From contig CAVYIK010000003.1 in the NCBI GenBank assembly GCA_963768625.1, forward strand, positions 518,715 through 582,714: a stretch of DNA of 64,000 bases, read 5' to 3'. Positions 1 to 64,000 of this stretch are shown here, in pieces. Each line of letters opens with the position of its first letter. Within the stretch, counting starts at the first letter, position 1. A model generated the notes under the pieces. The model saw only the letters and a program-made list of their open reading frames with translations. It made no database searches and was not told where the DNA came from. A program made the position numbers and the translations under genes. Source of the DNA: an uncultured bacterium (GTDB lineage: Bacteria > Patescibacteriota > Minisyncoccia > UBA6257 > 2-01-FULL-56-20).

Positions 1-653
1 GGAAGGCGGGGTTTACGAAGCATAACGGGCCGCACGACCTTTCTCCCGCATATCTGCGAAAATGCCTTGAGGGAAGCCTGAAGCGCCTCCGTACCGATTA
101 TCTAGACATATACCAGCTGCACACCCCTCCGATGGACCTTGTCGAAAAAACTCCGGAGGCGATCGAAGAATTGAAAAAGATGAAGCAGGAAGGGAAGATC
201 CGTGCTATCGGTATTTCGGTAAAAAATCCCGCAGATGCCATTCCGGCAATTGAAAAATATGGCTTCGAGTCCATTCAGGTGAATTTCAACATGATCGACC
301 AGCGCGCGCTTGAATTCGGCGTCTTTGACCTCGCCGAAAAGCATGGCGCAGGGATTGTCGTAAGAACTCCCCTCGCATACGGTTTTTTGACGGGCACGAT
401 AAAAGATATTCATTTCGGTCCGCATGATCATCGTTCCGCGTGGCCGGAAAACCAGCTTAAACGATGGGCCGAGGCGCCAGAGCTCTTCGCTTTTTTGAGC
501 AAAGGGAAAGACTGGACGCCGACACAGCTGGCATTGAAATTCTGCATCAGCTTTCCCGCTGTTTCCGTAGTGATCCCGGGCATATTGCACCCAAGCGAGG
601 CCGAAGAGAACGCGAAGGCGAGCGACCTCCCGCCACTCGGGAAAAAGAAATAG
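1..653 (+). CDS. aldo/keto reductase, 5'-truncated by the window edge
   Basis: In-frame upstream of the 132..653 ORF the sequence reads LEGSLKRLRTDYLDIYQLHTP, the typical AKR signature. The C-terminal half fits the AKR fold. Confidence 0.8.
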   Translation, partial: KAGFTKHNGPHDLSPAYLRKCLEGSLKRLRTDYLDIYQLHTPPMDLVEKTPEAIEELKKMKQEGKIRAIGISVKNPADAIPAIEKYGFESIQVNFNMIDQRALEFGVFDLAEKHGAGIVVRTPLAYGFLTGTIKDIHFGPHDHRSAWPENQLKRWAEAPELFAFLSKGKDWTPTQLALKFCISFPAVSVVIPGILHPSEAEENAKASDLPPLGKKK

Positions 654-757
654 CGGCCGCCGTTCAGGTTTATAAGGACCACGAATTTTTTGACAGGTCC
701 GCAGCCAGGGCGGCATAGGTCCTCTTCTCTTGACTTACGATAACGGAGCGGCCTATT

Positions 758-1378
758 ATGAGTCCTGTGACCAAGGATGAACTTATTGCATTTGAATCGG
801 AAATCGCTGATACCTATTGCGCCGGGAAAATAAGAGGGCCGGTCCATCTTTCTGACGGCAACGAAGATCAACTTATCGATATTTTCAAAAATATCGATAA
901 GGAGGATTGGGTATTCTCAACGTGGCGCAGCCATTATCACGCGCTCCTGCACGGTATCCCCAAAGAGAAAGTCAGGGAAGAGATTTTGAAAGGGAATAGC
1001 ATCACTCTTTGTTTTCCGGAGCACCGCTTTTTTGCGTCTGCCATTGTGAACGGTATTGTGCCGATTGCGACCGGCGCGGCCCTGGGGATAAAGAGGAAAG
1101 GAGAAAAACGCCACGTCTGGTGCTTCGTCGGCGATATGGCAGCCGAGGCGGGCGTTTTTTATGAGAATGTAAAATATGCGGATAACCATAAATTGCCGAT
1201 TACGTTCGTCATTGAAGACAACGGAGAGAGCGTTGGGACGCCGACGGATGTCGTATGGGGATACGACAAATCAAAACAGAAGCCGGACTATCTTTCCTGG
1301 AAGAGGAGCAACATACTTTATTACCGCTATAAGAAGAAATGGCCTCACGTCGGGGCCGGGAAATGGGTCACATTCTAA
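758..1378 (+). CDS. short TPP-dependent dehydrogenase E1 alpha-like subunit
   Basis: 206 aa. GDMAAEAG...N TPP-binding (GDG-x-N type) motif. The layout resembles the pyruvate/2-oxoacid dehydrogenase E1 alpha core but is much shorter than the canonical ~330 aa. Confidence 0.7.
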   Translation: MSPVTKDELIAFESEIADTYCAGKIRGPVHLSDGNEDQLIDIFKNIDKEDWVFSTWRSHYHALLHGIPKEKVREEILKGNSITLCFPEHRFFASAIVNGIVPIATGAALGIKRKGEKRHVWCFVGDMAAEAGVFYENVKYADNHKLPITFVIEDNGESVGTPTDVVWGYDKSKQKPDYLSWKRSNILYYRYKKKWPHVGAGKWVTF

Positions 1379-1382
1379 AGCC

Positions 1383-1928
1383 ATGAAATATCTTGAAGAA
1401 GTCAAAAAATCAACCCTTTTCCTCGCAGAACATCCGAAAACGATCTTCATCGGCCAAAGCGTTTCATATCCCGGCAATGCGATCTATACGGGCTCTCTGA
1501 AAGAGATTCCCATGGAGAAAAAGATCGAAATGCCGGTGTTCGAAGAGACGCAGATGGGGCTTTCTATAGGGTTGGCTCTTGAAGGCTTTATTCCGGTCAG
1601 CGTTTTTCCGAGATTCAATTTTTTAATTGTCGCGCTGAACCAACTGGTCAACCACTTGGATAAGATCCCCCATATATCTCAAGGAAAGCTTCGCCCGAAG
1701 GTGATCATAAAGACCATGGTAGGAAGCGTGCGGCCCTTGGATCCGGGCATACAACACAAAAGCAACTTCACCGATGCATTGCGGAAGTTGGTCTCTGAAA
1801 AGAACATCATAATTGAAGATTTGATCGAGCCGGAGATGATCTTTCCCGCTTATAAGCGGGCACTTGAACGGGAAGATGGAGTATCCACCTTGCTCGTAGA
1901 GTACGGTGATTACTACAACGAGAAATAA
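1383..1928 (+). CDS. short E1 beta-like / transketolase pyrimidine-binding subunit
   Basis: Start moved to the internal ATG (MKYLEEV) 5 nt after the upstream stop. FEETQMGLSIGLALEG matches the E1 beta / transketolase Pyr-domain motif. 181 aa. Confidence 0.65.
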   Translation: MKYLEEVKKSTLFLAEHPKTIFIGQSVSYPGNAIYTGSLKEIPMEKKIEMPVFEETQMGLSIGLALEGFIPVSVFPRFNFLIVALNQLVNHLDKIPHISQGKLRPKVIIKTMVGSVRPLDPGIQHKSNFTDALRKLVSEKNIIIEDLIEPEMIFPAYKRALEREDGVSTLLVEYGDYYNEK

Positions 1929-1938
1929 CTCCTAGAGC

Positions 1939-2946
1939 ATGATCATAAGCAGAACTCCATTTCGGATATCTTTTTTTGGCGGAGGTACGGACTATCCGAT
2001 ATGGTACGAAAAGCATGGCGGTGAGGTGCTCTCAACAACCATTGATAAATATTGCTATGTTACTTGCCGACGCTACCCTCCTTTTTTTCAGGATAAGGTG
2101 CGCATCGTTTGGTCCAAGATAGAGCTCGTGGAACATGCCGGTCAGATCGAGAACCCTGTTGCCCGGGAAGCCCTTCTCCATCTTAACCTTCAGAAAAATA
2201 TCGAGATCCATCACGCCGCCGATCTCCCGGCGAAGTCAGGCCTGGGAGGGAGTTCTTCTTTCGCAGTGGGGTTATTGAATGCTCTCTATGCGCTCCTCGG
2301 GAAGGAAGCCACCAAAGCCCAGCTCGCGAGTGAGGCGATACATATAGAGCGGGAACGCGCGAAGGAGAACGTGGGATCTCAGGATCAAGTTGCCGCAGCG
2401 TTCGGGGGTATGAATAAGATTACTTTTCACCCCAACGGCAGAATAGATGTCGTTCCGGCGAATGTTCGCGCCGACGTGCTCAGAGGCTTGCAGGACAGGC
2501 TCCTTCTTTGTTTCACCGGCCTTTCGCGGAGCGCCTCTCAGGTGGCAGGCGCCCAGATCGAGAACACCCCTCAAAAGGAAAGGGAATTGGGGGCGATGCA
2601 GGCAATGGTTGGTCAGGGGGTTTCTTTCTTGGAGAAGGGCAAGCTCGACGATTTCGGAAAGTTATTGCACGAATCGTGGCAACTAAAAAGAGGACTGAGC
2701 TCGCTTATCGCGAACGAACACATTGACGGTATTTATGAAACCGCGCGGAGCGCCGGTGCCTTGGGTGGGAAACTCCTGGGGGCGGGCGGGGGAGGCTTTA
2801 TGCTTATTTACGCCGACCCTGCGTGCCATGCCGCCATCAAAGCAAGACTGTCAAAGTTTTTGTTTGTGCCGTTTGAATTTGAGAACGAAGGCAGCCAGGT
2901 GATCCACCGAAGCGGGGGAGCACTGGAGGACGTTCACTTTTCATGA
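1939..2946 (+). CDS. GHMP-family sugar kinase (heptose-7-phosphate kinase HddA-like)
   Basis: N-terminus MIISRTPFRISFFGGGTDYP and GHMP motif PAKSGLGGSSSFAVG. Neighbours are GmhB-like and nucleotidyltransferase genes. Confidence 0.8.
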   Translation: MIISRTPFRISFFGGGTDYPIWYEKHGGEVLSTTIDKYCYVTCRRYPPFFQDKVRIVWSKIELVEHAGQIENPVAREALLHLNLQKNIEIHHAADLPAKSGLGGSSSFAVGLLNALYALLGKEATKAQLASEAIHIERERAKENVGSQDQVAAAFGGMNKITFHPNGRIDVVPANVRADVLRGLQDRLLLCFTGLSRSASQVAGAQIENTPQKERELGAMQAMVGQGVSFLEKGKLDDFGKLLHESWQLKRGLSSLIANEHIDGIYETARSAGALGGKLLGAGGGGFMLIYADPACHAAIKARLSKFLFVPFEFENEGSQVIHRSGGALEDVHFS

Positions 2947-3890
2947 GTAAGCCGCGCGTATCTATACTGACACCCGTTTATAATAGCGAAAAATATATCG
3001 CGGAGACGCTCGATAGCATCGTAAGCCAGACCTTCAAGGACTGGGAAGTGATCCTTATGGATGGGGCGTCAAAGGATCGGACGCTTGAGATCGCGCGCAG
3101 CTATGCGGAGAAATATCCGAACATCAGGATATTCTCCGCCCCCGACGAAGGACCGTACGATGCATTTCATAAAGCATTGCCGCACGTCCGGGGAGAATTC
3201 ATCTCCATGGTGTGCGCCTCCGACGGGTTTTTTGAGAAGCGCTGGCTTGAACTCTGCGTGGATGCGTTCGATAAGGACCGGGAAATTTCCATCGTGTGGG
3301 GCGTTCCCATGGACGTTACCGAGGACGGACGCGTTATCGGCCCCCATTTTGCCTTCGCGCATTTCCTTAAGGGATCGGGAACCCGCTCCGCATTTCTGAA
3401 AGAAGCATGGAAAAGGGTCAGCCGCCCTTCTTTGCTTATTAGTTCGATCAAGAAGTTCAACGTGACGCGCATGAAGGCAGCGAAAGGCATCCTCTCGATG
3501 CAGGAACCGCCGCAGAAACAGGATTGGTTCCCTTATTGGCTCGCGACGGGCGCCGTGTTTCCTGACGGGAATATGTGCGTTGCGAAGAAAGTATTCATGG
3601 AGTGCCTTACGCCGTATCATAAAGGTACGCGCGAAACCGGTGATTGGATGAGCTTTTACTTTGACGTCAACGCGAGGGGATATCTTCCCTGGTGCATTCC
3701 TCTCCCGGCTAATTTCTCACGGAAGCCCGACGAGCACTCCGTTTCCTACAGGGTAGCGGCCTATAACGACGCAAAACGTGCGGTTTACTTCAAGAAGATC
3801 GCTGCGCTGCGCCGCGAGCTCAAACAGCATCCAGAAAAAATAGTTTTCAGGGATCGCTCCGGGAAGGTGATTGGGCGTCCTTTGTTATAA
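2943..3890 (+). CDS. glycosyltransferase family 2
   Basis: SILTPVYNSEKYIAETLDSIVSQTFKDWEVILMDGASKD is a typical GT2 N-terminal DxD-fold signature. ATGA overlap with the upstream gene. Confidence 0.8.
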   Translation: MSKPRVSILTPVYNSEKYIAETLDSIVSQTFKDWEVILMDGASKDRTLEIARSYAEKYPNIRIFSAPDEGPYDAFHKALPHVRGEFISMVCASDGFFEKRWLELCVDAFDKDREISIVWGVPMDVTEDGRVIGPHFAFAHFLKGSGTRSAFLKEAWKRVSRPSLLISSIKKFNVTRMKAAKGILSMQEPPQKQDWFPYWLATGAVFPDGNMCVAKKVFMECLTPYHKGTRETGDWMSFYFDVNARGYLPWCIPLPANFSRKPDEHSVSYRVAAYNDAKRAVYFKKIAALRRELKQHPEKIVFRDRSGKVIGRPLL

Positions 3891-3900
3891 TCTTTAGAAA

Positions 3901-4752
3901 ATGGCTCAGAACACCGGGAAGCGGCAACCAACGGTGAGCATCATAATGCCGACCCACAACCGCGTGGGACTCCTCGCGCGTGCGATAAAAAGCATTCAGG
4001 TGCAGTCGCTGAAGGATTGGGAACTTATCGTCATAAACGACGCTTCTCCGGATGATACAAAGGCATTCCTTGACGGCCTTGCGAAGCGGGATCCGCGGGT
4101 GCGGCCCGTCCATAACGAGAAGAACAATTACCCGGATATCTCAAAGAATCTGAATCGGGGGCTCGCGCTTGCCCGTGCTCCCTACGTGGCGCGCCTTGAT
4201 GACGATGATTATTGGTGCGACGACGCGAAGCTTGCAAAGCAGGCGGATTTTTTGGACGCGCACCCGGATTATTTAGTGACGGGAGGAGGCACGATCGTGA
4301 TTGACGGGAAAGATGCCGAACGGTACCGCTATCTGAAGCTTGAAAGCGATGCGGCGATCCGCGATAAAATATTTTTCGCGAATCCCTTCACTCATTCCAC
4401 GGTGATGTTCCGGCGCGATGCGGCGCTCGCTGCAGGCGGCTACGGCAATTTCAAGAACGCGGAAGATTGGGACCTTTGGCTTCGCATGGGCCTCCGCGGG
4501 AAGTTCTATAATTTTCAGGAGTATTTCGTGCGCTATCTTGTGACGGACGAAAGCAAGACATTCGTCTTTAAGCGTTCACAGTCGGAGGAGATACTTCGCC
4601 TCCTTCGCGCGCACCGCGGCGAGTATCCCCATTTCATCCCCGGCTTCACGCTGAACGTTTGCCAATATCTCTACAGCTTGCTTCCCTATGGCATTCGGAA
4701 ATTGCTGCATAACGTGCTCTCACGCGCGAAGCGGAGCTTGTTTTCAAATTAA
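3901..4752 (+). CDS. glycosyltransferase family 2
   Basis: VSIIMPTHNRVGLLARAIKSIQVQSLKDWELIVINDASPD and an RLDDDD motif. Confidence 0.8.
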   Translation: MAQNTGKRQPTVSIIMPTHNRVGLLARAIKSIQVQSLKDWELIVINDASPDDTKAFLDGLAKRDPRVRPVHNEKNNYPDISKNLNRGLALARAPYVARLDDDDYWCDDAKLAKQADFLDAHPDYLVTGGGTIVIDGKDAERYRYLKLESDAAIRDKIFFANPFTHSTVMFRRDAALAAGGYGNFKNAEDWDLWLRMGLRGKFYNFQEYFVRYLVTDESKTFVFKRSQSEEILRLLRAHRGEYPHFIPGFTLNVCQYLYSLLPYGIRKLLHNVLSRAKRSLFSN

Positions 4753-4769
4753 GGGATAGAATAAAGATC

Positions 4770-5906
4770 ATGGACAAAGTCTATCGGGATTCGCTTCGGC
4801 TCCACCGCAAGTATCGCGGCAAGTTGGCGGTGGAGGTCAAGGTGCCCCTCAAGAACAGGAAAGACCTTTCGCTCGCCTATACCCCGGGGGTCGGCCAGGT
4901 AAGCGTCGTGATCGGGAAGGATCCGAAACTTGCCCGCGAGTATACGATAAAAAGGAACACCATCGCCATCGTTTCCGACGGGTCGGCCATCCTCGGTCTC
5001 GGCAATCTTGGCGCTGAGGCCGCTCTTCCCGTTATGGAGGGCAAGGCGGCCCTTTTTAAGCGTTTTGCAGGGATCGATGCGTTCCCCCTTTGCCTTGCCA
5101 CGCAGGACCCGGAGGAGATCATCCGGACCGTGAAGAACATCGCGCCGGTCTTTGGCGGTATCAATCTTGAGGATATTTCCGCGCCGCGGTGCTTTGAGAT
5201 CGAACGGAGATTGCAGAAGGAGCTTTCGATCCCGGTCGTGCATGACGACCAGCATGGTACTGCGGTCGTTGTACTTGCGGCGCTCGTGAATGCCCTGCGG
5301 CTGCGCCGTTTGCCAGCTCCTCGCGCCCGGATCGTAGTAAGCGGCGCCGGCGCCGCAGGCACGGCGGTGACGAAGATCCTCCTTGATCACGGGTGCCGAG
5401 ATATTGTTGTTTGCGACAGCAAAGGAGCGATCCACGCGCGGCGGCGGGACCTGAATTCTGAAAAGGCGGCGCTTGCACGGGTGACGAACCCGCGCAGGAT
5501 TGAAGGAGAACTTGCAGACGTCATCCCGGGAGCGAATATTTTTATCGGCGTGAGCAAACCGGGGGTACTTACCGAAGCGATGGTCCGTTCCATGAGCAAG
5601 GATCCCATCGTCTTCGCGCTCGCGAACCCTGTTCCCGAGATCATGCCCGGGCTCGCCGTGCGCGCAGGAGCTTTCATCGTGGCGACGGGGCGCTCCGACT
5701 TCCCAAATCAAGTAAATAACGTGCTCGCATTTCCCGGCATCTTCCGCGGGGCGCTTGACCACAGGATCAAGCGGTTCACCCCTAAGATGTTCGTGAACGC
5801 CGCCCTGGGCCTCGCACGGTGCGTGAAGCACCCCACGCCCGAAAAGATCCTTCCCGATGTCTTTGATAAGAGCGTGGTAAGCGCGGTCGCCAAAGCGATT
5901 TGCTGA
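4770..5906 (+). CDS. NAD(P)-dependent malic enzyme (short form)
   Basis: LSLAYTPGV, GNLGAEAALPVMEGKAALFK and AFPGIFRGALD match the malic enzyme N- and NAD-binding domains. Confidence 0.85.
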   Translation: MDKVYRDSLRLHRKYRGKLAVEVKVPLKNRKDLSLAYTPGVGQVSVVIGKDPKLAREYTIKRNTIAIVSDGSAILGLGNLGAEAALPVMEGKAALFKRFAGIDAFPLCLATQDPEEIIRTVKNIAPVFGGINLEDISAPRCFEIERRLQKELSIPVVHDDQHGTAVVVLAALVNALRLRRLPAPRARIVVSGAGAAGTAVTKILLDHGCRDIVVCDSKGAIHARRRDLNSEKAALARVTNPRRIEGELADVIPGANIFIGVSKPGVLTEAMVRSMSKDPIVFALANPVPEIMPGLAVRAGAFIVATGRSDFPNQVNNVLAFPGIFRGALDHRIKRFTPKMFVNAALGLARCVKHPTPEKILPDVFDKSVVSAVAKAIC

Positions 5907-5956
5907 AACGTCGGCGGTTCTTTGACATCCCCCTCTCAAATCTTTATTGTGGGGGT

Positions 5957-6514
5957 ATGGATAAAAAGCGCGTGAAGGCGGTTTTCCTTGACCGCGACGG
6001 GGTCATCAATGAAGACATGCGGGGAGGAAGCGACCCCGCGGACCTCAGATTCCTCCCGGGCACCGCGGAGGCCATCAAGCAATTGAACGGAAAACAATAC
6101 CGGGTCATCGTCATCACCAATCAGGGCTGGATCGCAAAGGGGGTTATGACCCACGAAGCTGTCCGCGCCACGAACGCCTCAATGCAGGAGCGCCTGAAGA
6201 AACAGGGAGCCGTGATTGATGCCGTCTACTACTGCCCGCATCATCCCGATGGGACCATCAAGGAATATGCGATTACATGCGATTGCCGGAAGCCGGAGAC
6301 GGGTATGATCCATCGGGCGATCGCGGATTTCAATATTGATCCGGAAGGAAGCTTTTTCGTGGGAGACACGACGGGCGATATTCTTGCGGGCAAGCGGGCT
6401 GGCCTTGCAACGATACTCGTGAAGACCGGCTTCGGGGGCGCCGACAAGCGTTTTGAGGCGACGCCGGATTTCGTGGCCGACGACCTGAAAGATGCAGTAA
6501 AATATATTTCATAA
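5957..6514 (+). CDS. gmhB: HAD-IIIA phosphatase, D,D-heptose 1,7-bisphosphate phosphatase-like
   Basis: VFLDRDGVIN (HAD motif I), zinc-site pattern CPHHP...CDCRKP and GDTTGDILAG. Start set at the ATG after the malic enzyme stop. Confidence 0.8.
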   Translation: MDKKRVKAVFLDRDGVINEDMRGGSDPADLRFLPGTAEAIKQLNGKQYRVIVITNQGWIAKGVMTHEAVRATNASMQERLKKQGAVIDAVYYCPHHPDGTIKEYAITCDCRKPETGMIHRAIADFNIDPEGSFFVGDTTGDILAGKRAGLATILVKTGFGGADKRFEATPDFVADDLKDAVKYIS

Positions 6515-6516
6515 CC

Positions 6517-7230
6517 ATGAAAGGCGTCATTTTGGCCGGAGGAGAGGGGAAGCGGTTACAGCCGCTTACGCTTGAGGTCCCGAAGCCGCTCATCACGATT
6601 AAGAAGAAGCCACTTATCAACTATAACCTCGGCCTTTTTGGGCGCTACGGCGTGAACGACGTGAAAATATTGATCCGCCCGAAGGACGGGAAGGATTATT
6701 CGCGGTGGCTCGCCGAATATAAAAGCGAATTTTCCGGCATGAAGATAGAGCTCATCGAAGAGACGGAGCCCATGGGAACGCTCGGTTATATTTTCCACCA
6801 TCTCCGCGGATGGATGGGGAAAGAAGACGTGTTCGTGACGAACGGCGACGACATCAAGGAGGTGGACCTGAAGGCGATGCTCGCGTTTCACCGGAGCCAG
6901 GGCATCCCGGTCACGCTTGCGCTCATGCGCATGGAAAAGCCGGACGACTATGGGGCCGTTCTTGTGCGCGAGGACAAAGTGAGCGATTTCCTCGAAAAGA
7001 AGCCAGGCCTCGCGGCGGGGTTCGTTTCTGCGGGGATGTATATTATTTCTCCCGCCGCACTTGTGCACGTAGAGAAAGGCCTTGAAAACGGCCGTAAGTT
7101 CTTGCAATTCGAAAAAGACATGTTCCCGGCGCTCGCAAAGAGCAAAAAACTGGGCGGGTTTGTTACCGAAGGTACCTTCTACGACTGCGGCACGTTTGAG
7201 CGCTGGGAAAAAGCGATACGCGAGATATAA
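6517..7230 (+). CDS. sugar-1-phosphate nucleotidylyltransferase (HddC/ManC-like)
   Basis: MKGVILAGGEGKRLQPLT is the canonical nucleotidyltransferase G-rich loop. Confidence 0.8.
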   Translation: MKGVILAGGEGKRLQPLTLEVPKPLITIKKKPLINYNLGLFGRYGVNDVKILIRPKDGKDYSRWLAEYKSEFSGMKIELIEETEPMGTLGYIFHHLRGWMGKEDVFVTNGDDIKEVDLKAMLAFHRSQGIPVTLALMRMEKPDDYGAVLVREDKVSDFLEKKPGLAAGFVSAGMYIISPAALVHVEKGLENGRKFLQFEKDMFPALAKSKKLGGFVTEGTFYDCGTFERWEKAIREI

Positions 7231-7258
7231 TATCGCGGGCGCGGCGCGAGATGCCCTT

Positions 7259-8749
7259 TTACGCAGCAGTGGTCTCTGCCGCGGGAGCGCTTTGTGATAC
7301 GAGCAAATGCTTTATTTCAATAAGGAGGGGTTCCCGGAGCACGCGGAGCACCGCGAAGTAGACAAGCGCGGAAAGGACGATGTTCGCGATGACGTTCGCG
7401 CCGAAGAAGAATAAGGCTGTGGTTGCGATGCCCATCGTCACGCCTGCAATGACGATCTTGCGGAGCGACGGAAGCACTTCAAAATAATTTATCTTTTTCA
7501 TCACGTGCCAGAGATACCAATTACTTGCGATCTGGGCAAGGAGGGTCGCGACCGCGGAACCAGCGATGCCGAAGCGGGGGATGAGTAAAAGGTCAAAGAC
7601 GACGTTCGTGATGCCCCCGATCGCGCCGGTCACGATGAGGCTTTTCTGGCGGTCATAGGCGAATATCGCGCTGCTTATGACGACCGCCGGAAAGTCAAAC
7701 AATAGGCCGATTGCAAGGATTTTGAAGGAGAGTCCTCCGGTGGCATACGCCCCGCCAAAGACAAGGGCCATGATCTGCGTGCCGAGGACCGCGCTGCCCA
7801 CGGCAAGCGGTATGGAGGCCAGGAAAATGAGGCCGGTCGTTTGCTCAAGCGCGGTTCGGAATTTTGTCTTGTCGCGGTTCGCGAAGCGCGAAAAGAGCGG
7901 CAGGGTGCTGTATTGGAGCACCATAGGTACAAGATAGAGCACTTGGATGATGCGGATAGCGGAAGAATAGATGCCGACGTCGGATGCGTTTCGCATCCAG
8001 CTGATGATAAGAACGTCGGTGTTCGTAAGGAGGAGCCCGAGGGCGCCGGTTATGGCGAACGGCCATGCCGAACGGAGGATGGGCGCGACAAGGGATGACG
8101 AAAAATATGAGGACAGCTTTTTGAAGTAGCTCCGGACGATGAAGACGGCAAGCGCGATGCCGAGCGCATCACCTACGACGTAGGCCCATGCGAACGCTCC
8201 GGGCGTTCGCGAAACGGCGAGGAAGAGGAAGCCGAAGGCGAGGATGCCGAGGTTCGTGAGGAGGAAGATCGCAGCGTCAAATTCCATTTTCTCCATGCCG
8301 CGTACGAGCGAAGTGAAGAATTCGCGGAGCGTGTCGAACGCAAGAATGATCGCGACGATGGGGAGCAGCGCTTTCGCTCCGGGGAGCGTCGAGAAATAGG
8401 GGGCGATAAAAACGATGACAAGGATCCCGATTGCAAGCAGTATCAGTTTTAACACGAACGCGGTCGAGAAGATCTTCCTGCGCTCGTCCTCGCTTATCCT
8501 CCCCGTTTCGCGCATGACGATGCTGTTCACCCCCGGGTCCATGAAGAGCGTAAGGAACCCGGCAAGGGTGATCGCATAGGAGAACACGCCCCACCCGTCG
8601 GTGCCGAGGACCCTTGCGCCATAGACGATAACGCCGGCTTTTATGATCCGCCCGCCGAAATTCGAGACGGTAAGCCAGAAACTGTTCTTCGCGACGGTCT
8701 GTTTCGTCGTCTTGTTCTCAAAAAGGAAGGATCGCAATTTTCTAAACAT
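7259..8749 (-). CDS. polysaccharide flippase (Wzx / MOP superfamily)
   Basis: Polytopic membrane protein with a typical polysaccharide-biosynthesis-protein layout. Start trimmed to MFRKLRSF (ATG at 8749); the upstream ORF extension would overlap the divergent gene. Confidence 0.8.
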   Translation of the reverse strand: MFRKLRSFLFENKTTKQTVAKNSFWLTVSNFGGRIIKAGVIVYGARVLGTDGWGVFSYAITLAGFLTLFMDPGVNSIVMRETGRISEDERRKIFSTAFVLKLILLAIGILVIVFIAPYFSTLPGAKALLPIVAIILAFDTLREFFTSLVRGMEKMEFDAAIFLLTNLGILAFGFLFLAVSRTPGAFAWAYVVGDALGIALAVFIVRSYFKKLSSYFSSSLVAPILRSAWPFAITGALGLLLTNTDVLIISWMRNASDVGIYSSAIRIIQVLYLVPMVLQYSTLPLFSRFANRDKTKFRTALEQTTGLIFLASIPLAVGSAVLGTQIMALVFGGAYATGGLSFKILAIGLLFDFPAVVISSAIFAYDRQKSLIVTGAIGGITNVVFDLLLIPRFGIAGSAVATLLAQIASNWYLWHVMKKINYFEVLPSLRKIVIAGVTMGIATTALFFFGANVIANIVLSALVYFAVLRVLREPLLIEIKHLLVSQSAPAAETTAA

Positions 8750-8807
8750 TCTCGTCGTGCTATAATGACCAGTATCGTAATAGTATCCCGAATACGGTGT
8801 TTCGTAA

Positions 8808-9314
8808 ATGAAAAAGAAAACAGTCCGGCGCAAAAAAATAGTGGTTGCCGTAAGCGGCGGCTTTGACCCGATCCATATCGGCCACATACGGATGTTCGAG
8901 CGCGCGCGAGCGCTTGGCGACGAATTGGTGGTGATTTTGAACAACGACAACTGGCTTCGTGCGAAAAAGCAGCATATTTTCATGCCGCAGGAGGAACGGA
9001 AAGAAGTTTTGGAGTCGCTCCGGCCGGTGGACCGCGTGATCCTCACGAAGCACGGCAAGCATCCAAAAGGTCCGCAAGAGATGAGCGTGAGCCGCGAGCT
9101 TCGCAAGATCAAGCCGGACATTTTCGCGAATGGCGGCGACCGAAACGAAAAAAACGCGGCGAACCCGGCTTCTTCGCTTTATTGGGACATCAACACCTGC
9201 GGACATTTGGGGACCGAGATGGTGTTCAATATCGGCCACGGAGGCAAGATCCAATCCAGTTCGTGGCTTTTGGACGAATACGTGAAAAAGGTGGCCGGAC
9301 GGGGAGCCGCCTAG
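8808..9314 (+). CDS. cytidylyltransferase-like nucleotidyltransferase (RfaE domain II / TagD-like)
   Basis: VAVSGGFDPIHIGHIRMF is the GxFDxxHxGH motif of the cytidylyltransferase fold. Confidence 0.75.
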   Translation: MKKKTVRRKKIVVAVSGGFDPIHIGHIRMFERARALGDELVVILNNDNWLRAKKQHIFMPQEERKEVLESLRPVDRVILTKHGKHPKGPQEMSVSRELRKIKPDIFANGGDRNEKNAANPASSLYWDINTCGHLGTEMVFNIGHGGKIQSSSWLLDEYVKKVAGRGAA

Positions 9315-10228
9315 AGCGATTTCACCGTTTTCTGGATGCCTTCCTTGAGGAGCGTTTTCGGCGTCCAGCCGAGCAACCGCTTTGCCTTCGCGAAGCTCAT
9401 CGAGATCCGCCTCACTTCTCCTTTCCGCCGCGGGGTGTAGCGCGGCTTCTTTTTGAAACCAATGGCCGCAGCAAGCGCTTTGAAAATATAACCGTCGGAA
9501 GTTTCGTGGTTCGAGGAGATGTTCACGATCTCCCCCGCGCCGCGCCGCAAACCCAGAAGATTGGCGTGCGCGACGTCCTCGACGTACACGTAATCCCGCG
9601 TCTTCTTCCCGTCGCCGAAGATGACGGGGATCGCATCGTGCCGCATCTGGTGGATGAAGATCGGGAAGATGCCGGCCCCGCCCTGCGGATGTTGGCGCGG
9701 CCCGTAGACGTTCGCATAGCGGAAAATGAGATAAGGAATGCCATAAGCGCCGCAATAGTAGGCGATCATTTGCTCGTCGATGTACTTTGAAAGCGCATAT
9801 GGAGAGAGCGGCTGTGGAAGAGTGAACTCGTCGGCGGGCAGCTTTTTAGGGTTGCCGTAGATCGCGCCGCCCGTGGATGAAAAGAGGAACTTTTTCTTCT
9901 TGCCCCCGGATTTTGCGAACGCAAGGATCACGTTCAAAGTGCCCGTCACATTGTTCGCGAACGTTTCCGCGGGCTTCTTCACAGATTCGGTCACACTGAT
10001 GAACGCAGCATGGTGGCTCACGGCATCGGGCCGTTCCTTGCGGAAGATGCGGTCGAGCGTGGCCGCGTTCCGGATGTCGGCTTTATAGAACTTCGCCTTT
10101 GCGGGGACATTGGCCGGAGATCCTTGGGAAAGGTTGTCGATGACGACAACCTTATGGCCGGCCTTCACGTACGCTTCCGCGACATGCGAGCCGATGAATC
10201 CTGCGCCGCCGGTAACAATTATTTTCAT
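9311..10228 (-). CDS. NAD-dependent sugar epimerase/dehydratase (SDR)
   Basis: MKIIVTGGAGFIGSHV Rossmann motif and a YxxxK context (PYALSK). Confidence 0.85.
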   Translation of the reverse strand: MKIIVTGGAGFIGSHVAEAYVKAGHKVVVIDNLSQGSPANVPAKAKFYKADIRNAATLDRIFRKERPDAVSHHAAFISVTESVKKPAETFANNVTGTLNVILAFAKSGGKKKKFLFSSTGGAIYGNPKKLPADEFTLPQPLSPYALSKYIDEQMIAYYCGAYGIPYLIFRYANVYGPRQHPQGGAGIFPIFIHQMRHDAIPVIFGDGKKTRDYVYVEDVAHANLLGLRRGAGEIVNISSNHETSDGYIFKALAAAIGFKKKPRYTPRRKGEVRRISMSFAKAKRLLGWTPKTLLKEGIQKTVKSL

Positions 10229-10231
10229 ATG

Positions 10232-11569
10232 TTATTTTGGATTGATGAAGATCGACTTGAGTGTTTTAAGGATGATAGCGAGATCGAGGATGGGAGAGCG
10301 GTTCTTCAGATAGTATACATCGTATTGGAGCTTTTCTTTGACGTCCTCCGTCGTGAGGTCGGCGCGGTGGTGGATCTGCGCCCAGCCGGTCACGCCGGGC
10401 GTGACGAGCAGCCGCACGTCGTAAAAGGGGATCCGCACCTTCAGTTTCTCAACGATCTCCGGCCGCTCCGGGCGCGGCCCCACGAACGAAAGGTCGCCTT
10501 TCACGATGTTCCAGAGCTGGGGAAGTTCGTCAAGATGCGAAGCACGGAGCACCTTGCCGACAGGCGTCACGCGCGCATCGTTTTTCGCGGCCCATTGTGC
10601 CCCGTTCCGTTCCGCATCCGCCCGCATCGTGCGGAACTTGTAGAGCGTAAAGGTGCGATTACTCCTGCCTATCCGCGCTTGCTTATAGATAGCGGGGCCG
10701 CGTGAAGTGGCCTTTACGATAAATGCGATCAGGATCTCGATGGGGAGGAGTACAATGCCGATCAGGACCGCCGCCAAAAATTCGATCGAGCGCTTGAAGG
10801 GATCGTAGAACCGCGCCACATTCTCGATGTTCTCGAGGAACCACGTTTCCCCGAGCTCGCCGAGAGGGATTTTCCGCATGATGGATTCGTAGAAACTTTC
10901 AACGTCCGCGATCAATATTCCGTTGCCGAAAAGGCGGTACAGGACGGCGGCGAGCGAGTTTTTTTGCTTGAACTCCCGCGGGACCACGACGAGGTTCGCG
11001 CCATGCTCCCGTACGGCGGTCTCGAGCACTCCAGGCGACTGGTATGCCGTTTCTTCTTTGATGCGCGCCGTCACGGCATAGCCGAGCTGCTTGTTCTCCG
11101 CAATGGTCCTTTCGATCTCCGTGGCCGCAGGCCCGTCTCCTACAAGAAACACTTTGTTCGGCGCCTCGCCCGTTTCCGTCGCACGGTTCCATGCGCGGCG
11201 CCAGGAGAGTTCGATCATGGCGAAGATCACGATGAAAAGTATCAAATTGGTCTTCGGCGCGATGCCGAAAGAGGGGATGAGATAGAAAAGGAGAATGGCG
11301 ACCACGGCGTTCGCGACGAGCGAGAGCGCAAGTGTCTTTAGGAAATCGATGTTGTTGCGAAGGCGGCGGAGGTCGTAGAGGCCCGCGATATAGAAGATAA
11401 GGAGCCAGGGGATGAAAATGATGGTGAAGGGGGTGGCATGGACATCCAGGAACTCCTGATAGAAGCTGCCTCCGTAGCGCAGGAGGAGCGTCAAAAGGAG
11501 CGCGGCATAGAGGGCCACGATGTCGCCCAGCAGCAGGAGCAGTACGGTTGCTTTACGCTTAAGCACCAT
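10232..11569 (-). CDS. polyprenyl-phosphate hexose-1-phosphate transferase (WbaP/bacterial sugar transferase)
   Basis: N-terminal TM helices plus a C-terminal bacterial sugar transferase domain (YKFRTM...DELPQLWNIVKGDLSFVGPRP). Confidence 0.85.
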   Translation of the reverse strand: MVLKRKATVLLLLLGDIVALYAALLLTLLLRYGGSFYQEFLDVHATPFTIIFIPWLLIFYIAGLYDLRRLRNNIDFLKTLALSLVANAVVAILLFYLIPSFGIAPKTNLILFIVIFAMIELSWRRAWNRATETGEAPNKVFLVGDGPAATEIERTIAENKQLGYAVTARIKEETAYQSPGVLETAVREHGANLVVVPREFKQKNSLAAVLYRLFGNGILIADVESFYESIMRKIPLGELGETWFLENIENVARFYDPFKRSIEFLAAVLIGIVLLPIEILIAFIVKATSRGPAIYKQARIGRSNRTFTLYKFRTMRADAERNGAQWAAKNDARVTPVGKVLRASHLDELPQLWNIVKGDLSFVGPRPERPEIVEKLKVRIPFYDVRLLVTPGVTGWAQIHHRADLTTEDVKEKLQYDVYYLKNRSPILDLAIILKTLKSIFINPK

Positions 11570-11615
11570 GCTTTTCTTTTAGCATACTAACGCAGAAAAC
11601 GGTAGACGGAACATA

Positions 11616-12362
11616 TCACTTGGCGTTCTTGTCCTTGAGGCGGATGTCTTCCGAGGTTTTTGTGAATGGCTTTTGGAAAAATATGATCCAGAAATAGTTT
11701 ATGGCATAGCGCAGACCCGTCGTAATGCCGCCTTCTTTCGCGAGCCGCCGCCCGGACGATTTGGTCGGCAGTTTGAACGTGAACTTCACCTTGCCCACCT
11801 TGTTCATGCGCTGCGCGATATCGGTATCCTCGCCGTAGAAATCGATCTCCGTCCGGTAACCGCCGATCTTCTCGAGGGCCGTCCGGCGGACGACGAAATT
11901 TCCTCCCTGTACGACCGGGAAAAGCCACGGTGCGAGCGTGTTCAGGATGAAACTCATACTATAGAAAAGGCGTGTCATGAAGCGCACTCTGAACGGCGAG
12001 TCGTAATAAACGAGCGGTCCCGAGAGCGCGACAAGCGCCTTATCGTCCTCAAATGCCTCCATCACCTTGCGGATCCAGCCGCGCGGGATGCGGTTGTCCG
12101 CATCGACGTTCGCAATGAGATCGCCCGTCGAAGCGTTGTAGCCGGCGCGCCGCGCGAACACAATTCCCTTCTTCTTTTCCTCCACGATCTTCACGCCGGG
12201 ATAGTGCCGCACGACCTCTTCCGTCCGGTCGGTGGAATTGTTGTTGACGACGATGACCTCTATGTCATAGGGGAGCCCCTGGCGTTGCGCAACGATCGCC
12301 TCAAGGCATTCGCCGATATATTCCTCCTCGTTGTAGGCGGGGATGACGAAGCTTAACCTCAT
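11616..12362 (-). CDS. glycosyltransferase family 2
   Basis: LSFVIPAYNEEEYIGECLEAI...VVNNNSTD and a DAD motif. Confidence 0.8.
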   Translation of the reverse strand: MRLSFVIPAYNEEEYIGECLEAIVAQRQGLPYDIEVIVVNNNSTDRTEEVVRHYPGVKIVEEKKKGIVFARRAGYNASTGDLIANVDADNRIPRGWIRKVMEAFEDDKALVALSGPLVYYDSPFRVRFMTRLFYSMSFILNTLAPWLFPVVQGGNFVVRRTALEKIGGYRTEIDFYGEDTDIAQRMNKVGKVKFTFKLPTKSSGRRLAKEGGITTGLRYAINYFWIIFFQKPFTKTSEDIRLKDKNAK

Positions 12363-12371
12363 GCCCTTATT

Positions 12372-13094
12372 TTACCGTATTGCTTTCCAGACCTTGCTAT
12401 AGGAGCGGTTGAAGACCCTGACATAGAAATAATTGATGCCCCACTGCCACAGCACGCGCGCCCAGCCGATCTCGTGCGCCCGCCGGCCGACATGGTAGAC
12501 CGTGAGGCGGCGGTCCATATAGGTGTGCCCGATCTGCGCAAGCCGCCGGAACATGTCGTTGTCTTCGGCGACGGCGAGGTGCGCCTGGAAGCCATGCGCC
12601 GCTTCAAACGCGCTCCGCTTGATCATCTGGAACTCTCCCGATGCGCTCCCGGTGTGGGCAATATTATTGTTGAACCAATGGTCCAGCCCCACGATGCCGA
12701 AAACGACATTGTCCATGAAGGTCGCGATCTCCGGGAGCACCATGAGCTTCACCGTGATTGCAACCAGTTTCGGGTCGGCGTCGAAATCGCTCAAGGCCTT
12801 CTTAAAGAATTCGTTCGGGTGCGGGACCGTAACATCCGCGTCGATAAAGACGAAGTAGTCGCCCGTCGCGATGTGGGCGCCGTTATTCCGGTTGCTTGCG
12901 ATCGTGTGGCTCGGGCTTGCGTCGACGACGACCTCGCCGTATTTTTTCGCGATCTCCACGGTGCGGTCGGTGCTGCCGCTGTCAGTGACGATGATCTCGT
13001 GGTCATATGCCGTTAGGTTGTCGCGGATCTGCCGTATCGTTTTCTCTATGATCTTCTCCTCGTTCAGCGTCGGGATGATGACGGAAATTTTCAT
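12372..13094 (-). CDS. glycosyltransferase family 2
   Basis: ISVIIPTLNEEKIIEKTIRQI...TDSGSTD and a DADV motif. Confidence 0.8.
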   Translation of the reverse strand: MKISVIIPTLNEEKIIEKTIRQIRDNLTAYDHEIIVTDSGSTDRTVEIAKKYGEVVVDASPSHTIASNRNNGAHIATGDYFVFIDADVTVPHPNEFFKKALSDFDADPKLVAITVKLMVLPEIATFMDNVVFGIVGLDHWFNNNIAHTGSASGEFQMIKRSAFEAAHGFQAHLAVAEDNDMFRRLAQIGHTYMDRRLTVYHVGRRAHEIGWARVLWQWGINYFYVRVFNRSYSKVWKAIR

Positions 13095-13103
13095 GGATAT
13101 GGA

Positions 13104-13697
13104 TTATACGTATGTTTTTATTTTCGCCTTTGCGTATTTTCCAAAGCCGTAGATGGCAAAGGCGCAGATCACAATGAGCGCGATCACGAACGCCCAACGC
13201 AAGCTTTTGTCCACGAATACATAAAGATTGCCGAGAAAGTATCCCACCGCCATGAGTATCCCGGTCCAGACGAACTGTCCAAGAAAGTTAAAAACAAAAT
13301 ATTTCTTGAAGGGAACCTTGGCCGCCCCTGCGGCGATGAGCGTGGCGAGTGCGAACCCGAACCCCATCGTGATCTTTGAGATGAAGAGGATCTTCCCCTG
13401 GTGGTCCTTGAAGAACTGTTCGGCCTGGTCGACGTTCTTTTCGTCCAAACTAAGGAAGCGCCCGTACTTGTCGATGAAGGAGCGGGCGCCGTGCCGTCCG
13501 AGGAGATACCAGAGTACGTCTCCGGTAAGGTCCCCGGCCATGAGGATGAGATAGATGGGCCAGAAGGAGAAGAAGCCGATGCGGACGAGGAATCCGGAGA
13601 TCATCATGACCACCGGCCCTTCGACGATAGCGAGGGGATAGGCGATAGGATAACGGAAGGTTAAGAGCCACAAAACAATGGGAGAAGCAAGCGGCAT
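13104..13697 (-). CDS. DedA/SNARE-associated family membrane protein
   Basis: Polytopic membrane protein of 197 aa whose layout (VEGPVVMMISGFL ... KITMGFG) resembles DedA. Confidence 0.65.
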   Translation of the reverse strand: MPLASPIVLWLLTFRYPIAYPLAIVEGPVVMMISGFLVRIGFFSFWPIYLILMAGDLTGDVLWYLLGRHGARSFIDKYGRFLSLDEKNVDQAEQFFKDHQGKILFISKITMGFGFALATLIAAGAAKVPFKKYFVFNFLGQFVWTGILMAVGYFLGNLYVFVDKSLRWAFVIALIVICAFAIYGFGKYAKAKIKTYV

Positions 13698-13741
13698 ATG
13701 CGTTCACCTTATTATAATGCATCGGAGTATAATAATCCCTA

Positions 13742-14404
13742 ATGGGAGGTATTTTCCGCGAACACCGGGGCGGTTTTTGGACCAAGACGCGCAAACGGTC
13801 GCTTTATCTGGGGCTTCTCCTTGTTGTGATCGCTATCGTGGTCCAGGTGACCGCAGGTCATTCTGCTTCCGCGCGCTCGGCTCTTGCAAGTCCCGAAACA
13901 GACCTTTTCTTGGACAATCTCCCCGTCGTGAACCTCGGGTTCATCATCGTGGGTGCCGCCATCCTTTTCTGGATATTTTCCTGCTGGCTCCTCGTGATCC
14001 ATCCCCGTTATTTGCCCTTCGGGACAAAAGCAATCGCCTTTTTTATCATCTGCCGGGCTTTCTTCGTGAACCTGACGCATGAGGGGATCTATCCGGGAAG
14101 CTTCATCCCGAGTGGGTACAATACCGGCTTCGGCTTCTACCATCTCATCACTTTTCAGGGAAATCTCTTTTTCTCCGGCCATACGGGATTCCCGTTCCTA
14201 ATGGCGCTCATCTTTTGGGGCAACAAGATCCTGCGGCGGTTCTTCCTCGGGGCGACCGTTGTTTTCGGAGCGAGCGTGCTTCTTGCGCACGTGCATTATT
14301 CGATAGATGTCTTTGCGGCACCCTTCATCGTCTATGGCATATACGCGATTACGGCGAAACTTTTCCCTGACGACCTTGCCCTTTTCACTAGCGAGCGGGT
14401 TTGA
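13742..14404 (+). CDS. membrane protein with PAP2_C / sphingomyelin-synthase-like motif
   Basis: FSGHTGFPFL ... HVHYSIDV resembles the SGH...HYxxDV catalytic pattern. Multi-TM. Confidence 0.5.
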   Translation: MGGIFREHRGGFWTKTRKRSLYLGLLLVVIAIVVQVTAGHSASARSALASPETDLFLDNLPVVNLGFIIVGAAILFWIFSCWLLVIHPRYLPFGTKAIAFFIICRAFFVNLTHEGIYPGSFIPSGYNTGFGFYHLITFQGNLFFSGHTGFPFLMALIFWGNKILRRFFLGATVVFGASVLLAHVHYSIDVFAAPFIVYGIYAITAKLFPDDLALFTSERV

Positions 14405-14416
14405 TATACTTCGCTT

Positions 14417-15251
14417 ATGGATACATGGGAACCGCAGGAAGAGGTATCGGTTGAGGGGACGACGACTCACCACAAGAAAGACCGGTTTCTCGCGGTGAGC
14501 ATTCTGGTCGCCGCAGTGCTTATCGGCGGCGCGGTCGTCTTTTCGACCCTCTACCATCCAGCCGCGAACTCCGCTCCTGCGGCCGCGCCTTCGGCGCCGA
14601 CCGCACAGAACGGACCGACGCAACCCTCGGCCGCCGCCATTGCCGCCGCGATGCAGCTCAACTCGGAGGACGTGGCATTGGGGAATGCAAACGCCGCGGT
14701 CACCGTCATTGAATATGGCGACTACCAATGCCCGTTTTGCATACAGTTCTTTACCCAAGTCGAGCCATCGCTCGTGAGCCAATACGTGAATACCGGGAAA
14801 GCAAAGTTTGTCTTTCAGGAATTTCCCCTTCATCGACCGGTTCCCCGGTTTGCCTGCGACGGCGAATGAATCGCACGATGCGGTTGCGGCGGCGGATTGC
14901 GCAAAGGACCAGGGCCAGTTCTGGCCCTATCATGATGCTTTGTATAACGCGAAGGTCGCCGATGAAGCGAAGGGCGGCAACGAGAACGATGGCCTTTTCA
15001 ACCGGACACTTTTCTCGAAGCTCGCGGGGCAGATGAGCATCAACCTTTCTACCTTCGCGAGTTGTCTTGCGAGCGGAAAGTATACCGCGGCGGTCCAGAA
15101 TGACTATACGACCGCGCAGGCAGCGGGGATCAATTCAACCCCGACCACATTCGTGAACGGCAAAGAAGTGGTGGATGCGAATGGTCAGAGCGTGGGGGCG
15201 AATGCAAGTGCTATTCTCGCGGCCGTCGCGTCAGCGGTAAAGGGGCAATAA
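14417..15251 (+). CDS. DsbA-like thiol:disulfide oxidoreductase, reading frame broken once
   Basis: YGDYQCPFC CxxC motif in ORF 14417..14869. It continues in ORF 14808..15251 (RNFPFIDRFPG...DQGQFWPYHDAL...INSTPTFFVNG-like). An extra C near 14816 shifts the frame. Confidence 0.7.
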
Positions 15252-15299
15252 CGGCGGGAACGGGTTGACGCGTGCTTTCCGTGACCGTAAAATAGATTG

Positions 15300-15470
15300 G
15301 TGACCGAGCATTGGATCGAAGGCGCCGTAGGGATCTGGATACTCCTTTCTCCGTGGCTTTTGGGGTACGCAGACCTCTCGCTCGCCAAGTGGAGCAGTGT
15401 TCTTTGCGGCCTCGTCCTTATCCTTATGAACGCTTGGAGCCTCTTCGGAGAAAAACAAAATAAAATTTAG
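15300..15470 (+). CDS. small SPW-repeat-like membrane protein (GTG start)
   Basis: Hand translation: VTEHWIEGAVGIWILLSPWLLGYADLSLAKWSSVLCGLVLILMNAWSLFGEKQNKI. It has two TM helices and an SPW motif. Not in the ORF track because it is short and has a non-ATG start. Confidence 0.4.
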   Translation: MTEHWIEGAVGIWILLSPWLLGYADLSLAKWSSVLCGLVLILMNAWSLFGEKQNKI

Positions 15471-15477
15471 AAATATT

Positions 15478-15719
15478 ATGGCAAAAGTGACCATTTACAG
15501 CACTCCCACTTGCGTCTATTGCAAGATGGCAAAGGATTTTTTCGCGAAGAAAGGATTGCCTACGAGGAGCACAACGTGGCGGTTGACCAGAAAGCGCGCG
15601 AAGAAATGTTTGCAAAATCCCACCAGATGGGCGTTCCCGTCATAGATATCGACGGACAGATCATCGTTGGGTTCGACAAGAAGACGTTGGAAGACCTCCT
15701 GCTTCCTGCGAAGAAGTAG
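15478..15719 (+). CDS. glutaredoxin/NrdH-like redoxin, one frameshift
   Basis: MAKVTIYSTPTCVYCKMAKDFF (CxxC) joins to ...IAYEEHNVAVDQKAREEMFAKSHQMGVPVIDIDGQIIVGFD in ORF 15510..15719. One base is missing near 15555. Confidence 0.65.
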
Positions 15720-15731
15720 TCATTATTTTTC

Positions 15732-16656
15732 ATGTACGACCTTATCATCATCGGAGGCGGTCCGGGCGGCATTGCCGCCGGCATTTATGCGGCGCGGAAA
15801 AAGATAAAGACACTTTTGATCACCGACAGTTTCGGCGGACAGTCGGCGGTTTCCGGCGAGATCCAAAATTGGGTCGGCACGCAAGTCCATTTCCGGCTAT
15901 GACCTCGCGAAAGCGCTTGAGGCGCACCTCCGTGCGCAGACAGACATTGATATTGTTGACGACGACCTTGCGACCGGCGTCGAGAAAAAAGACGGCGGTA
16001 TTTTCCATAGCGACGCGGAACGGGAAAACCTACGAAACGAAATATATTCTTCTCGCTTCGGGCAGCCGCAGGAAGAAGCTCGGCGTCCCGGGGGAGAAGG
16101 AATTCGACGGCAAGGGCGTCGTCTATTGCTCCATCTGCGACGCGCCGCTCTTCGAAGGAAAAGACGACGGCGGTCGTGGGCGGCGGCAACTCCGCGCTCG
16201 AATCGGTGATCGACCTCATTCCCGTACGCTTCAAAGATCTATTTGATGGTCCGTTCGGAGAATCCTGAAAGGCGATCCCGTGACGCAGGATAAGAGTAAA
16301 AAAGAATCCAAGGTGCAGATCCTTTGGAACACGGTCGTAGAGGAGATACGCGGCGAAGGACGTTGTGACCGGGGTCCGCTACAAGGACGTAAAGACCGGC
16401 GAAGCAAAGGAGATGCCGCTCGACGGCGTGTTCGTTGCGGTTGGCCTGCTGCCGAACTCCGATTTCTGTGAAGGACCTCGTGAAGCTTGACGAACATGGC
16501 CACGTCGTTGCGGACGCGCGGACGCAAGTGACCTCGTGCGACGGCATCTGGGCGGTGGGAGACGTGACGGATGCGCCCTACCGGCAGAACAACATCTCCG
16601 TCGGCGACGCGGTAAAAGCGGTTCTCAATATCTACGACCGCATTAAAAAAAGCTAA
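15732..16656 (+). CDS. trxB: thioredoxin-disulfide reductase, multiple frameshifts
   Basis: MYDLIIIGGGPGGIAAGIYAARK (FAD GxGxxG). Internal YCSICDAPLF redox-active CxxC and C-terminal WAVGDVTD. The pieces lie in three frames. Confidence 0.75.
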
Positions 16657-16692
16657 GACGGAGCTTGACAGCGCGCTGGCGGCTAAAATCTA

Positions 16693-16719
16693 TTGGCACT
16701 CAAAGGTCGCGAGTGCTAA
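16693..16719 (+). promoter_or_regulatory. CIRCE operator (HrcA binding site) upstream of groES
   Basis: TTGGCACTC-N9-GAGTGCTAA versus the consensus TTAGCACTC-N9-GAGTGCTAA, 16 nt upstream of the groES ATG. A TTGACA hexamer lies at 16665..16670. Confidence 0.8.
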
Positions 16720-16734
16720 AATCTATAAAAACGT

Positions 16735-17028
16735 ATGAATTTCAAACCATTATCAAATCATCTGTTCCTTGAGCCGCTCGAGGAAGAGAAAAAAACAAAG
16801 GGAGGCATCGTGCTGCCGGACACGGCGGAGAAAGAAAAACCGATAAAGGGCAAAGTGCTCGCCGTCGGTCCCGGCAAGCGGAGCGATAAAGGCGAATTGC
16901 GGCCGATGTCGGTCAAGGTGGGCGACGTGGTGCTTTTCAAAAAATATGGCCCGGACGAGATAGAGATTGAGGGGAAAAAATATCTGGTCGGCGACGAGGA
17001 CGACATTTTGGCGGTCATTAGTAATTAA
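16735..17028 (+). CDS. groES: co-chaperonin GroES
   Basis: 97 aa. KPLSNHLFLEP...GGIVLPDTAKEKP...GKVLAVGPG is a classic Cpn10 sequence. Confidence 0.95.
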   Translation: MNFKPLSNHLFLEPLEEEKKTKGGIVLPDTAEKEKPIKGKVLAVGPGKRSDKGELRPMSVKVGDVVLFKKYGPDEIEIEGKKYLVGDEDDILAVISN

Positions 17029-17031
17029 TCC

Positions 17032-18696
17032 ATGGCAAAACAGATCAAATTCAACGAGGACGCGCGCATGGCGATCAAAAAAGGGATCGACAAGCTCGCG
17101 CAAGCGGTCACAATGACGCTCGGCCCCCGCGGCCGCGCGGTCGTGATCGAAAAGGGCTACGGCGCGCCGCAGGTGACCTTTGACGGCGTGACCGTGGCGA
17201 AGGAGATCGAGCTTGAAGACAAGTGGGAGAACGTCGGCGCGGAGTTCATCAAGCAGGCGGCAGACAAGACGAACGACGGCGTGGGCGACGGGACGACGAC
17301 CTCCGTCGTCTTGGCGCACGCGATGATCGATGAAGGCGAAAAGGTGATCCGCGAGAAGGGATTCAATGTGATCCAGCTTGCGGAAGAGCTTAAGAAGGCA
17401 AGCCAGGCGGTGGTCAAAGCGCTTGAAGGCCAGCGGGAGCTCATCAACGACAATAAAAAAATAAAGGAGGTGGCGACGCTTTCCGCGAAGGATGAGGAGA
17501 TCGGGGGCCTTATCGCGACGGTGATGGAGAAAGATCGGGAAGGAAGGCGTTGTGACCGTGGAGGACTCGAACACGATCGGCAATTCGTTCGAGATCGTGG
17601 AAGGCATGCAGTTCGACCGCGGTTATGTTTCGCAATATATGGTGACGAACCAGGACAAGATGGAGGCGTCGCTTGAGGACCCATACGTGCTCGTGACAGA
17701 CAAGAAAATATCTTCCATCCAGGAAATACTGCAGCTGCTTGAGAAGATCGTGGCGAGCGGGAAAAAAGAGCTTTTGATCGTTGCGGACGAGGTGGAGGGC
17801 GAGGCGCTTACGACGCTTGTCGTGAATAAGCTCCGCGGCATTTTCAACGTGCTTGCGGTGAAGGCGCCCGGGCTTCGGCGACCGAAGAAAAGAGATGCTG
17901 CAGGACATTGCGATCGTGACGGGGGCGACGTTCGTTTCGGAGGACCTCGGAAAAAAACTGGATGCAGTGGAGCTTGATGACCTCGGCCGCGCGCACCGCG
18001 TGGTGTCCAATAAGGACAGCGACGACGATCGTCGGCGGCAAGGGAGAAAAAAAGGAGATTGACAGCCGCGTGGCGCAGATCAAGGCGCAGATCAAGAAGA
18101 CCGAGTCGGATTTTGATAAAGAAAAATTGCAGGAGCGGTTGGGCAAATTGGCCGGCGGCGTCGCTGTGATCAAGGTGGGCTCACCGACCGAAGCAGCGCA
18201 GAAAGAATTGAAGCAGCGCGTGGAGGATGCCGTTGCCGCGACGCGCGCCGCGATGGAGGAAGGCATCGTGCCCGGCGGCGGCATCGCGCTTTTCAACGTA
18301 AGCGTTGAGCTCGCACCGAGTGCGGCGGTTGGCAGCGGTAAAAAAGCGCGCGAGCGACGGCGTATCGCAGATCCTGACCCGTGCGCTTGAAGCGCCGCTC
18401 CGCGCGATCGTTGCGAACAGCGGCGAGTCGCCGGACCGCGTGATCGCGGAACTCCAGAAGCAGGGCCAACGAACCATGGAAAGGATTCAACGCCATGACG
18501 AACAAGATCGGCGACCTAAAGGATGCGGGCATCATTGATCCTCTTAAGGTAACGCGCGCCGCGTTCATGAACGCCATTTCCGTTGCCGCGAACTATCTGA
18601 CCGTCGGCGCCGCGATCACGAATATCCCGGAGAAGAAAAATCCACCCGCGATGGGCGGCGGCATGCCGGCGGCATGGGGACGGCGAGGACTACTAG
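17032..18696 (+). CDS. groEL: chaperonin GroEL, at least six single-base frameshifts in this assembly
   Basis: [12 protein letters not shown]...GPRGR...DGTTT. Conserved GroEL segments continue across ORFs 17032, 17552, 17962, 18305 and 18495. Extra bases lie near 17534, 17873 and 18017. A GGM-type C-terminus ends at TAG 18694-18696. Confidence 0.9.
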
Positions 18697-18743
18697 GACC
18701 AAATCGCCCCGTTCGTTCGTAAAACATGCTACAATAAGCTTAC

Positions 18744-19289
18744 ATGGCTTGGATAATCTTCATCATCATTGTTCTTATCGTGCTCTGGCTCGTGCTCGCC
18801 TATAACGGGCTTGTTCGCGCCCGGAGCCGTGCGCAGGAAGGATGGTCGGACATAGACGTGCAATTGAAGCGCCGGTACGATCTTATCCCGAACCTCGTGG
18901 AGACGGTAAAAGGATATATGGCGCACGAGGCGGGGGTTTTTGAAAATGTTACGAAGGCCCGCTCACAGGCGATGCAAGCCACGGGCGCGGCGAAAGCCGG
19001 CGCGGAGAATGCGCTCTCCGGCGCTTTGAAGTCGCTTTTTGCGGTCGCGGAAAATTACCCGCAGCTCAAAGCGAACGAGAACTTTTTGAACTTGCAGAAC
19101 CAGCTCACCGACACCGAGGACAAGATCCAGGCCGCCCGCCGTTTCTACAACGGCATGGTGCGCGACCTGAACATAAAGATCCAGATCTTCCCAACCAACC
19201 TTTTTGCGAACGCGTTCGGCTTCAAGCAGATGGATTTCTTCGGCGACCTCACGGACGCCGAGAAGCAGCCGGTCGCGGTGAAGTTCTAA
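18744..19289 (+). CDS. lemA: LemA family protein
   Basis: N-terminal TM then YNGLVRARSRAQEGWSDIDVQLKRRYDLIPNLVETVKGY, the LemA signature. Confidence 0.9.
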   Translation: MAWIIFIIIVLIVLWLVLAYNGLVRARSRAQEGWSDIDVQLKRRYDLIPNLVETVKGYMAHEAGVFENVTKARSQAMQATGAAKAGAENALSGALKSLFAVAENYPQLKANENFLNLQNQLTDTEDKIQAARRFYNGMVRDLNIKIQIFPTNLFANAFGFKQMDFFGDLTDAEKQPVAVKF

Positions 19290-19290
19290 G

Positions 19291-19355
19291 GGCGTGGGGG
19301 AGCTGCCCGTGCCTCCTTTTGGGATTTAAGTCGGCACAGGCAGCTCCCCCACGCC
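19291..19355. repeat. 23-bp-stem hairpin (one C/A mismatch, 19-nt loop) between lemA and htpX
   Basis: GGCGTGGGGGAGCTGCCCGTGCC ... GGCACAGGCAGCTCCCCCACGCC read directly. There is no T-tract, so a terminator role is uncertain. Confidence 0.6.
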
Positions 19356-19367
19356 ATTCATTCTCTT

Positions 19368-20273
19368 ATGGCTAATCTATACACCTATCAGTCGGCGAAT
19401 ATACGCCGCACATGGCTTCTATTCATAGTCTTTTTTGTAGTGGTCGTGGGCATCGGCTATGTTTTCTCGCAGGCCTACGGCGATCCGAGCTTCGTCGTTT
19501 TCGCACTGCTCTTCAGTATTATCTATTCGCTGATCAGCTATTATTCCTCGGCGGCCATCGCGCTTTCGCTTGCTCGCGCGCAGCCCGTTACAGAACAGGA
19601 CAATCCGCAGCTCTATAATATCGTTGAAAATCTTTGCATCACGGCGGGCCTCCCGATGCCAAAGCTCTACGTGACGCCCGAGCTGCAGATCAATGCGTTC
19701 GCAACCGGCCGCGACAAGGAACACGCGGCAGTGGCCGTTACGCAGGGCGCGCTCCAGCGCCTCGACAAGAACGAGCTCACGGGTGTGCTTGCGCACGAAC
19801 TCTCGCATGTGGGCAACCGCGATATCCTGGTTTCTACGGTCGCCGCGATCCTTGCGGGCATTATCGCGCTCCTCGCTGATATTTTCCTTCGGTCGCTTTT
19901 TTGGGGCGGGATGGGGATGGGCCGCGGCCGGCAAAACAACGAAGCGGGCGAGATATTTTTCATCTTCGCGATCGTCCTTTCCGTCCTTGCGCCCATCGGC
20001 ACAATGCTCATCCAGCTCGCGATTTCCCGCCGCCGCGAAGCCCTCGCGGACGCCTCGGGCGTTTTGCTCACGCGCTATCCCGAAGGCCTTATCTCCGCGC
20101 TCCGGAAGATAGAGCAGGACGTGACGCCCATGCGTTCCGCAAAGGACTCCACCGCGCACATGTGGTTGGACAACCCGTTCAAGGGGAGCGGCACCTCTTG
20201 GTGGCACAAGCTTCTCATGACCCATCCGCCGATCGAGGACCGGATCAAGGCGTTGCAAGCGCTCTCGGTATAA
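19368..20273 (+). CDS. htpX: zinc metalloprotease HtpX (M48)
   Basis: HELSHVGNRD (HExxH), four TM segments, C-terminal THPPIEDRI. Confidence 0.9.
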   Translation: MANLYTYQSANIRRTWLLFIVFFVVVVGIGYVFSQAYGDPSFVVFALLFSIIYSLISYYSSAAIALSLARAQPVTEQDNPQLYNIVENLCITAGLPMPKLYVTPELQINAFATGRDKEHAAVAVTQGALQRLDKNELTGVLAHELSHVGNRDILVSTVAAILAGIIALLADIFLRSLFWGGMGMGRGRQNNEAGEIFFIFAIVLSVLAPIGTMLIQLAISRRREALADASGVLLTRYPEGLISALRKIEQDVTPMRSAKDSTAHMWLDNPFKGSGTSWWHKLLMTHPPIEDRIKALQALSV

Positions 20274-20285
20274 CCTTCACGCGCC

Positions 20286-20978
20286 ATGCGCTATAAATTC
20301 GACAAGACGGTGGTGGTAGCCCTCGGAGGGTCCATCATCCATCCGGACGGCATTGACACGGCATTCCTCAAAAAATTCAAAGCGTTTATAGCGCCCTTCC
20401 TGCGCCGCGGCACGCGGTTGGTGCTTGTGGTGGGCGGAGGGACGCTCGCCCGGCGCTTCCAGGAAGCCGCAGGGAAAGTAGCTGGGGTGAACGACGAGGA
20501 CAAGGACTGGCTCGGCATCCACGCGACGCGTCTCAATGCGCATTTGCTCCGCACCATTTTCCGCAACGTCGCTGACCCCGTGGTGATTGACGCGCGCTAC
20601 CGTATAAAGAAACTGCGTCTTCCCGTGACGATTGCTTCCGGCTGGCGGCCGGGCTGGTCCACCGATTACGTGGCGCTCCAGCTTGCTGCCGATTTCCGCA
20701 CGCGCGAGGTGATAATCGCAGGCTCGCCCTCGCATGTTTATAGCAAGGACCACGCGCGATACGCAGATGCGAAACCGTTCAATAAGCTTACCTGGCGCGA
20801 GTATCGGAAGCTCATCCCGCGCAAATGGAAGCCCGGCCTCCACGCGCCCGTGGACCCCGTGGCCGCCGCGCTCGGCGAGAAGGCAGGCCTCCGCGCCATC
20901 GTCATAGACGGCCGCAACCTCAAGAACTTCGCCGCGCTCTTGAATGGAAAGGAATTCCGAGGCACAATGGTCGGGTAG
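20286..20978 (+). CDS. amino-acid-kinase-fold protein, archaeal-type UMP kinase-like
   Basis: VVALGGSII ... LVLVVGGGTLAR ... a layout typical of the AAK fold. The exact substrate is not determinable by eye. Confidence 0.55.
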   Translation: MRYKFDKTVVVALGGSIIHPDGIDTAFLKKFKAFIAPFLRRGTRLVLVVGGGTLARRFQEAAGKVAGVNDEDKDWLGIHATRLNAHLLRTIFRNVADPVVIDARYRIKKLRLPVTIASGWRPGWSTDYVALQLAADFRTREVIIAGSPSHVYSKDHARYADAKPFNKLTWREYRKLIPRKWKPGLHAPVDPVAAALGEKAGLRAIVIDGRNLKNFAALLNGKEFRGTMVG

Positions 20979-20980
20979 CG

Positions 20981-21065
20981 GGAGGCGTCGCATAGTGGCC
21001 TAGTGCGTCCGCTTGGAAAGCGGATATGCCGAAAGGCATCAGAGGTTCGAATCCTCTCGCCTCCG
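20981..21065 (+). tRNA. tRNA-Ser(GGA)
   Basis: Hand-folded. Acceptor GGAGGCG/CGCCTCC, anticodon loop TTGGAAA, long variable arm, T-arm GAGGTTCGAATCCTC. No encoded CCA. Confidence 0.9.
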
Positions 21066-21188
21066 CCCGATAGTGCAGCGGTTCGAGAGACCTTCCGGCC
21101 TCGGTTTTTGTTATCTTTTTGAAACGCAGTTCAGGCGACGAAAGTCGGCAGGTGTCTAGGATTCGAACCGATGAATTTCTAGATAACT

Positions 21189-21224
21189 AAAAATCGGCTT
21201 CTGCGTTTGCAAAAGCCGATTTTT
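21189..21224 (-). terminator. rho-independent terminator-like hairpin downstream of the 21247..21462 minus-strand ORF
   Basis: AAAAATCGGCTT-12 nt-AAGCCGATTTTT. A 12-bp stem with A/T tracts on both sides. Confidence 0.55.
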
Positions 21225-21246
21225 AGGATCCTCTCGGCGAACTTTT

Positions 21247-21462
21247 TTAACGAAGATATCTGATTATTTGCAAACAACTGACAACAAGAAAAAAGACTCC
21301 GATCAGAAAAACCAGTAGTGTTGCTATCCAAAATATAACCGCTATTCGGGACATCATCCGCGAGTTGCTTCGGCGTCGCCTCGACTCTTCGCCGTTGATA
21401 TTGGAATTCCCGATGCTAAGATTTTTCGCGGAGACATCACTTTTAATATCAATCATGGGCAC
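21247..21462 (-). CDS. small hypothetical membrane protein
   Basis: 71 aa with a C-terminal TM helix (IAVIFWIATLLVFLIGVFFLVV). AT-richer than its surroundings and followed by a terminator. Confidence 0.4.
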   Translation of the reverse strand: MPMIDIKSDVSAKNLSIGNSNINGEESRRRRSNSRMMSRIAVIFWIATLLVFLIGVFFLVVSCLQIIRYLR

Positions 21463-21632
21463 GATCCAGCCTTATTCAAACCCTTTTTCTGAAGGGGCAA
21501 CCCTTTGCACAATTCTTGCCAGATCCCCATATTCTTGAATTGGGTAAATGTTGATACGCCCCTTGTGGGAGGAGACCTCCGTTTTCGGGAAGCTGGAGTA
21601 GGCTGGTACAGGGTGCTATTATAGCCTTAACA

Positions 21633-22622
21633 ATGTCCGAGAAACCGCCTGGATCATCGCAGCAACCACCCGAACCTTCTCCGGAGCGGAAACCTATTTC
21701 ATACGAACAGGCCCTTGAGGCGGCGAAAACTTTGCGTGCCGCCGGAGAAAAGAGGCCATTGAGCGGCGAATATGAGAATCCGCGCATCCAGGCGGCGTGG
21801 GACACGGTCGACCAATGGGAGGCCGAAAACGGCCTGCGTGAGCGGGGCGTGGGAACCGTGGAGAGGGCAGAGAATATCGTCCGGGCGGCGATGATGTGGG
21901 TTGACGCCGGCTATGCGGAGCTGGACATCCTTAGTAACGCTCTTGAGCGTCTGAACGACGAGCACGCCGACGCGCTTCGGGAGGGGAACGAGGAAGTTAT
22001 AAAGATCCTCCGCGACGCCATTGACGGTATCGAGCATAAGCTCGCGGCGTCAAATCCCAAAGAAAAAACATCAATCAAGATCGAAGCGAAATATGACGAA
22101 GCGAAGGAGCTTATTGCGCAGGGGAAATTGCTGAGCGCCATCGGCACCCTGCACGGCGCGCTCATCGATCCCCGTTTCAAGGGACGGATAAATGACGAGC
22201 AGCGCGACCGTTTCACGAGGCTGCGTGATGAGACCAGGGCGCGTGAACAGGAACCGAAAAATAAAGAGCTCGCCGATTTCTATCAGCTTATCATGACGAA
22301 CTTTCTCGAAAGTCGTACAAACAAGGGATATCTCGTTTCACTAAAACCCTACCCGATCAAGATCCGAGCATTGGATTTATCGGCCGTCGTCCTCGGTTTT
22401 TTCCCGGACGGAAAGGTCCGCATAGCCATCGTTATCCCGGGAGAAAAAGACAGCGTGAGGAAAGTGATAGAAATCAACGCGCGTGGCGAGGTTACGGAAG
22501 ACGCAGGAGCGACGCTTGATCACGCCGAAAGCGAACCAGATCTTAAAGACATTCCGGATGAAGAGCTGGCAGTCGAAGCGGTGCGGCAAATAAGAAATTT
22601 CAAAGATCCCGACGCAAACTAG
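21633..22622 (+). CDS. hypothetical protein
   Basis: 329-aa ORF with good coding appearance and no recognisable motif. Confidence 0.55.
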   Translation: MSEKPPGSSQQPPEPSPERKPISYEQALEAAKTLRAAGEKRPLSGEYENPRIQAAWDTVDQWEAENGLRERGVGTVERAENIVRAAMMWVDAGYAELDILSNALERLNDEHADALREGNEEVIKILRDAIDGIEHKLAASNPKEKTSIKIEAKYDEAKELIAQGKLLSAIGTLHGALIDPRFKGRINDEQRDRFTRLRDETRAREQEPKNKELADFYQLIMTNFLESRTNKGYLVSLKPYPIKIRALDLSAVVLGFFPDGKVRIAIVIPGEKDSVRKVIEINARGEVTEDAGATLDHAESEPDLKDIPDEELAVEAVRQIRNFKDPDAN

Positions 22623-22635
22623 AAAAACCACTTGC

Positions 22636-22711
22636 GTAGCGATAACCCAAACAGGCTTTGGAAGGAGCCCTTCTTAGTACTCCTTCCAAAGCCTGTTTGG
22701 GTTATCGCTAC
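22636..22711. repeat. conserved-loop hairpin family, member a (32-bp perfect stem, 12-nt loop CCCTTCTTAGTA)
   Basis: GTAGCGATAACCCAAACAGGCTTTGGAAGGAG / CTCCTTCCAAAGCCTGTTTGGGTTATCGCTAC read directly. It lies between convergent genes. Confidence 0.85.
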
Positions 22712-23451
22712 CACACCTCGTGGAGCTTGATGCCCTCCTTATCTATTGTGATATAACTGCTCGGGATATCGGTCCAGCAGCCAGGATTGTGATACTCGAC
22801 GCCATCCTGGGCGCGGACCGTGCATGCGTGATGGGTGTGGCCGCCGAAGACGACGTCCGCCGACCGCGTCCGCGCGTAGCCGATCATATCCTGATAGAAC
22901 GTCCTTGAGAGATAAACCCTTTTGCTCAAGCGTTTGACGAACCGGCTCACGTGCTGTTTTTCGGAATCAACCCGTTGGATCGCCCGGTATATCCGGCTGA
23001 AGAAATCGCTTACCATAGGTCTTTTAAGTATGAACGTGTCAAACGTGTCGCCGTGGATCGCGACGAAATGCTTGCCGCCAAAACGCCATTCGTAATCGTT
23101 CCGCACGGGGGCGCCAAAGAGCCCCTGCGCCGCTTCTTCAAGCGCCGCGTCATGGTTGCCCCGGAGCCAGATCACCTCAACGCCGTCTTTGGAGTTTGCA
23201 ATTTCGCGGATGAGCGAAAGGAATTTCCAATCCTCTTCCCGGAGGTCGGTGAGCCCGTAATCGTCAAAAATATCGCCAAGGAGAACGAGCCGATTAAAAA
23301 GGCACCGGTCGCCCCTGCAATACTTCTTTTCTATGAGGCTTGTGAGCTCTTTTACCCTGCTTACGCTCGAGCCGAGGTGAATGTCGGAGATGACGACCGT
23401 GTCAATCCCGGCATGCTTCTTTGGCATGATACTCCCTATTATATCAAACAA
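22708..23451 (-). CDS. calcineurin-like metallophosphoesterase (LpxH-like)
   Basis: VVISDIHLGS, GDIFD, GNHD, HGD and GHTH motifs in order. Confidence 0.8.
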   Translation of the reverse strand: MFDIIGSIMPKKHAGIDTVVISDIHLGSSVSRVKELTSLIEKKYCRGDRCLFNRLVLLGDIFDDYGLTDLREEDWKFLSLIREIANSKDGVEVIWLRGNHDAALEEAAQGLFGAPVRNDYEWRFGGKHFVAIHGDTFDTFILKRPMVSDFFSRIYRAIQRVDSEKQHVSRFVKRLSKRVYLSRTFYQDMIGYARTRSADVVFGGHTHHACTVRAQDGVEYHNPGCWTDIPSSYITIDKEGIKLHEVW

Positions 23452-24966
23452 ATCCCGGGAAGAAGTCGGTCTTCACCCGGCGCCCCGGAACGCCCATTTC
23501 CTCTAGGGTTTTATGAAAGGCGGCGGTCATTGCGTGCGTCCCGGAAATATAGAACGTCCGTTCGCGGTAATCGGGGACGGCTTGCGCAATCAGCCGCGCA
23601 TCAATGCGTCCCTTGTAGCCGCCGGGCGGCGGGGTCTCTTCCGCGCCCGTCACAGCGTAGACGGTCCGCAGCCCGATCTTCCTTGCCGCCTCGTCAAAGA
23701 CCTCGCGGTAGGCGATCTCGGCCGTCGTGCGGTTGGAATAGAGAAGGATGGCATCGCGCCGCTCGCCGCGGTCCGTGAGATATTTCACCATGCTGCGGAA
23801 CGGCGTGATGCCGATGCCGCCGGCGATGAAAACGAGTTTCGCGCGCTTGTCTCTGCGGGAGCGTGAAATCTCCGGCGAGCTGGCCGCCCACGATCTCATC
23901 GCCCGATTTCATCGCGAATAAATTTTTCTTGAAGCTGCTTGCGGGCGAATAGAATTTTACGCCGAGGTGAAGGTTTGGTTCGGTGGGGGACGAAGCGATG
24001 GTAAAGTAACGGCGGTTGCCGCGGTCATCGCTCTTTTTGTGCCCAAGGTCCACTCCATATATTGGCCGGGGCGGAAGCGCATAGGTTCCTCCGTTGCGAA
24101 CGCGAAATCATAGATGTCCGTGCCCACTTCCTTTTTGGATTTCAGTTTGAGCGCGTATTTTGCCTTCGGGCTTAAAGCATAAGAAAGAAGATTGCCCGCG
24201 AGGAGCGCAAGTTCCGGCGTGGAATAGATGGAGCCCACGTGGATCGCCGGCGCGAAGAGGAGGCCGACGAAAGCGCCGTACGCGATGCGGCCACTTCGCG
24301 TGGGCGGCGTCGTCAGGGGTTCGGTGAGCATGATGAACGCGAAGAAGAAGAGCGGCGCGTGAAGGAATGCTTTTTGGAGCGTGGTCAGGGGATCGGAGGC
24401 GGTATTCGTGAGCATGATCGTCACGAGGCCTACGGCGAAGAAACTTAATACAAGGTCAAATCGCTGTATCTTCCGCGTCACAAGGAGCCCGCCTACAAGC
24501 ACGAAAGCGAGCATTGGGAGGTTACCGCCGATCCACCAGCTTGCGGACTGGTTTATGGTGAGCGCCGTGAGCGCCACCGCGAAGGCCGCCGGGTTGAAAA
24601 GATGCTTTTTGTTGATAGCGAATATGTATTTGCAGGCCATCGCCCAGATCGCGGCCCAGATGAGGAAGGAAATACCCATCATATCCTGCGGAACCACGGG
24701 ACGTGATGATGAGCGCGAGGATGAGTGCGGTGATATAGACCGATTCCACGTTCGGTTGGGCGTTTGAAGGTTTTCGCAAAGAGCTGGTTCGTGATCCAAG
24801 AGACGGCGAGGAGTACGGCCGTCGAAAATACGATCGCAACGGGGCTATAGGGAAGGATGCCGAGCGCGCCGAAGATCGCCGCGATCGCAAGGAGCGCGAT
24901 CAAAAAATACAGCACGAGGCGGTACATGGTGATTCGGTTCAAGAGCCCGTCAATAAGGTTACGCAT
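23444..24966 (-). CDS. membrane-anchored FAD/NAD(P)-binding oxidoreductase (polytopic N-domain fused to an FNR-like module), at least three frameshifts
   Basis: Pieces 24679..24966, 23957..24799, 23694..24053 and 23444..23899 join into one protein. It has a TM domain with an HLFNPAAF motif, an RRYFTIASSP FAD-binding-like motif and LVFIAGGIGITPFRSM (NAD-binding GGxGxxP). Confidence 0.65.
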
Positions 24967-25714
24967 GGGTGTACTTTTCGAATCCGCGCGTCATCGTCGC
25001 GGTTTTGTTCTTATCTATCATATATCCTTCCACGCCATCAAGTCCTTCTATAAATTGGATCCCCCTTTGCCCCATCGCGAAGGCGCCCGTGGCAAGGCGG
25101 TCTGCCTCGTAGATATCAGGGCCCACGACGGTCAGGCTTACGATCTCGTTCGCCGCCTTGCCGGTCGTGGGATCGTAGATGTGTTCACCGCGGATATAGG
25201 TGCCGGAGGTGGCGACGCCTTCGCCGCTTAGAAACACCGCCTTCACATTCTCTTTTTCGTTCCACGGATTTTTTATGCCCACCGACCATTTCTTCCCGTC
25301 GGCGTTCTTGCCGTGCGTTTGTATGTCGCCGCCCGCGTCCACATAGAAATTTTCGAAGCCAAGCTTCTTGATGAGCTTCGCTGCGTTACAGATAGCCCAG
25401 CCCTTCACAAGCCCCGACGGATCATATTTCCCGTCAGGACGTTTGATATCAAAATAGCCGTCGGTGAGCCACTTCGTTTTTTCCGCGAGGATAAAGACCG
25501 TTTTCATGTCCTCGCTCCATGCATTTTCCGGAAGGCGTCCCTCGTTGATCGCGGTGATCTCGCTCGTCGTTTTGTACGTGCTGAATTTTTCATCAATGTA
25601 TTTGAAATAGTCGTAGGCCGCCTTGATGGCGCCCTCAAGCTTCGCCTGCGTGGCTGCGGGATCAACGATATCCACCGTGACCGGCATGCCCATCAGAATG
25701 CGCGTTTCTTTCAT
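24959..25714 (-). CDS. apbE: FAD:protein FMN transferase ApbE
   Basis: MGMPVTVDI ... GWAICNAAKL ... YVDAGGDI ... VATSGTYIRG, the ApbE family pattern. Confidence 0.85.
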   Translation of the reverse strand: MKETRILMGMPVTVDIVDPAATQAKLEGAIKAAYDYFKYIDEKFSTYKTTSEITAINEGRLPENAWSEDMKTVFILAEKTKWLTDGYFDIKRPDGKYDPSGLVKGWAICNAAKLIKKLGFENFYVDAGGDIQTHGKNADGKKWSVGIKNPWNEKENVKAVFLSGEGVATSGTYIRGEHIYDPTTGKAANEIVSLTVVGPDIYEADRLATGAFAMGQRGIQFIEGLDGVEGYMIDKNKTATMTRGFEKYTHA

Positions 25715-25725
25715 CGCCGCCCCAA

Positions 25726-26256
25726 TTACGTCTTCGCTTGTCCGAGCGCGGAGGCGAGCGATTGCTGGAATGCTTCGCTCGATTGCGTGGCGCCGGAAAC
25801 GATATTCACCGTGGGGCCCTGGGCTTGGATCGCTTCCTGCACGAGCTGCGGCATCGCGTTGGCATTGATCTCGCGCGAGGTGCCGCGGTCGCTCGGGTAT
25901 TGCAAGATCTGGACGTCGCTCAACTTGCCGCTTTGGATGATCGCTTTCACTTGTACGTTGCCGAAGTAGGCGTCGGCGACGCTTCCGGTATAGGCGCCGT
26001 TCTTGTACGCGCCCGCGGTTTGAGTGGGAGCAGGCGTCGGTGTTGGCGTTGGAGTCGGCGCGGGCGCTTGCGTGGTCGGCGCAGGCGTCTGCACCGGCGG
26101 CGTTTGGGCAACCGGTGTTTGTGCGGGGCTTGGCGCGGGCGTTTGCACCGCCGGCACATTCGCCGCAGGTCCCACATTCACGGAGCTTTGGTTATCAAGC
26201 ATCACATAGAACGCGAAGGCGACCACGAGCACGAATGAAAGAAGATATTTTTTCAT
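25726..26256 (-). CDS. secreted FMN-binding domain protein with a Pro/Thr/Ala-rich linker
   Basis: Start trimmed to MKKYLLSFVLVVAFAF (signal/anchor). C-terminal FMN_bind-like ...IVSGATQSSEAF (flavinylation-type S/T motif). Linker APSPAQTPVAQTPPVQTPAPTT.... Confidence 0.75.
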   Translation of the reverse strand: MKKYLLSFVLVVAFAFYVMLDNQSSVNVGPAANVPAVQTPAPSPAQTPVAQTPPVQTPAPTTQAPAPTPTPTPTPAPTQTAGAYKNGAYTGSVADAYFGNVQVKAIIQSGKLSDVQILQYPSDRGTSREINANAMPQLVQEAIQAQGPTVNIVSGATQSSEAFQQSLASALGQAKT

Positions 26257-26327
26257 ACTATGGATTATACGGATATACGAGGAAGTCGTTAAGAAAGTTT
26301 TAATGCCCCGAGGAGTACAATGGGGGC

Positions 26328-27458
26328 ATGAAAAATATAAAATGTTTGGTGGCGGTGGCGGTGATGGCGTCGACTTCGGGATTTTTGGCTTGGATGCATG
26401 CGGGCCCAGTGGAAGCAGCATATCATTTTTCAAGCTTTGTGGGCAAGCCGCCGCTACATATTTTCCGTTCGGCGCAAAAAGCACCGGCTGGGCTCACGCC
26501 TGCGGAGGTAAAGAAGATATACAACCTGCCCTCAAAAGGCGGCACGGGGACGATTGCGATCGTTGATGCCTACGACGCGCCGAATATCGAGAAGGACCTC
26601 GGCGTGTTCAGCGATACGTACGGCCTTGCACTGTGCACGGTGAAAAACGGCTGTCTTGAGAAGCATGCGATGGCGCCCTCCATGTCCACGAACGCCGGTT
26701 GGGCGCTTGAGGAGTCGCTGGATGTGGAGTGGGCGCATGCGATCGCACCCCAGGCGAAGATATTGCTTGTGGAGGCAAAGACGGCGAGCGGGGCGAACCT
26801 GCTTGCCGCGCTTGATTATGCCGCAGGGCGGAAGGATGTCGTCGCGGTCTCCGTGAGCTGGGGTGGTGCAGAATTTTCCGAAGAGCTCTCGCTCGATTCG
26901 CACTTTGTAAGCAAATCGGGAGCCGTATTCTTTGCCGCGTCGGGTGATGACGGCGCTGGGGCGCAGTGGCCCGCGGCCTCGCCGAACGTCGTCGGGGTCG
27001 GCGGCACATCGCTAGAACTTTTCAAAAGCGGAGCTTTTATTTCCGAGACGGCGTGGTCGGGGAGCGGCGGCGGCGTGAGCGTTTATGAGCCGGAGCCGGA
27101 TTATCAGAAAGCGTATAAGATCCCGAAGGCGAATGGCCACCGCGCGGTTCCAGACGTTGCCTATAATGCTGACCCGAAATCTGGGTATGCGGTCTATCGG
27201 ACCACCGGTACTTCAAAGAACGGATGGTATACCGTCGGCGGCACCTCTGCTGGCACACCGCAATGGGCGGCGATCCATTCGCTCAACTTATCCGTTTCGC
27301 TTCCAAAGCTTTATGTCGACAAGAGTTCCGCGAACACACTCGCATTCTTTCGTGACATCACGAGCGGCGCGAACGGCACCTGCAAATATTATTGCGATGC
27401 CCGGGCACGCTACGATTACGTGACGGGTCTCGGCGTGCCCCAGACGGCCCAGTTTTAA
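26328..27458 (+). CDS. secreted S53 (sedolisin-like) / S8-clan serine peptidase
   Basis: Signal peptide. IAIVDAYD, LDVEWAHAIAP and VGGTSAGTPQWAA (SGTSxxxP-type catalytic Ser). Confidence 0.7.
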   Translation: MKNIKCLVAVAVMASTSGFLAWMHAGPVEAAYHFSSFVGKPPLHIFRSAQKAPAGLTPAEVKKIYNLPSKGGTGTIAIVDAYDAPNIEKDLGVFSDTYGLALCTVKNGCLEKHAMAPSMSTNAGWALEESLDVEWAHAIAPQAKILLVEAKTASGANLLAALDYAAGRKDVVAVSVSWGGAEFSEELSLDSHFVSKSGAVFFAASGDDGAGAQWPAASPNVVGVGGTSLELFKSGAFISETAWSGSGGGVSVYEPEPDYQKAYKIPKANGHRAVPDVAYNADPKSGYAVYRTTGTSKNGWYTVGGTSAGTPQWAAIHSLNLSVSLPKLYVDKSSANTLAFFRDITSGANGTCKYYCDARARYDYVTGLGVPQTAQF

Positions 27459-27482
27459 AGGGGATTTTGGGGCGAAAATCGC

Positions 27483-27512
27483 TTGGATTTTCGGGTCAAA
27501 TCGTGGTAGAAT
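27483..27512 (+). promoter_or_regulatory. putative sigma70-type promoter for gyrB
   Basis: TTGGAT-18 nt (ending TGG)-TAGAAT, 12 nt upstream of the gyrB ATG. Confidence 0.4.
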
Positions 27513-27524
27513 GAGGTATCCGAA

Positions 27525-29606
27525 ATGGCTCCAAAACCGGCGAAAAAAGAGGAAAAAAAGGATAGCAACAAAGCAGCCGCGTCGTACACCGCGAAGGACA
27601 TTTACGTCCTTGAAGGGCTTGAGCCGGTCCGCAAGCGGCCCGGCATGTACATCGGTTCCACGGGCACCATCGGTTTACATCACTTGATCTGGGAGGTCGT
27701 GGACAACTCCATTGACGAAGCGATGGCGGGGTTCGCAAAGAACGTAACGGTTGAGCTCCTGCCCGGCAACAAAGTATCCGTGGCGGACGACGGCCGCGGC
27801 ATTCCGGTGGAGACCCACAAGCAGACGAAGAAGTCCGCGCTTGAGACCGTGATGACCACGCTCCACGCCGGCGGAAAATTCGGCGGCGAATCGTACAAGG
27901 TTTCCGGCGGTCTGCACGGCGTAGGCGTTTCCGTCGTGAACGCGCTTTCGGAGTGGCTCAAAGTAGAAGTGGAGCGCGACGGAGGGTTTTTCGTCCAGGA
28001 ATATGAGCGCGGCAAGCCGAAATATAAAGTGAAGAAAGTGGGCGCGTCCAAGCGGCACGGCGTGAAGGTGACCTTCTTGCCCGACCCGCAGATATTCTCC
28101 GATATTACCTTTGATGATAAAACGATTCTGGACCATCTGCGCCAGCAGGCGTATCTCACGAAAGGAGTGCGCATCAATGTCTTTGACCGGCGGCAGAAGG
28201 TGCTCGTTCCCTACGGATTCTGTTTTGAAGGCGGGCTACTTTCGTTCGTACGGTTCCTTTCCGAGAAGAAGAATAAATTACAGGAAGATATTTTCTACGT
28301 AGACAAGGAACAGGAAAAGATAGACGTTGAAGCGGCACTTCTCTATGTTGATGACACGAAGGTGCAGGAGATGAGCTTTGCGAACAACATTTACACGCCT
28401 GACGGCGGGATGCACCTGACCGGTTTCCGCTCCGCGCTCACGCGCTCGCTTAATAACTACGCCCGCGCCCAGGGTTACCTGAAGGAGAAAGAAGAGAATT
28501 TGACCAGTGACGATGTACGCGAAGGCATGGTCGCCGTGATTTCTATCAAGCTCCGCGAGCCGCAGTTTGAGGGGCAAACCAAGGCGAAGCTCGGCAACCC
28601 CGAAGCGCGGACGGCGACCGAGGCGGTCATCGGTGACGCACTCAAGGAATTCTTGGAAAAACATCCCTCCGAGGCAAAAGGTATCATCGCGAAGGTGATC
28701 CTCACGTCAAAGGCGCGGCTTGCCGCGCGGGCGGCCCGCGAGACGGTGCTCCGCAAGGGCGCGTTTGAGGGGCTCACGCTTCCCGGCAAGCTTGCCGATT
28801 GCATTTCAAAGAGCGCCGCGGAATCGGAGCTTTTTATCGTAGAGGGCGATTCGGCCGGCGGCACGGCGAAGCAGGGGAGGAATCGCCATACGCAGGCGAT
28901 TCTGCCTTTGCGCGGAAAGATCTTGAACGTGGAGCGCGCGCATTTGGACAAGATGCTCGCGAACGCGGAGGTGCGCGCATTGGTCATCGCGATCGGTACG
29001 GCGATTGGCGAGGAGTTTGATATGGAAAAACTGCGCTACCACAAGATCGTCATCATGACGGATGCGGATGTGGACGGCGCGCACATCCGGACGCTTCTTC
29101 TCACGCTTTTCTACCGATATTTCAAAGAAGTGGTGCTGGGTGGCTATCTTTATATCGCGCAGCCGCCGCTCTATCGCGTGCAGCTCGGGAAGTCCGTCCG
29201 TTACGCTTTCTCTGACGCAGAAAAGGACAAGGCGATCGCGGAGATGCAAAAGGAAAAACCGGCGGCGAAGGCGGCCGCCGCGAAATCGGCCGGTAAGAAA
29301 AAGGCAGAGCCGGCGGAAGAGGCGGAAAGCACGGAAAGTGCGACGGAAGGAGAAGTCGTAACGGAAGGCGAAAGCCAGGGCAAGCGCATGCCAAACGTGC
29401 AGCGCTACAAGGGTCTCGGTGAAATGAACGCCGAACAGCTCTGGGAAACGACCATGAATCCCGAGAATCGCATGATGAAGCAGGTGACGGTTGAAGACAC
29501 GGAAAAAGCGAATAAGCTTTTTGATATCTTGATGGGTGACGCCGTGGAGCCCCGCAAGAACTTCATCCAGGCGCACGCCGCAAGCGTGCAGAACTTGGAC
29601 ATTTGA
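27525..29606 (+). CDS. gyrB: DNA gyrase subunit B
   Basis: YTAKDIYVLEGLEPVRKRPGMYIGST, GLHHLIWEVVDNSIDEA, EGDSAGG and PLRGKILNVE. Intact 693 aa. Confidence 0.97.
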   Translation: MAPKPAKKEEKKDSNKAAASYTAKDIYVLEGLEPVRKRPGMYIGSTGTIGLHHLIWEVVDNSIDEAMAGFAKNVTVELLPGNKVSVADDGRGIPVETHKQTKKSALETVMTTLHAGGKFGGESYKVSGGLHGVGVSVVNALSEWLKVEVERDGGFFVQEYERGKPKYKVKKVGASKRHGVKVTFLPDPQIFSDITFDDKTILDHLRQQAYLTKGVRINVFDRRQKVLVPYGFCFEGGLLSFVRFLSEKKNKLQEDIFYVDKEQEKIDVEAALLYVDDTKVQEMSFANNIYTPDGGMHLTGFRSALTRSLNNYARAQGYLKEKEENLTSDDVREGMVAVISIKLREPQFEGQTKAKLGNPEARTATEAVIGDALKEFLEKHPSEAKGIIAKVILTSKARLAARAARETVLRKGAFEGLTLPGKLADCISKSAAESELFIVEGDSAGGTAKQGRNRHTQAILPLRGKILNVERAHLDKMLANAEVRALVIAIGTAIGEEFDMEKLRYHKIVIMTDADVDGAHIRTLLLTLFYRYFKEVVLGGYLYIAQPPLYRVQLGKSVRYAFSDAEKDKAIAEMQKEKPAAKAAAAKSAGKKKAEPAEEAESTESATEGEVVTEGESQGKRMPNVQRYKGLGEMNAEQLWETTMNPENRMMKQVTVEDTEKANKLFDILMGDAVEPRKNFIQAHAASVQNLDI

Positions 29607-29631
29607 CGCCGCTCAGATTTGGTGCTATACT
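29603..29631 (+). promoter_or_regulatory. putative promoter for secE-nusG-rpsR
   Basis: TTGACG-17 nt-TATACT with a TGc extended -10. It overlaps the gyrB stop codon. Confidence 0.5.
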
Positions 29632-29693
29632 CCCAATACCTCCGAATGCCGCGAGTATAGCGGTATTTTATTTATCGGAGTATAGTAATAACC

Positions 29694-29882
29694 ATGTTTG
29701 CGCGCATAAAAAATTTCTTTGCGGAGTCGCGGCAGGAACTGCGGCATGTGAACTGGCCGACGCGTCAGGAAGCGACACGGCTCACGTCGATCGTGATCGG
29801 ACTCTCCCTCGCGATCGCGCTCTTCTTGGGTTTCTTCGACTACCTCTTTACCAATATCATTAAATCGTTGGTCATCCACTAA
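29694..29882 (+). CDS. secE: preprotein translocase subunit SecE
   Basis: 62 aa. FFAESRQELRHVNWPTRQEA followed by a single TM helix, located just upstream of nusG. Confidence 0.8.
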   Translation: MFARIKNFFAESRQELRHVNWPTRQEATRLTSIVIGLSLAIALFLGFFDYLFTNIIKSLVIH

Positions 29883-29886
29883 TATC

Positions 29887-30459
29887 ATGGCGCTTCATCC
29901 ATCCCGCCCAGGCACGCACAGCGAAAAACCGCAACTGCGGCAGTGGTATGCTGTCCAAACCTATTCCGGCTATGAAGAAGCCGTCGCGCGGTATTTGAAG
30001 CAGCGCGTGGAATCGCTTGAGATGGGCGACAAGATTTTCAATATTCTGGTGCCGAAGGAAAAAACGGTGAGGGTGAAGGGCGGCAAGCGCCAGACCATTG
30101 AGGAGAAGATCTATCCGGGTTACGTGCTCGTTGAGATGGTCCTCACGGAGGATTCGTGGTACGTGGTGCGGAACACGCCGCGCGTGACCGGTTTCGTCGG
30201 CCCCGACAACACGACGCCGACACCGCTTTCAAAGGAAGAAGTGGACACACTCTTGGCGCGCTCGACACGGGACGAGGGCAAAGTGGTGCTTGACCTCAAG
30301 GTGGGCGATTTGGTAAAAATAACCGACGGCCCGTTCAAGGAGTGCGACGGGAAGATCGCCGAAGTGAATGAAGAGCGGGGAAGCGTCAAGGTGCTCGTGC
30401 CGATCTTCGGCCGCGACACCACCGTCGAACTCGATGCGCTCCAGGTAAAAAAGATATAA
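29887..30459 (+). CDS. nusG: transcription termination/antitermination factor NusG
   Basis: WYAVQTYSGYE (NGN) and the KOW motif VGDLVKITDGPFKECDGKIAEV. Confidence 0.95.
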   Translation: MALHPSRPGTHSEKPQLRQWYAVQTYSGYEEAVARYLKQRVESLEMGDKIFNILVPKEKTVRVKGGKRQTIEEKIYPGYVLVEMVLTEDSWYVVRNTPRVTGFVGPDNTTPTPLSKEEVDTLLARSTRDEGKVVLDLKVGDLVKITDGPFKECDGKIAEVNEERGSVKVLVPIFGRDTTVELDALQVKKI

Positions 30460-30465
30460 AACACC

Positions 30466-30669
30466 ATGCCCCAACAGTGCTTTTTCTGCTCGCAGAACCT
30501 AAAGAACGTTGATTACAAGGAGATAGATCTCTTGAAGCGTTTTGTTTCCTCGCAGGCGAAGATCATTGACCCCCGCCACACCGGCATCTGCGCGAAGCAC
30601 CAGCGGAAGCTCGCGCAGGCGATCAAACGCGCCCGCTACATGGGCCTTCTCGCGTTCGTCCGGAAGTAA
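30466..30669 (+). CDS. rpsR: 30S ribosomal protein S18
   Basis: VDYKEIDLLKRFVSSQAKIIDPRHTGICAKHQRKLAQAIKRARYMGLL is the S18 signature. Confidence 0.9.
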   Translation: MPQQCFFCSQNLKNVDYKEIDLLKRFVSSQAKIIDPRHTGICAKHQRKLAQAIKRARYMGLLAFVRK

Positions 30670-31202
30670 TGTCCTCTTTTAACCAGGTCGTTTTCCAATT
30701 TATCCATCATTTTGCCGGGCGGAGCGCTCTCCTCGACGGCTTCGGCATTTTTTTGGCCGAGTATCTGCCGTACCTCATGGTCGCGGCGTTTTTAGTGCTC
30801 GTGGCATATGAAAGCGGCTGGCGGAAAAAACTGTATGTATTTGCCGAGGGGGCGATCGCCGTCATGCTTGCGCGCGGCTTGGTAACGGAGATCATCCGCC
30901 TTTTTTATCATCACGAACGGCCCTTTTCCTTTTATTCTTTCACGCCGCTCATCCCCGAGGCGGGATGGTCCTTCCCGTCGGGGCACATGGCGTGGTTTTT
31001 CGCCCTCTCGCTTGTTGTCTGGTACGTGAACCGGAAATGGGGATGGTGGTCCTTCGGGCTCACCGCCGTAATGGGCATCGCACGCGTGTTCGTCGGCGTG
31101 CACTGGCCGCTTGATATCATAAGCGGCGCCGTCGTGGGGCTCGCTTCAGCGTGGTTCGTGCACTGGCTTTTGAAAAGCAGCAGGGAGAAGTTGTACTTAT
31201 AA
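30669..31202 (+). CDS. PAP2-family phosphatase (undecaprenyl-diphosphatase-like)
   Basis: SFPSGHMAW and ARVFVGVHWPLDIISG (PAP2 motifs C2/C3). Multi-TM. Confidence 0.8.
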   Translation: MSSFNQVVFQFIHHFAGRSALLDGFGIFLAEYLPYLMVAAFLVLVAYESGWRKKLYVFAEGAIAVMLARGLVTEIIRLFYHHERPFSFYSFTPLIPEAGWSFPSGHMAWFFALSLVVWYVNRKWGWWSFGLTAVMGIARVFVGVHWPLDIISGAVVGLASAWFVHWLLKSSREKLYL

Positions 31203-32282
31203 TTCTTTCCCCACTGCGTCGCTTACGTGCGCATAGCCGTCGTGCGCAAGAAGTGCGACAAGCCCTTTATTGATCTTTTTTACCACTGCCGGCCCGCCGT
31301 AGATGAGTCCGGTGATTATCTGCACGAGTGATGCGCCAGCTTTTATCTTTTCATAGGCGTCTTCCGCGGTGAAGACGCCACCAAGGCCCACGATCGTGTA
31401 TTTGCCTTTTGTTGCGCGGTAAATGTGGCGGATAATATTTGTGGAAAGTTCGCGGACCGGCTTTCCGGAGATGCCGCCTTCCGGAATGGCGCTAAGGCGT
31501 TCCCGCGATGATTTTAAATTAAGCATGTCGCGGCGCTTTGAAAGGTTCCCGACGACAAAGCCGTCCACGAACGGATATTTTTTGACGACTGCAAGAATGG
31601 CGTCCACTTCCTTTTCGGTGAGGTGGGTGGAAATCTTGAGAAGCACGGGGCACACTTTTTTCTCTTTTGTGATCGCCTTGAGGAGCCCGTCCAGCAGTTT
31701 CGGGTCCTGGAACATGCAGCCGTCCTGCGCGTTCGGGCAGGAGACGTTCAGGGTCACATACGCGAAGTATTTCCCGAGCATGCGGTAGGTCGCGGCATAG
31801 TCTTCAACCGACTTCTCTCCTTTAATGTCCGCGCGGTTGGTTTTTGCGATATTGATACCCGCAGGGATCGCAAAGTGCAGGCGCTGTAATTTTTTCTCTA
31901 TCGCCTCCGCGCCGATGTTCTTCAGCCCGTAATAAACGATGAGGGATTTGTCGGCTGGGAGGCGCGCGAGTCGCAGGCCCTTATTGCCTTCGTAGGGGTA
32001 GTGCGTTATTGCGCCGACCTCCATGAAGCCGAATCCGACGGACGGCATGATCTCCGTAAGCCGCACGTCTTTGTCAAAGCCGGCGGCGAGGCCGATGGGG
32101 TTTTTGAAATCAATACCCATTACGCGCGTGTGAAGTGCGGGGTGGTCGTATTCGCAGAAAATGCCCGTGAGCCACCTTGTGAGCGAAAATCTCCCCAGTA
32201 TTTCTCCGGACCAGACGAAGAAATCGTGGATGCGTTCCGGGTCGAAGCAGAAAAGGATCGGCCTCAAGAAATATTCATACAT
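31197..32282 (-). CDS. pyrD: dihydroorotate dehydrogenase (quinone), class 2
   Basis: Start trimmed to MYEYFLRPILFCFDPERIHDF. Contains GLAAGFDK, NVSCPN, GGISG and GGVFTAEDAYEKIKAGASLVQI. Confidence 0.9.
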   Translation of the reverse strand: MYEYFLRPILFCFDPERIHDFFVWSGEILGRFSLTRWLTGIFCEYDHPALHTRVMGIDFKNPIGLAAGFDKDVRLTEIMPSVGFGFMEVGAITHYPYEGNKGLRLARLPADKSLIVYYGLKNIGAEAIEKKLQRLHFAIPAGINIAKTNRADIKGEKSVEDYAATYRMLGKYFAYVTLNVSCPNAQDGCMFQDPKLLDGLLKAITKEKKVCPVLLKISTHLTEKEVDAILAVVKKYPFVDGFVVGNLSKRRDMLNLKSSRERLSAIPEGGISGKPVRELSTNIIRHIYRATKGKYTIVGLGGVFTAEDAYEKIKAGASLVQIITGLIYGGPAVVKKINKGLVALLAHDGYAHVSDAVGKEL

Positions 32283-32349
32283 AGTTTTGTTACTCCCATT
32301 ATACTCTGAAGGCGTAAAAAAGAGGCCCCGTTCGGTTCGGGGCCTTTGC

Positions 32350-32742
32350 TTAGAGTCTCGTGAACAGGAAAAAGATTCCGGTAATCGACATGCCGATGTA
32401 CAGGGGTATGGTGAAGAGCCCGAGCCAGCCATGATAGCGCCATTTCGTCCCGTTGCCCCAGCGTGAGGCGAGGAGCGCCGACGCCGCGGATAAGGGGAGG
32501 GCGAACGACAGATGTACGTAAAAAAGGGCATCGTGCATCGGGTTTCCGCTGAATCGGATACCTCCCTCGATGAGGGCCACGAAGGCAATCAACGAAAAGA
32601 GAAACCGCAGCGCGTTCTTTCGGTGGGCATACCATCCGGCCGCCAAGCCCCGTTGGTGGAAACGTCCGGACTGGATGGTGTCTACATACCAGATCGTGAG
32701 TATCATCCAGACGATAGACAGAAAAAACTTATATTCGAGCAT
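32350..32742 (-). CDS. hypothetical four-TM membrane protein
   Basis: 130 aa and hydrophobic, with conserved His residues. It lies next to cydAB on the opposite strand. Confidence 0.45.
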   Translation of the reverse strand: MLEYKFFLSIVWMILTIWYVDTIQSGRFHQRGLAAGWYAHRKNALRFLFSLIAFVALIEGGIRFSGNPMHDALFYVHLSFALPLSAASALLASRWGNGTKWRYHGWLGLFTIPLYIGMSITGIFFLFTRL

Positions 32743-32832
32743 TCGGCGTGCTCCTTATTTACCGTCGTGTTACTGAGAGCCATTCTACTGGCCGCTGCCC
32801 CCGCCGTCAATTATCGGGTTATAATTATTTGC

Positions 32833-34113
32833 ATGGATATCGTGGCGTTCGGAAGGGCGTTTCTTGGGATGACGATGGCATTTCACATTTTTTTCGCGCT
32901 TTTCGGCGTGGGGATCCCGCTCATGATCTCACTCGCCGAACTTACGAGCATTCTGAAGAAGGATGCCGCGTTCACGGCGATGGCGCGGCGCTGGACGTTC
33001 GCGATGGTGACCCTTTTTGTGGCAGGCGCCATTTCCGGAACCATCATTGCGGTGGTCTTCGCCGTGCTCCTGCCGCCGTTCATGGCGTTCATAAGCAAAG
33101 TGGTCATTCTGCCGTTCTATATGGAAACCTTCGCGTTCTTTATTGAAGCGATCTTCCTCGGGATATATGCGTACACATGGGATACATTCAAGAGCCGCTG
33201 GACGCACTGGCTCACGTCACTGCCTATCGTCGTAGGGTCGCTCGCTTCGGCGTTCTTCATCACGACCGTGAACGCGTTCATGACCGCGCCGCAGGGATTC
33301 ACGTATCAAAACGGCGCGATTTCGAACGTAGACCAGTGGAAGGCAATGTGGAACGCGGCTGTTCCCACGCGCACGGGCCACTCCATCCTTTCCTACTATG
33401 CGACGACGGCGTTCGTCTTTGCGGCGGTCGCGGCAGCGCAATTTCTTTGGGGCAAAAAGAATGCGGCGGACGAGGCCGGACAGCGCTCTCACCGTAAAAT
33501 GATGGCATTCTCACTCTTGCTCGCCTTTACATTTTCTATCGCGGTGGTCGCAACAGGGGACAGCGCGTCGCGCTATGTCGCAAGTAACGAGCCGGAGAAA
33601 TTCGCCGCGGCGGAGGCCGTGATGCACACGGGAGCGAACGCCCCGCTCATAATTGGTGGCATCGCGGTTCCGGATGCATTAAGTTTTCTCGTCGGTGGGA
33701 CGGCGGGAACGTTGGTGAAGGGTCTTGATGCCTTTGATCCGACGACCTGGCCGCCGCTCATCATTCATTATTTCTTTGACGGGATGGTCGTGATCGGCAT
33801 CCTCATGGCGCTCGTCCCCATCCTCTTTTTCGTCTCGTGGCGCTACCATCCGAAGCGCATATTCCACGGCGTTCTTATGTGGCTCGTTTTTGTAACGGGC
33901 ATTCTTTCTATAATCGCCGTCGAACTCGGCTGGATGCTCACGGAGATTGGCAGGCAGCCGTACGTGGTCCAGGGGATCATGCTTACAAAAGACGCCTTCA
34001 CCAATTCTCCAGCGGTCATCGCGTACGCAGTGGCATTCCCGATATTTTACGTGGTGCTCGCGGTCGTCACGGGATGGATCCTCAAAACCCATTACGGGAA
34101 AGACCATGATTGA
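32833..34113 (+). CDS. cydA: cytochrome bd-type quinol oxidase subunit I
   Basis: Start trimmed to MDIVAFGRAFLGMTMAFHIFFALFGVGIPL. C-terminal GWMLTEIGRQPYVVQG is the CydA signature. Confidence 0.9.
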   Translation: MDIVAFGRAFLGMTMAFHIFFALFGVGIPLMISLAELTSILKKDAAFTAMARRWTFAMVTLFVAGAISGTIIAVVFAVLLPPFMAFISKVVILPFYMETFAFFIEAIFLGIYAYTWDTFKSRWTHWLTSLPIVVGSLASAFFITTVNAFMTAPQGFTYQNGAISNVDQWKAMWNAAVPTRTGHSILSYYATTAFVFAAVAAAQFLWGKKNAADEAGQRSHRKMMAFSLLLAFTFSIAVVATGDSASRYVASNEPEKFAAAEAVMHTGANAPLIIGGIAVPDALSFLVGGTAGTLVKGLDAFDPTTWPPLIIHYFFDGMVVIGILMALVPILFFVSWRYHPKRIFHGVLMWLVFVTGILSIIAVELGWMLTEIGRQPYVVQGIMLTKDAFTNSPAVIAYAVAFPIFYVVLAVVTGWILKTHYGKDHD

Positions 34114-35056
34114 GTATCTCGCCGCCATCCTTCCTCTCATTTCGCTTTTTATTTACGCCGTCCTTTTGTCGATTGAGTGCGGGACCGCGATCTTCGTGAA
34201 CGTTCCGGCATTATTGGGGGACGAAGAGCTGATCCGTGCCTATATCAATCCTGTATGGGAGACCACGAATGTGTTTCTTGTATTCGCATTCGTTTCGGTC
34301 ATTGCATTCTTCCCTGGCGCGCTCCCCGTATGGGGGCACTCGCTCGTCGTCCCATTCTTCTTCTTCCTCGCATGCATGGGGCTGCGCGTGATCGGCATGC
34401 TTTATGTTTTTTATAAAGGAGGAAAAAGCCGCGCGATGAAATTATTGTTCCTCGTTGCCGCTCTCGCGGCACCCGCGGTGCTCGCGGGCGGTGTTCTGCC
34501 GTATCTTCTGACCGGGAACATGCCCTATGGTCCCATGGAGTGGATCCTCGCGGCCGACTGCGCGGTGCTCGCAGTATTCTTCCTGCTTTTTATCTCGTCT
34601 TCTTTCTTTGCCTATCTCGCAGACCGCAAGGGGTTGCGCGCGGCCACGCACCTGCGTTCGTCCGCGGTCGTCTCGTTCCTCTTCTTCGTCGCCGCGCTTG
34701 CGTTTTCCTTCCCTATCGTCGGATCTGCGGTACCACACCTCATCCAAAGCATGCTCGCGTACCTCCCGGCATTCTGCGCGGTTATCATCCTTGAATTCAT
34801 CATTATGGTCCTCGCGGAAGGGCGAAAAGGGGACGCAGCGCGCTTTTGGTCCGGTATCGTATTCTTCGGCTTCATATTCTTCGGCGTGGCCTTTTCGGAG
34901 CTGCCGTATCTTATCTATCCGTCCATCACCATCTACAACACGTTCGCTGATCCCGGGGCCGCGACTGCCATGCTCGGCGTCTTCGTCGTGGGCGCGCTCA
35001 TCACGTTGCCCGCGCTCGCGCTGCTCTATTACCTTTTTGCATATAAGAAAAATTAA
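34106..35056 (+). CDS. cydB: cytochrome bd-type quinol oxidase subunit II
   Basis: ATGA-coupled to cydA. Polytopic 316 aa, starting MIEYLAAILPLISLFIY. Confidence 0.8.
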   Translation: MIEYLAAILPLISLFIYAVLLSIECGTAIFVNVPALLGDEELIRAYINPVWETTNVFLVFAFVSVIAFFPGALPVWGHSLVVPFFFFLACMGLRVIGMLYVFYKGGKSRAMKLLFLVAALAAPAVLAGGVLPYLLTGNMPYGPMEWILAADCAVLAVFFLLFISSSFFAYLADRKGLRAATHLRSSAVVSFLFFVAALAFSFPIVGSAVPHLIQSMLAYLPAFCAVIILEFIIMVLAEGRKGDAARFWSGIVFFGFIFFGVAFSELPYLIYPSITIYNTFADPGAATAMLGVFVVGALITLPALALLYYLFAYKKN

Positions 35057-35068
35057 CGGCGCCCCCGT

Positions 35069-35572
35069 ATGGTCGTAGACGTAATCACTCTCATCGTCCT
35101 ACTTGCCACGGCCTATCTTCTCATCCGGCCCATCGTGCGCGGGGCGATATTTTTCCCTTCAAGCGTCCGCAACGTGGAGGTCATGATGAACGTGGCGTCG
35201 CTCCGTCGGGGCGACCGGATCGCCGACCTCGGTTCGGGCGACGGCCGCATCCTGATCGCCTGCGCCCAACAAGGGATACGCGCGGAAGGATATGAGATCA
35301 ATCCAATCCTCGTTTTCCTCTCGCGCCGGGCGATCCGGAAGGCCCGCGTGGAACATCTCGCCGCGGTCCACTGGAAAAGTTTCTGGCGCGTCGACCTCGC
35401 GCCTTTTGACACCGTATTCGTATACGGCATGGACCATATCATGGGCGGCCTTCAGAAAAAGCTTGAGCACGAGCTGCGGCTCGGAACGAAGGTCATCGCC
35501 AACGTTTTCCCGTTCCCCGGATGGACGCCCGCGGCCCAGCGCGGGAACGTATATCTTTATGAAAGAAGCTGA
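35069..35572 (+). CDS. class I SAM-dependent methyltransferase with N-terminal TM helix
   Basis: IADLGSGDGRILIACAQQG is SAM-binding motif I. Confidence 0.7.
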   Translation: MVVDVITLIVLLATAYLLIRPIVRGAIFFPSSVRNVEVMMNVASLRRGDRIADLGSGDGRILIACAQQGIRAEGYEINPILVFLSRRAIRKARVEHLAAVHWKSFWRVDLAPFDTVFVYGMDHIMGGLQKKLEHELRLGTKVIANVFPFPGWTPAAQRGNVYLYERS

Positions 35573-35875
35573 CTACTTTATCTCAACGACGATGTTGTAG
35601 GAGTCGGTCGTTCCGATATTTTCCGCTTCATGATCTACAGCGGGAGCCCAGAATATATCGCCCGCCCTGAATTTTTTCTCTTTCCACTTGCCACCCGGAG
35701 ATCTTAACTTCAGTTGCGCATCATTTACCACGTAGACCACGCGGTCGGGATGATGGTGTAGCTTCGCGACCCCGCCGACTTTAACGATGCTCCTTAAGAC
35801 CCTCACCTTCTCGTTCTCTAAAACCAGCGTATAGATATGAGGGGCTACAACAATGGGATCGGTTGGGGCATTCAT
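35573..35875 (-). CDS. cupin domain protein
   Basis: 100 aa. HHHPDRVVYVV ... WAPAVDHEAEN is a two-motif cupin-like pattern. Confidence 0.65.
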   Translation of the reverse strand: MNAPTDPIVVAPHIYTLVLENEKVRVLRSIVKVGGVAKLHHHPDRVVYVVNDAQLKLRSPGGKWKEKKFRAGDIFWAPAVDHEAENIGTTDSYNIVVEIK

Positions 35876-35899
35876 GTTTTAAACGTTAACATATCCGTT

Positions 35900-36179
35900 T
35901 GCGGTCGTTTTTGGATAAAATCCGAACTTATTTCAGCAGTATATCGTAGTCCGCTACCCCTTCAAATACCCCTTCAAATTGCCTGCGACGAATTGAAGGG
36001 GTAGCGGATCGAGATTGACCTGCAAACGTTGGCCTTTCCGAGCATCGCCCGACAAAATCCAAACTCCTACTTCACTCCGCTAGACCCCCTCCGAAATGGT
36101 GTGCTCAGCCCCTCAGCCGCTCGCTATCGCTCGGGCTTCGGGGCTTCGCGTATGGCGCGCCCAAATTCCTCCCCCACAA
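35900..36179. repeat. inverted repeat A, left copy (280 bp)
   Basis: Reverse complement of 39232..39500. Identical by eye except for one indel patch (33 nt here versus 22 nt in the right copy, around 36111-36143). Confidence 0.95.
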
Positions 36180-36465
36180 CCCCTCCTTTGGGGCGCGCTA
36201 AGAGGTGGTAACTCCACGTTTTGCGACCTTATTCCTGTCTGTAGGGTTAATTCCGCGTCTTTTAGTGCCTGACCTCATCAAGAAAACCGTTTCTTGTCCT
36301 TGCCCCAGCCATCCCATTGCGCGGGCAAAAGGCTATAAAACTCCCAATAAATCAGGCCATATCTATCTTCCTCACGAGTTATCCACAGGGGAGCACTTTA
36401 CAAGAATTGAATAGTAGTCTAGGATCATACTATCAGCTAACAAACTATCAACCAATATATAAAAC

Positions 36466-39189
36466 ATGGAAAAAGACCAAAAAATCGAGACCATAGATAT
36501 CACGCCAGATAAGAGCATCTACCATAAGATCGGGGAGGCAAACTATTCGATTTCCGATGCGCTCGCAGAGTTGGTAGATAACTCTATTGATGCCGCGAAC
36601 GAAGACGGCGTAGAGATATTCATAGTCTTAGATAAAAAAGATGGGAAGATCATTATTGAAGATAATGGGCAGGGAATGAACAAAGAGATAGCCTCGAAGA
36701 GTTTGGTGCTTGCCTATTCTAAGAAGCATGACGCGCTAGGCGAATTCGGCTTGGGTCTAAAGTCGGCCTGCACAAGTCTCGGAACAATTTTTACTATAAC
36801 GAGCACTCCAAAAGGATCAGAAGAAAAATATACCCTCGAATATAATAAAGAACAATTTCTACAATCGAGCGATTGGAGTAAATACCCCCTCACGATTGTA
36901 AAAGCCCCAAAGAATGAACACGGAACAAAAATAGAAATCAGCGATCTGAAAATAAAATTATACGACGCACTTGTTACACGCCTTAAGGACGATCTAGCAA
37001 AAAGATACGGCCCTTACATTGAGCACAACAACGTTGTCATTAAGGTCGGCCTTAAGAGAGAGACCGCCAAGCCGTGCGTGCCTAGCGAGAATAAGCTAGT
37101 CGCTGATACAAAGAAGGATTTTTCGTACATGCTTTCAAAGGGAAGCACTATTACGGGTTGGTACGGCCTTTTGGAAGTTGGATCGCAAAAGCAAAGCGGC
37201 TTCAATATGTTCCGAAGGGGACGTTTGATAAGAGCGTCTGAGAAACTTGGTTATAACTATCACCCGCATCTTATGAGCGTTACTGGCGAAATAAACTTAG
37301 ACTCCGTACCAGTAACCCACAACAAAAGAGAGTTCATCGTTGAATCGCCCGAATTCAAGGAATTTATTGAAAATTTCTGGGGCGATCAGACCGAAAAATA
37401 TTTAGGTTACAAGGCCAAGGGGAAGATTGACGAGATAACGAAAACCGCCAGAGATCGATCGAACCAAGAAAAAGCGGATAGTATGCCGACCGAGAAGAAG
37501 GAAACGATAAAGAATAACTTATTGAACGCCCTCAATCGCCTCGATGAGTTTAAGGAGTTAGCCTACCCAGATCTATACCAACCAAAGAAAAGATCCGTAA
37601 CTGGGAAAGAGGATTTGAAGGAAACCAGAGAAACCGATTTACGAGTGGCTAAAGAAGAGGAAGTTACCCCCACAAAGGAGGAGGAGGAAAGGGATCACAG
37701 GACGCCCAAAAAGACCCAGCCCAAGACGGCCAAATTTATAATGGTCGGGGGCAAGAAATTTAAGTTTGACTTCTTTCTAAAGAATCTAGGAAACGACGGC
37801 GTTGATAAGGAGACAATTATTAACGAAGACAATGTTATTGAAATATACATCAATACAGGGTTCAAGGGTTACAGCTTGACGAAAGATACGGATTTTTATT
37901 CCACCTTCCACATAGCGGAAGCTATTGCCGAACTCTACGTCAAAGAAGCTAAACAAAAAGTAGAGAGGGTTTTTGAGCTACGAAACAGCCTCATATATGA
38001 AGTCGCGTCTCTAATATACGAGGAGGAAGAATATAAGAGACTTGAGAAAACTGAGAGGGAATTAACTGCGGTAACCGAGAAGAAGAGGGAGCTTGAAGAA
38101 AAAGAGAATAAGAACAAGTCTATAGAAAACGATTATAAAAACATGAATTCACGTCAGACCATCCTACAAAAAATATGTCAGTTAAGGGGCACGAATGTCG
38201 TCGCTTACGTTACTAGCGACCGGCCGTTTATCAACGCTCCGATGGAGCCTAATGATATCAGGATATTCAAGGATCATTTAGATCAATTTACCGATAGAAA
38301 AAATATAGACTTGTTTCTTATTAGCAATGGTGGCACCTCAACAACCGCATGGGCTTTGATAAATCTCTTAAGAGAGTATACGGATAAGATCTCCGTTATT
38401 ATCCCTTATAAAGGATTTAGTTGCGCAACATCCGTAGCGATAGGTGCAGACGAAATTGTGATGTCCAAAATGGGCACTCTTGGCCCGATTGATCCCTCTG
38501 TATCTAACGCCTTTAATCCTTCTATAAACGGGCAGCTAGTTCCTATTTCTGTAGAGGACGTATCTTCCTATAATCAGCTTGCGAGAAAGATTTTCGGAAT
38601 AAAGGATCAGAAGCAAATAGTCAGTGTGTTCGAAAAGCTCTCTACGGATATCAAGCCATTAGCATTGGGTAATGCCTATAGGCATTATATGAAGGCTCGC
38701 GACGATGCTCAGAAACTTCTTTCTTTACATACTAAGGGTTGGCTAAAACGATTCAAGATAAAAAAGATCACAAAGACACTGGTGGAAAAGTTATATTTTC
38801 ACGGACATCATATCAATCGGAATGAAGCTAAGGACATTGGCTTAAATGTGATAGAGCCGAGTGCTGAGATGGAAACATTAATGTGGAATCTTTATAAGGA
38901 GTATGAATCTGATATGCAATTTAAGGTTCCTTACAAGGATGAACCGACGGCCGGAAGAGATATACCGCTAACCTACATAGAAAGCGTCGATAAGAGTGAT
39001 AAGAGAATTATCAAACAAAAAATTACGCAGATTAATTTTGTTGGTTTGGGCGTTCCTTTCTTTACCACATTTAACAACGCGCCAGCATTCTTAGTGAACG
39101 GTCAGTTCAGCCCGATTAGAAGCGAGGGAGCCGTTATAACATTAAATAGTCAGCCTTACGATAAAGTAGAATCTGTTTTATGGGCTTAA
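36466..39189 (+). CDS. 907-aa fusion: N-terminal GHKL (HATPase_c_3/MORC-like) ATPase, charged coiled-coil linker, C-terminal ClpP-fold SDH/S49-like serine protease
   Basis: Bergerat motifs: ELVDNSIDA (aa 35-43), DNGQGM (66-71) and GEFGLGLKS (92-100). The middle is KE-rich and coiled-coil (aa 330-555). The C-terminus reads DLFLISNGG...ISVIIPYKGFSCATSVAIGADEIVM...LGPIDPS. From memory this aligns to the serine dehydrogenase proteinase family pattern (HTPGG...AMSGGT...ADEIVM...LGPVDP). AT-rich codon usage. Confidence 0.85.
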   Translation: MEKDQKIETIDITPDKSIYHKIGEANYSISDALAELVDNSIDAANEDGVEIFIVLDKKDGKIIIEDNGQGMNKEIASKSLVLAYSKKHDALGEFGLGLKSACTSLGTIFTITSTPKGSEEKYTLEYNKEQFLQSSDWSKYPLTIVKAPKNEHGTKIEISDLKIKLYDALVTRLKDDLAKRYGPYIEHNNVVIKVGLKRETAKPCVPSENKLVADTKKDFSYMLSKGSTITGWYGLLEVGSQKQSGFNMFRRGRLIRASEKLGYNYHPHLMSVTGEINLDSVPVTHNKREFIVESPEFKEFIENFWGDQTEKYLGYKAKGKIDEITKTARDRSNQEKADSMPTEKKETIKNNLLNALNRLDEFKELAYPDLYQPKKRSVTGKEDLKETRETDLRVAKEEEVTPTKEEEERDHRTPKKTQPKTAKFIMVGGKKFKFDFFLKNLGNDGVDKETIINEDNVIEIYINTGFKGYSLTKDTDFYSTFHIAEAIAELYVKEAKQKVERVFELRNSLIYEVASLIYEEEEYKRLEKTERELTAVTEKKRELEEKENKNKSIENDYKNMNSRQTILQKICQLRGTNVVAYVTSDRPFINAPMEPNDIRIFKDHLDQFTDRKNIDLFLISNGGTSTTAWALINLLREYTDKISVIIPYKGFSCATSVAIGADEIVMSKMGTLGPIDPSVSNAFNPSINGQLVPISVEDVSSYNQLARKIFGIKDQKQIVSVFEKLSTDIKPLALGNAYRHYMKARDDAQKLLSLHTKGWLKRFKIKKITKTLVEKLYFHGHHINRNEAKDIGLNVIEPSAEMETLMWNLYKEYESDMQFKVPYKDEPTAGRDIPLTYIESVDKSDKRIIKQKITQINFVGLGVPFFTTFNNAPAFLVNGQFSPIRSEGAVITLNSQPYDKVESVLWA

Positions 39190-39204
39190 TTCTAAAAATT
39201 TATT

Positions 39205-39233
39205 TCACGGCCATGCGGCCGTGAGCTATTTTT
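39205..39233 (+). terminator. rho-independent terminator of the 907-aa gene
   Basis: CACGGCC-ATGC-GGCCGTG followed by AGCTATTTTT, 16 nt after the stop codon. Confidence 0.6.
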
Positions 39234-39500
39234 GTGGGGGAGGAATTTGGGCGCGCCATACGCGAAGCCCCGAAGCCAGCAGGCTGAGGGGCTGAGCACA
39301 CCATTTCGGAGGGGGTCTAGCGGAGTGAAGTAGGAGTTTGGATTTTGTCGGGCGATGCTCGGAAAGGCCAACGTTTGCAGGTCAATCTCGATCCGCTACC
39401 CCTTCAATTCGTCGCAGGCAATTTGAAGGGGTATTTGAAGGGGTAGCGGACTACGATATACTGCTGAAATAAGTTCGGATTTTATCCAAAAACGACCGCA
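39232..39500. repeat. inverted repeat A, right copy (269 bp)
   Basis: Reverse complement of 35900..36179 (see the left copy). Confidence 0.95.
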
Positions 39501-39588
39501 GACTAATTCGATTTTTATTTTCCACCGCGAGCGGCCACGCTTCGCGTGGCATGAAATCTAGCTTTCCCTCGCCGAGCCGGAAGTTCGA
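39501..39588. repeat. inverted repeat B, left copy (88 bp): an inverted duplicate of the recombinase gene 3' end
   Basis: The reverse complement is 88/88 identical to 41143..41230 (checked base by base). Confidence 0.95.
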
Positions 39589-39645
39589 CGCCGTAGACGG
39601 CGGTTCGCTGTTCGCTCACACCAATCTTTTCGCTTTTTACCAAAG

Positions 39646-39654
39646 TGGTATACT
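39646..39654 (+). promoter_or_regulatory. possible extended -10 promoter element upstream of the recombinase gene
   Basis: TGGTATACT (TGn + TATACT). It is flanked by a direct repeat CACCAATCTT at about 39618 and about 39662. No convincing -35. Confidence 0.3.
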
Positions 39655-39786
39655 AGAGGCGCACCAATCTTGAAGCCCGAAATTTTTGTATAACACGGGT
39701 TACACACCCAAACGGGCGATTCTGTTCAATTTTGCTTTCGGGCAAGGTTGGTGCAACAGGGTCGCCCTTTTGAGTTTTTGAGAACT

Positions 39787-41394
39787 ATGGATACTCAACC
39801 CAAAAAGTTTTTTCTCTACGCCCGCAAGTCCACCGACACGGAGGAACGTCAGGTGCGGAGTATTGACGACCAGATCGCGGAGCTTCACGAGTTGGCGGCG
39901 AGAGAGGGCATAGAAATATTAAGAACGTATACCGAGAAGCAGACGGCGAAAGCTCCGGGTCGTCCCATATTCAACGAGATGCTTGCGGACATAGAGAAGG
40001 GCCTTGCCGATGGCATCTTGGCGTGGCATCCCGACAGGTTAGCACGTAACTCCGTGGACGGCGGCAAGATTATATGGCTTCTCGACATCGGCAAGCTCCA
40101 CCATCTCAAATTCTCAACTTTTTGGTTTGAGAACACGCCGCAGGGTAAGTTCATGCTACAGATAGCGTTTGGCCAATCGAAATACTACGTTGATAATCTC
40201 TCCGAAAATATCCGGCGAGGGGTGCGGCAAAAATTGAAGAATGGTTTATGGCCTAACATGGCTCCGCTCGGCTACATGAATAGTGCGGCCAAATCCATCG
40301 TAGTTGATCCGCCAAAGGCGTTGCTCATTAAAAAGTCATTCGAATTGTACGCCTCCGGCAGATACTCCCTCGCCTTGTTGCGAAATACTGTAAACGGGCT
40401 TGGCCTTGTGGGACGCCGGAGCCAAACGCTATCCATATCGAACTATCAATATATTCTCAAAAACCCGTTCTATTGCGGCCTCATCCGCTATAACGGCGAG
40501 ATATACGAGGGCAGGCACGAACCCATCATATCCAAGAAACTTTTTGACGAGGTGCAAAGTGTCATGTCGCGCAAGAGCAAGCCGAGCAAAAAAATCGCCA
40601 AGTATTTCGTTTTCCGCGGCCTCATCCATTGCGCCGAGTGCGGTTGCCTCATCACCGCCGAGATACAGAAAGGCCACACCTACTACCGATGCACCAAACG
40701 GAAAACGGCTTGCTCGCAGAAATATATTAGGGAAGAATCCTTGCGCGATCTTTTCAAGCAAGAGATACAAAAAGTTTCTTTGCCCTCCGATTGGGCGGCA
40801 ACAATGGTTGCCGAGCTGGAAAACGAGCGAGCGACGAACGCCCAATCTGCGGACTCCTTTGCTCAAAAGCTGAAAGATAAAATGGTAGTCCTTGATACGA
40901 AGCTATCCCGCCTGATGGACGGCTATCTTGCGGACGCAGTCGCGCTCGAAGAATATCAGATAGCCAAGTCAAAAATGGTATCAGAAAAACAGCTTCTCAA
41001 GGACAAGATATCGGCTTTTGAGCGGAAAGGCGTTTCATGGTTCGAACCTGCCATACAGTTCATAAAAGAAGCGGAATCGGCCTCCACTTTGGCAAAAAGC
41101 GATGATAACAAATCCATACGGGAATTCGCCGAAAAGATTGGTTCGAACTTCCGGCTCGGCGAGGGAAAGCTAGATTTCATGCCACGCGAAGCGTGGCCGC
41201 TCGCGGTGGAAAATAAAAATCGAATTAGTCTGCGGAGGCGGAAGGATTCGAACCTTCGAAGGGATTTCTCCCTTAACATCTTAGCAGGATGCTGCCTTAA
41301 GCCACTCGGCCACGCCTCCGTGTGCCCTAAGCTTATACGACGGGGCGCGGGCTTGCAAGTGATTTGCGCGGAAGGAAAATTAAAGGTAAACTGA
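39787..41394 (+). CDS. large serine recombinase; the ORF 3' end runs through repeat B and antisense across tRNA-Ser
   Basis: FFLYARKSTDTEERQ (catalytic Ser15 at 39829-31) and DRLARN. Recombinase domain, zinc ribbon CAECGC...YYRCTKRKTAC, then a coiled-coil. ATG at 39787 is preferred over the TTG at 39748. Confidence 0.9.
   Translation: MDTQPKKFFLYARKSTDTEERQVRSIDDQIAELHELAAREGIEILRTYTEKQTAKAPGRPIFNEMLADIEKGLADGILAWHPDRLARNSVDGGKIIWLLDIGKLHHLKFSTFWFENTPQGKFMLQIAFGQSKYYVDNLSENIRRGVRQKLKNGLWPNMAPLGYMNSAAKSIVVDPPKALLIKKSFELYASGRYSLALLRNTVNGLGLVGRRSQTLSISNYQYILKNPFYCGLIRYNGEIYEGRHEPIISKKLFDEVQSVMSRKSKPSKKIAKYFVFRGLIHCAECGCLITAEIQKGHTYYRCTKRKTACSQKYIREESLRDLFKQEIQKVSLPSDWAATMVAELENERATNAQSADSFAQKLKDKMVVLDTKLSRLMDGYLADAVALEEYQIAKSKMVSEKQLLKDKISAFERKGVSWFEPAIQFIKEAESASTLAKSDDNKSIREFAEKIGSNFRLGEGKLDFMPREAWPLAVENKNRISLRRRKDSNLRRDFSLNILAGCCLKPLGHASVCPKLIRRGAGLQVICAEGKLKVN
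41143..41230. repeat. inverted repeat B, right copy (inside the recombinase gene 3' end)
   Basis: See 39501..39588. Confidence 0.95.
41233..41319 (-). tRNA. tRNA-Ser(GCT)
   Basis: Hand-folded on the minus strand. Acceptor GGAGGCG/CGCCTCC, anticodon loop CTGCTAA, long variable arm, T-arm GAAGGTTCGAATCCTTC. No encoded CCA. Confidence 0.9.
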
Positions 41395-41406
41395 TTGGTA
41401 CGCAAC

Positions 41407-42036
41407 ATGTCAGACACCATTAAAAATCTTCAATGGCGGTACGCGACGCAGGTCTATGACACGTCGAAGAAGCTGACGGACGCGCAGCGCGAGATCATCA
41501 TGGAAGCGCTCCGCCTTTCCCCGTCGTCCTTCGGACTCCAGCCGTGGAAGTTTATCCACGTGACGGATGCCGCGCTCCGCGCGAAGCTCCGCGCGGCGGC
41601 GTGGGATCAGCCGAAGGTCACGGAGGCATCGGATCTCTTTGTCCTTGCGGTGCGGACAGACCTGGATGAGGCCTATGTGGACCATTACCTTTCCGTGGTG
41701 GCAAAGGACCGCGGCGTCTCTCCGGGATCGCTCAAGGGTTACAAAGATATGCTCATGGGAGCGATCAATAAGCCGAAAAGCGACCTCATAGAATGGTCGA
41801 GTAAGCAGGTCTATCTCGCCCTCGGTGTGACGCTCGCCGCCGCCGCAGAGAATCGGATCGACGCTTCGCCGATGGAAGGTTTCGATACGAAGCAATTTGA
41901 CGAGGTCCTCGGGCTCCCGCAGCTCAATCTCGCATCGCGCGTGATGCTCGCAGTCGGATTCCGGTCGCCGGCGGACAAGAACCAGAAATTTCCCAGATCG
42001 CGCTTCAGCAAAGAAGAAATTTTTATCGAACGATAG
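41407..42036 (+). CDS. nitroreductase family NAD(P)H oxidoreductase
   Basis: RYATQVYD...[13 protein letters not shown]... and ...IDASPMEGF are the typical nitroreductase-fold motifs. Confidence 0.8.
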
Positions 42037-42060
42037 ATAGCGCGCCTGCGCGCGAAAAAA

Positions 42061-42089
42061 GTCCGCGAGTTGCCGCGGGCGTTTTTTTC
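42061..42089 (+). terminator. rho-independent terminator
   Basis: GTCCGCG-AGTTGC-CGCGGGC followed by GTTTTTTT, with an A-tract upstream. Confidence 0.65.
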
Positions 42090-42107
42090 TGTTAGATTTG
42101 ATGGGTC

Positions 42108-43593
42108 ATGGCACAGCAATCTCCAGTAAAAACCGAAGCAGGGGGCAGGAAACCACGGCCACCGGTCGTGGTCGTTGTGGGGCACGTGGACCACGGAAAG
42201 ACCACGCTTCTTGATTACATCCGCAAGACGAACGTGGCGGCGCGCGAGGCGGGCGGCATCACGCAGGCCACGGGCGCATATGAGATCATCGCACGGCGGC
42301 AGGAAGATCACCTTTATTGATACGCCGGGGCACGAGGCGTTCATCGCGATGCGGGCGCGCGGCGCGGCCGTCGCGGACCTTGCAGTGCTCGTTGTGGCCG
42401 CCGACGAAGGCGTGAAGCCGCAGACAAAGGAGTCCATAAAAATTTTGGCGGAAACAAAAACGCCGTTCATTGTGGCGCTGAACAAGATCGACAAGGTGAA
42501 CGAGGGAGTGCTTGAGAAAACGAAGGGCGACCTTGCGGCCGCGGGGGTTTTGCTTGAGGGCTATGGCGGGCAGGTGAGCTATCACGGCGTATCGGCGAAG
42601 ACGGGCGCCGGGGTGAGCGACCTTCTTGATCTTGTTTTGCTTGCCTCCGATGTGGAGAACCTAACGTGCGACCTTGCGGCTCCCGCTTCGGGCTACGTGC
42701 TTGAAGCGCGGCGCGACCCGCGCCGCGGCATTGAAGCGAGTGTGATCATAAAAGACGGAACGCTCCACCGCGGAGATCCGATAAAGACGCATACAGCAAG
42801 CGGGAAAGTGAAGATACTAGAGGATTTTCTGGGAGCAGGGGTTGAGCGCCTGGAGCCTTCGGCGCCGGCGATCATCATCGGTTTTGAAAAACTGCCGAAG
42901 GTCGGCGAGGAATTCGCCGTGGGCGCATTGAAGGAAGCACAGTCGCCGCAGGCCGGGAGGGCAATCGCGACGCAGATCGCAAAGTCAAAACCGAACACGT
43001 TGAATCTGATTTTGAAGGCCTCCGATGTCGGTTCGCTTGAGGTGCTCTCGGTCATTCTGAAAGGCATTGATCCGAAAGGGGGCAAGGAGATCAACGTGGT
43101 CGAGGAATCAGTGGGGGACGTGACCGACGGCGACGTGCGGCGTGCGCAGGCGACGAACGCCACGATCATCGGCTTCAAAAATAAAGTGGAGAAGGGTGCG
43201 AGGAATCTTGCCGAGGCGCAGGTCGTCACGGTCATCACTTCGAACATCGTCTATGACCTCGTGAAGGCCGTGGAGGAATTCCTTTCTGGCAAGATGGGCC
43301 CTGCGACCGTCGGCGAACTTGAGGTGCTTGCGCTCTTTAACCAGGACAAGCTTGAAAAGCAGCTTGTGGGCGGGCGCGTGACGAACGGCATCTTCCGCGG
43401 GAAATCGAGCTTTGATATAATGCGCCGCACGGGGGAGGAAAATCCGACGGAGCCCTTGGGGCATGGCAGGGTGACGGGCCTTCGGGAGAAGAAATCGGAA
43501 ATAACACAGGCCGAGAAGGGGAAGGAGATCGGCGTCCTCGTGAACTCGTCGGTGCTTATCCAGGTGGGCGACAAGCTCATCATCAGGAAATAA
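42108..43593 (+). CDS. infB: translation initiation factor IF-2 (short form), one frameshift
   Basis: [17 protein letters not shown] (G1) in ORF 42108, then [12 protein letters not shown] (G3) and NKID (G4) in ORF 42175. An extra G near 42291 breaks the frame. Confidence 0.9.
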
Positions 43594-43605
43594 TTTTTTG
43601 CCGCC

Positions 43606-43935
43606 ATGCGATTTTTTCGTTCCGAGCGGGTGAGTAAATTGATACGCGAAGAACTTGCGAAGATCATCTTGCGCGAGCTTGAATTCCCCGATGCGCTCGT
43701 TACGATCACGTCGGTGGAAGTGGACAAGAAGCTTGAGCATGCGAAGGTGAACATGAGCGTCATTCCTTCGTCCGAGGATGAGGCGGCGCTTGCGGTGCTC
43801 GTCAAAGCCACCCCGCATCTCCAGTATCTTTTGATGAAAAAGATCAACATCAAGCCGATGCCGCGCATTGCGTTCGCGATAGACCGCGGGCCGGAGAACG
43901 CGGCGAGCGTTGAAAAAGTACTGCTCACAAAGTAG
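43606..43935 (+). CDS. rbfA: ribosome-binding factor A
   Basis: RSERVSKLIREELAKII...VTITSVEVDKKLEHAKV, immediately downstream of infB. Confidence 0.85.
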   Translation: MRFFRSERVSKLIREELAKIILRELEFPDALVTITSVEVDKKLEHAKVNMSVIPSSEDEAALAVLVKATPHLQYLLMKKINIKPMPRIAFAIDRGPENAASVEKVLLTK

Positions 43936-43946
43936 AATAGGAGCAC

Positions 43947-44018
43947 GGCCTGGTCGCCAAGAGGTAAGGCAAGGGTCTGCAAAACCCTTACACGCGGGTT
44001 CGATTCCCGCCCAGGCCT
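43947..44018 (+). tRNA. tRNA-Cys(GCA)
   Basis: Acceptor GGCCTGG/CCAGGCC, anticodon loop CTGCAAA, T-arm GCGGGTTCGATTCCCGC. Confidence 0.9.
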
Positions 44019-44026
44019 CACGGATA

Positions 44027-44096
44027 CAGCAGGAAGAAAGTGGCTTCGGACAGAGTACTCGGAAGGGCTCTGTCCGAAGCCACTTTCTTCCTGCTG
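44027..44096. repeat. conserved-loop hairpin family, member b (29-bp perfect stem, loop TACTCGGAAGGG)
   Basis: CAGCAGGAAGAAAGTGGCTTCGGACAGAG / CTCTGTCCGAAGCCACTTTCTTCCTGCTG. It starts 8 nt after tRNA-Cys. Confidence 0.85.
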
Positions 44097-44334
44097 CCTT
44101 GGTGATGTTTGAGCGGGAATCGAACGAGGAAGGGGGTCGGGGAAACCCTAGGTTTCCCCGTGTAGGAGGGTCGCGTTCTTATGCGACAGTTCGGCACCGA
44201 GGATGCCGAAAGTGCAGGCCGATTTTATCGGCCGAGCAGTGAGATTCCCGCCCACTCCAACCACTTGCATTTTCCAGCAATTCCGATAGCATCCTAGCTA
44301 GTAGCAGGTCATTGATTCAGAAAGGATAAATGCC

Positions 44335-44919
44335 ATGCCGGGAATCACCATGCTCACAGCTTTGGAGATCTTTAGTAATCCGCGGGACCTCGTAGTCTCA
44401 ACGGGCCGGGTAGAGGGCAAGTATGCGATCGCAATCAGCCGCGGCCCTGGCCACAATTTCAAGATCTTGATCGATTCGCAGCCCTTTGCCGAAACGCCGG
44501 AAGCTGCCACGAAAGCTATCCACGAGATCCTTGGATCAATCCGGGAAGCTGCCACGAAACAACTGGGGGATCGAGAGAGCATTCCATCTCAGTACCTCAA
44601 CCCAAGTGGTCGAAGACTCCATCAGTCTAAGGTTTTGGATGCAGATCTCATCGACTGGATTCTGAATGAACTGCGCGAGGGCAGAGTCGCGCGCACGTAT
44701 CAAAAAGAATCCTCGGCTCCCGAGGCGAATGAGCCAAGAGAGCTGAAGGAAGAGATTTTGGATGAGGTTTGCTCCCACAAGTGGCTTAAGCCGTCCACGA
44801 TCCAGAAAAGGCTGGGCCGCCGCTTCAAGGTTATGGATATAAGAGCCGCGATCAACGAGCTTATCAATGAAAAGAAGATTGTTCTGACCAGCACGAGGAA
44901 GCTTGCGGCGCCTCGCTAA
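44335..44919 (+). CDS. hypothetical protein (possible C-terminal winged-helix)
   Basis: 194-aa ORF followed by a clear terminator. No recognisable catalytic motif. Confidence 0.5.
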   Translation: MPGITMLTALEIFSNPRDLVVSTGRVEGKYAIAISRGPGHNFKILIDSQPFAETPEAATKAIHEILGSIREAATKQLGDRESIPSQYLNPSGRRLHQSKVLDADLIDWILNELREGRVARTYQKESSAPEANEPRELKEEILDEVCSHKWLKPSTIQKRLGRRFKVMDIRAAINELINEKKIVLTSTRKLAAPR

Positions 44920-44937
44920 TGGGGTATCGCTAACGGT

Positions 44938-44972
44938 CCCATCCACGCACAATCGTGGGTGGGCGTTTTTTA
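44938..44972 (+). terminator. rho-independent terminator
   Basis: CCCATCCACG-CACAAT-CGTGGGTGGG followed by CGTTTTTT. Confidence 0.7.
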
Positions 44973-45020
44973 TTTGCGCCTGGAGTTAAATCGGAGATAA
45001 AAAAAGGACCAGATGAACAT

Positions 45021-45299
45021 TCAACTGGTCTTTCTCGATTTTCTTCGGGGGACAGGGCCAGGATTGCGAGCACGATCTTTTAATGTCGCAAGGAGCCTTT
45101 GGACGACAATGCGTTGGGGGGCTTGAGCCTCCGCGACCTGCAGCAGCTCTTTCTCATTGAGCGGAAGGTTGGGATTGTACCATCGCTCATATTCTTCGGG
45201 TGTCGCATTGAGGCCGCGGCAGTAGTTGCAGAAATGAGTGCCCCGTTTCTTGGAAAAGGTGACCCAGTTGCCGTTGCAAAATGGGCACATAGTTATCAC
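45021..45299 (-). CDS. small zinc-ribbon protein
   Basis: 92 aa. CPFCNG...CNYC is a two-CxxC pattern. Confidence 0.5.
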   Translation of the reverse strand: MITMCPFCNGNWVTFSKKRGTHFCNYCRGLNATPEEYERWYNPNLPLNEKELLQVAEAQAPQRIVVQRLLATLKDRARNPGPVPRRKSRKTS

Positions 45300-45389
45300 C
45301 TCTCTTTCTCACTGGAGCATAAACCACCGGAGACCGGAAGTAAACGTGCGCCTTGAACGGGGACGCTGCTTGTTTTACACTGAGCGTGC

Positions 45390-45472
45390 GCCTGGGTGGC
45401 GGAATGGTATACGCAGGGGACTTAAAATCCCCGACCCGAAAGGGTTTGTGGGTTCGACTCCCACCCCAGGCA
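45390..45472 (+). tRNA. tRNA-Leu(TAA)
   Basis: Acceptor GCCTGGG/CCCAGGC, anticodon loop CTTAAAA, long variable arm, T-arm GTGGGTTCGACTCCCAC. Confidence 0.9.
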
Positions 45473-45522
45473 CTCTAGACAAATAATATTTTGGCAGGCA
45501 CAATGCTTGCAGGAGGACAGCC

Positions 45523-45783
45523 ATGGATTGCAACTGGCTTTTGGTTATGACCGATGGCATGGGCGGGGAGCCGAAGTATCAATCGATCCACGCGGATACC
45601 CCGAAGGAAGCGTTGGAAGCTGCCACCGAATTTGTTGTGGAGGAGCAACGGAGAACCGACGAGAAGTCTGGAGGCACCCCTTTTACAGTGACTGGAGTTC
45701 TCTTCCGTGAAGCCGCAGAATGGCGAGGAAAGAGCTTCGTCGGCAACGCAGAGTCTGCCGGAGGCCACTTAATTCTCTGCTGA
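45523..45783 (+). CDS. hypothetical protein
   Basis: 86-aa ORF between two tRNA-Leu genes. No motif recognised. Confidence 0.35.
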   Translation: MDCNWLLVMTDGMGGEPKYQSIHADTPKEALEAATEFVVEEQRRTDEKSGGTPFTVTGVLFREAAEWRGKSFVGNAESAGGHLILC

Positions 45784-45858
45784 GAAAAATGTGCGGGATA
45801 TCATAGGTGGGACATGCTCAACGTGCCCACCTTTTCTTTTCCCATCGGCGTACTCTTG

Positions 45859-45941
45859 TGCCCAGGGAGGGAGTCGAACCCTCACGACCTTGCGATCACA
45901 GGATTTTGAGTCCTGCGTGTCTGCCATTCCGCCACCTGGGC
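45859..45941 (-). tRNA. tRNA-Leu(CAA)
   Basis: Minus strand. Acceptor GCCCAGG/CCTGGGC, anticodon loop CTCAAAA, long variable arm, T-arm GAGGGTTCGACTCCCTC. Confidence 0.9.
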
Positions 45942-46002
45942 AATGCGTTGTGGTCTGCGCCAATTGATAATAGTTATTTATACGCGGTAAAATCAAGGTA
46001 TT

Positions 46003-46847
46003 ATGGCGCGCGTGATCGCGATCTGCAACCAGAAAGGCGGCGTCGGGAAGACAACGACCGCCGTGAATCTTGGCGCTTATCTCGCCGCGGCGGGCCGGCG
46101 CGTGCTCCTTGTTGATTTCGATCCGCAGGCGAACGCGAGCTCCGCCCTCGGCCACAATATGAAAGAGCGAACTGAGCGTATATCATGGCATTTTGGGCGC
46201 GGTGCCGCATGAGCAGATTGATAAAGCCGACGGTCATCTTCAATTATCATTTCATCCCGGCGTCGCCGCATCTCGCGGGCGCGCTCGTGGAACTCGTGGA
46301 CGTTCCGGAGCGCGAATATTTTCTGCGGAAATTCGTGAACCGGCTGCGCCAAAATTATGATTATATTCTGATCGACCTTCCGCCGAGCTTGAGCTTGCTT
46401 ACCGTGAACGGCTTGGTCGCCGCGGACGAGGTGTTGATCCCGGTGCAGACGGAATATTACAGCTTGGAAGGGATCGGGCAGCTCTTGGAGACCGTGAACC
46501 TTATCCGCGACAACTTGCGACATCCGATTCGCGTTACGGGCGCGGTCGTCACGATGTACGACAAGCGCGAGCACTTGAGCCGCGAGGTATCAAAGAATCT
46601 CCGCCGGCATTTCCCGCACCACGTGTTCGAGGTGGAAATTCCGCGCGCGGTCGCGCTCGCGGAGGCGCCGAGCTTTTCGAAGCCGATCATTTTATACCGG
46701 CCTGATTCGCCGGGCGCCACGGCATACGAGCGGCTTGCGGACGAGATCATCGCGCAGGAGACAGAATTCCAGCGGTGCCGCGCGAGGTCGTCGCGAGCGA
46801 AAATTTCGGGAATTTCAACATTTAACCATGCTTGGAAAAGGACTTGA
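46003..46847 (+). CDS. parA: chromosome partitioning ATPase ParA/Soj, about two frameshifts; 3' end uncertain
   Basis: [20 protein letters not shown] (deviant Walker A) in ORF 46003. [17 protein letters not shown] and VTMYDKR are in ORF 46185. Confidence 0.85.
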
Positions 46848-47929
46848 ATCATTGATACCGCAAAGGGGAAGCGGCGTACCGGACGAGCCGGTGGTACAGA
46901 ACGCGCCGATTGCACACAATTCCGGCTCCGGAGCAAGCGCCGTCGTCGCAGCCGCGCGCCAGCGCTCGCAGCCGAGCATCGGCAGCCTGCGTCGGCATTC
47001 ACGCCACGAGCCACAATCACGGCCGCAGCAACAGCCGCGACCGCAGCCAAAGCCGCAATCACAGCCGCAGCCCCAAAGGCCCGCCGAGAGCAGTGCGTAT
47101 CGGAGTCGGTATTTCCATATTGAAGTGGAAAAGATAACGCCGAACCCGAGCCAGCCGCGCCGGAATTTTGACGAGGCGGCGCTGCAGCGATCTCGCGCAC
47201 TCCATCCGCGAATTCGGCTTTTTGCAGCCGCTCGTGGTCTCGAAGATAGAGAAAGAAACGCCGACGGGCATCGCGGTGGAATATCAATTGATCGCGGGCG
47301 AGCGGCGGCTCGTGGCCGCGAAATGCTCGGCCTTCGGGTGGTGCCCGCGATCGTGCGGAACGTCAATCTGGAGCGGGAAAAATTGGAACTTGCGGTCATT
47401 GAAAATATCCAGCGGGAAAACCTGAATCCGATCGAGACTGCGCGCGCATTCCAGCGGCTGCAGGAAGAGTTCCGCATGACGCAGCGAGAGATCGCTGCGA
47501 AGCTCGGCAAATCGCGCGAAGCGGTGGCGAACGCCGTGCGGCTCCTGGACCTTCCCGAATACGATCCGCGTGGCAGTGGAAAAGGGCCAGCTTTCCGAAA
47601 GCAACGCGCGGCTGCTCCTTGCCGTGCCCGACCCGGCGGCGCAGAAGCATCTCTTTGAAGACATCATCCAGAACGGGCTTACGACGCGGGAAGTGCGGGA
47701 GCGCGTGGGGCATGTGTCGGGCGCGGGCGGTCATCGCCGCGGCCGCCCGCCGAAAAGCGGGGAAGCCCCCTTGCCGGCGGAACTCAAGGCCATGCAGGAA
47801 TCATTGAGTATGGACCTCGGCGCGCCCGTTGAGATCCACAAGGGCGCGAACACGGGGAAGATCACGATCACGTTCTATTCCGAGGAAGAGCTTGAGAATA
47901 TCATGCGCCGCCTCGGGCAGGAGCGTTAG
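46828..47929 (+). CDS. parB: chromosome partitioning protein ParB, several frameshifts, with a PQ-rich insert
   Basis: [31 protein letters not shown] (in ORF 47168), ENIQRENLNPIE and an HTH (EIAAKLGKSREAVANAVRLL). The C-terminus lies in ORF 47570..47929. Confidence 0.85.
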
Positions 47930-49627
47930 ACCAGCCGGTAGCTCACTTCCTTTACTTCTTTTATGGCTTTCAATTTGATGGTCAGCTTTTCCATTCTCCG
48001 GCTTGTCTATGGGTTGGATCTCGATGCGGTAGATCTGGAAGCGTCCGCCGCGCGGATGCTCGGTATGGAAATTCACAATGGTGAAATGCTGACGGGCGAT
48101 CATCGTTGAGATATCCTGAATGAGCCCGCCGCGCCGGTCCACGCCGATCTCGAGTTCGCCCTTTGTGGGCGTCCGGGCGGTTCGCGCGAACTGGTCTTTG
48201 CTGCGGAGGGCGAGCCGGATGTGGTCGCGGGCGATGCCGGTCTTCACGAACCGGAGCCAGTCCTCGGAAGGTTTTTTCCCTTTTTGCATAAGGATCTCCA
48301 CGACGTCGCCGGATTTGAGCTCGTGGTTGAGCGGAGTGAGGGCGCCGTTCACTTTTGCGCCCGCGCACGCGTTGCCGATCGCGGAATGGACGTGGTAAGC
48401 GAAGTCCACGGGCGTGGCGCCCGCGGGAAGGTCGATCACGTCGCCGTGCGGCGTGACGGCGAAGATGCGGTCCTTGAAGAAGTCGATCTTCATGGCATTC
48501 AAGAGTTCCTCCGGATCCCCGCCTTTGCCGAAGAAACGTTCCTGCCAGTTTTTGAGCTGCTGTACCCACGTGACCTCCTCCGCCAGTCTGTTTGCCGGAG
48601 AGTCGTTCGCCGCGCCGCTTTTGGTCGTAGAGCCAGTGTGCCGCCACGCCGTATTCGTTCTCGTCATGCATTTCCTTGCGTCCGGATCTGGAATTCTATC
48701 GTCTTGGCCTCCGGCCCGATGACCGTAGTGTGCAGGCTGCGGTACCCGTTCGGTTTCGGCATGGCGATGTAGTCCTTGATGCGCCGCGGAGCCGGGGGCC
48801 ACGCTTCGTGGATCACGCCGAGCGCCGCATAGCACTCGGGGACATTGTTGACGAACAATGCGCATGGCAACAAGGTCGTAGATGCGTCCCATATCCATGT
48901 CGCGCCGGAGGAGTTTTTTATACAAGCTCGCATAGCGCTTCGCGCGGATCTCGATTTCCACCGGTTTGATGTCGTGCGATTCGAGGAGCTTTTGCACCCG
49001 GGGCTTTATTTTTTCCAGATAGGCCAGCCGTTCTTCGTATTGCTCTTTGGACACCCCCAAGAGCCACCGGTATTCGCGCGGGTGGAGGTAGGGGAATGCA
49101 AGGTCTTCCAGCTCGCCGCTCAGGTTATGCATGCCGAAGCGGTAGGCGATCGGCGCATAGATCTCGTCGGTCTCCATCGCCACACGCTTTTGCTTCGCGG
49201 GCGGGAGCGCGTGGAGCGTTTGCATGTTGTGCAGGCGGTCGGCGAGCTTGATGAAGACCACGCGCAGGTCCTGCGACAGCGCGAGGATCATCTTCCGGAG
49301 GTTTTCCGCCTTGTTCTCCGCGCCGCGGTATTTGATGTGGCCAAGCTTGGTCACGCCGTCCACGAGGAACGCCACCTCGTCGCCAAATTCCTTTTTTATC
49401 GTTTCAAGCGGCACGCCGGTATCCTCCACGGTGTCGTGCAAGAGGCCCGCGCCAACCGTGGTTTCGTCAAGATGCCATGCGTGCAGGGTCTCTGCCGTCT
49501 TAAGGGCGTGGTTGAAATATGGCTCGCCGGTCCTCCGCTGTTGCGCCCTATGCGCTTTTTCCGAAAAGGCATACGCCCTTCCGATGAGGCCTTCCGGTTC
49601 TTTCTTGGCGAGCTCCTTTACGGTCAT
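47926..49627 (-). CDS. rel: bifunctional (p)ppGpp synthetase/hydrolase RelA/SpoT homologue, at least three frameshifts
   Basis: HD domain (AGLLHDTVEDT). Synthetase pieces DYIAMPKPNGYRSLHTTV (ORF 48664..48933), a TGS-like region and an ACT-like end. The hand-read true C-terminus is ...KLTIKLKAIKEVKEVSYRLV, with the stop at 47926-28. Confidence 0.85.
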
Positions 49628-51854
49628 TCTTTGACTTTATCACTTTTTTTCGCTCTGGGCTTCGGCGGGTTTTTCCGCCAATGCTTAAGCGCATCCGTAA
49701 GCTCCGCTTCCGATTCAGGTTTTTTGTTCATCACGAACGTGCAGTCGGGGTAGCGCGTGCAGGCATAGAACGGCCGGCCGCGCCCGCGGGATTTCTTGAG
49801 GACGATGTCGCCTGTTTTGCAGATTCGGGGCACTTGAAGCCGGTCTTGTCCCAGATCTTCAGGACGCCTTTGCAAGTCGGGTAATCCGTGCAGCCAAGGA
49901 AAAAGCCGAAGCGGCCGCGGCGCACCTTCATCGGCTTTCCGCAGATGGGGCAGCGCTCGTCCTTGGTTTTTTCTTCAAGCTCTTTTATCTTCGCCGCTTC
50001 CTCGGGCATCGGGAGCGTGACCTTCACGCCCGGTTCGGGGCAGGCAAGGAATTTCCCCATGCGCCCGAATTTGATGATCATGGGTTTCCCGCAGTGCGGG
50101 CACGGGGTGGTCGAAACCTCTACCTGTTTGACGACGGTCGCTTCTTTTTCGTCCAGTTCCTTTTTGAATGGGCCGTAGAATTCGCGGCAGACATCGGTCC
50201 ACTTCATCTTGCCCTCCGCGATCTCATCGAACTCCTCTTCAATATGCGAAGTGAATTTTATGTCGACACCTCCGGGAAGTTCTCTACGAGGAGGTCGTTC
50301 ACGAGGACGCCGATCTCCGTCGGGTGGTATTTCTTCTCGAGCTTTTCCACGTAACCGCGATCCTGGATGGTGGAGAGCGTCGGCGCATACGTGGAAGGCC
50401 GGCCGACGCCTTCTGCTTCGAGCGCCTTTACGAGCGTCGCATCCGTATAGCGCGGCGGCGGTTCGGTGAAATGCTGCACGGGCGCGAGATCTTTGAGCGT
50501 GAGCTTCGCTCTCCTTCTCGAGCTTCGGCAGCTGTCCCTCGACTTCGCTATTCCCGTTCCCATTTTCGTCCTTGCCTTCCGTATAGACGCGGATGAATCC
50601 GTCGAATTTGACCGTCTGGCCGTTCGCCCGGAACATTTCTTTCTTTTGCGTGTCGGCCTCGATGTCCACCGCGGTCTGTTCAAGAATGGCCTCCTTCATT
50701 TGCGAGGCGATCGTGCGTTTCCAGATGAGATCATAAAGGCGCTGGTCGTTCCGTTCCTTAAAGCCCAACGTTTTGCCGGAGGTCGCGTGGAGGTTGCGTC
50801 GGGCGGATGGCTTCGTGCGCTTCCTGCGCGCCTTTGCTCTTCGTGGCGTAGCGCCGCGGCTCGGGGAGCGCGTATTCCTTCCCGAACTCGGTACCGATGA
50901 CTTCGCGCGCGGCCGCGAGCGCGGCCTCCGCAAGATTGACGCTATCCGTGCTCATATAGGTGATGTGACCGTTCTCGTAGAGCTTCTGCGCGATCATCAT
51001 GGTTTGCTTTGCGGAAAAGCCGAGCTTGCGCGCCGCTTCCTGCTGGAGCGTGGAGGTCGTGAACGGGAGCGGCCGGATTCCGCCGGACCTCTTTTACAGT
51101 GATGTCCGCAATCCGGTAATGCGCTCCCGCGAGCCCCTCTATAATAGAGTCGCGCCGCGCGCTCGTCCTTGATGCCCATCTTCCCGAGCGCCTTGCCGGA
51201 AACGGAATGTAAGAACGCCGGGAATGAGCGACGCGTCTTTCCCTTGCCGCGGCAGAAAAGGTTGCCTCAATTGTCCAATACTCTTCTTTATTGAACGCCT
51301 GGATCTCGCGTTCGCGTTCTACGACGAGCCGCACGGCTACGCTCTGCACGCGGCCGGCGGAAAGGCCATAGCGCACCTTCCGCCAGAGGAAGGGCGAGAA
51401 TCCGTAACCTACGAGGCGGTCCAGCACGCGCCGCGCCTGCTGGGCATCCACCAAGTTGATGTCGATCTCGCGGGGATTTTCTAACGCTTCTTTGATGGCG
51501 GACTCCGTGATCTCATGGAAGGCGATCCGTTCTATCTTTTTCCTTTTTCTTTTCGAAGGCCGAGCGCGGTGACCAGGTGCCACGCGATCGCTTCGCCTTC
51601 GCGGTCTTCATCAGTCGCGAGAATGACCTTCGCTGCCTTGCTGCAAGCGTTTTCAGGTTCGCTACAATTGGCTTCGCTTTCGCGGGGATCATGTATTGCG
51701 GCGCGAAATCGTGCTCGACATCAATGCCCATCTTGCTTTTTGGAAGGTCGCGAATATGGCCGTAGGAGGATTCGACGGTAAAATTCTTGCCGACGAACTT
51801 GCTGATGGTTTTGGCTTTGGTGGGCGATTCAACAATGACGAGATCCATGTTCAT
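49624..51854 (-). CDS. topA: DNA topoisomerase I, at least five frameshifts
   Basis: TOPRIM N-terminus [16 protein letters not shown]...SYGHIRDL. Core pieces lie in ORFs 50942..51583 and 49731..50933. C-terminal zinc ribbons ([25 protein letters not shown]). Confidence 0.9.
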
Positions 51855-51863
51855 GATATGTTT

Positions 51864-52918
51864 TTATATTGTATACCCTCCGTCTTTTTCTTTGATGCAA
51901 TCCCTCACCAAAAGGAAGGAAAGAGTACGGTTTACGATTCGGGGTTCAAGTTTAGCGGCCGCGGCGATTTTGTCAACATCCGCCGGCCTTCCAATCTCCT
52001 GCATGCGCTTCTAGAATCAGCTTTTCTTCTTCCGACGCGGCGGCAGCGAGCAATGCGATTTTTTTCTCGCCCGTGACGCCGTACGCCTCGAAAATCTCTT
52101 CTGGCGCCGTAACGAGCTCCGCCCCTTGACGGATTAGCTGGTGCGCGCCCGCGAAGCTGCGGTTGCGTGATCGGTCCGGGCACCACAAAGACGTCGCGGT
52201 TTTGTTCAAGGGCGAGCCGCGCGGTCACGAGCGCCCCCGATCCCACGGGCGCTTCAACGATGAGCGTCGCCGCGCGCAATCCGCTTATGATCCGATTCCG
52301 TTCGAGGAAACGGTCCGGATAGGGCGGCGCGCCCAGCGGATATTCGGAGATGATGGCGCCGCCGCTCTCTAGTATCCTTTTCGCCAGCCGTCCATTCTCC
52401 CGTGGGTAGACATCGTCCAATCCGCCGGCAAGCACCGCGACGGTCGTGCCCCGCGCATCAAGGCATCCTTCGTGCGCCGCCGCGTCGATGCCGAACGCAA
52501 GCCCGCTCACGATAGGGAATCCCGCTTGCGCGAGGTTATGGGCAAATCGGTGTGCGATACTCTTCCCTTCGGGCGTCGCGCGGCGGGTGCCGACGATCGC
52601 GCACGGCGCTGTGTCGCCTCGGGGAAATGTTCCCAAGATATAGATCCCGAACGGGCGGTCTTCTATCTCCGCGAGGAGCGGGGGATATCCTTTCTCGCCC
52701 GCGAAGATAAGGCGGACAGATCTTTCTCCCAGCTTTTTCCATTCCGCGCCGGCGTCGGGCATTGCAGCTCTCGCCGCGCCGCCGCCGAGGAGCGTGCCAT
52801 CCCGGAGTTTTTTGTACGCGCGTTCAAAACCCCCGTACTTTTTGAGGAGCTTTACAAGCTTCCTCCGGTCTCCCGTCACGGCTACGGCAAGGGCGTTATA
52901 ATAGAGCGCTTCATTCAT
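51864..52918 (-). CDS. dprA: DNA processing protein DprA, two frameshifts near the 3' end
   Basis: VGTRRATPEGKSIA...IVSGLAFGIDAAAHEG...VVPGPI. The hand-read C-terminal winged helix is ...DVDKIAAAAKLEPRIVNRTLSFLLVRDCIKEKDGGYTI. Confidence 0.85.
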
Positions 52919-52984
52919 CTTTTATGAGCGTGCCCGCAAAGAGGGGAAAAGTAAAGCATGCGTTAATATGTTTTTAATGGTAAA

Positions 52985-53524
52985 ATGGAAAAGGAAATGA
53001 AAAATGACTTCGGGAAACGTTGGTGGACGAGCATGGGCATCGTGTTGGGGGCGATCGTTATTGCCTCGGTTGCTCTGTACTTTTTGTCGAACGACCTTAC
53101 TGCGCAGGCGGACAAGATTGTGAACGACCAGGCAATGCTCGCGGCGCAGACGGCAACAGTGAATGCCCTCGCACATCTCAAAGCTGACGCTCCGCAAGCG
53201 GCAGTATACGCCGCGGCAATGGGGAAATTGCTTCCGACGCACGATAACCTCCTTGGTTTTCCGCAGTGGCTCGTCGCCTTGGGCCAGAGCCATCACGTTG
53301 CAGTGTCATCCGCATTCCAGGGGCAATCGGCCATAGCTACCGCCGCCACGCCGGGCATAGACGGTTTTTCCATGACCGCGACCGGTGCTTCGACCGACCT
53401 CGTAGCGTTCCTCCGCGATCTTGAAGGCAGCTCCGTCTTTTTACTGTCCATCGATTCGGTCAATCTTACGAACAACGGCTCCGCTTATCAGCTCAACGCG
53501 CAAGGAAAATTATTTTCCCGCTGA
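52985..53524 (+). CDS. membrane-anchored hypothetical protein (PilO-like topology)
   Basis: N-terminal TM helix, then a helical segment and an alpha/beta C-terminus. Resemblance to PilO is by layout only. Confidence 0.4.
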   Translation: MEKEMKNDFGKRWWTSMGIVLGAIVIASVALYFLSNDLTAQADKIVNDQAMLAAQTATVNALAHLKADAPQAAVYAAAMGKLLPTHDNLLGFPQWLVALGQSHHVAVSSAFQGQSAIATAATPGIDGFSMTATGASTDLVAFLRDLEGSSVFLLSIDSVNLTNNGSAYQLNAQGKLFSR

Positions 53525-53545
53525 TCTATTCGTTCCCGAACACCC

Positions 53546-53767
53546 ATGAAAAATATTTTGAGAAAATATTCGGAATCGGCCCTCTTCGCCCTCGCATTCG
53601 TCCTCTTGGGCATTATCATCGTGTATTTCGCTTGGGGGATCGGCGAGGTGGTCGGACAAGTCGGCCGCGGACTGAATGGCGCCGGGCCAAGCACGCCGAG
53701 CGCCGGCTTCAATTTTAAAACCGCCAAGACGTTGGACCTTCGAGGGCTTGTCAACCAAACGCCGTAG
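53546..53767 (+). CDS. small membrane protein
   Basis: 73 aa with one TM helix (ALFALAFVLLGIIIVYFAWGI). Confidence 0.35.
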   Translation: MKNILRKYSESALFALAFVLLGIIIVYFAWGIGEVVGQVGRGLNGAGPSTPSAGFNFKTAKTLDLRGLVNQTP

Positions 53768-53788
53768 GCCTATTATGAACCTACCGCT

Positions 53789-53860
53789 GCGTCCTTAGCT
53801 CAGTGGTAGAGCGTCACATTGACATTGTGAAGGCCGGAGGTCCGATCCCTCCAGGACGCA
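53789..53860 (+). tRNA. tRNA-Val(GAC)
   Basis: Acceptor GCGTCCT/AGGACGC, anticodon loop TTGACAT, T-arm GGAGGTCCGATCCCTCC. Confidence 0.9.
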
Positions 53861-53870
53861 CTGGGAAAGA

Positions 53871-53942
53871 GCGCATGTAGTTCAGTGGTAGAACGCGTTC
53901 CTGATAAGAACGAGGTCGTAGGTTCGATTCCTACCATGCGCA
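53871..53942 (+). tRNA. tRNA-Ile(GAT)
   Basis: Acceptor GCGCATG/CATGCGC, anticodon loop CTGATAA, T-arm GTAGGTTCGATTCCTAC. Confidence 0.9.
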
Positions 53943-53951
53943 CCGCCAGAA

Positions 53952-54003
53952 CAAAAAGGGTTTGGAAAGAGTACTCGGAAGGGCTCTTCCCGAACCCTTT
54001 TTG
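53952..54003. repeat. conserved-loop hairpin family, member c (20-bp stem with one A/C mismatch and one G/T pair, loop TACTCGGAAGGG)
   Basis: CAAAAAGGGTTTGGAAAGAG / CTCTTCCCGAACCCTTTTTG. It starts 9 nt after tRNA-Ile. Confidence 0.75.
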
Positions 54004-54064
54004 CTTTTCTTGATGGAATCGAACGAGGCTTGTAGACAGCGCTTACATGTGCCTCGCCGCACTA

Positions 54065-54094
54065 TTGACTAAATGGCGTCATATATGGTATAAT
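54065..54094 (+). promoter_or_regulatory. near-consensus sigma70-type promoter
   Basis: TTGACT-18 nt (ending TGG)-TATAAT. An AGAGG Shine-Dalgarno lies at 54101-05 and the ATG at 54115. Confidence 0.55.
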
Positions 54095-54114
54095 GCATCC
54101 AGAGGTAATTGACA

Positions 54115-54672
54115 ATGAACCTACGAAGGAAATTGCGGAGACTATTCCGCAGGGGGGAGGAAAAGACAATGAGATCAAGGCCCGGCTTCGAGAAAGTAGA
54201 ACTTCGAGACGCGATTGGGTCCGTTATAGCGGTCATCGTCGTTGCTCCATTCTTTCTCGCTTTTACGGGGATTGCGGGGGCAAAGAAAGCATGGGAGAAG
54301 CAAATGCTCTGCCTTGCAACACGAAAGAGCACGCCAGAGGAATTGCAACTTCTCCGAACTCTGCGGCGGAGCCTCGAGCGCTTTCTGAACAGGAGTAAAT
54401 ACCTTCAGCATCCGACCGAGTTCAATCGTGAAGAGTTCCTCAAACAGATGCCACAATCAAAACTTGGCATTCCAAGAGGCTACGGCTTTACGTTCGCGGA
54501 ACGAATGACCAATGCAATGGAAGAAGCGACGGAAAAAGCGAAGGAAGCTCGGATCCGTAAGGCAGAGATGCAGCGGGCGCTCCAGCAATGCTTTTCAGCC
54601 GGGATCTCTCGCTGGAAAATCCAGCAATTTCTAAATCGTTACGGTGTTCGCCTTTCGAACATCGAGGATTGA
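54115..54672 (+). CDS. hypothetical protein with one TM helix
   Basis: The ORF has its own promoter and RBS. No recognisable motif. Confidence 0.5.
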   Translation: MNLRRKLRRLFRRGEEKTMRSRPGFEKVELRDAIGSVIAVIVVAPFFLAFTGIAGAKKAWEKQMLCLATRKSTPEELQLLRTLRRSLERFLNRSKYLQHPTEFNREEFLKQMPQSKLGIPRGYGFTFAERMTNAMEEATEKAKEARIRKAEMQRALQQCFSAGISRWKIQQFLNRYGVRLSNIED

Positions 54673-54774
54673 CTACGCGTATTTCTTCGGGCCCGTAAGT
54701 AGCGCAAGCGAACACGGGCCCCCTTTATTTTCTGTGCACAGGATAGGATTCGAACAATGGTTAATCTAGGCTCG

Positions 54775-54850
54775 TGCGCAGGCATAACGCAGGGGCTTGG
54801 AAGGAGCCCTTCTGAGTACTCCTTCCAAGCCCCTGCGTTATGCCTGCGCA
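54775..54850. repeat. conserved-loop hairpin family, member d (32-bp perfect stem, loop CCCTTCTGAGTA)
   Basis: TGCGCAGGCATAACGCAGGGGCTTGGAAGGAG / CTCCTTCCAAGCCCCTGCGTTATGCCTGCGCA. Confidence 0.85.
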
Positions 54851-54897
54851 AGCATTCTTTAAAATCTTTTTAATGCCCCGCAGGGTATGATGGGGCG

Positions 54898-57201
54898 ATG
54901 CGAAATATTTTTTGGTTTTGCGCCGCGAGCGTCATCGCGCTGCTCTTTTTGGCCGCCCCAAGAGCTCATGCGATGGAGCTCTATTCGAGCAGCACGCTCT
55001 CAATGAGCAATGACATCACGGGCCAAGACTCTTGCTATAAGTGGCCGGGCGCGGGAGCAATTCCTACATATGCCGACCTGGGATATATCAACGGGAATGG
55101 CGCAGACGTTTCGGCTACGTTCGATTCGGTTGGCGTGGAATATAACGGTGGCTATTTCATGATCCGTGTTTTTTCAAGTTCCGATTATGCCACCTCTTCG
55201 CAGATCGCCATGCAAGAAACTTCAGATTTGTATACCTCCTATCGAACAGGCGGGACCAACATAACGCGTGGCTTGGGGATCTTGCCGTCCGGATATTACC
55301 GCGCTAGTTTGCGTGTTGAGTGCAGCCCCGCGCTGTCTTTCATTTCTTTCACGGGACTCACGCTTTCTGCGTTGCCTAACGAACCGGTCGTCGTTGTGCC
55401 GGGGATCATGGGATCAGTATTGCGCCGCGCGTCGGACGGCGCCGAGGTATGGCCGAACGTGCAGGCCATGGCCGTTTCTTTTTCGGACGATTATCTGGAC
55501 GATCTGGCGCTCGATCCGAATCTGATACCGTCGGACATCCTTCGCGAGGCAAGCGGATCCCTGAACATCGCCCCTTTCATCAATATTGATTTCGGAAAAA
55601 CCTTTTACGGGACCCTCATCAACGCATTGGAGCAGGACGGCTACGAAGAAGGAAAGAACTTATTCGTGGCCCCTTATGATTGGCGGCTTGATGTCGGTGC
55701 GGCAACGAACGCGCTTGCATCAAAGATCGCGGCGGCCGTCGCTGTATCCCCGAACGGCAAGATAGACATTATCGCCCACAGCATGGGAGGTCTGCTTGTA
55801 AAGAAATATCTCGCCGGAGCAACCGACACTTCTTTTCTTGATGCGCTGATCCTTGCGGGCGTGCCCCAACTCGGTGCGCCGAAGGCTTTCAAGATCTTGC
55901 AATATGGCGATAACCTCGGCATCAACTTCGGCCCGTTTGACGTGCTCAATCCCGACGAGATTAAAAAGGTCGCGCAGAGTATGGCGTCCGTCTACGAGCT
56001 CCTGCCGAGCAGGAAATATATAGAGGTGAGCGGCGGCTATGTGCAGGATTTCAGGAACGGCGCGAGCGAGGTGCTTGGATACGACGAGACGCAGCCGTTT
56101 TTTACGAACACCACCCTTACGGGCGCGGCGGATCTTTTCCATCAGGGTCTTGACGCACAGGCCGTGCATGCTTCGCGCGTGTATAACATTGTCGGCTGCC
56201 TCAATCCGACGGTCACCGGGTTTGACCTTTATGATAACGGCGGCGTGGATATTGAGCGCGGCAACGGGGACGGAACCGTTCCCGTCACGAGCGCCATGAA
56301 TTTGACTGAGGGGTTCAGCGACTATTTTGTCCTTGGAGATGAGACTGGCATTGACCATATGGGACTCGTGAGCGACGCGCGTACGCTCACGCTCGTGCGG
56401 GATATTCTTGACGGCGCGTCCACGACCACCCTGCCCTCGGGGATATCCACTTCGCTCGCCGACTGCATGACGCCCGGCGCTTCGCCTGCGGAGACTATGG
56501 TTGATTTCAGCGTCCATGGTTCTGCCGCGCTTAATGTTTACGACGCCGCGGGCCGCCATACGGGACCGCTTCCGACGGGGGACATAGAGCTTGGCATCCC
56601 CGGGAGCCAATATGAAAAGATCGGCGACAATACCTTCGTGCTGGTCTCCGCGACAAGCACATATAAAGTGCTAGTGCAGGGGACCGTCTCTAGCACCGCT
56701 TCAAGCACGGCCACCATTAAGGTGAAGGAATATAAAGGAAGTACGAAGAGCAAGCAAGTGAATTACCCTTCGGTTTCTCTTGTGAGTGCGAGTGCGACGG
56801 CGGAACTGGACTTTACCGGGCCGGGAAACGATACGGGGCTTACGATTGACGAGAACGGCGATGGTACTTCCGACACTACGAGCCAGCCGATTATCGCAGA
56901 CGACGTCGTTCCTTCCGATATCATATTGCCCGTGATTCCTGCCATCGTGGTGCAATACAGTACGACGACGATAGTTTTTAGTGCCTCCGATTCCAGCTCC
57001 GGCATCGCTACAGTCACGGCGATGCTCAACGGCATGGCGGTGACGAATGGAGAGACGGTTACGTTCGACCATCTTGGCGTGAACGTTTTCGTGATCACCG
57101 CGATCGATCGGGCGGGGAATCAAAGGACGGAGGAAATTGATTTCACGGTAGTCGCGCCAGGCGCGGGCGGCGGCAGCGCCGGCGGCGAAAGTTGCCATTG
57201 A
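54898..57201 (+). CDS. secreted alpha/beta-hydrolase lipase/esterase (LCAT/PGAP1-like) with a long beta-rich C-terminal region
   Basis: Signal peptide ending AHA. VVVPGIMGS and the nucleophile elbow IIAHSMGGL (GxSxG). Late GDGTVP (Asp) and a DH motif. Confidence 0.7.
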   Translation: MRNIFWFCAASVIALLFLAAPRAHAMELYSSSTLSMSNDITGQDSCYKWPGAGAIPTYADLGYINGNGADVSATFDSVGVEYNGGYFMIRVFSSSDYATSSQIAMQETSDLYTSYRTGGTNITRGLGILPSGYYRASLRVECSPALSFISFTGLTLSALPNEPVVVVPGIMGSVLRRASDGAEVWPNVQAMAVSFSDDYLDDLALDPNLIPSDILREASGSLNIAPFINIDFGKTFYGTLINALEQDGYEEGKNLFVAPYDWRLDVGAATNALASKIAAAVAVSPNGKIDIIAHSMGGLLVKKYLAGATDTSFLDALILAGVPQLGAPKAFKILQYGDNLGINFGPFDVLNPDEIKKVAQSMASVYELLPSRKYIEVSGGYVQDFRNGASEVLGYDETQPFFTNTTLTGAADLFHQGLDAQAVHASRVYNIVGCLNPTVTGFDLYDNGGVDIERGNGDGTVPVTSAMNLTEGFSDYFVLGDETGIDHMGLVSDARTLTLVRDILDGASTTTLPSGISTSLADCMTPGASPAETMVDFSVHGSAALNVYDAAGRHTGPLPTGDIELGIPGSQYEKIGDNTFVLVSATSTYKVLVQGTVSSTASSTATIKVKEYKGSTKSKQVNYPSVSLVSASATAELDFTGPGNDTGLTIDENGDGTSDTTSQPIIADDVVPSDIILPVIPAIVVQYSTTTIVFSASDSSSGIATVTAMLNGMAVTNGETVTFDHLGVNVFVITAIDRAGNQRTEEIDFTVVAPGAGGGSAGGESCH

Positions 57202-57218
57202 GGTATAGTATTAAAGAG

Positions 57219-57512
57219 ATGAAGAAATATCTGATGGAAGTTCTTGTCGGCATTGGGACCGGGCTCGTTCTCTTTTTTGGGCCGTATCTCGCGACGGCAT
57301 CGTTTGGGTTCTGGTTCCAAAACGGCGCGGCGCTCTGGCTTCCTTATTTCCTCGTAAGCACGCTGTGCTATGCGCTTATCGCGTTCGCAAGATATTTTTC
57401 CCGGCGGAGCACGCTCTCCCTCCCTTCGCTTTTCTTCTCATACCTCCTTTTTCTCATTGGCGTTTTTGTTGTGGAGCTCCTTTGCGCGCTGATGCTTGCA
57501 GCCGCTTTTTGA
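57219..57512 (+). CDS. small multi-TM membrane protein
   Basis: Hydrophobic 97-aa ORF. The ATG is preferred over the upstream TTG. Confidence 0.4.
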
Positions 57513-57516
57513 CGTC

Positions 57517-58262
57517 ATGATTGAACCAATCACCGTCTATCAGGATTCCCATCTCCTTGTCGTGAACAAGCCGGCGGGGCTTGTGGTGCACGCGGCGCGC
57601 GTACATGGTGCCCGGCGCGAAGAGGGAACGACGCTCGCCGATCAGCTTCTTGCAAAATATCCGGAACTGGCGAGTGTCGGCGATGACCCCGAAACGCGGC
57701 CCGGCATTGTACATCGGCTGGATAAGGAAACCTCCGGGCGTAATGATCGTGGCGCGGGACCAGAAAACCTTTGAATATTTGAAGTAGCTCTTTCAAAAAC
57801 ATGAGATAAAAAGACCTATCTTGCGTTGGTTGTGGGGCAACCGAGGGAGGAAGGCGGGGCGATGATTGACGCGCCGATCGGCATCCGGAACGGGACGATG
57901 AAGCGGAGCGTGCATTCGAGAAGATGGCGAAGCCGGCAGTGACCGAGTATCGAGTGATGAAAACTTTCTTCGCCGATCGGCGGCGAAGACGGGCAAGGTA
58001 TCCCTCGTTGAGGTGCATCCGAAGACGGGACGGACGCATCAGATTCGCGTGCACTTCGCAAGCATCGGCCATCCGGTGCTCGGGCGACCGCCTGTACGGG
58101 CCGAAGGCGCAGCCCGTGTGGGCGAAACGAATGATGTTCCACGCCCTTTCCCTTGAATTCACCGCCGTGGACGGCAAGCGGATGAGAGTTGAGGCCGACC
58201 CGCCCGCGGATTTTAGTTATCCACATAGGTTTTCCGGCCCTTCACCCCGCATGGTACAATGA
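57517..58262 (+). CDS. RluA-family pseudouridine synthase, about three frameshifts
   Basis: [13 protein letters not shown] and HRLDKETSG (catalytic Asp motif) in the first frame. GRTHQIRVH is read in another frame (about 58030-58056). Confidence 0.8.
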
Positions 58263-58301
58263 TTCCATAGCACAAAAGGTCGGTTTATCTACGATTATTA
58301 A

Positions 58302-58937
58302 ATGAAAAACAGAAATCGCAGAGGTTTTACCCTCATTGAGTTGCTGGTCGTGATCGCGATCATTGCGGTCTTGGCGGTCGTCGTCATCTTGAGCTTGAAC
58401 CCGGCGGAACTCCTCCGGCAAGCGCGTGACTCGAACCGCATCTCCGACATGGGAACGATCAAGAGCTCCTTGGCGCTTTACCTTGCGGACCAGACGAGCC
58501 CCGTTTTGGCTTCGTCGACGGCCGGGTACAATTTCGCCTATCTCTCGACGTCAACGCCGGGATCAGAGGCGACAGGAAGTATTGGTTTTGCGACGTTAGG
58601 CAATCCGCCCGTCGCCGCAAGCACAACTATGAACCCTGTCGCGACCGCGGCGACCTTGCGCAACATCGATTCTACGGGATGGATTCCCGTGAGCTTCAAC
58701 CTTATCAGCGGTGGTTCGCCGATGCCGCAGCTTCCGGTCGACCCGGCTAATAACGGTACCTATTACTACGGCTACGTAGCGACAAGTTCGAGCGGGTTCA
58801 CCTACAAGATCACGATGCGTACAGAGAGCACGAAGTTCTCGAACGTAAACGGAGTGGCTGGTGGATCGGATGTTGAGGGCACCGACGGTGGCCTCTTCCC
58901 CTCGGTCTACGAGGCAGGGACGAACTTGAAACTCTAG
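58302..58937 (+). CDS. type IV pilin / pseudopilin
   Basis: RRGFTLIELLVVIAIIAVLA is the prepilin cleavage/methylation motif. Confidence 0.85.
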   Translation: MKNRNRRGFTLIELLVVIAIIAVLAVVVILSLNPAELLRQARDSNRISDMGTIKSSLALYLADQTSPVLASSTAGYNFAYLSTSTPGSEATGSIGFATLGNPPVAASTTMNPVATAATLRNIDSTGWIPVSFNLISGGSPMPQLPVDPANNGTYYYGYVATSSSGFTYKITMRTESTKFSNVNGVAGGSDVEGTDGGLFPSVYEAGTNLKL

Positions 58938-59011
58938 TAGCGGCAAGCACGAAAGATCCCAGAAACGCGCGGGCTCCTGCCTGCGCGTTTTGTTTCTGTT
59001 ATCATTATGTT

Positions 59012-60731
59012 ATGCGTCTCCCGCTGCCGCCGGACCAGATCAAAAAACTGCTTGTGAGCGAGGGCTTGATCACGGCCGAAAAATTCGACCAGCTTTTTGC
59101 GGAGGCAGAGCGGAAGAACCAGAGCATCCTCGACGTCATCGCGTCGGAACAGATCGCGGCGCGCGATTATCTGGACGATCTCGTCGCTCACGCATTGGGG
59201 GTCGCCCGGGTGGATTTCACGACGCACAAGATCCCCAGTGATCTCGTGCGGCTGATCCCGGAGGATGTGGCTCGCCAGCGCCAGGTGATCGTTTTTGGGA
59301 AGGAAGAGGACGGGACGTACGACATCGCCATGCTCGACCCGTCCGATCTTGAGACCATCGCTTTTTTGGGCCAGCGCCTTAAGGCAAAGGTGAAACCGTT
59401 CCTTGCGACGTCCGCGGATCTGAACCGCGGGTTCTCCGTCTATGGCTACGAGCTCGGGTTGGATTTCAAGAAGCTCATTGAAGATAACATCAAGGCGTCG
59501 CTGCTCACCCAATCAAAGAGCGTCGAAGAAGCGGCAAGCGAACTGCCGATCGTGGGTATCGTGGACAACATCCTTTCCTATGCGATGGCCTCCCGCGCCT
59601 CGGACATCCATATAGAGATCCTGGAGGACGCGATGTTCATCCGGTACCGTATTGACGGCATTCTCTACGAGATCATGAACGTTTCAAAGGCGATCCATCC
59701 CGCGATTGCCGCGCGCATCAAGCTGCTCGCGGGGCTCAAGATCGACGAGCACTTCAAGCCGCAGGACGGCCGTTTCCGCCATCAGGTCGGCAAGCAGGTC
59801 ATTGATGTGCGGACATCTGTCATCCCGACGTTCTACGGCGAAAAGGTGGAAATGCGTTTGCTCGAAGCATCCCAGAAGCCGCTTTCGCTTGAGGAATTGG
59901 GGATCACCGCGGAAGATACGAAGATCATAACGGACAACCTGAAAAAGACCTACGGCATGATTCTCTCCTGCGGACCGACCGGTTCCGGGAAGACGACGAC
60001 GCTCTATGCGCTCATGAACATTTTGAACAAGCCGCAGGTGAACGTGACGACGATGGAGGACCCGATCGAATACAACATGCGCTACGTGAACCAGACGCAG
60101 ATCAATCCGCAGGCGGGGATCACGTTCGCGTCGGGGCTCCGCGCGCTCCTCCGGCAGGACCCGAATATTATCATGGTCGGTGAGATCCGGGACGCGGAGA
60201 CGGCCGAGATTTCGGTGCAGGCGGCGTTGACCGGCCACCTTCTTGCTTTCTTCGCTCCACACGAACGATGCGCCGACCGCCATTCCGCGCCTGTTCGATC
60301 TGAAGGTGCCCCCCTTCCTCGCGGTTTCCGTTCTTAACCTCATCATCGCCCAGCGCCTTGTGCGGCGGGTCTGCCAGTCATGTCTTTTATTCCTATTCCG
60401 CTGACGCTGACGTCGTCGCGACCGTAGAGACGCAACTCAAGGATCTTGGCGTGAAAGAAGAAGCCGTGCGGGCGCCGAGGATACTCTATCGCGGGAAGGG
60501 GTGCACTGCTTGCGGCATGACGGGATACCGCGGCCGTCTTGGGCATCTATGAATTGCTCCAGATCACCGAAGGGGTAAAAAGGGTGATGATGCAGGAGAA
60601 TTTTAACCTGGAGGCGTTGCGCTCGGCGGCAAGGAAGGAAGGGATGAAGACGATGTTTGAAGACGGGCATTTTGAAAGTGGAACTTGCGCAGACGACGCT
60701 CGAAGAAGTGCTCAGGGTGATCCGGGAATAG
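59012..60731 (+). CDS. pilB: type IV pilus / type II secretion assembly ATPase (PilB/GspE), at least two frameshifts
   Basis: GPTGSGKTTT Walker A, VGEIRD, then LNLIIAQRLVRR and the tetracysteine GKGCTACGMTGYRGR in shifted frames. Hand-read end ...EEVLRVIRE. Confidence 0.85.
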
Positions 60732-60746
60732 TGGTACAATAAAGCT

Positions 60747-61956
60747 ATGCTTTACCACTATATTGCAGTGGACCAGTCGGGGAGGAATCGTGGAATGCCG
60801 ATTTTGAGGCGGAGGCTCTGAACGACGTCCTGCGTTACCTTTCAGGCAAGGAGCTCCGCCCGATCTCCGTGAAAGCGATCAAGAAAGGGGGATTCAAGGT
60901 GCCGAAATTTTGGGGAGGCATCAATACGTCGGACAAGGTGTTCCTCACGAAATATCTGGCGCTCATGCTGCGCGTGGGCACTGATCTCCTCTCCGCAATA
61001 AATATTTTGATCGCCGACTTCGACAAGCCCGCCGTGAGGGATTTTCTCCTTGAAGTCCACGACAACTTGAGCCGCGGCCAGCCGTTCTGGCAGGCATTCG
61101 CGAAGCATCCGGAGACTTTTTCGCCGACGTTCGTGAGTCTGGTGAAGGCAGCCGAGGAATCCGGCAATCTTGAGAAGACATTTGAGGACCTTTCTGTATC
61201 GCTCGAGAGCGAGGCGGAGCTCCGGTCGCAGCATCCGCTCGGCGCTCATCTATCCCGTCGTCGTCATGCTGCATGGCCTCGGCATACTCACATTCCTCGT
61301 GACCTTCGCCCTGCCGAAGCTCGCCAGCGTTTTTAACAATAGCGGCGTCAACCCTCCGCTCTTTTCCGCGATCGTTTTTACCGTCGGGCTCTTCATCGGC
61401 AACAATATCGTCCTTCTCTTCGTGCTTTTCTTTGGGATCATCGGCGGGGTCTTCTGGCTGGTCTACAAAACGGAGACGGGAAAGCGGCTTTTCAACCGAG
61501 TCCTTTCGAACCTGCCGGTCATTCGGAAGGTCTATAGCGATCTCGCCGTCCAGCGGATGGCTTCGACCATCAGTTCGCTCATGAAGGCGGGGCTGCCGAT
61601 CGTGGATACGATTACGATCGCGGCTGATACGGTAGGCAATCGTGATTTTCAGTACGCTCTCCTGCGCGTCGCGAACGAAGGCCTTGCGAAAGGGCTTACG
61701 ATCGGCGAGTCGTTCCGCCGCGAGGCGGTTTTCCCCAAGTCGGTCGACCAACCTCGTCGCAATCTCCGAAAAAGCGGGGCACCTCGAAGAAGTGCTCGGC
61801 ACACTCGCCGATTTTTACAGCGCGAACCTCGATTCCAATATCAAAGCACTTGTCTCGCTCCTGGAGCCGCTCCTTTTGCTCGGCATGGGTGTGATCGTCG
61901 CGGTCATCGCGCTCTCTATCATCGTCCCGATCTATCAGATCACGAGTTCGTTCTAG
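60747..61956 (+). CDS. pilC: type IV pilus platform protein PilC/GspF, at least three frameshifts
   Basis: Two T2SSF-type repeats spread over ORFs 60869, 61170 and 61642: LALMLRVGTDLLSAI..., MLHGLGILTFLVTFALPKL, LLEPLLLLGMGVIVAVIALSIIVPIYQI. Confidence 0.85.
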
Positions 61957-61958
61957 TC

Positions 61959-62423
61959 ATGAGAAAGGGATTCACGCTGGTAGAAATAGTGGTCGTGCTC
62001 GCGATTATGGCGATCCTTGCGACAGTCGTTTCCCTCAATCTTTACGGCAACCGGGGGAAGACCGACCTGAATAACACGACAAAGCAGATTGCAGCGCTTC
62101 TCCGGGAGGCCCAGGGCAACGCTATGGCGCAAGAGCAGGGGGTATCGTGGGGGGTGCATTTTGCGAATGCTACGAATACGGCTCCGTTCTATGCCTTTAT
62201 GGCCTCTTCTACCTATAGTACCGCCACGGTCGTCGGCTATTATCGCTTGCCGCCTTCCATTAGCTATCTCACCTCAACGCTTGCTTCCGGTGCCGCGCTC
62301 GACGTCACCTTTTCCCCGATTACCGGCGCGGCGTCGGCGTCAACGAGTATAGGCCTCTTTGCGGTCGGACAGGCGTTGTCGTCCACGATCCGGATTTCTT
62401 CCTCGGGAGCCACGAGTTATTGA
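61959..62423 (+). CDS. pseudopilin (prepilin-type N-terminal domain)
   Basis: MRKGFTLVEIVVVLAIMAIL. Confidence 0.75.
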   Translation: MRKGFTLVEIVVVLAIMAILATVVSLNLYGNRGKTDLNNTTKQIAALLREAQGNAMAQEQGVSWGVHFANATNTAPFYAFMASSTYSTATVVGYYRLPPSISYLTSTLASGAALDVTFSPITGAASASTSIGLFAVGQALSSTIRISSSGATSY

Positions 62424-62439
62424 GCCAGAATCTGTTAGA

Positions 62440-63759
62440 ATGAAGAGTATGGAGCTTGGTAGGCGCGAAGCGCAATCTCTTGTGGAGGTTTTGATCGGGA
62501 TCGCCCTGGGGGCGCTCCTTATCGTCGCCGGCGCGACGCTCATTGTTCCGGCGCTCCGGACGAACCAGCAGGTGAGCAATATCCAGGCCCAGACCGAATT
62601 GGCAAAAGAGCTTTCGGATAACGTAAAAGCATGGGCTGGCGGGAATTGGAACAACATCCTTTCGGTCGCGACCGGTTCCGCGCATGCTTATTACCTCTTC
62701 GCGACCTCATCTCCTTTCGCGGCGACCTCCGGGATCGAGACGGTCGTCCTTGGGAGCACATCCTATAACCGCTATTTCTACGTGAACGATATGTATCGCG
62801 ATGGGAGCGGGAACGCGACCTCTTCAACCGCCGTAGGCAATTCTTATGACCCGTCCACGAAACAGGTCGTCGCGGTGACCCGCGTTGTCTCCTCGACCAA
62901 TGCCGCCACCACCACTTTTATGATGTATCTCACGCGCAACGCGAACAGCGGCGTTGACCAGACAGATTGGTCGGGTGGGTCGGGGGCGGGTGGGCCGGCG
63001 ACACTCGTCGGCAACCAATTCGCGTCGTCTACGAGTAATGTTGTCTATAACAGTCCGGCAGGGTCTTTGACGCTTCAGCCGAGCTACGGCCTACGGGCGA
63101 CATCCCCGCCGTTCGTCCAAGAAACTATGATTTCGGATGACTCGGACGCTCCCTCATCCTCCGCTGTTTTTTCCCTCAACAATACCGCCGGGGATCTCGT
63201 CGTTTTAGCATTGGCTTGGAATAATAACGTTGTGACGTTACCGACCATTAACGACGCCAAGGGCAATGCTTACTCATGGGCGACCACGGGACAGTCCTAC
63301 GCAGGCGGAACGGTTTATATCGCGATTTCCTATGCGCCGAACATCAAGGCGGGCGCGAATGCCGTTACGGTGAATTGGGCAGCCAGTGCCACACATAAAC
63401 ATCTTGCTGCTATAGAATATTCGGGAGTTACTGCGGTGGCGACGAGCGCTCTTGACGTTGCTGCGTACAATGCCCAACCAAGCGCTCCTCCCGACAATGG
63501 CGTGGATGGCATAACTAGCGGCAACATCGCGACTGCTTCCTCAAGTGATTTGATTTTTGCCGTGACCGTGCGGACCGACGACGGGAGTCCAACGATCTCG
63601 GCGGGCACGGCTTTCACGCCGCGGTTACTTGCGCAAGTGAATAGTCTTATGGTGGAGGATTTGGTGCAAGCAAGCGCAGGGTCCATAGCGGGGACCTTTA
63701 CGTATTCCACGAGCCAGCAGGCGCTGACCGCAGTGGCGGCGTTCAGGCCTGTTCCATGA
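62440..63759 (+). CDS. large minor-pilin-like protein with an unknown C-terminal domain
   Basis: EAQSLVEVLIGIALGALLIV is a degenerate pilin-like N-terminus. 439 aa. Confidence 0.55.
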   Translation: MKSMELGRREAQSLVEVLIGIALGALLIVAGATLIVPALRTNQQVSNIQAQTELAKELSDNVKAWAGGNWNNILSVATGSAHAYYLFATSSPFAATSGIETVVLGSTSYNRYFYVNDMYRDGSGNATSSTAVGNSYDPSTKQVVAVTRVVSSTNAATTTFMMYLTRNANSGVDQTDWSGGSGAGGPATLVGNQFASSTSNVVYNSPAGSLTLQPSYGLRATSPPFVQETMISDDSDAPSSSAVFSLNNTAGDLVVLALAWNNNVVTLPTINDAKGNAYSWATTGQSYAGGTVYIAISYAPNIKAGANAVTVNWAASATHKHLAAIEYSGVTAVATSALDVAAYNAQPSAPPDNGVDGITSGNIATASSSDLIFAVTVRTDDGSPTISAGTAFTPRLLAQVNSLMVEDLVQASAGSIAGTFTYSTSQQALTAVAAFRPVP

Positions 63760-64000
63760 TGAATATGAAAAAGACACCTCTTATCCTTTGGGGAGCGATG
63801 GCGATTAGTATAGGAATGATCGGGAGTGGTCTTTTTGTTTCTCACGCAGAGGCGGCGGTGGCATACGTACAGGGGAAAGGGGTAACCAGTGCCAACTGTG
63901 GTGGGGCCTCAGAAGTAACCTCATCAACTTTTACTTCTGGAAACACCGCACACAATCTGATCGTGCTGGCCTTTGTATATGGGGGGCAGCCTGCGGCAAA
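63756..64000 (+). CDS. secreted protein, 3'-truncated by the window edge; paralogous to the C-terminal domain of the preceding gene
   Basis: Hand translation: MMNMKKTPLILWGAMAISIGMIGSGLFVSHAEA (signal), then ...FTSGNTAHNLIVLAFVYGG. Compare NNTAGDLVVLALAWNN in 62440..63759. No stop before the window end. Confidence 0.45.
   Translation, partial: MMNMKKTPLILWGAMAISIGMIGSGLFVSHAEAAVAYVQGKGVTSANCGGASEVTSSTFTSGNTAHNLIVLAFVYGGQPAA

Follow-up and report, generated by a model that had tools for sequence, protein, structure and literature searches.

In Neisseria, paired DNA uptake sequences and Correia elements place a conserved short sequence within terminator-like inverted repeats downstream of genes. 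The hairpin family described here resembles them in being lineage-specific and, possibly, in having a second role at the DNA level. However, the conserved words of the Neisseria elements form the stem and leave the loop free, whereas the present family conserves the tip and leaves the lower stem free, and the density of the family is far below that of the Neisseria uptake sequences. Bidirectional intrinsic terminators are another close parallel. Like the hairpins, they are found where transcription units end, also between convergent genes, and have a G+C-richer stem with an A-run before it and a T-run after it, which reads the same on both strands. Ordinary terminators, on the other hand, are not homologous to one another and have 5-12 bp stems with loops of 3-8 nt, while the hairpins have a common ancestor, arms of 26-32 bp and an invariant tip of 16 nt.

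The REP and REPIN sequences that accompany RAYTs in E. coli and Pseudomonas are also short extragenic palindromes found in both orientations, usually after genes; they can act as terminators or mRNA stabilizers, and their presence varies between related genomes. REPs, which number from tens to hundreds of copies, are imperfect palindromes of 20-40 nt that carry a conserved GTAG or CGTC tag at one of their ends (PMC3733652, PMC3337134). The present family differs from them in its length of about 76 bp, near-perfect arms, variable ends, conserved asymmetric tip and preference for tRNA 3′ ends. Small selfish hairpins that invade intergenic regions have been described in mitochondria as repetitive hairpin-forming elements or palindromic repeats (PMC2800124, PMC2670323). 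These differ from the present family in belonging to organelles, in their unrelated sequences and in a copy density that is much higher, and no link to the duplication of tRNA 3′ ends has been described for them.

A dispersed family of long hairpins

The window (the whole 64-kb stretch of DNA that was analysed) contains four hairpins, which we refer to as M1 to M4. An inverted-repeat search agreed with the reading of the sequence on both arms and coordinates, and the positions are those originally noted. The hairpins and the tRNA genes next to two of them are as follows.

22636-22711, minus strand: hairpin M1, perfect arms of 32 bp; tip TACTAAGAAGGG on the minus strand
43947-44019, plus strand: tRNA-Cys(GCA), its 3′ end abutted by M2; own promoter-like site at 43910-43938
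44027-44096, plus strand: hairpin M2, perfect arms of 29 bp; begins 7 nt past tRNA-Cys
53871-53944, plus strand: tRNA-Ile(GAU), its 3′ end abutted by M3; preceded by tRNA-Val (53789-53861)
53952-54003, plus strand: hairpin M3, arms of 20 bp with two mismatches; begins 7 nt past tRNA-Ile
54775-54850, minus strand: hairpin M4, perfect arms of 32 bp; tip on the minus strand

The shared tip GAGTACTNNGAAGGGCTC occurs four times in the window against 0.1 expected. When up to three mismatches are allowed, the pattern GAGTACTCNGAAGGGCTC likewise gives four matches (0.10 expected), a number reached in none of 100 shuffles. The upper stems and the loop-proximal 8-bp palindrome GAGTACTC had been read correctly. 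The homology proposed for the four hairpins is real. A covariance model (R1) run on 227 kb from about seven genomes returned 12 distinct copies. With this model and pattern scans of public collections, the 12 copies were found in four related Minisyncoccia genomes and none outside them. In a pattern scan of 185,579 species genomes, true hairpins appeared in only two, both Minisyncoccia, and a metagenome scan matched the same SPRUCE peat sequences only. Four Amycolatopsis matches were rejected as a high-GC, non-palindromic and apparently coding stretch conserved among the four genomes. No Rfam family matches the hairpin. Between the host genomes, the identity of the IF-2 protein is only 72-78%. 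The size of the element is discrete at about 76 bp, with two arms of at most 32 bp around an asymmetric 12-bp center; the perfect arm runs of nine copies measure 32, 32, 32, 32, 31, 30, 29, 29 and 26 bp.

One way to account for such a family would be to take it as REP/REPIN-like, with a RAYT (Y1/HUH) transposase moving it, or as an IS200/IS605-type end, recognized as single-stranded DNA during replication. This would suit an extragenic palindrome dispersed in both orientations, the DNA hairpin of which could present a conserved single-stranded tip, and M1 happens to begin with GTAG. We consider it improbable. The element is 76 bp rather than 20-40 bp long and its density is low (four copies per 64 kb). 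Moreover, it is the tip that is conserved, while the 5′ end differs from copy to copy, which leaves no GTAG or CGTC tag (PMC3733652). Neither a Y1_Tnp domain nor any other transposase domain was detected in the approximately 50 window ORFs scanned, the sole recombinase among them being a large serine recombinase, and no transposase, integrase or HUH/Y1 gene adjoins any copy. The REP/PATE-like membership that had been suggested is not supported by the defining features examined: no GTAG end is conserved, variation is greatest at the termini, and the proposed partner, a Y1/RAYT gene, was not found in the window.

Position at gene ends and terminator-like anatomy

The copies sit at the 3′ ends of transcription units, three quarters of them directly behind tRNA genes. 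Nine of 12 adjoin a tRNA gene at its 3′ end, and the remainder are intergenic or follow coding genes. Assuming that tRNAs make up at most 10% of gene ends, the binomial probability of this is below 1e-6, and the copies found by pattern alone (5/5) all lie 0-25 nt past a tRNA gene. In the window, the short gaps behind tRNA-Cys and tRNA-Ile, also noted originally, are 7-9 nt. M1 and the copy at L001b come directly after stop codons of coding genes; M1, with convergent genes on either side, overlaps the stop codon of the minus-strand metallophosphatase gene (22708-23451). M4 lies between co-directional genes, behind the terminator of ORF 54109-54672 and ahead of an LCAT-like gene (54898-57201). 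These contexts had also been given correctly. The original prediction of a dispersed, lineage-specific element was to be abandoned if no more copies and no positional bias could be found; with 12 copies and a strong bias towards tRNAs, it is supported.

The same tRNA gene can be with or without the element. A hairpin follows tRNA-Ile in the window, L003 and L031 but not in L029 and L030, and tRNA-Cys lacks one in L017, L019, L021, L023 and L028. Since occupancy varies in this manner, the element appears to be gained and lost as a dispersed repeat instead of being inherited with each gene, though some of the empty sites could reflect loss from an ancestral state instead of gain. No target-site duplication was found at solo hairpins. 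The tip reads in the sense of the upstream gene in nine copies and opposite to it in three, and at the tRNA-Ile site its orientation differs between genomes, with L031 showing the complementary tip. Loop orientation, which had been said to vary between members, is thus not tied to the direction of transcription.

The family consensus, CAAAAAGGG...CCCTTTTTG, has an A-rich 5′ arm and a U-rich 3′ arm, the layout of a bidirectional intrinsic terminator. The 10 nt past the 14-bp upper stem contain on average 6.4 T (genome T frequency 0.22), and because the A-rich tract mirrors the U-rich tract, the layout is the same on either strand. M3, which is partly decayed, bears the consensus A5/T5 tracts; the U-tracts of M2 and M4 are poor. 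The fold energies predicted for the RNA range from -29 to -75 kcal/mol with z-scores down to -14.8; the three long copies score between -11 and -15, and 53952-54003 scores -4.6. The arms of 26-32 bp are indeed longer and more perfect, as first noted, than the 5-12 bp stems of ordinary terminators elsewhere in the window, which are short and have loops of 3-8 nt.

It could be argued from this anatomy that the hairpin is a host RNA signal, either a lineage-specific terminator or a 3′-processing or stabilizing hairpin, which is selected at the RNA level and passed on vertically, apart from occasional duplications. In the transcript, the conserved tip would then serve as a binding site, for example for an RNA-binding protein, or the hairpin as an RNase III substrate, for which perfect duplexes of 26-32 bp are long enough. 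The constant location at the 3′ ends of tRNA or coding genes, the very stable predicted fold and the nine tips in the upstream sense all agree with such a role. We nonetheless regard it as unlikely, as three transcripts would carry the complementary tip, even at the same tRNA-Ile site, and the occupied sites vary between genomes as diverged as these. Ordinary short terminators serve elsewhere in the window, and the ORF upstream of M4 (54109-54672) has a canonical terminator of its own, so that M4 at least is not needed as one.

Arms and tip

The pairing of the arms was examined in the 12-copy alignment. Paired cells make up 97.4% of it, and both sides have changed in 24 of 32 pairs; none of 500 shuffles scored as high, and slid registers are only 42-58% paired. 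The covariation that had been reported from four members therefore stands on 12 copies. Selection on structure, the conclusion drawn from it, does not follow. The arms are near-perfect Watson-Crick duplexes with 79 double-sided changes against about six G.U cells, and these changes include transversions among A-U, C-G and U-A that have no wobble intermediate. The few mismatches, too, are not wobbles but A/C and U/C. Together these features argue against the stepwise evolution of a host RNA signal and point to arm-to-arm correction at the DNA level. Such correction of quasi-palindromes, by template switching or gene conversion, has been described (PMC8794818, PMC7202029), and it explains the perfect arms better than compensation at the RNA level.

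Conservation is concentrated elsewhere: 16 of 18 tip columns are invariant, as opposed to 2 of the 52 other stem columns (Fisher p = 9e-12). In the RNA prediction, the apparent 12-nt loop folds on into a U.G pair, an A/G mismatch, C-G and U-A pairs and a 4-nt tip. The variable tip bases are the first two of this predicted terminal tetraloop, a confinement that would also fit a host RNA signal.

We tentatively favor, without putting it at even odds, the reading that the hairpins are copies of a discrete DNA palindrome, about 76 bp long, dispersed within a small clade of ultra-small Minisyncoccia (CPR/Patescibacteria) and terminator-like, with DNA-corrected arms and a factor-read tip. Template switching or gene conversion within the quasi-palindrome would hold the arms near-perfect. 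A putative sequence-specific factor, most likely the copier or placer of the element, would read the 16 invariant bases. Once placed, the element may serve as a two-way intrinsic terminator or as a 3′-end hairpin in the transcript, the candidate terminator parts being the 14-bp upper stem with its small structured tip, the U-rich tract that follows and the mirrored A-rich tract. Several points count against our reading: a terminator role leaves the invariant tip unexplained, the U-tracts of M2 and M4 are poor, the gene ahead of M4 already has a terminator, no transposase, integrase or HUH/Y1 gene adjoins any copy, and solo hairpins show no target-site duplication.

The module behind the hairpin and the duplicated tRNA end

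Behind M2 there is a second component. The features concerned, in the surroundings of M2 to M4, are listed here.

44020-45389, no strand: window-specific 1.37-kb insertion between tRNA-Cys and tRNA-Leu(UAA)
44113-44251, plus strand: structured module of about 140 nt after M2; closing helix GGGAAUC/GAUUCCC and four internal hairpins
44243-44260, plus strand: decayed direct copy of the tRNA-Cys end (14/18 nt of 44002-44019) at the right end of the module
54015-54028, plus strand: module remnant GGAATCGAACGAGG, 11 nt past M3; corresponds to the opening 14 nt of the module, the rest being missing
54065-54732, plus strand: one-gene cassette between M3 and M4
54746-54755, plus strand: antisense-T-loop-like motif GGATTCGAAC, 19 nt ahead of M4

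The module scored 161.7 bits in the model search and has no Rfam match. It opens with 11 nt (44115-44125, GGGAATCGAAC) that match the T-loop region of tRNA-Cys (43998-44008) exactly in reverse complement, and a weaker inverted repeat around M2 (43998-44125; 58-nt arms, 86% complementary) reaches this T-loop. The antisense T-loop at the start and the duplicate of the last 18 nt of the tRNA at the end suggest insertion into tRNA genes. Hairpin and module occur together at three loci, each at a different tRNA: Cys in the window, Glu in L005 and Ile in L003. The duplicate is an exact match to the local tRNA end, for 18 nt in L003 and for 15 nt in L005. In our preferred reading, at least some copies of the dispersed element would have arrived as the left part of this larger unit, which would insert at the end of a tRNA gene and duplicate its last 18 nt.

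Two described systems are of help here. In Pseudomonas putida, IS110-family elements with an Ssr9 small-RNA module are inserted at REP sequences (PMC12288879). The likeness, drawn on layout and not on sequence, lies in a palindromic repeat beside a separately mobile structured small-RNA module, with solo modules that lack a transposase gene. However, no IS110 (DEDD) transposase was found here, and the antisense T-loop and duplicated tRNA 3′ end that bound the present module have no counterpart in ISPpu9. Tyrosine-integrase islands, in turn, also duplicate the segment from T-loop to tRNA 3′ end directly beyond the insert, as seen in L003 and L005. In contrast to these islands, the L003 unit (6402-6615) is only about 215 bp and has no integrase, and one subfamily of units occurs at both Cys and Glu tRNAs, which a classical attP with a fixed tRNA end disallows.

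Could the hairpin then form the end of a small, non-autonomous mobile element of a new kind that has tRNA T-loops as its target? Such a unit would consist of the hairpin, a spacer, the 11-nt antisense T-loop and a structured core of about 125 nt. The antisense T-loop would pair with its target as RNA or single-stranded DNA, and insertion at the tRNA end would duplicate the 18 nt from T-loop to terminus; solo hairpins would be decayed or truncated copies and terminator action a side effect. Much at the three full units agrees with this. Those of the window and L005 are 87.6% identical over a 105-nt BLAST segment despite their different tRNAs. The duplication begins at GATTCC, within the stretch complementary to the first 11 nt of the unit, and in L003 and L005 finishes 2 nt beyond the acceptor stem. 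In L003, the sequence past the right-hand copy resembles the native tRNA-Ile flank of L030. Of the module, M3 and L031 retain no more than the initial 10-14 nt, as decayed copies would, and 10 of the 46 pairs in its internal hairpins show compensatory changes. The spread of the Ssr9 module beside palindromic repeats through an IS110 transposase provides a precedent (PMC12288879). Still, we doubt this origin, there being only three full units in 229 kb, about one per genome sampled. No clear module remnant is seen at M1 and L001b (coding genes) or at L006, L009 and L019 (tRNAs), and the right-hand copy in the window matches at only 14 of 18 nt. To our knowledge, an 18-bp target duplication would also be unusual among bacterial transposases.

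No enzyme gene lies beside the units. Besides M2 and the module, the 1.37-kb insertion contains ORFs 44335-44919 (plus strand) and 45021-45299 (minus strand) and an ordinary terminator (44938-44963), and homologues of ORF 44335-44919 sit elsewhere in ordinary housekeeping contexts. In relatives, tRNA-Cys and tRNA-Leu(UAA) are 9-554 nt apart and the hairpin is absent. The cassette between M3 and M4 consists of a promoter-like site (54065-54094), ORF 54109-54672, which has no Pfam match, and its own hairpin and T-run (about 54689-54732); it is absent at the orthologous locus L031. The motif at 54746-54755 and its flanks align to the post-hairpin spacer of L031, which places the cassette between two copies of the motif.

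Copies of the hairpin and their spread

The original prediction of four homologous hairpins in the window was confirmed by sequence reading, by an inverted-repeat search that recovered the same arms, and by a count of the tip motif. With at most three mismatches, the tip GAGTACTCNGAAGGGCTC occurs four times in the window against 0.10 expected, and none of 100 shuffles reaches four. These copies (M1 to M4) are listed with those found in related genomes (L numbers; L001a and L001b are two copies from one locus).

Copies of the hairpin family and their positions; coordinates, strand of the tip and arms are given for the window copies
M1, 22636-22711, tip on - strand, perfect arms of 32 bp: between convergent genes, overlapping the stop codon of a coding gene (metallophosphatase)
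M2, 44027-44096, tip on + strand, perfect arms of 29 bp: 7 nt 3' of tRNA-Cys (43947-44019)
M3, 53952-54003, tip on + strand, arms of 20 bp with 2 mismatches: 7 nt 3' of tRNA-Ile (53871-53944)
M4, 54775-54850, tip on - strand, perfect arms of 32 bp: between two + strand genes
L001a: between convergent tRNA-Pro and tRNA-Phe
L001b: immediately 3' of a coding-gene stop codon
L003: 3' of tRNA-Ile
L005: 3' of tRNA-Glu
L006: 3' of tRNA-Arg
L009: 3' of tRNA-Pro
L019: abuts tRNA-Ser(GCU)
L031: 3' of tRNA-Ile

Predicted RNA folding energies of M1 to M4 range from -29 to -75 kcal/mol, and their z-scores from -4.6 to -14.8. Inside the nominal 12-nt loop, the predicted fold continues through a U.G pair, an A/G mismatch, a C-G pair and a U-A pair to a four-base tip, the first two bases of which are the two variable bases of the loop.

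The suggested covariance-model scan brought out more of the family. Built from nine copies and run over 227 kb (the window and related loci), the model found 12 distinct copies scoring 73-93 bits, with lower scores on the reverse strands. IF-2 and the other proteins of the window assign it to Minisyncoccia (CPR/Patescibacteria). When the pattern GGANNGAGTACTNNGAAGGGCTC was scanned over 185,579 species, one genome each, true hairpins were found in two Minisyncoccia genomes only, JBEKML010000001.1 (SPRUCE_393) and OY970175.1 (MFD03726). Four Amycolatopsis matches were rejected, being a high-GC, non-palindromic stretch with near-identical flanks across the four genomes; they appear to be fortuitous matches within conserved sequence that is probably coding. 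Other high-GC matches, likewise non-palindromic, were rejected as apparently fortuitous too. A metagenome scan returned only SPRUCE contigs identical to those of the genome scan, together with three non-hairpin chance matches in unrelated sequence.

A phage or plasmid origin was rejected: among viral contigs the tip motif gave only non-hairpin chance matches and the motif of an associated structured module gave none, and BLASTN with the hairpin-module sequence as query yielded no match in phage or plasmid collections. Membership of a known RNA family was rejected as well. Rfam release 15, run on the window and loci at the gathering threshold, reported tRNAs only; in E-value mode the hairpins matched just generic miRNA-precursor hairpin models, spuriously and far below threshold, and nothing credible was returned for the module.

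Paired arms and a constrained tip

In the alignment of the 12 copies, 97.4% of cells are paired, and both sides have changed at 24 of 32 pairs (79 cells) against only about six G.U cells. Shuffled controls never reach the observed pairing or covariation, and slid registers are 42-58% paired. Among the stem changes are A-U to C-G and A-U to U-A, for which no wobble intermediate exists; the few mismatches are A/C or U/C. The stems are without bulges, and perfect arm runs cluster at 29-32 bp, which points to a discrete unit about 76 bp long. From the centre outwards conservation declines, leaving the termini as the least conserved part.

The original prediction took this covariation to imply selection on structure, a conclusion that the pattern does not warrant. 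Template switching in DNA quasi-palindromes, where one arm is corrected against the other, makes and keeps perfect hairpins (PMC8794818, PMC7202029). The double-sided changes seen here, transversions included and with few G.U pairs, are most likely the signature of such arm-to-arm correction; the covariation is therefore real but does not amount to evidence of RNA-level selection. Screens that call functional RNAs by covariation would do well to be cautious, given that 24 of 32 covarying pairs most likely reflect palindrome correction at the level of DNA.

The tip behaves differently from the rest of the stem. Its columns are invariant in 16 of 18 cases, compared to 2 of 52 in the remaining stem (p = 9e-12), and to judge from the alignment the tip is under sequence constraint. 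A fixed loop orientation, which would have spoken for a signal at the RNA level, was rejected since the transcript of the upstream gene carries the complement of the tip in L019, L031 and M4. Orientation is mixed even at one kind of site, with the tip at tRNA-Ile pointing one way in M3 and L003 and the opposite way in L031. Because the arms are palindromic, the tip could flip by conversion between copies or by recombination between arms.

Position, terminator-like design and turnover

All 12 copies are intergenic. The copies show a positional bias, with nine of the 12 abutting a tRNA 3' end, as do all five of the copies found by pattern alone (p < 1e-5 under a generous 10% prior). Eleven of the 12 lie in terminator position, at the 3' end of a transcription unit.

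In an intrinsic (Rho-independent) terminator, a stable, G+C-containing hairpin with a U-tract directly behind it closes a transcription unit on its 3' side. The consensus of the family reads CAAAAAGGGTTTGGAAAGAG-tip-CTCTTTCCAAACCCTTTTTG, and in the 10 nt 3' of the 14-bp upper stem there are 4-9 T (mean 6.4; genome T frequency 0.22). The 5' arm is A-rich, mirroring the T-rich 3' side. This succession of A-rich arm, stem and T-rich arm is the design of a bidirectional intrinsic terminator, and we infer terminator action from it; the design also fits the positions after tRNA genes, after coding genes and between convergent genes. On the other side, M2 and M4 have weak U-tracts with only 4-5 T in those 10 nt, the U-tract is itself paired within the full hairpin, and the gene upstream of M4 already has a normal terminator of its own.

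Sites are occupied unevenly among relatives. The order infB-rbfA-tRNA-Cys-tRNA-Leu is kept in five relatives, none of which has a hairpin after tRNA-Cys, and their spacing from tRNA-Cys to tRNA-Leu is 9-554 nt, compared with 1370 nt in the window. The tRNA-Ile hairpin is present in the window, L003 and L031 and absent in L029 and L030, while SPRUCE and MFD carry hairpins at tRNAs left unoccupied in the window. These differences argue that the element moves or is copied among sites on the time scale that divides host genomes sharing 72-78% IF-2 identity.

Our best explanation, held tentatively and with slightly less than even confidence, is a clade-restricted 76-bp palindrome that is gained and lost. 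In place, it would act as a two-way terminator-like signal, DNA-level correction would maintain the perfection of its arms, and a putative factor would read its invariant tip.

Several known element types bear comparison. A REP or REPIN is an imperfect palindrome of 20-40 nt with a conserved GTAG or CGTC tetranucleotide at its 5' end (PMC3733652). The hairpins resemble these in being extragenic, dispersed and in both orientations relative to neighbouring genes, but they measure about 76 bp and the 5' end varies from copy to copy across all 12, GTAG being present there in M1 alone. The proposal of a REP/PATE-like element accordingly holds for dispersal, extragenic location and orientation and fails on size and the GTAG/CGTC tag; taken as a whole, the original interpretation is supported in part. 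RAYT-linked REPs have a Y1 transposase gene in the genome, typically flanked by repeats. No Pfam match to Y1_Tnp was found among some 50 ORFs of the window and loci. MITEs have conserved terminal inverted repeats and a target-site duplication, whereas here the termini are the least conserved part and solo hairpins lack flanking direct repeats. Integron attC sites have conserved R''/R' core sites (RYYYAAC / GTTRRRY) at the foot of the hairpin together with extrahelical bases, and their centre varies. In contrast, the sequences at the foot of the family's stems vary (GCATAAC, GCAGAAC, GCGATAAC and others) and depart from that consensus, the stems are bulge-free, and the centre is the conserved part.

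In position and dispersal the family is like REP/REPIN and terminator-forming repeats, and it is filed provisionally with dispersed extragenic palindromes that serve as terminators. Two traits are unusual among such palindromes: the asymmetric tip is where conservation is concentrated, and the 3' ends of tRNA genes are strongly preferred as sites. CPR/Patescibacteria genomes are tiny and thought to be repeat-poor; a clade-specific palindrome at tRNA 3' ends indicates that they still host small selfish or domesticated DNA.

A structured module at tRNA ends and neighbouring repeats

At three loci, the hairpin is followed on its 3' side by a structured module of about 140 nt.

Module copies, each 3' of a hairpin
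Window, 44113-44251, with the tRNA-end copy reaching 44260
L003, 6483-6615
L005, 3673-3823

The module is closed by a helix, GGGAAUC/GAUUCCC, and contains three or four hairpins; 10 of 46 pairs show compensatory changes. Its covariance model scores the copies at 102-162 bits and finds no other full copy in 229 kb. Beside tRNA-Cys in the window and tRNA-Glu in L005, the modules share 87.6% identity over a 105-nt BLAST segment. The first 11 nt (GGGAATCGAAC) match the tRNA T-loop region exactly in reverse complement, and after the module the last 18 nt of the upstream tRNA recur as a direct copy (18/18 in L003, 15 nt exact in L005, 14/18 in the window). At M3 and L031, the first 10-14 nt of the module alone remain. 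Between M3 and M4, a one-gene cassette (54065-54732) is flanked by two antisense T-loop motif copies as well as by the two hairpins; L031 is without it.

The antisense T-loop start, the tRNA-end duplication and the truncated remnants suggest that hairpin and module form an insertion unit aimed at tRNA ends, by a mechanism that is conjecture. The unit is about 215 bp (6402-6615 in L003) and has no ORF. More specifically, it may be a previously undescribed nucleic-acid-guided mobile unit, a reading we regard as unlikely. Its 11-nt antisense T-loop would guide it to the universally conserved tRNA T-loop, arrival would duplicate the last 18 nt of the tRNA, and a putative enzyme would recognise the unit by its end, the 76-bp hairpin with the invariant tip. 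Homing to the T-loop by base pairing, if true, would amount to a new principle of targeting whose landing site is universal and conserved.

Elements that tyrosine integrases insert at tRNA genes likewise repeat a tRNA 3' segment, a trait found in the hairpin-plus-module units only, and a duplicated tRNA end is the sole likeness of the family to tRNA-integrated islands. Such elements carry or adjoin an integrase. Here the unit is ORF-free, and Pfam finds no integrase domain in the neighbouring ORFs of L003, L005 and the window and no adjacent recombinase or transposase; an adjoining integrase or transposase was rejected, there being none at L003 or L005. An element-encoded protein was rejected too: the ORFs downstream of the M2 module (44335-44919) and in the cassette (54109-54672) are mutually unrelated and without Pfam domain, and homologues of the former occur in housekeeping settings, where no annotation connects them with tRNA genes. 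The ORFs neighbouring the units are unrelated cargo.

Two other identities were considered. After M2, GGAAUCGAAC resembles the 5' part of a tmRNA, which was rejected as ARAGORN and Rfam were negative and the ends form no acceptor stem; the 3' end of this candidate varies with the neighbouring tRNA. On the - strand, a tRNA gene or a tRNA-like gene in convergent orientation was rejected because no T-arm can be drawn and ARAGORN was negative.

Directly upstream of tRNA genes (L005 3436-3521; L021 21510-21600) there is a relative of the module core in circularly permuted form: GGGGGTC, GTGTAGGA and the hairpin GTCGCG..CGCGAC recur in it, but their order is changed. Such permutation is a hallmark of small ribozymes, though none of the known ribozyme models matches here. 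The presence of the permuted core upstream of tRNAs hints at an RNA motif with an activity of its own, for example in processing or cleavage of tRNA precursors.

The interval tRNA-Cys / tRNA-Leu(UAA) / tRNA-Leu(CAA) is a hot spot of variable small genes and islands (window 44020-45389; L017, L019, L021, L023, L028). The L017 interval contains a 7.7-kb island that carries a large serine recombinase and an Mrr-type nuclease; a STAS-domain gene lies in that of L023, and in other genomes it is occupied by other small ORFs. The palindromic element also marks the flanks of tRNA genes in CPR genomes as hot spots of small-gene insertion.

Other repeats were observed as well. L031 has a second hairpin family of the same design (5375-5451 and 9880-9950), with perfect but different stems and a conserved 20-nt tip, CGAATTCGTCTTCGTACGAG, again with GTAC within a short palindrome; one copy holds the position of M4, directly upstream of an LCAT-like gene. 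After tRNA-Val in L021 (21344-21496), another large inverted repeat has 27-bp A/T-rich arms, GAAAGGTTTTTTCTGTTCTTTTGAGAG, about 100 nt apart and enclosing hairpins. In the window, a long hairpin at 19288-19358, between LemA and M48 peptidase genes, has 31-nt arms of 87% complementarity and a 9-nt loop; its sequence is unrelated to the M1-M4 family.

Nested perfect inverted repeats occupy 35897-41394 of the window.

Inverted repeats at 35897-41394
35897-36118 / 39282-39503, arms of 222 bp, which together with 46-bp arms flank a MORC-like ATPase/SDH-protease gene (36466-39189)
39496-39588 / 41143-41235, arms of 93 bp, flanking a large serine recombinase gene (39748-41394) and including the 3' end of tRNA-Ser(GCU)

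The region has the look of an integrated island whose segments can invert, or else of an artefact from assembling a population that carries the inversion. Further along, topoisomerase I is encoded at 49731-51583 by two ORFs, of 400 aa and 213 aa and both matching Topoisom_bac, against one gene of 729-764 aa in relatives; either a frameshift or a sequencing error lies behind the split, or the gene is a pseudogene.

Follow-up and report, generated by a model that had tools for sequence, protein, structure and literature searches.

A large serine recombinase island at a tRNA-Ser gene with two adjoining pairs of inverted repeats and an internal inverted attachment site

What is the function of two near-identical inverted repeats of about 280 bp on either side of a single cargo gene? 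The repeats, here called A and A′, are two copies of one attachment-site arm and belong to a small mobile island at a tRNA-Ser gene. In the window, the 64,000-nt stretch of DNA analysed as a whole, self-comparison and pairwise alignment bore out an earlier note that positions 35900–36179 and 39232–39500 are reverse complements. Perfect matches run inward from the TG at 35900, in one pair of inverted arms of 222 nt (35897–36118 and 39282–39503) and one of 46 nt (36134–36179 and 39232–39277). The sole difference between the copies is a patch of 15 nt on the left versus 4 nt on the right. The net difference of 11 nt is the one previously assigned to a patch of 33 versus 22 nt, but the patch itself is narrower.

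A and A′ form half of a larger structure. Self-comparison revealed a second perfect inverted pair, B and B′ (93 nt, 100% identity), which directly adjoins A/A′, encloses the gene of a large serine recombinase (LSR) and extends up to the 3′ terminus of tRNA-Ser(GCT). From left to right, the 5.3 kb island (35900–41235) consists of the host flank, TGCGG and A (attL), the cargo, A′, CCGCA and B (an inverted attP), the LSR gene, and B′, TGCGG and the tRNA gene (attR). Degenerate B homology extends further (39630–39648 versus 41084–41102), and the B repeats of a related element, L003, retain 93 + 59 nt. The earlier note lacked the B/B′ pair, the tRNA-Ser gene and the position of the island at it, the complete inverted attP made of A′ and B, the recombinase frame running into the repeat, and a second hairpin. 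Its interpretation was partly supported: recombinase-site arms, cassette ends, inversion substrates and ongoing gene conversion all found backing.

Table 1 Features of the island and its target, with positions in the window.
Feature	Position	Strand	Basis
attL core TGCGG, junction of host flank and arm A	35900–35904	+	junction alignment
Inverted repeat A, left copy; P′ arm of the attachment site	35900–36179	+	self-comparison, alignment
Last 14 codons (SFLDKIRTYFSSIS) and stop of the LSR reading frame when B′ is joined to A	35905–35949	+	conserved in-frame tail
TCCGAA, 16 nt from the core; candidate zinc-ribbon domain binding motif	35921–35926	+	motif position in A arms
Palindrome with 16-nt arms and 27-nt loop, 3× CCCCTTCAA	35950–36008	.	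self-comparison, folding
15-nt patch GCTCGCTATCGCTCG	36119–36133	+	alignment with 4 nt at 39278–39281 in A′
Second hairpin, GC-rich stem, loop TTCCTCCCCCACAACCCCTCC (reverse complement GGAGGGGTTGTGGGGGAGGAA)	36154–36198	.	
Cargo segment X, low G+C	36180–39231	+	40–46% versus ~55% G+C in flanks
Cargo gene, 907 aa, GHKL/MORC-like ATPase fused to SDH-type ClpP-like serine protease	36466–39189	+	
Terminator-like hairpin after the cargo gene, T runs on both strands	39204–39225	.	
Inverted repeat A′, right copy; palindrome copy at 39392–39450	39232–39500	-	self-comparison, alignment
Core of the internal inverted attP (A′-CCGCA-B)	39496–39500	-	junction alignment
Inverted repeat B, left; inverted copy of the last 31 recombinase codons before the core	39496–39588	-	self-comparison
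LSR upstream region with conserved TGGTATACT (39646–39654), candidate extended -10 element	39589–39786	+	
LSR gene up to the core, 483 aa	39787–41235	+	Pfam Resolvase, Recombinase, Zn_ribbon_recom
Inverted repeat B′, right; recombinase 3′ coding end, P arm of the site	41143–41235	+	self-comparison
attR core TGCGG, overlapping tRNA acceptor end and discriminator base	41231–41235	+	
tRNA-Ser(GCT), integration target, 3′ end abutting B′	41232–41319	-	ARAGORN; Rfam tRNA model, 56.7 bits

Short-read assemblies do break at such repeats: many related contigs stop within them, and one (L165), with perfect terminal inverted repeats of 2071 nt, resembles a fold-back. One repeat copy in the window could then be the product of a chimeric or fold-back join. 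However, the copies differ by an internal indel, each adjoins different unique sequence, and about 30 independent assemblies, produced by different studies, have this layout. Given the indel and this recurrence, we regard an assembly artefact as extremely unlikely.

The repeats end at att cores. As reported before, no target-site duplication of the kind made by transposons is seen; each of the three junctions has a 5-bp core (TGCGG/CCGCA). The flanks have only this core in common and a transposase domain is absent, which sets the island apart from DDE transposons and insertion sequences. Junction alignments of the window and of 18 further elements whose junctions were clean showed attL and attR to be exact hybrids of element and host with a short core; in these 18, the core common to the three junction types is GCGG (tRNA-Ser) or GCTG (tRNA-Gln). 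Read as its reverse complement, B′-TGCGG-A, the internal junction is the exact hybrid of the left half of attR and the right half of attL. The element carries a second complete, inverted attP (39232–39588), contrary to the rule of one attP per element.

The right half-sites, to which this comparison was restricted, display a shift between element and target. The motif TYCGAA is positioned at +16 from the core in 18 of 19 A arms, and a TTCGAA-type T-loop motif at +11 in the tRNA arm in 14 of 19 cases, including the window and L047, all of them pattern-matched arms. In LSR attB half-sites, the motif for the second DNA-binding domain is about 5 bp nearer the centre than in attP half-sites (PMC11722253). 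The shift from +16 to +11 matches this 5-bp offset, with A in the place of the attP half-site and the tRNA arm in that of attB. With its outer end at the att core and the motif offset as for attP, the repeat behaves like a recombinase-site arm, as had been proposed.

The recombinase has the three expected LSR domains in order (Pfam: Resolvase, 2.8e-23; Recombinase, 2.4e-14; Zn_ribbon_recom, 9.4e-10). Residues Y11, R13, K14 and S15 (YxRxS context) are invariant in 29 aligned sequences, as are C282, C285 and C309 of the zinc ribbon, and C302 is present in at least 90% of them. A search yielded 7753 homologues with E-values ≤1e-20. In LSRs, a coiled-coil insertion in the zinc-ribbon domain controls synapsis; judged by length only, the interval between zinc ribbon and GSNF motif would accommodate one. 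Upstream of the gene, the window shares the conserved TGGTATACT with L001, L002 and L003; it may represent a promoter element of the LSR gene. Besides the LSR and one cargo gene, the island contains two short ORFs without family matches in Pfam. Nothing in the window encodes a candidate directionality factor; we know of no common fold or signature of such factors.

The recombination site lies inside the recombinase ORF itself, with the core 14 codons before the conserved stop. In the integrated state, the ORF continues to 41394 through the tRNA antisense strand and gains 52 non-conserved read-through residues; integrated relatives likewise possess non-conserved tails of the RRxDSNPR type instead of the conserved one. 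When B′ is joined to A, the frame extends beyond the core by 14 conserved codons that lie in A, and only this B′-A configuration gives a full-length gene. This in-frame tail is conserved in 18 of the 19 elements from which it could be extracted. Over its first 13 codons in 19 arms, the entropy by codon position is 0.73/0.51/1.11, and no arm has a stop in the tail frame, versus 10/19 and 12/19 arms in the other two frames. The conserved LSR C-terminus is therefore encoded only across the B′-core-A junction.

From the core outward, arm A comprises the LSR half-site, the 14 tail codons with their stop, a hairpin, and a second hairpin with a conserved G-rich loop. The first is the palindrome already described, found in each copy with the reported spacer and arms of 16 instead of 15 nt (35950–35965/35993–36008 and 39392–39407/39435–39450). 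It begins directly after the tail stop codon and folds with -31.5 kcal/mol (z = -5.0). As previously observed, each repeat copy has three occurrences of CCCCTTCAA, and all six in the 64-kb window lie within A/A′ (0.53 expected by chance).

The earlier note had read these 9-mers as iterated protein-binding sites. On this view, the palindrome and the 9-mers would bind a regulator, accessory factor or replication protein, and the binding would keep the repeat conserved. The confinement of the 9-mers to the repeats, far above chance expectation, would fit this, as would the conservation of the 16-nt arms and the third 9-mer in L003, where loop bases differ. Against it, other family members lack CCCCTTCAA, and most other A arms contain an unrelated GC-rich hairpin at the equivalent position directly after the tail stop, so that position and structure are conserved and not the sequence. 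The binding-site explanation is also less economical, since the three 9-mers correspond to one 3′ arm and two alternative 5′ arms of a single hairpin, arisen by a 12-nt tandem duplication. Pfam detected no DNA-binding gene in the island that could serve such sites, and we consider the explanation very unlikely.

The repeat boundary (36179/36180) cuts through the loop of the second hairpin, which is therefore whole on the left side alone. The window contains its motif once; across 1.15 Mb of related loci, the motif is found mainly in repeat arms beside the recombinase gene, with a minority of hits elsewhere. The stem covaries, with double changes in 8 of 8 pairs.

The cargo protein combines HATPase_c_3 (8e-21), SDH_protease (1e-14) and Morc6_S5 (4e-4) matches in Pfam with a weak PADLOC match to MzaB. 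In related loci, the segment between the A arms measures 1.25–7.4 kb and is variable, with mostly restriction-modification and defence genes in both orientations. A homologous restriction-modification cargo is block-inverted in L083 versus L017/L060, while A′-B-recombinase is collinear throughout. These comparisons fit the suggestion that the repeats are inversion substrates.

To place the island among its relatives, we surveyed 157 distinct related loci, limiting each count to the loci evaluable for the respective feature. Of 126 loci, 108 have a tRNA gene on the minus strand directly downstream (89 Ser, 15 Gln, 2 Asn and 2 Asp). Among 82 loci, 72 possess B repeats (median 121 nt, 99.2% identity), and abutting A repeats, hence an internal inverted attP, exist in 30 of 41 (median 200 nt, 99.5% identity). 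As judged from these sequences, the double inverted-repeat layout is shared by about 30 related islands of uncultured ultra-small (Patescibacteria-type) bacteria, and the LSR family is large and dominated by Patescibacteria.

The repeat copies evolve in concert, identical within an element and differing between elements. About 12 of 93 positions in B differ between the window and L003, yet the copies inside each element are 100% identical; the same holds for L043 and L078. The layout predates the divergence of elements with only 52–60% recombinase identity, yet the copies in each element are ~100% alike. This favours ongoing gene conversion over recent duplication, two of the options that the earlier note had left side by side.

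Such homogenisation could also be passive. An ancestral attP region might have been duplicated in inverted orientation and its copies kept alike by host homologous recombination, with no role in a life cycle. The inner repeat boundaries are indeed arbitrary and variable in position across the survey, with A arms of 79–382 nt, and in some elements the B copies have diverged to 80–92% identity. However, the degraded copies tend toward loci without a detectable adjoining A pair, the layout is retained across 52–60% recombinase identity and four types of tRNA target, and the core, both half-site arms and the tail are part of the duplicated block in every case. Moreover, second tRNA genes have apparently served as partners in recombination with the internal site. 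A purely passive origin is in our view quite improbable.

Evidence for such recombination comes from L015, L102 and L170, where the recombinase module lies between two different tRNA genes, an arrangement that apparently reflects use of the internal attP. In four further loci (L008, L032, L073 and L083), tandem arrays with alternating attP copies occur. L043 and L054 share 93% identity in the recombinase segment and 96% in B, but only 62% in A; such comparisons among the loci indicate that the A-cargo-A′ module has been reassorted relative to the recombinase module. In this respect the repeats are the ends of a passenger cassette, as was suggested before.

Reassortment of the A arms relative to B and the recombinase also raises the alternative of two independent cassettes, A-cargo-A′ and B-recombinase-B′, that were inserted adjacently and form circles with palindromic A′-A or B′-B junctions. 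The cargo cassette would then be a non-autonomous passenger of the recombinase cassette. In line with this, both segments have a perfect inverted repeat of their own at their ends, recombinase modules without an adjacent cargo module exist in L015, L102 and L170, and the arrays resemble strings of such units. The two cassettes do not, however, predict an in-frame LSR ORF across B′-core-A with a tail conserved as protein, which marks B′-A as a functional, expressed junction. Furthermore, there was no locus with the order host flank, core and B: what precedes B is A′ or, at L015, L029, L065, L102 and L140 (five loci), a tRNA gene. Insertion of B-recombinase-B′ into one tRNA gene also leaves the modules between two tRNA genes unexplained. 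We therefore hold independent cassettes to be unlikely.

Instead, we favour as probable an LSR integrative island with a spare inverted attP and a spare gene 3′ end, which allow inversion and module exchange. The LSR would integrate a circular form by recombination of attP with the tRNA gene (attB). With the crossover inside its own ORF, integration would replace the conserved tail by antisense-tRNA read-through, and the inverted internal copy would preserve a spare attP and the spare 3′ end of the LSR gene. Recombination between A and A′ would flip the cargo; between B and B′, it would turn the recombinase segment round and reunite the LSR gene with its proper tail. The internal attP might moreover find a partner in a second tRNA gene or in other elements, giving rise to the modules flanked by two tRNA genes, to the tandem arrays and to the exchange of modules.

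Neither exact-protein look-ups nor a DNA search turned up the island of the window as a circle, as an alternative isomer or with its attB empty, so that its likely excision and inversion are deduced by comparison between elements. Recombinases with 92–93% identity reside at other tRNA genes, in L003 at tRNA-Ser(TGA) and in P0001 with a different tRNA-antisense tail, which suggests that the island is mobile. To our knowledge, recombination of attP with attL, attR or another attP is not a reaction of canonical LSRs; non-canonical reactions or host homologous recombination would consequently be needed for tandem arrays and for site-specific inversion.

Some observations do not follow from this life cycle. 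Two equally usable attP copies in the circle predict that an isomer with the recombinase pointing away from the tRNA gene is common; among ~150 loci this orientation was found only in L140, whose B copies are only 81% alike, and possibly in L029 and L065. The A duplication spans 139–434 nt versus the ~65 nt needed for tail and half-site, an excess that the model leaves unexplained, as it does the role of the G-rich-loop hairpin.

More tentatively, and with some doubt, these islands may be a widespread class of serine-integrase elements, found mostly in genomes of Patescibacteria type, in which the LSR gene is split by its own integration, the built-in spare attP and 3′ end permit cassette exchange, and flipping at the repeats acts as a reversible lock. 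If so, re-formation of the full-length recombinase would define a mobile state and truncation a fixed one, and defence cargo cassettes would be exchanged naturally between elements. A still more speculative extension is that a single strand acquired by transformation folds via the repeats into a dumbbell and rebuilds a double-stranded attP, which would also account for the copy correction of the repeats.

LSR integrative elements as such are known; the double inverted-repeat layout with a spare inverted attP is apparently undescribed, and no description of it was found in the searchable literature. Like the large serine integrases of phages and integrative elements (phiC31, Bxb1, A118/LI and SPbeta type), the island enzyme has resolvase catalytic, recombinase and zinc-ribbon domains and uses short sites with a small core common to attL, attP and attR, and in the target half-site the outer DNA motif is shifted 5 bp towards the centre relative to the element half-site. 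Unlike them, the island has a second complete inverted attP and repeats of 93 + 280 nt versus a 50-bp site, targets a tRNA 3′ end, crosses over inside the recombinase ORF and has no evident directionality factor.

A site inside the integrase frame, a gene split by integration and tRNA targets are features of the SSV-type ‘suicidal’ archaeal tyrosine integrases (PMC7253208). In the island, however, only serine-recombinase domains were detected (Pfam), only the last 14 codons are separated, and a spare inverted gene 3′ end lies beside the gene, which is not reported for SSV-type elements. The Hin/Gin/Cin invertible segments similarly carry a serine recombinase gene within an inverted-repeat segment with crossover sites. 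These invertases of ~190 aa have a C-terminal helix-turn-helix, 26–34-bp sites and a Fis-dependent enhancer and are not integrative, whereas the island has an LSR of ~497 aa, repeats of 93–280 nt and att ends at a tRNA gene, and its inversion is one that we infer.

The hypothetical island circle, with two unique segments split by long site-bearing repeats, resembles the yeast 2-micron plasmid (FLP/FRT, 599-bp inverted repeats), and the analogy extends to the predicted isomers and homogenised repeats. FLP is, however, a tyrosine recombinase and the plasmid replicates from an origin, while no replication gene or origin was found in the island. Finally, most tycheposons use tyrosine recombinases (bioRxiv 10.1101/2020.12.28.424599), and a term search within that preprint did not find inverted-repeat modules, an internal attP or a site-crossing recombinase ORF described. 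Shared with the island are the small size, the tRNA-gene location, the variable, often defence or niche-specific cargo and the streamlined host genomes without classical transfer machinery, in which a minority of tycheposons use large serine recombinases (bioRxiv 10.1101/2020.12.28.424599).

Comparison of the window with itself (34000-41500 and the whole window) reproduced the near-perfect inverted repeat previously noticed by eye, here called A and A'. In pairwise alignment, the copies are identical from the TG at 35900 to 36179 except for a single indel patch; the earlier note had likewise described one patch, but at 15 nt in the left copy and 4 nt in the right it is narrower than stated there. 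On the strength of its Resolvase, Recombinase and Zn_ribbon_recom domains, the gene enclosed by a second inverted pair, B and B', encodes a large serine recombinase (LSR), and B' forms its 3' coding end. We interpret the repeats as duplicated attP arms of an LSR island located at a tRNA gene, with an additional internal, inverted attP, a reading that is well supported. The three occurrences of the core define three junctions that, taken as half-sites, correspond to attL (host-core-A), a complete inverted attP (B'-core-A, minus strand) and attR (B'-core-tRNA).

Coordinates of the features of the island, of side observations in the window and of selected related loci (L numbers; positions in the respective locus)
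Feature	Position	Details
A / A', outer segment	35897-36118 / 39282-39503	222 nt
A / A', inner segment	36134-36179 / 39232-39277	46 nt
Indel patch, left copy	36119-36133	
B / B'	39496-39588 / 41143-41235	93 nt, perfect; directly adjoins the A pair
TGCGG core, outer end of A	35900	
TGCGG core, A'/B junction	39496-39500	inverted
TGCGG core, B'/tRNA junction	41231-41235	
tRNA-Ser(GCT)	41232-41319	minus strand; 3' end where B' ends
Stop codon of the proper tail	35947-35949	
Start of palindrome in A	35950	first base past the tail stop codon
Second hairpin	36154-36198	single occurrence in the window
Second hairpin, L026	8214-8266	
Second hairpin, L007	6832-6883	
Cargo gene	36466-39189	907 aa
Lower-G+C segment	36000-41000	40-49%; flanks ~55%
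TTGAAG-16-TATACT in A'	39435-39462	plus strand
TTGAAG-16-TATACT in A	35938-35965	minus strand
tRNA-Ser(GGA)	20981-21067	~20 kb off, opposite strand
Long hairpins	22636-22711, 43998-44125, 53942-54028, 54775-54850	arms ~30-58 nt; two pairs perfect
Double-tRNA module, L015	53-2044	two different tRNA-Ser genes
Double-tRNA module, L102	33-1940	two different tRNA-Ser genes
Double-tRNA module, L170	9706-11531	two tRNA-Gln genes
Terminal inverted repeats, L165	1-2071 and 9496-11566	recombinase copy in each

The spacing of motifs around the core fits this assignment. In 18 of 19 A arms, a TYCGAA motif is placed 16 nt from the core; its counterpart in the tRNA T-loop, of the TTCGAA type, is 11 nt away wherever the pattern was matched, which was the case for 14/19 tRNA arms; this count takes in the window and L047, for which the offset was corrected to 11 because a second GCGG had first been taken as the core. 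For LSRs, the motif of the second DNA-binding domain is reported to lie 5 bp further inward in attB than in attP (PMC11722253). With +16 in A and +11 in the tRNA, the A arm behaves like an LSR attP half-site. The window contains a second tRNA-Ser gene, tRNA-Ser(GGA), and since its 3' end (GGTTCGAATCC...CTCCGCC) has the same core and T-loop motif as the island's target, it is a potential unoccupied target of the internal attP.

A search for homologs of the recombinase yielded 7753 proteins (E≤1e-20). The few matches bearing names and most of the fetched genome records came from metagenome-assembled genomes of Patescibacteria (candidate phyla radiation); in the viral collection the family was almost missing (two close matches of five). 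Two loci were fetched with exact-protein look-ups, and species-representative genomes and metagenomes contributed 80 each, for 157 distinct loci, which were scored with tblastn, ARAGORN and self-BLAST. A minus-strand tRNA gene directly follows the recombinase gene in 108/126 cases (Ser 89, Gln 15, Asn 2, Asp 2). Inverted repeats of the B type surround the recombinase gene in 72 of 82 evaluable loci (median 121 nt, 99.2% identity), and a second inverted pair abuts the left B arm and encloses 1.25-7.4 kb of cargo in 30 of 41 (median 200 nt, 99.5% identity). According to junction alignments, the three hybrid sites recur in 18 other elements with clean junctions, the core being GCGG at tRNA-Ser and GCTG at tRNA-Gln. 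Many contigs end within the repeats or contain nothing but the recombinase segment, as repeats exceeding the assembler's k-mer would lead one to expect. One locus, L165, was rejected as evidence for inversion, since its 2071-nt perfect terminal inverted repeats probably result from an assembly path folding back through collapsed repeats. It serves as a caution for the automated annotation of such loci.

The recombinase reading frame crosses its own attachment site. Wherever a tail could be extracted (18 elements), joining B' to A extends the frame by 14-19 codons to a stop at A position 50-67 and yields a C-terminus with the consensus [CS]x[LF]xx[IV]R[TM][YF]Fxx(N/H)P. In 19 aligned arms, the codon-position entropies over the initial 13 codons are 0.73, 0.51 and 1.11, and stops occur in 0/19 elements in the tail frame against 10/19 and 12/19 in the other two, which indicates constraint at the protein level. 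In the integrated state, the gene instead continues through the tRNA antisense strand into non-conserved tails of the RRxDSNPR type and of variable length. In the window, both A copies encode the proper tail SFLDKIRTYFSSIS, separate from the gene body; the recombinase with this tail ends in ...ISLRSFLDKIRTYFSSIS, the other form being the genomic read-through version.

The near-identity of the A copies had been attributed to recent duplication or to ongoing gene conversion or inversion. Between the window and its relative L003, about 12 of the 93 positions of B differ, with copies identical within each element, and for both A and B the copies in L043 and L078 are alike within an element and divergent between elements. 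Because copies match within but differ between elements, continuing copy correction accounts for the near-identity and recent duplication does not. L043 and L054 share 93% identity in the recombinase segment and 96% in B, but only 62% in the A arms, and the two A copies of L054 match each other; we infer that the A module has reassorted relative to the recombinase module. Some elements have cargo genes directed toward the recombinase and more have them directed away from it, and a homologous restriction-modification cargo is block-inverted in L083 compared to L017 and L060, with A'-B-recombinase remaining collinear.

In three loci, the recombinase module lies between two tRNA genes for the same amino acid, facing each other and each abutted by a B copy. 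Such double-tRNA modules are the expected product of recombination between the internal attP and a second attB, and the internal attP therefore appears to be active. Judging from these loci, its reaction with a second tRNA gene would cause chromosomal inversion or deletion. L008, L032, L073 and L083 are tandem arrays: cargo and recombinase segments are separated by complete attP copies of alternating orientation, and the upstream recombinase carries the proper tail. We had considered L083 as a circular form with two attP sites and rejected this: one of its three A copies shares only 93% identity with the other two, which makes it a tandem array of two related elements. The flipped arrangement, with a proper-tail recombinase pointing away from the adjacent tRNA gene, is rare (L140, possibly L029 and L065).

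We propose that the spare attP copy would let the element invert, restore its full-length gene, exchange modules and react with other targets. Re-excision of intact-gene isomers, with split-gene isomers locked in place, is one conceivable reason why the flipped isomer is rare. Rival readings, all rated less likely, are separate cassettes bounded by terminal inverted repeats, a passive duplication, a role of the 9-mers as iterons and an assembly artefact. To our knowledge, several of the reactions implied by this model are disallowed under canonical LSR rules. Exact-protein look-ups and a metagenome DNA search retrieved no circle, empty site or other isomer of this island. For the cargo protein and the nitroreductase of the window, exact look-ups returned only a 951-nt Logan contig breaking inside the tRNA gene and no other long assembly; the outer 34 nt of arm A had zero exact matches in the metagenome collection. 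An empty target site was not obtained, the nearest nitroreductase homolog with long contigs (67% identity) being non-syntenic.

Both A copies carry the palindrome described in the earlier note, measured here at 16-nt arms and a 27-nt spacer, and the 9-mer CCCCTTCAA occurs six times in the 64 kb, in the repeats only, with 0.53 expected by chance. The 9-mers might be read as iterons, that is, iterated protein-binding sites. The three in each copy correspond, however, to parts of the palindrome: one is its 3' arm, and the other two are its 5' arm, duplicated in tandem as a 12-nt unit. The palindrome folds at -31.5 kcal/mol (z = -5.0), and in most of the other A arms a GC-rich hairpin unrelated in sequence occupies this position; L003, which is 92% identical and located at another tRNA-Ser gene, retains the arms and the third 9-mer and differs in loop bases. 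Given the position after the stop codon, the fold, the identity of 9-mers and arms and the recurrence of hairpins with unrelated sequence, the most economical reading is a putative hairpin that serves the full-length gene as a terminator-like or insulating element.

A second hairpin lies deeper in A in most elements, with a covarying GC-rich stem and the almost invariant loop GGAGGGG-TNT-GGGGAGGAA. Only its left copy is complete in the window, since the inner boundary of the repeat (36179/36180) cuts the loop. In 1.15 Mb of related loci, the loop motif is found in either orientation, mostly in repeat arms beside the recombinase gene and in a minority elsewhere; it was absent from the viral collection contigs, and Rfam gave no match for the repeat region including this hairpin. 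Each A copy also has an outward-facing promoter-like match, the left one aiming at a host cupin gene that starts 25 nt past the core. Consensus promoter matches in the region, these included, were given no weight, as their frequency does not exceed that in shuffled sequence. Elsewhere in the window, four very long hairpins with differing stems share the 12-nt loop TACTNNGAAGGG (four occurrences against 0.04 expected by chance); two lie directly 3' of tRNA genes (tRNA-Cys, tRNA-Ile), and they form a repeat family apart from A and B.

The cargo of the window combines a GHKL/MORC-like ATPase (HATPase_c_3, weak Morc6_S5) with an SDH-type ClpP-like serine protease. Its only match among defence models is weak (MzaB, 3e-7), and it may be an uncharacterised defence gene. 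The families most often met among 71 cargo proteins of 28 modules are C-protein-type HTH regulators, type II and type III methyltransferases and restriction enzymes, AAA_15/AAA_21 (OLD/AriA-like) ATPases and RadC, together with some metabolic genes.

Patescibacteria are poor in recognised routes of gene exchange and have very small genomes, yet this recombinase family is very large and is associated with short islands at tRNA-Ser and tRNA-Gln genes whose cargo includes restriction-modification and other defence genes. In practical terms, the perfect inverted repeats of 90-430 nt account for the fragmentation of such loci in short-read assemblies, and chromosomes could be rearranged between tRNA genes via the internal attP. 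If functional, the layout would represent a serine-integrase system in nature whose attP is present twice, in inverted orientation, and whose recombinase gene splits itself. It raises the questions of what controls directionality when no obvious directionality factor is present, whether the 14-residue tail acts as an activity switch and whether attP reacts naturally with attP or with attL/attR.

The element is a member of the known serine-integrase integrative islands. Unusual, and family-wide, are the internal inverted attP within long homogenised repeats, the recombinase reading frame spanning the crossover and the targeting of tRNA 3' ends, a layout undescribed in the literature searched on Patescibacteria and serine integrases. 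The nearest precedent for a recombination site within the recombinase reading frame are the SSV-type 'suicidal' integrases of archaea (PMC7253208), in which, however, the enzyme is of the tyrosine type, whereas here it is of the serine type.
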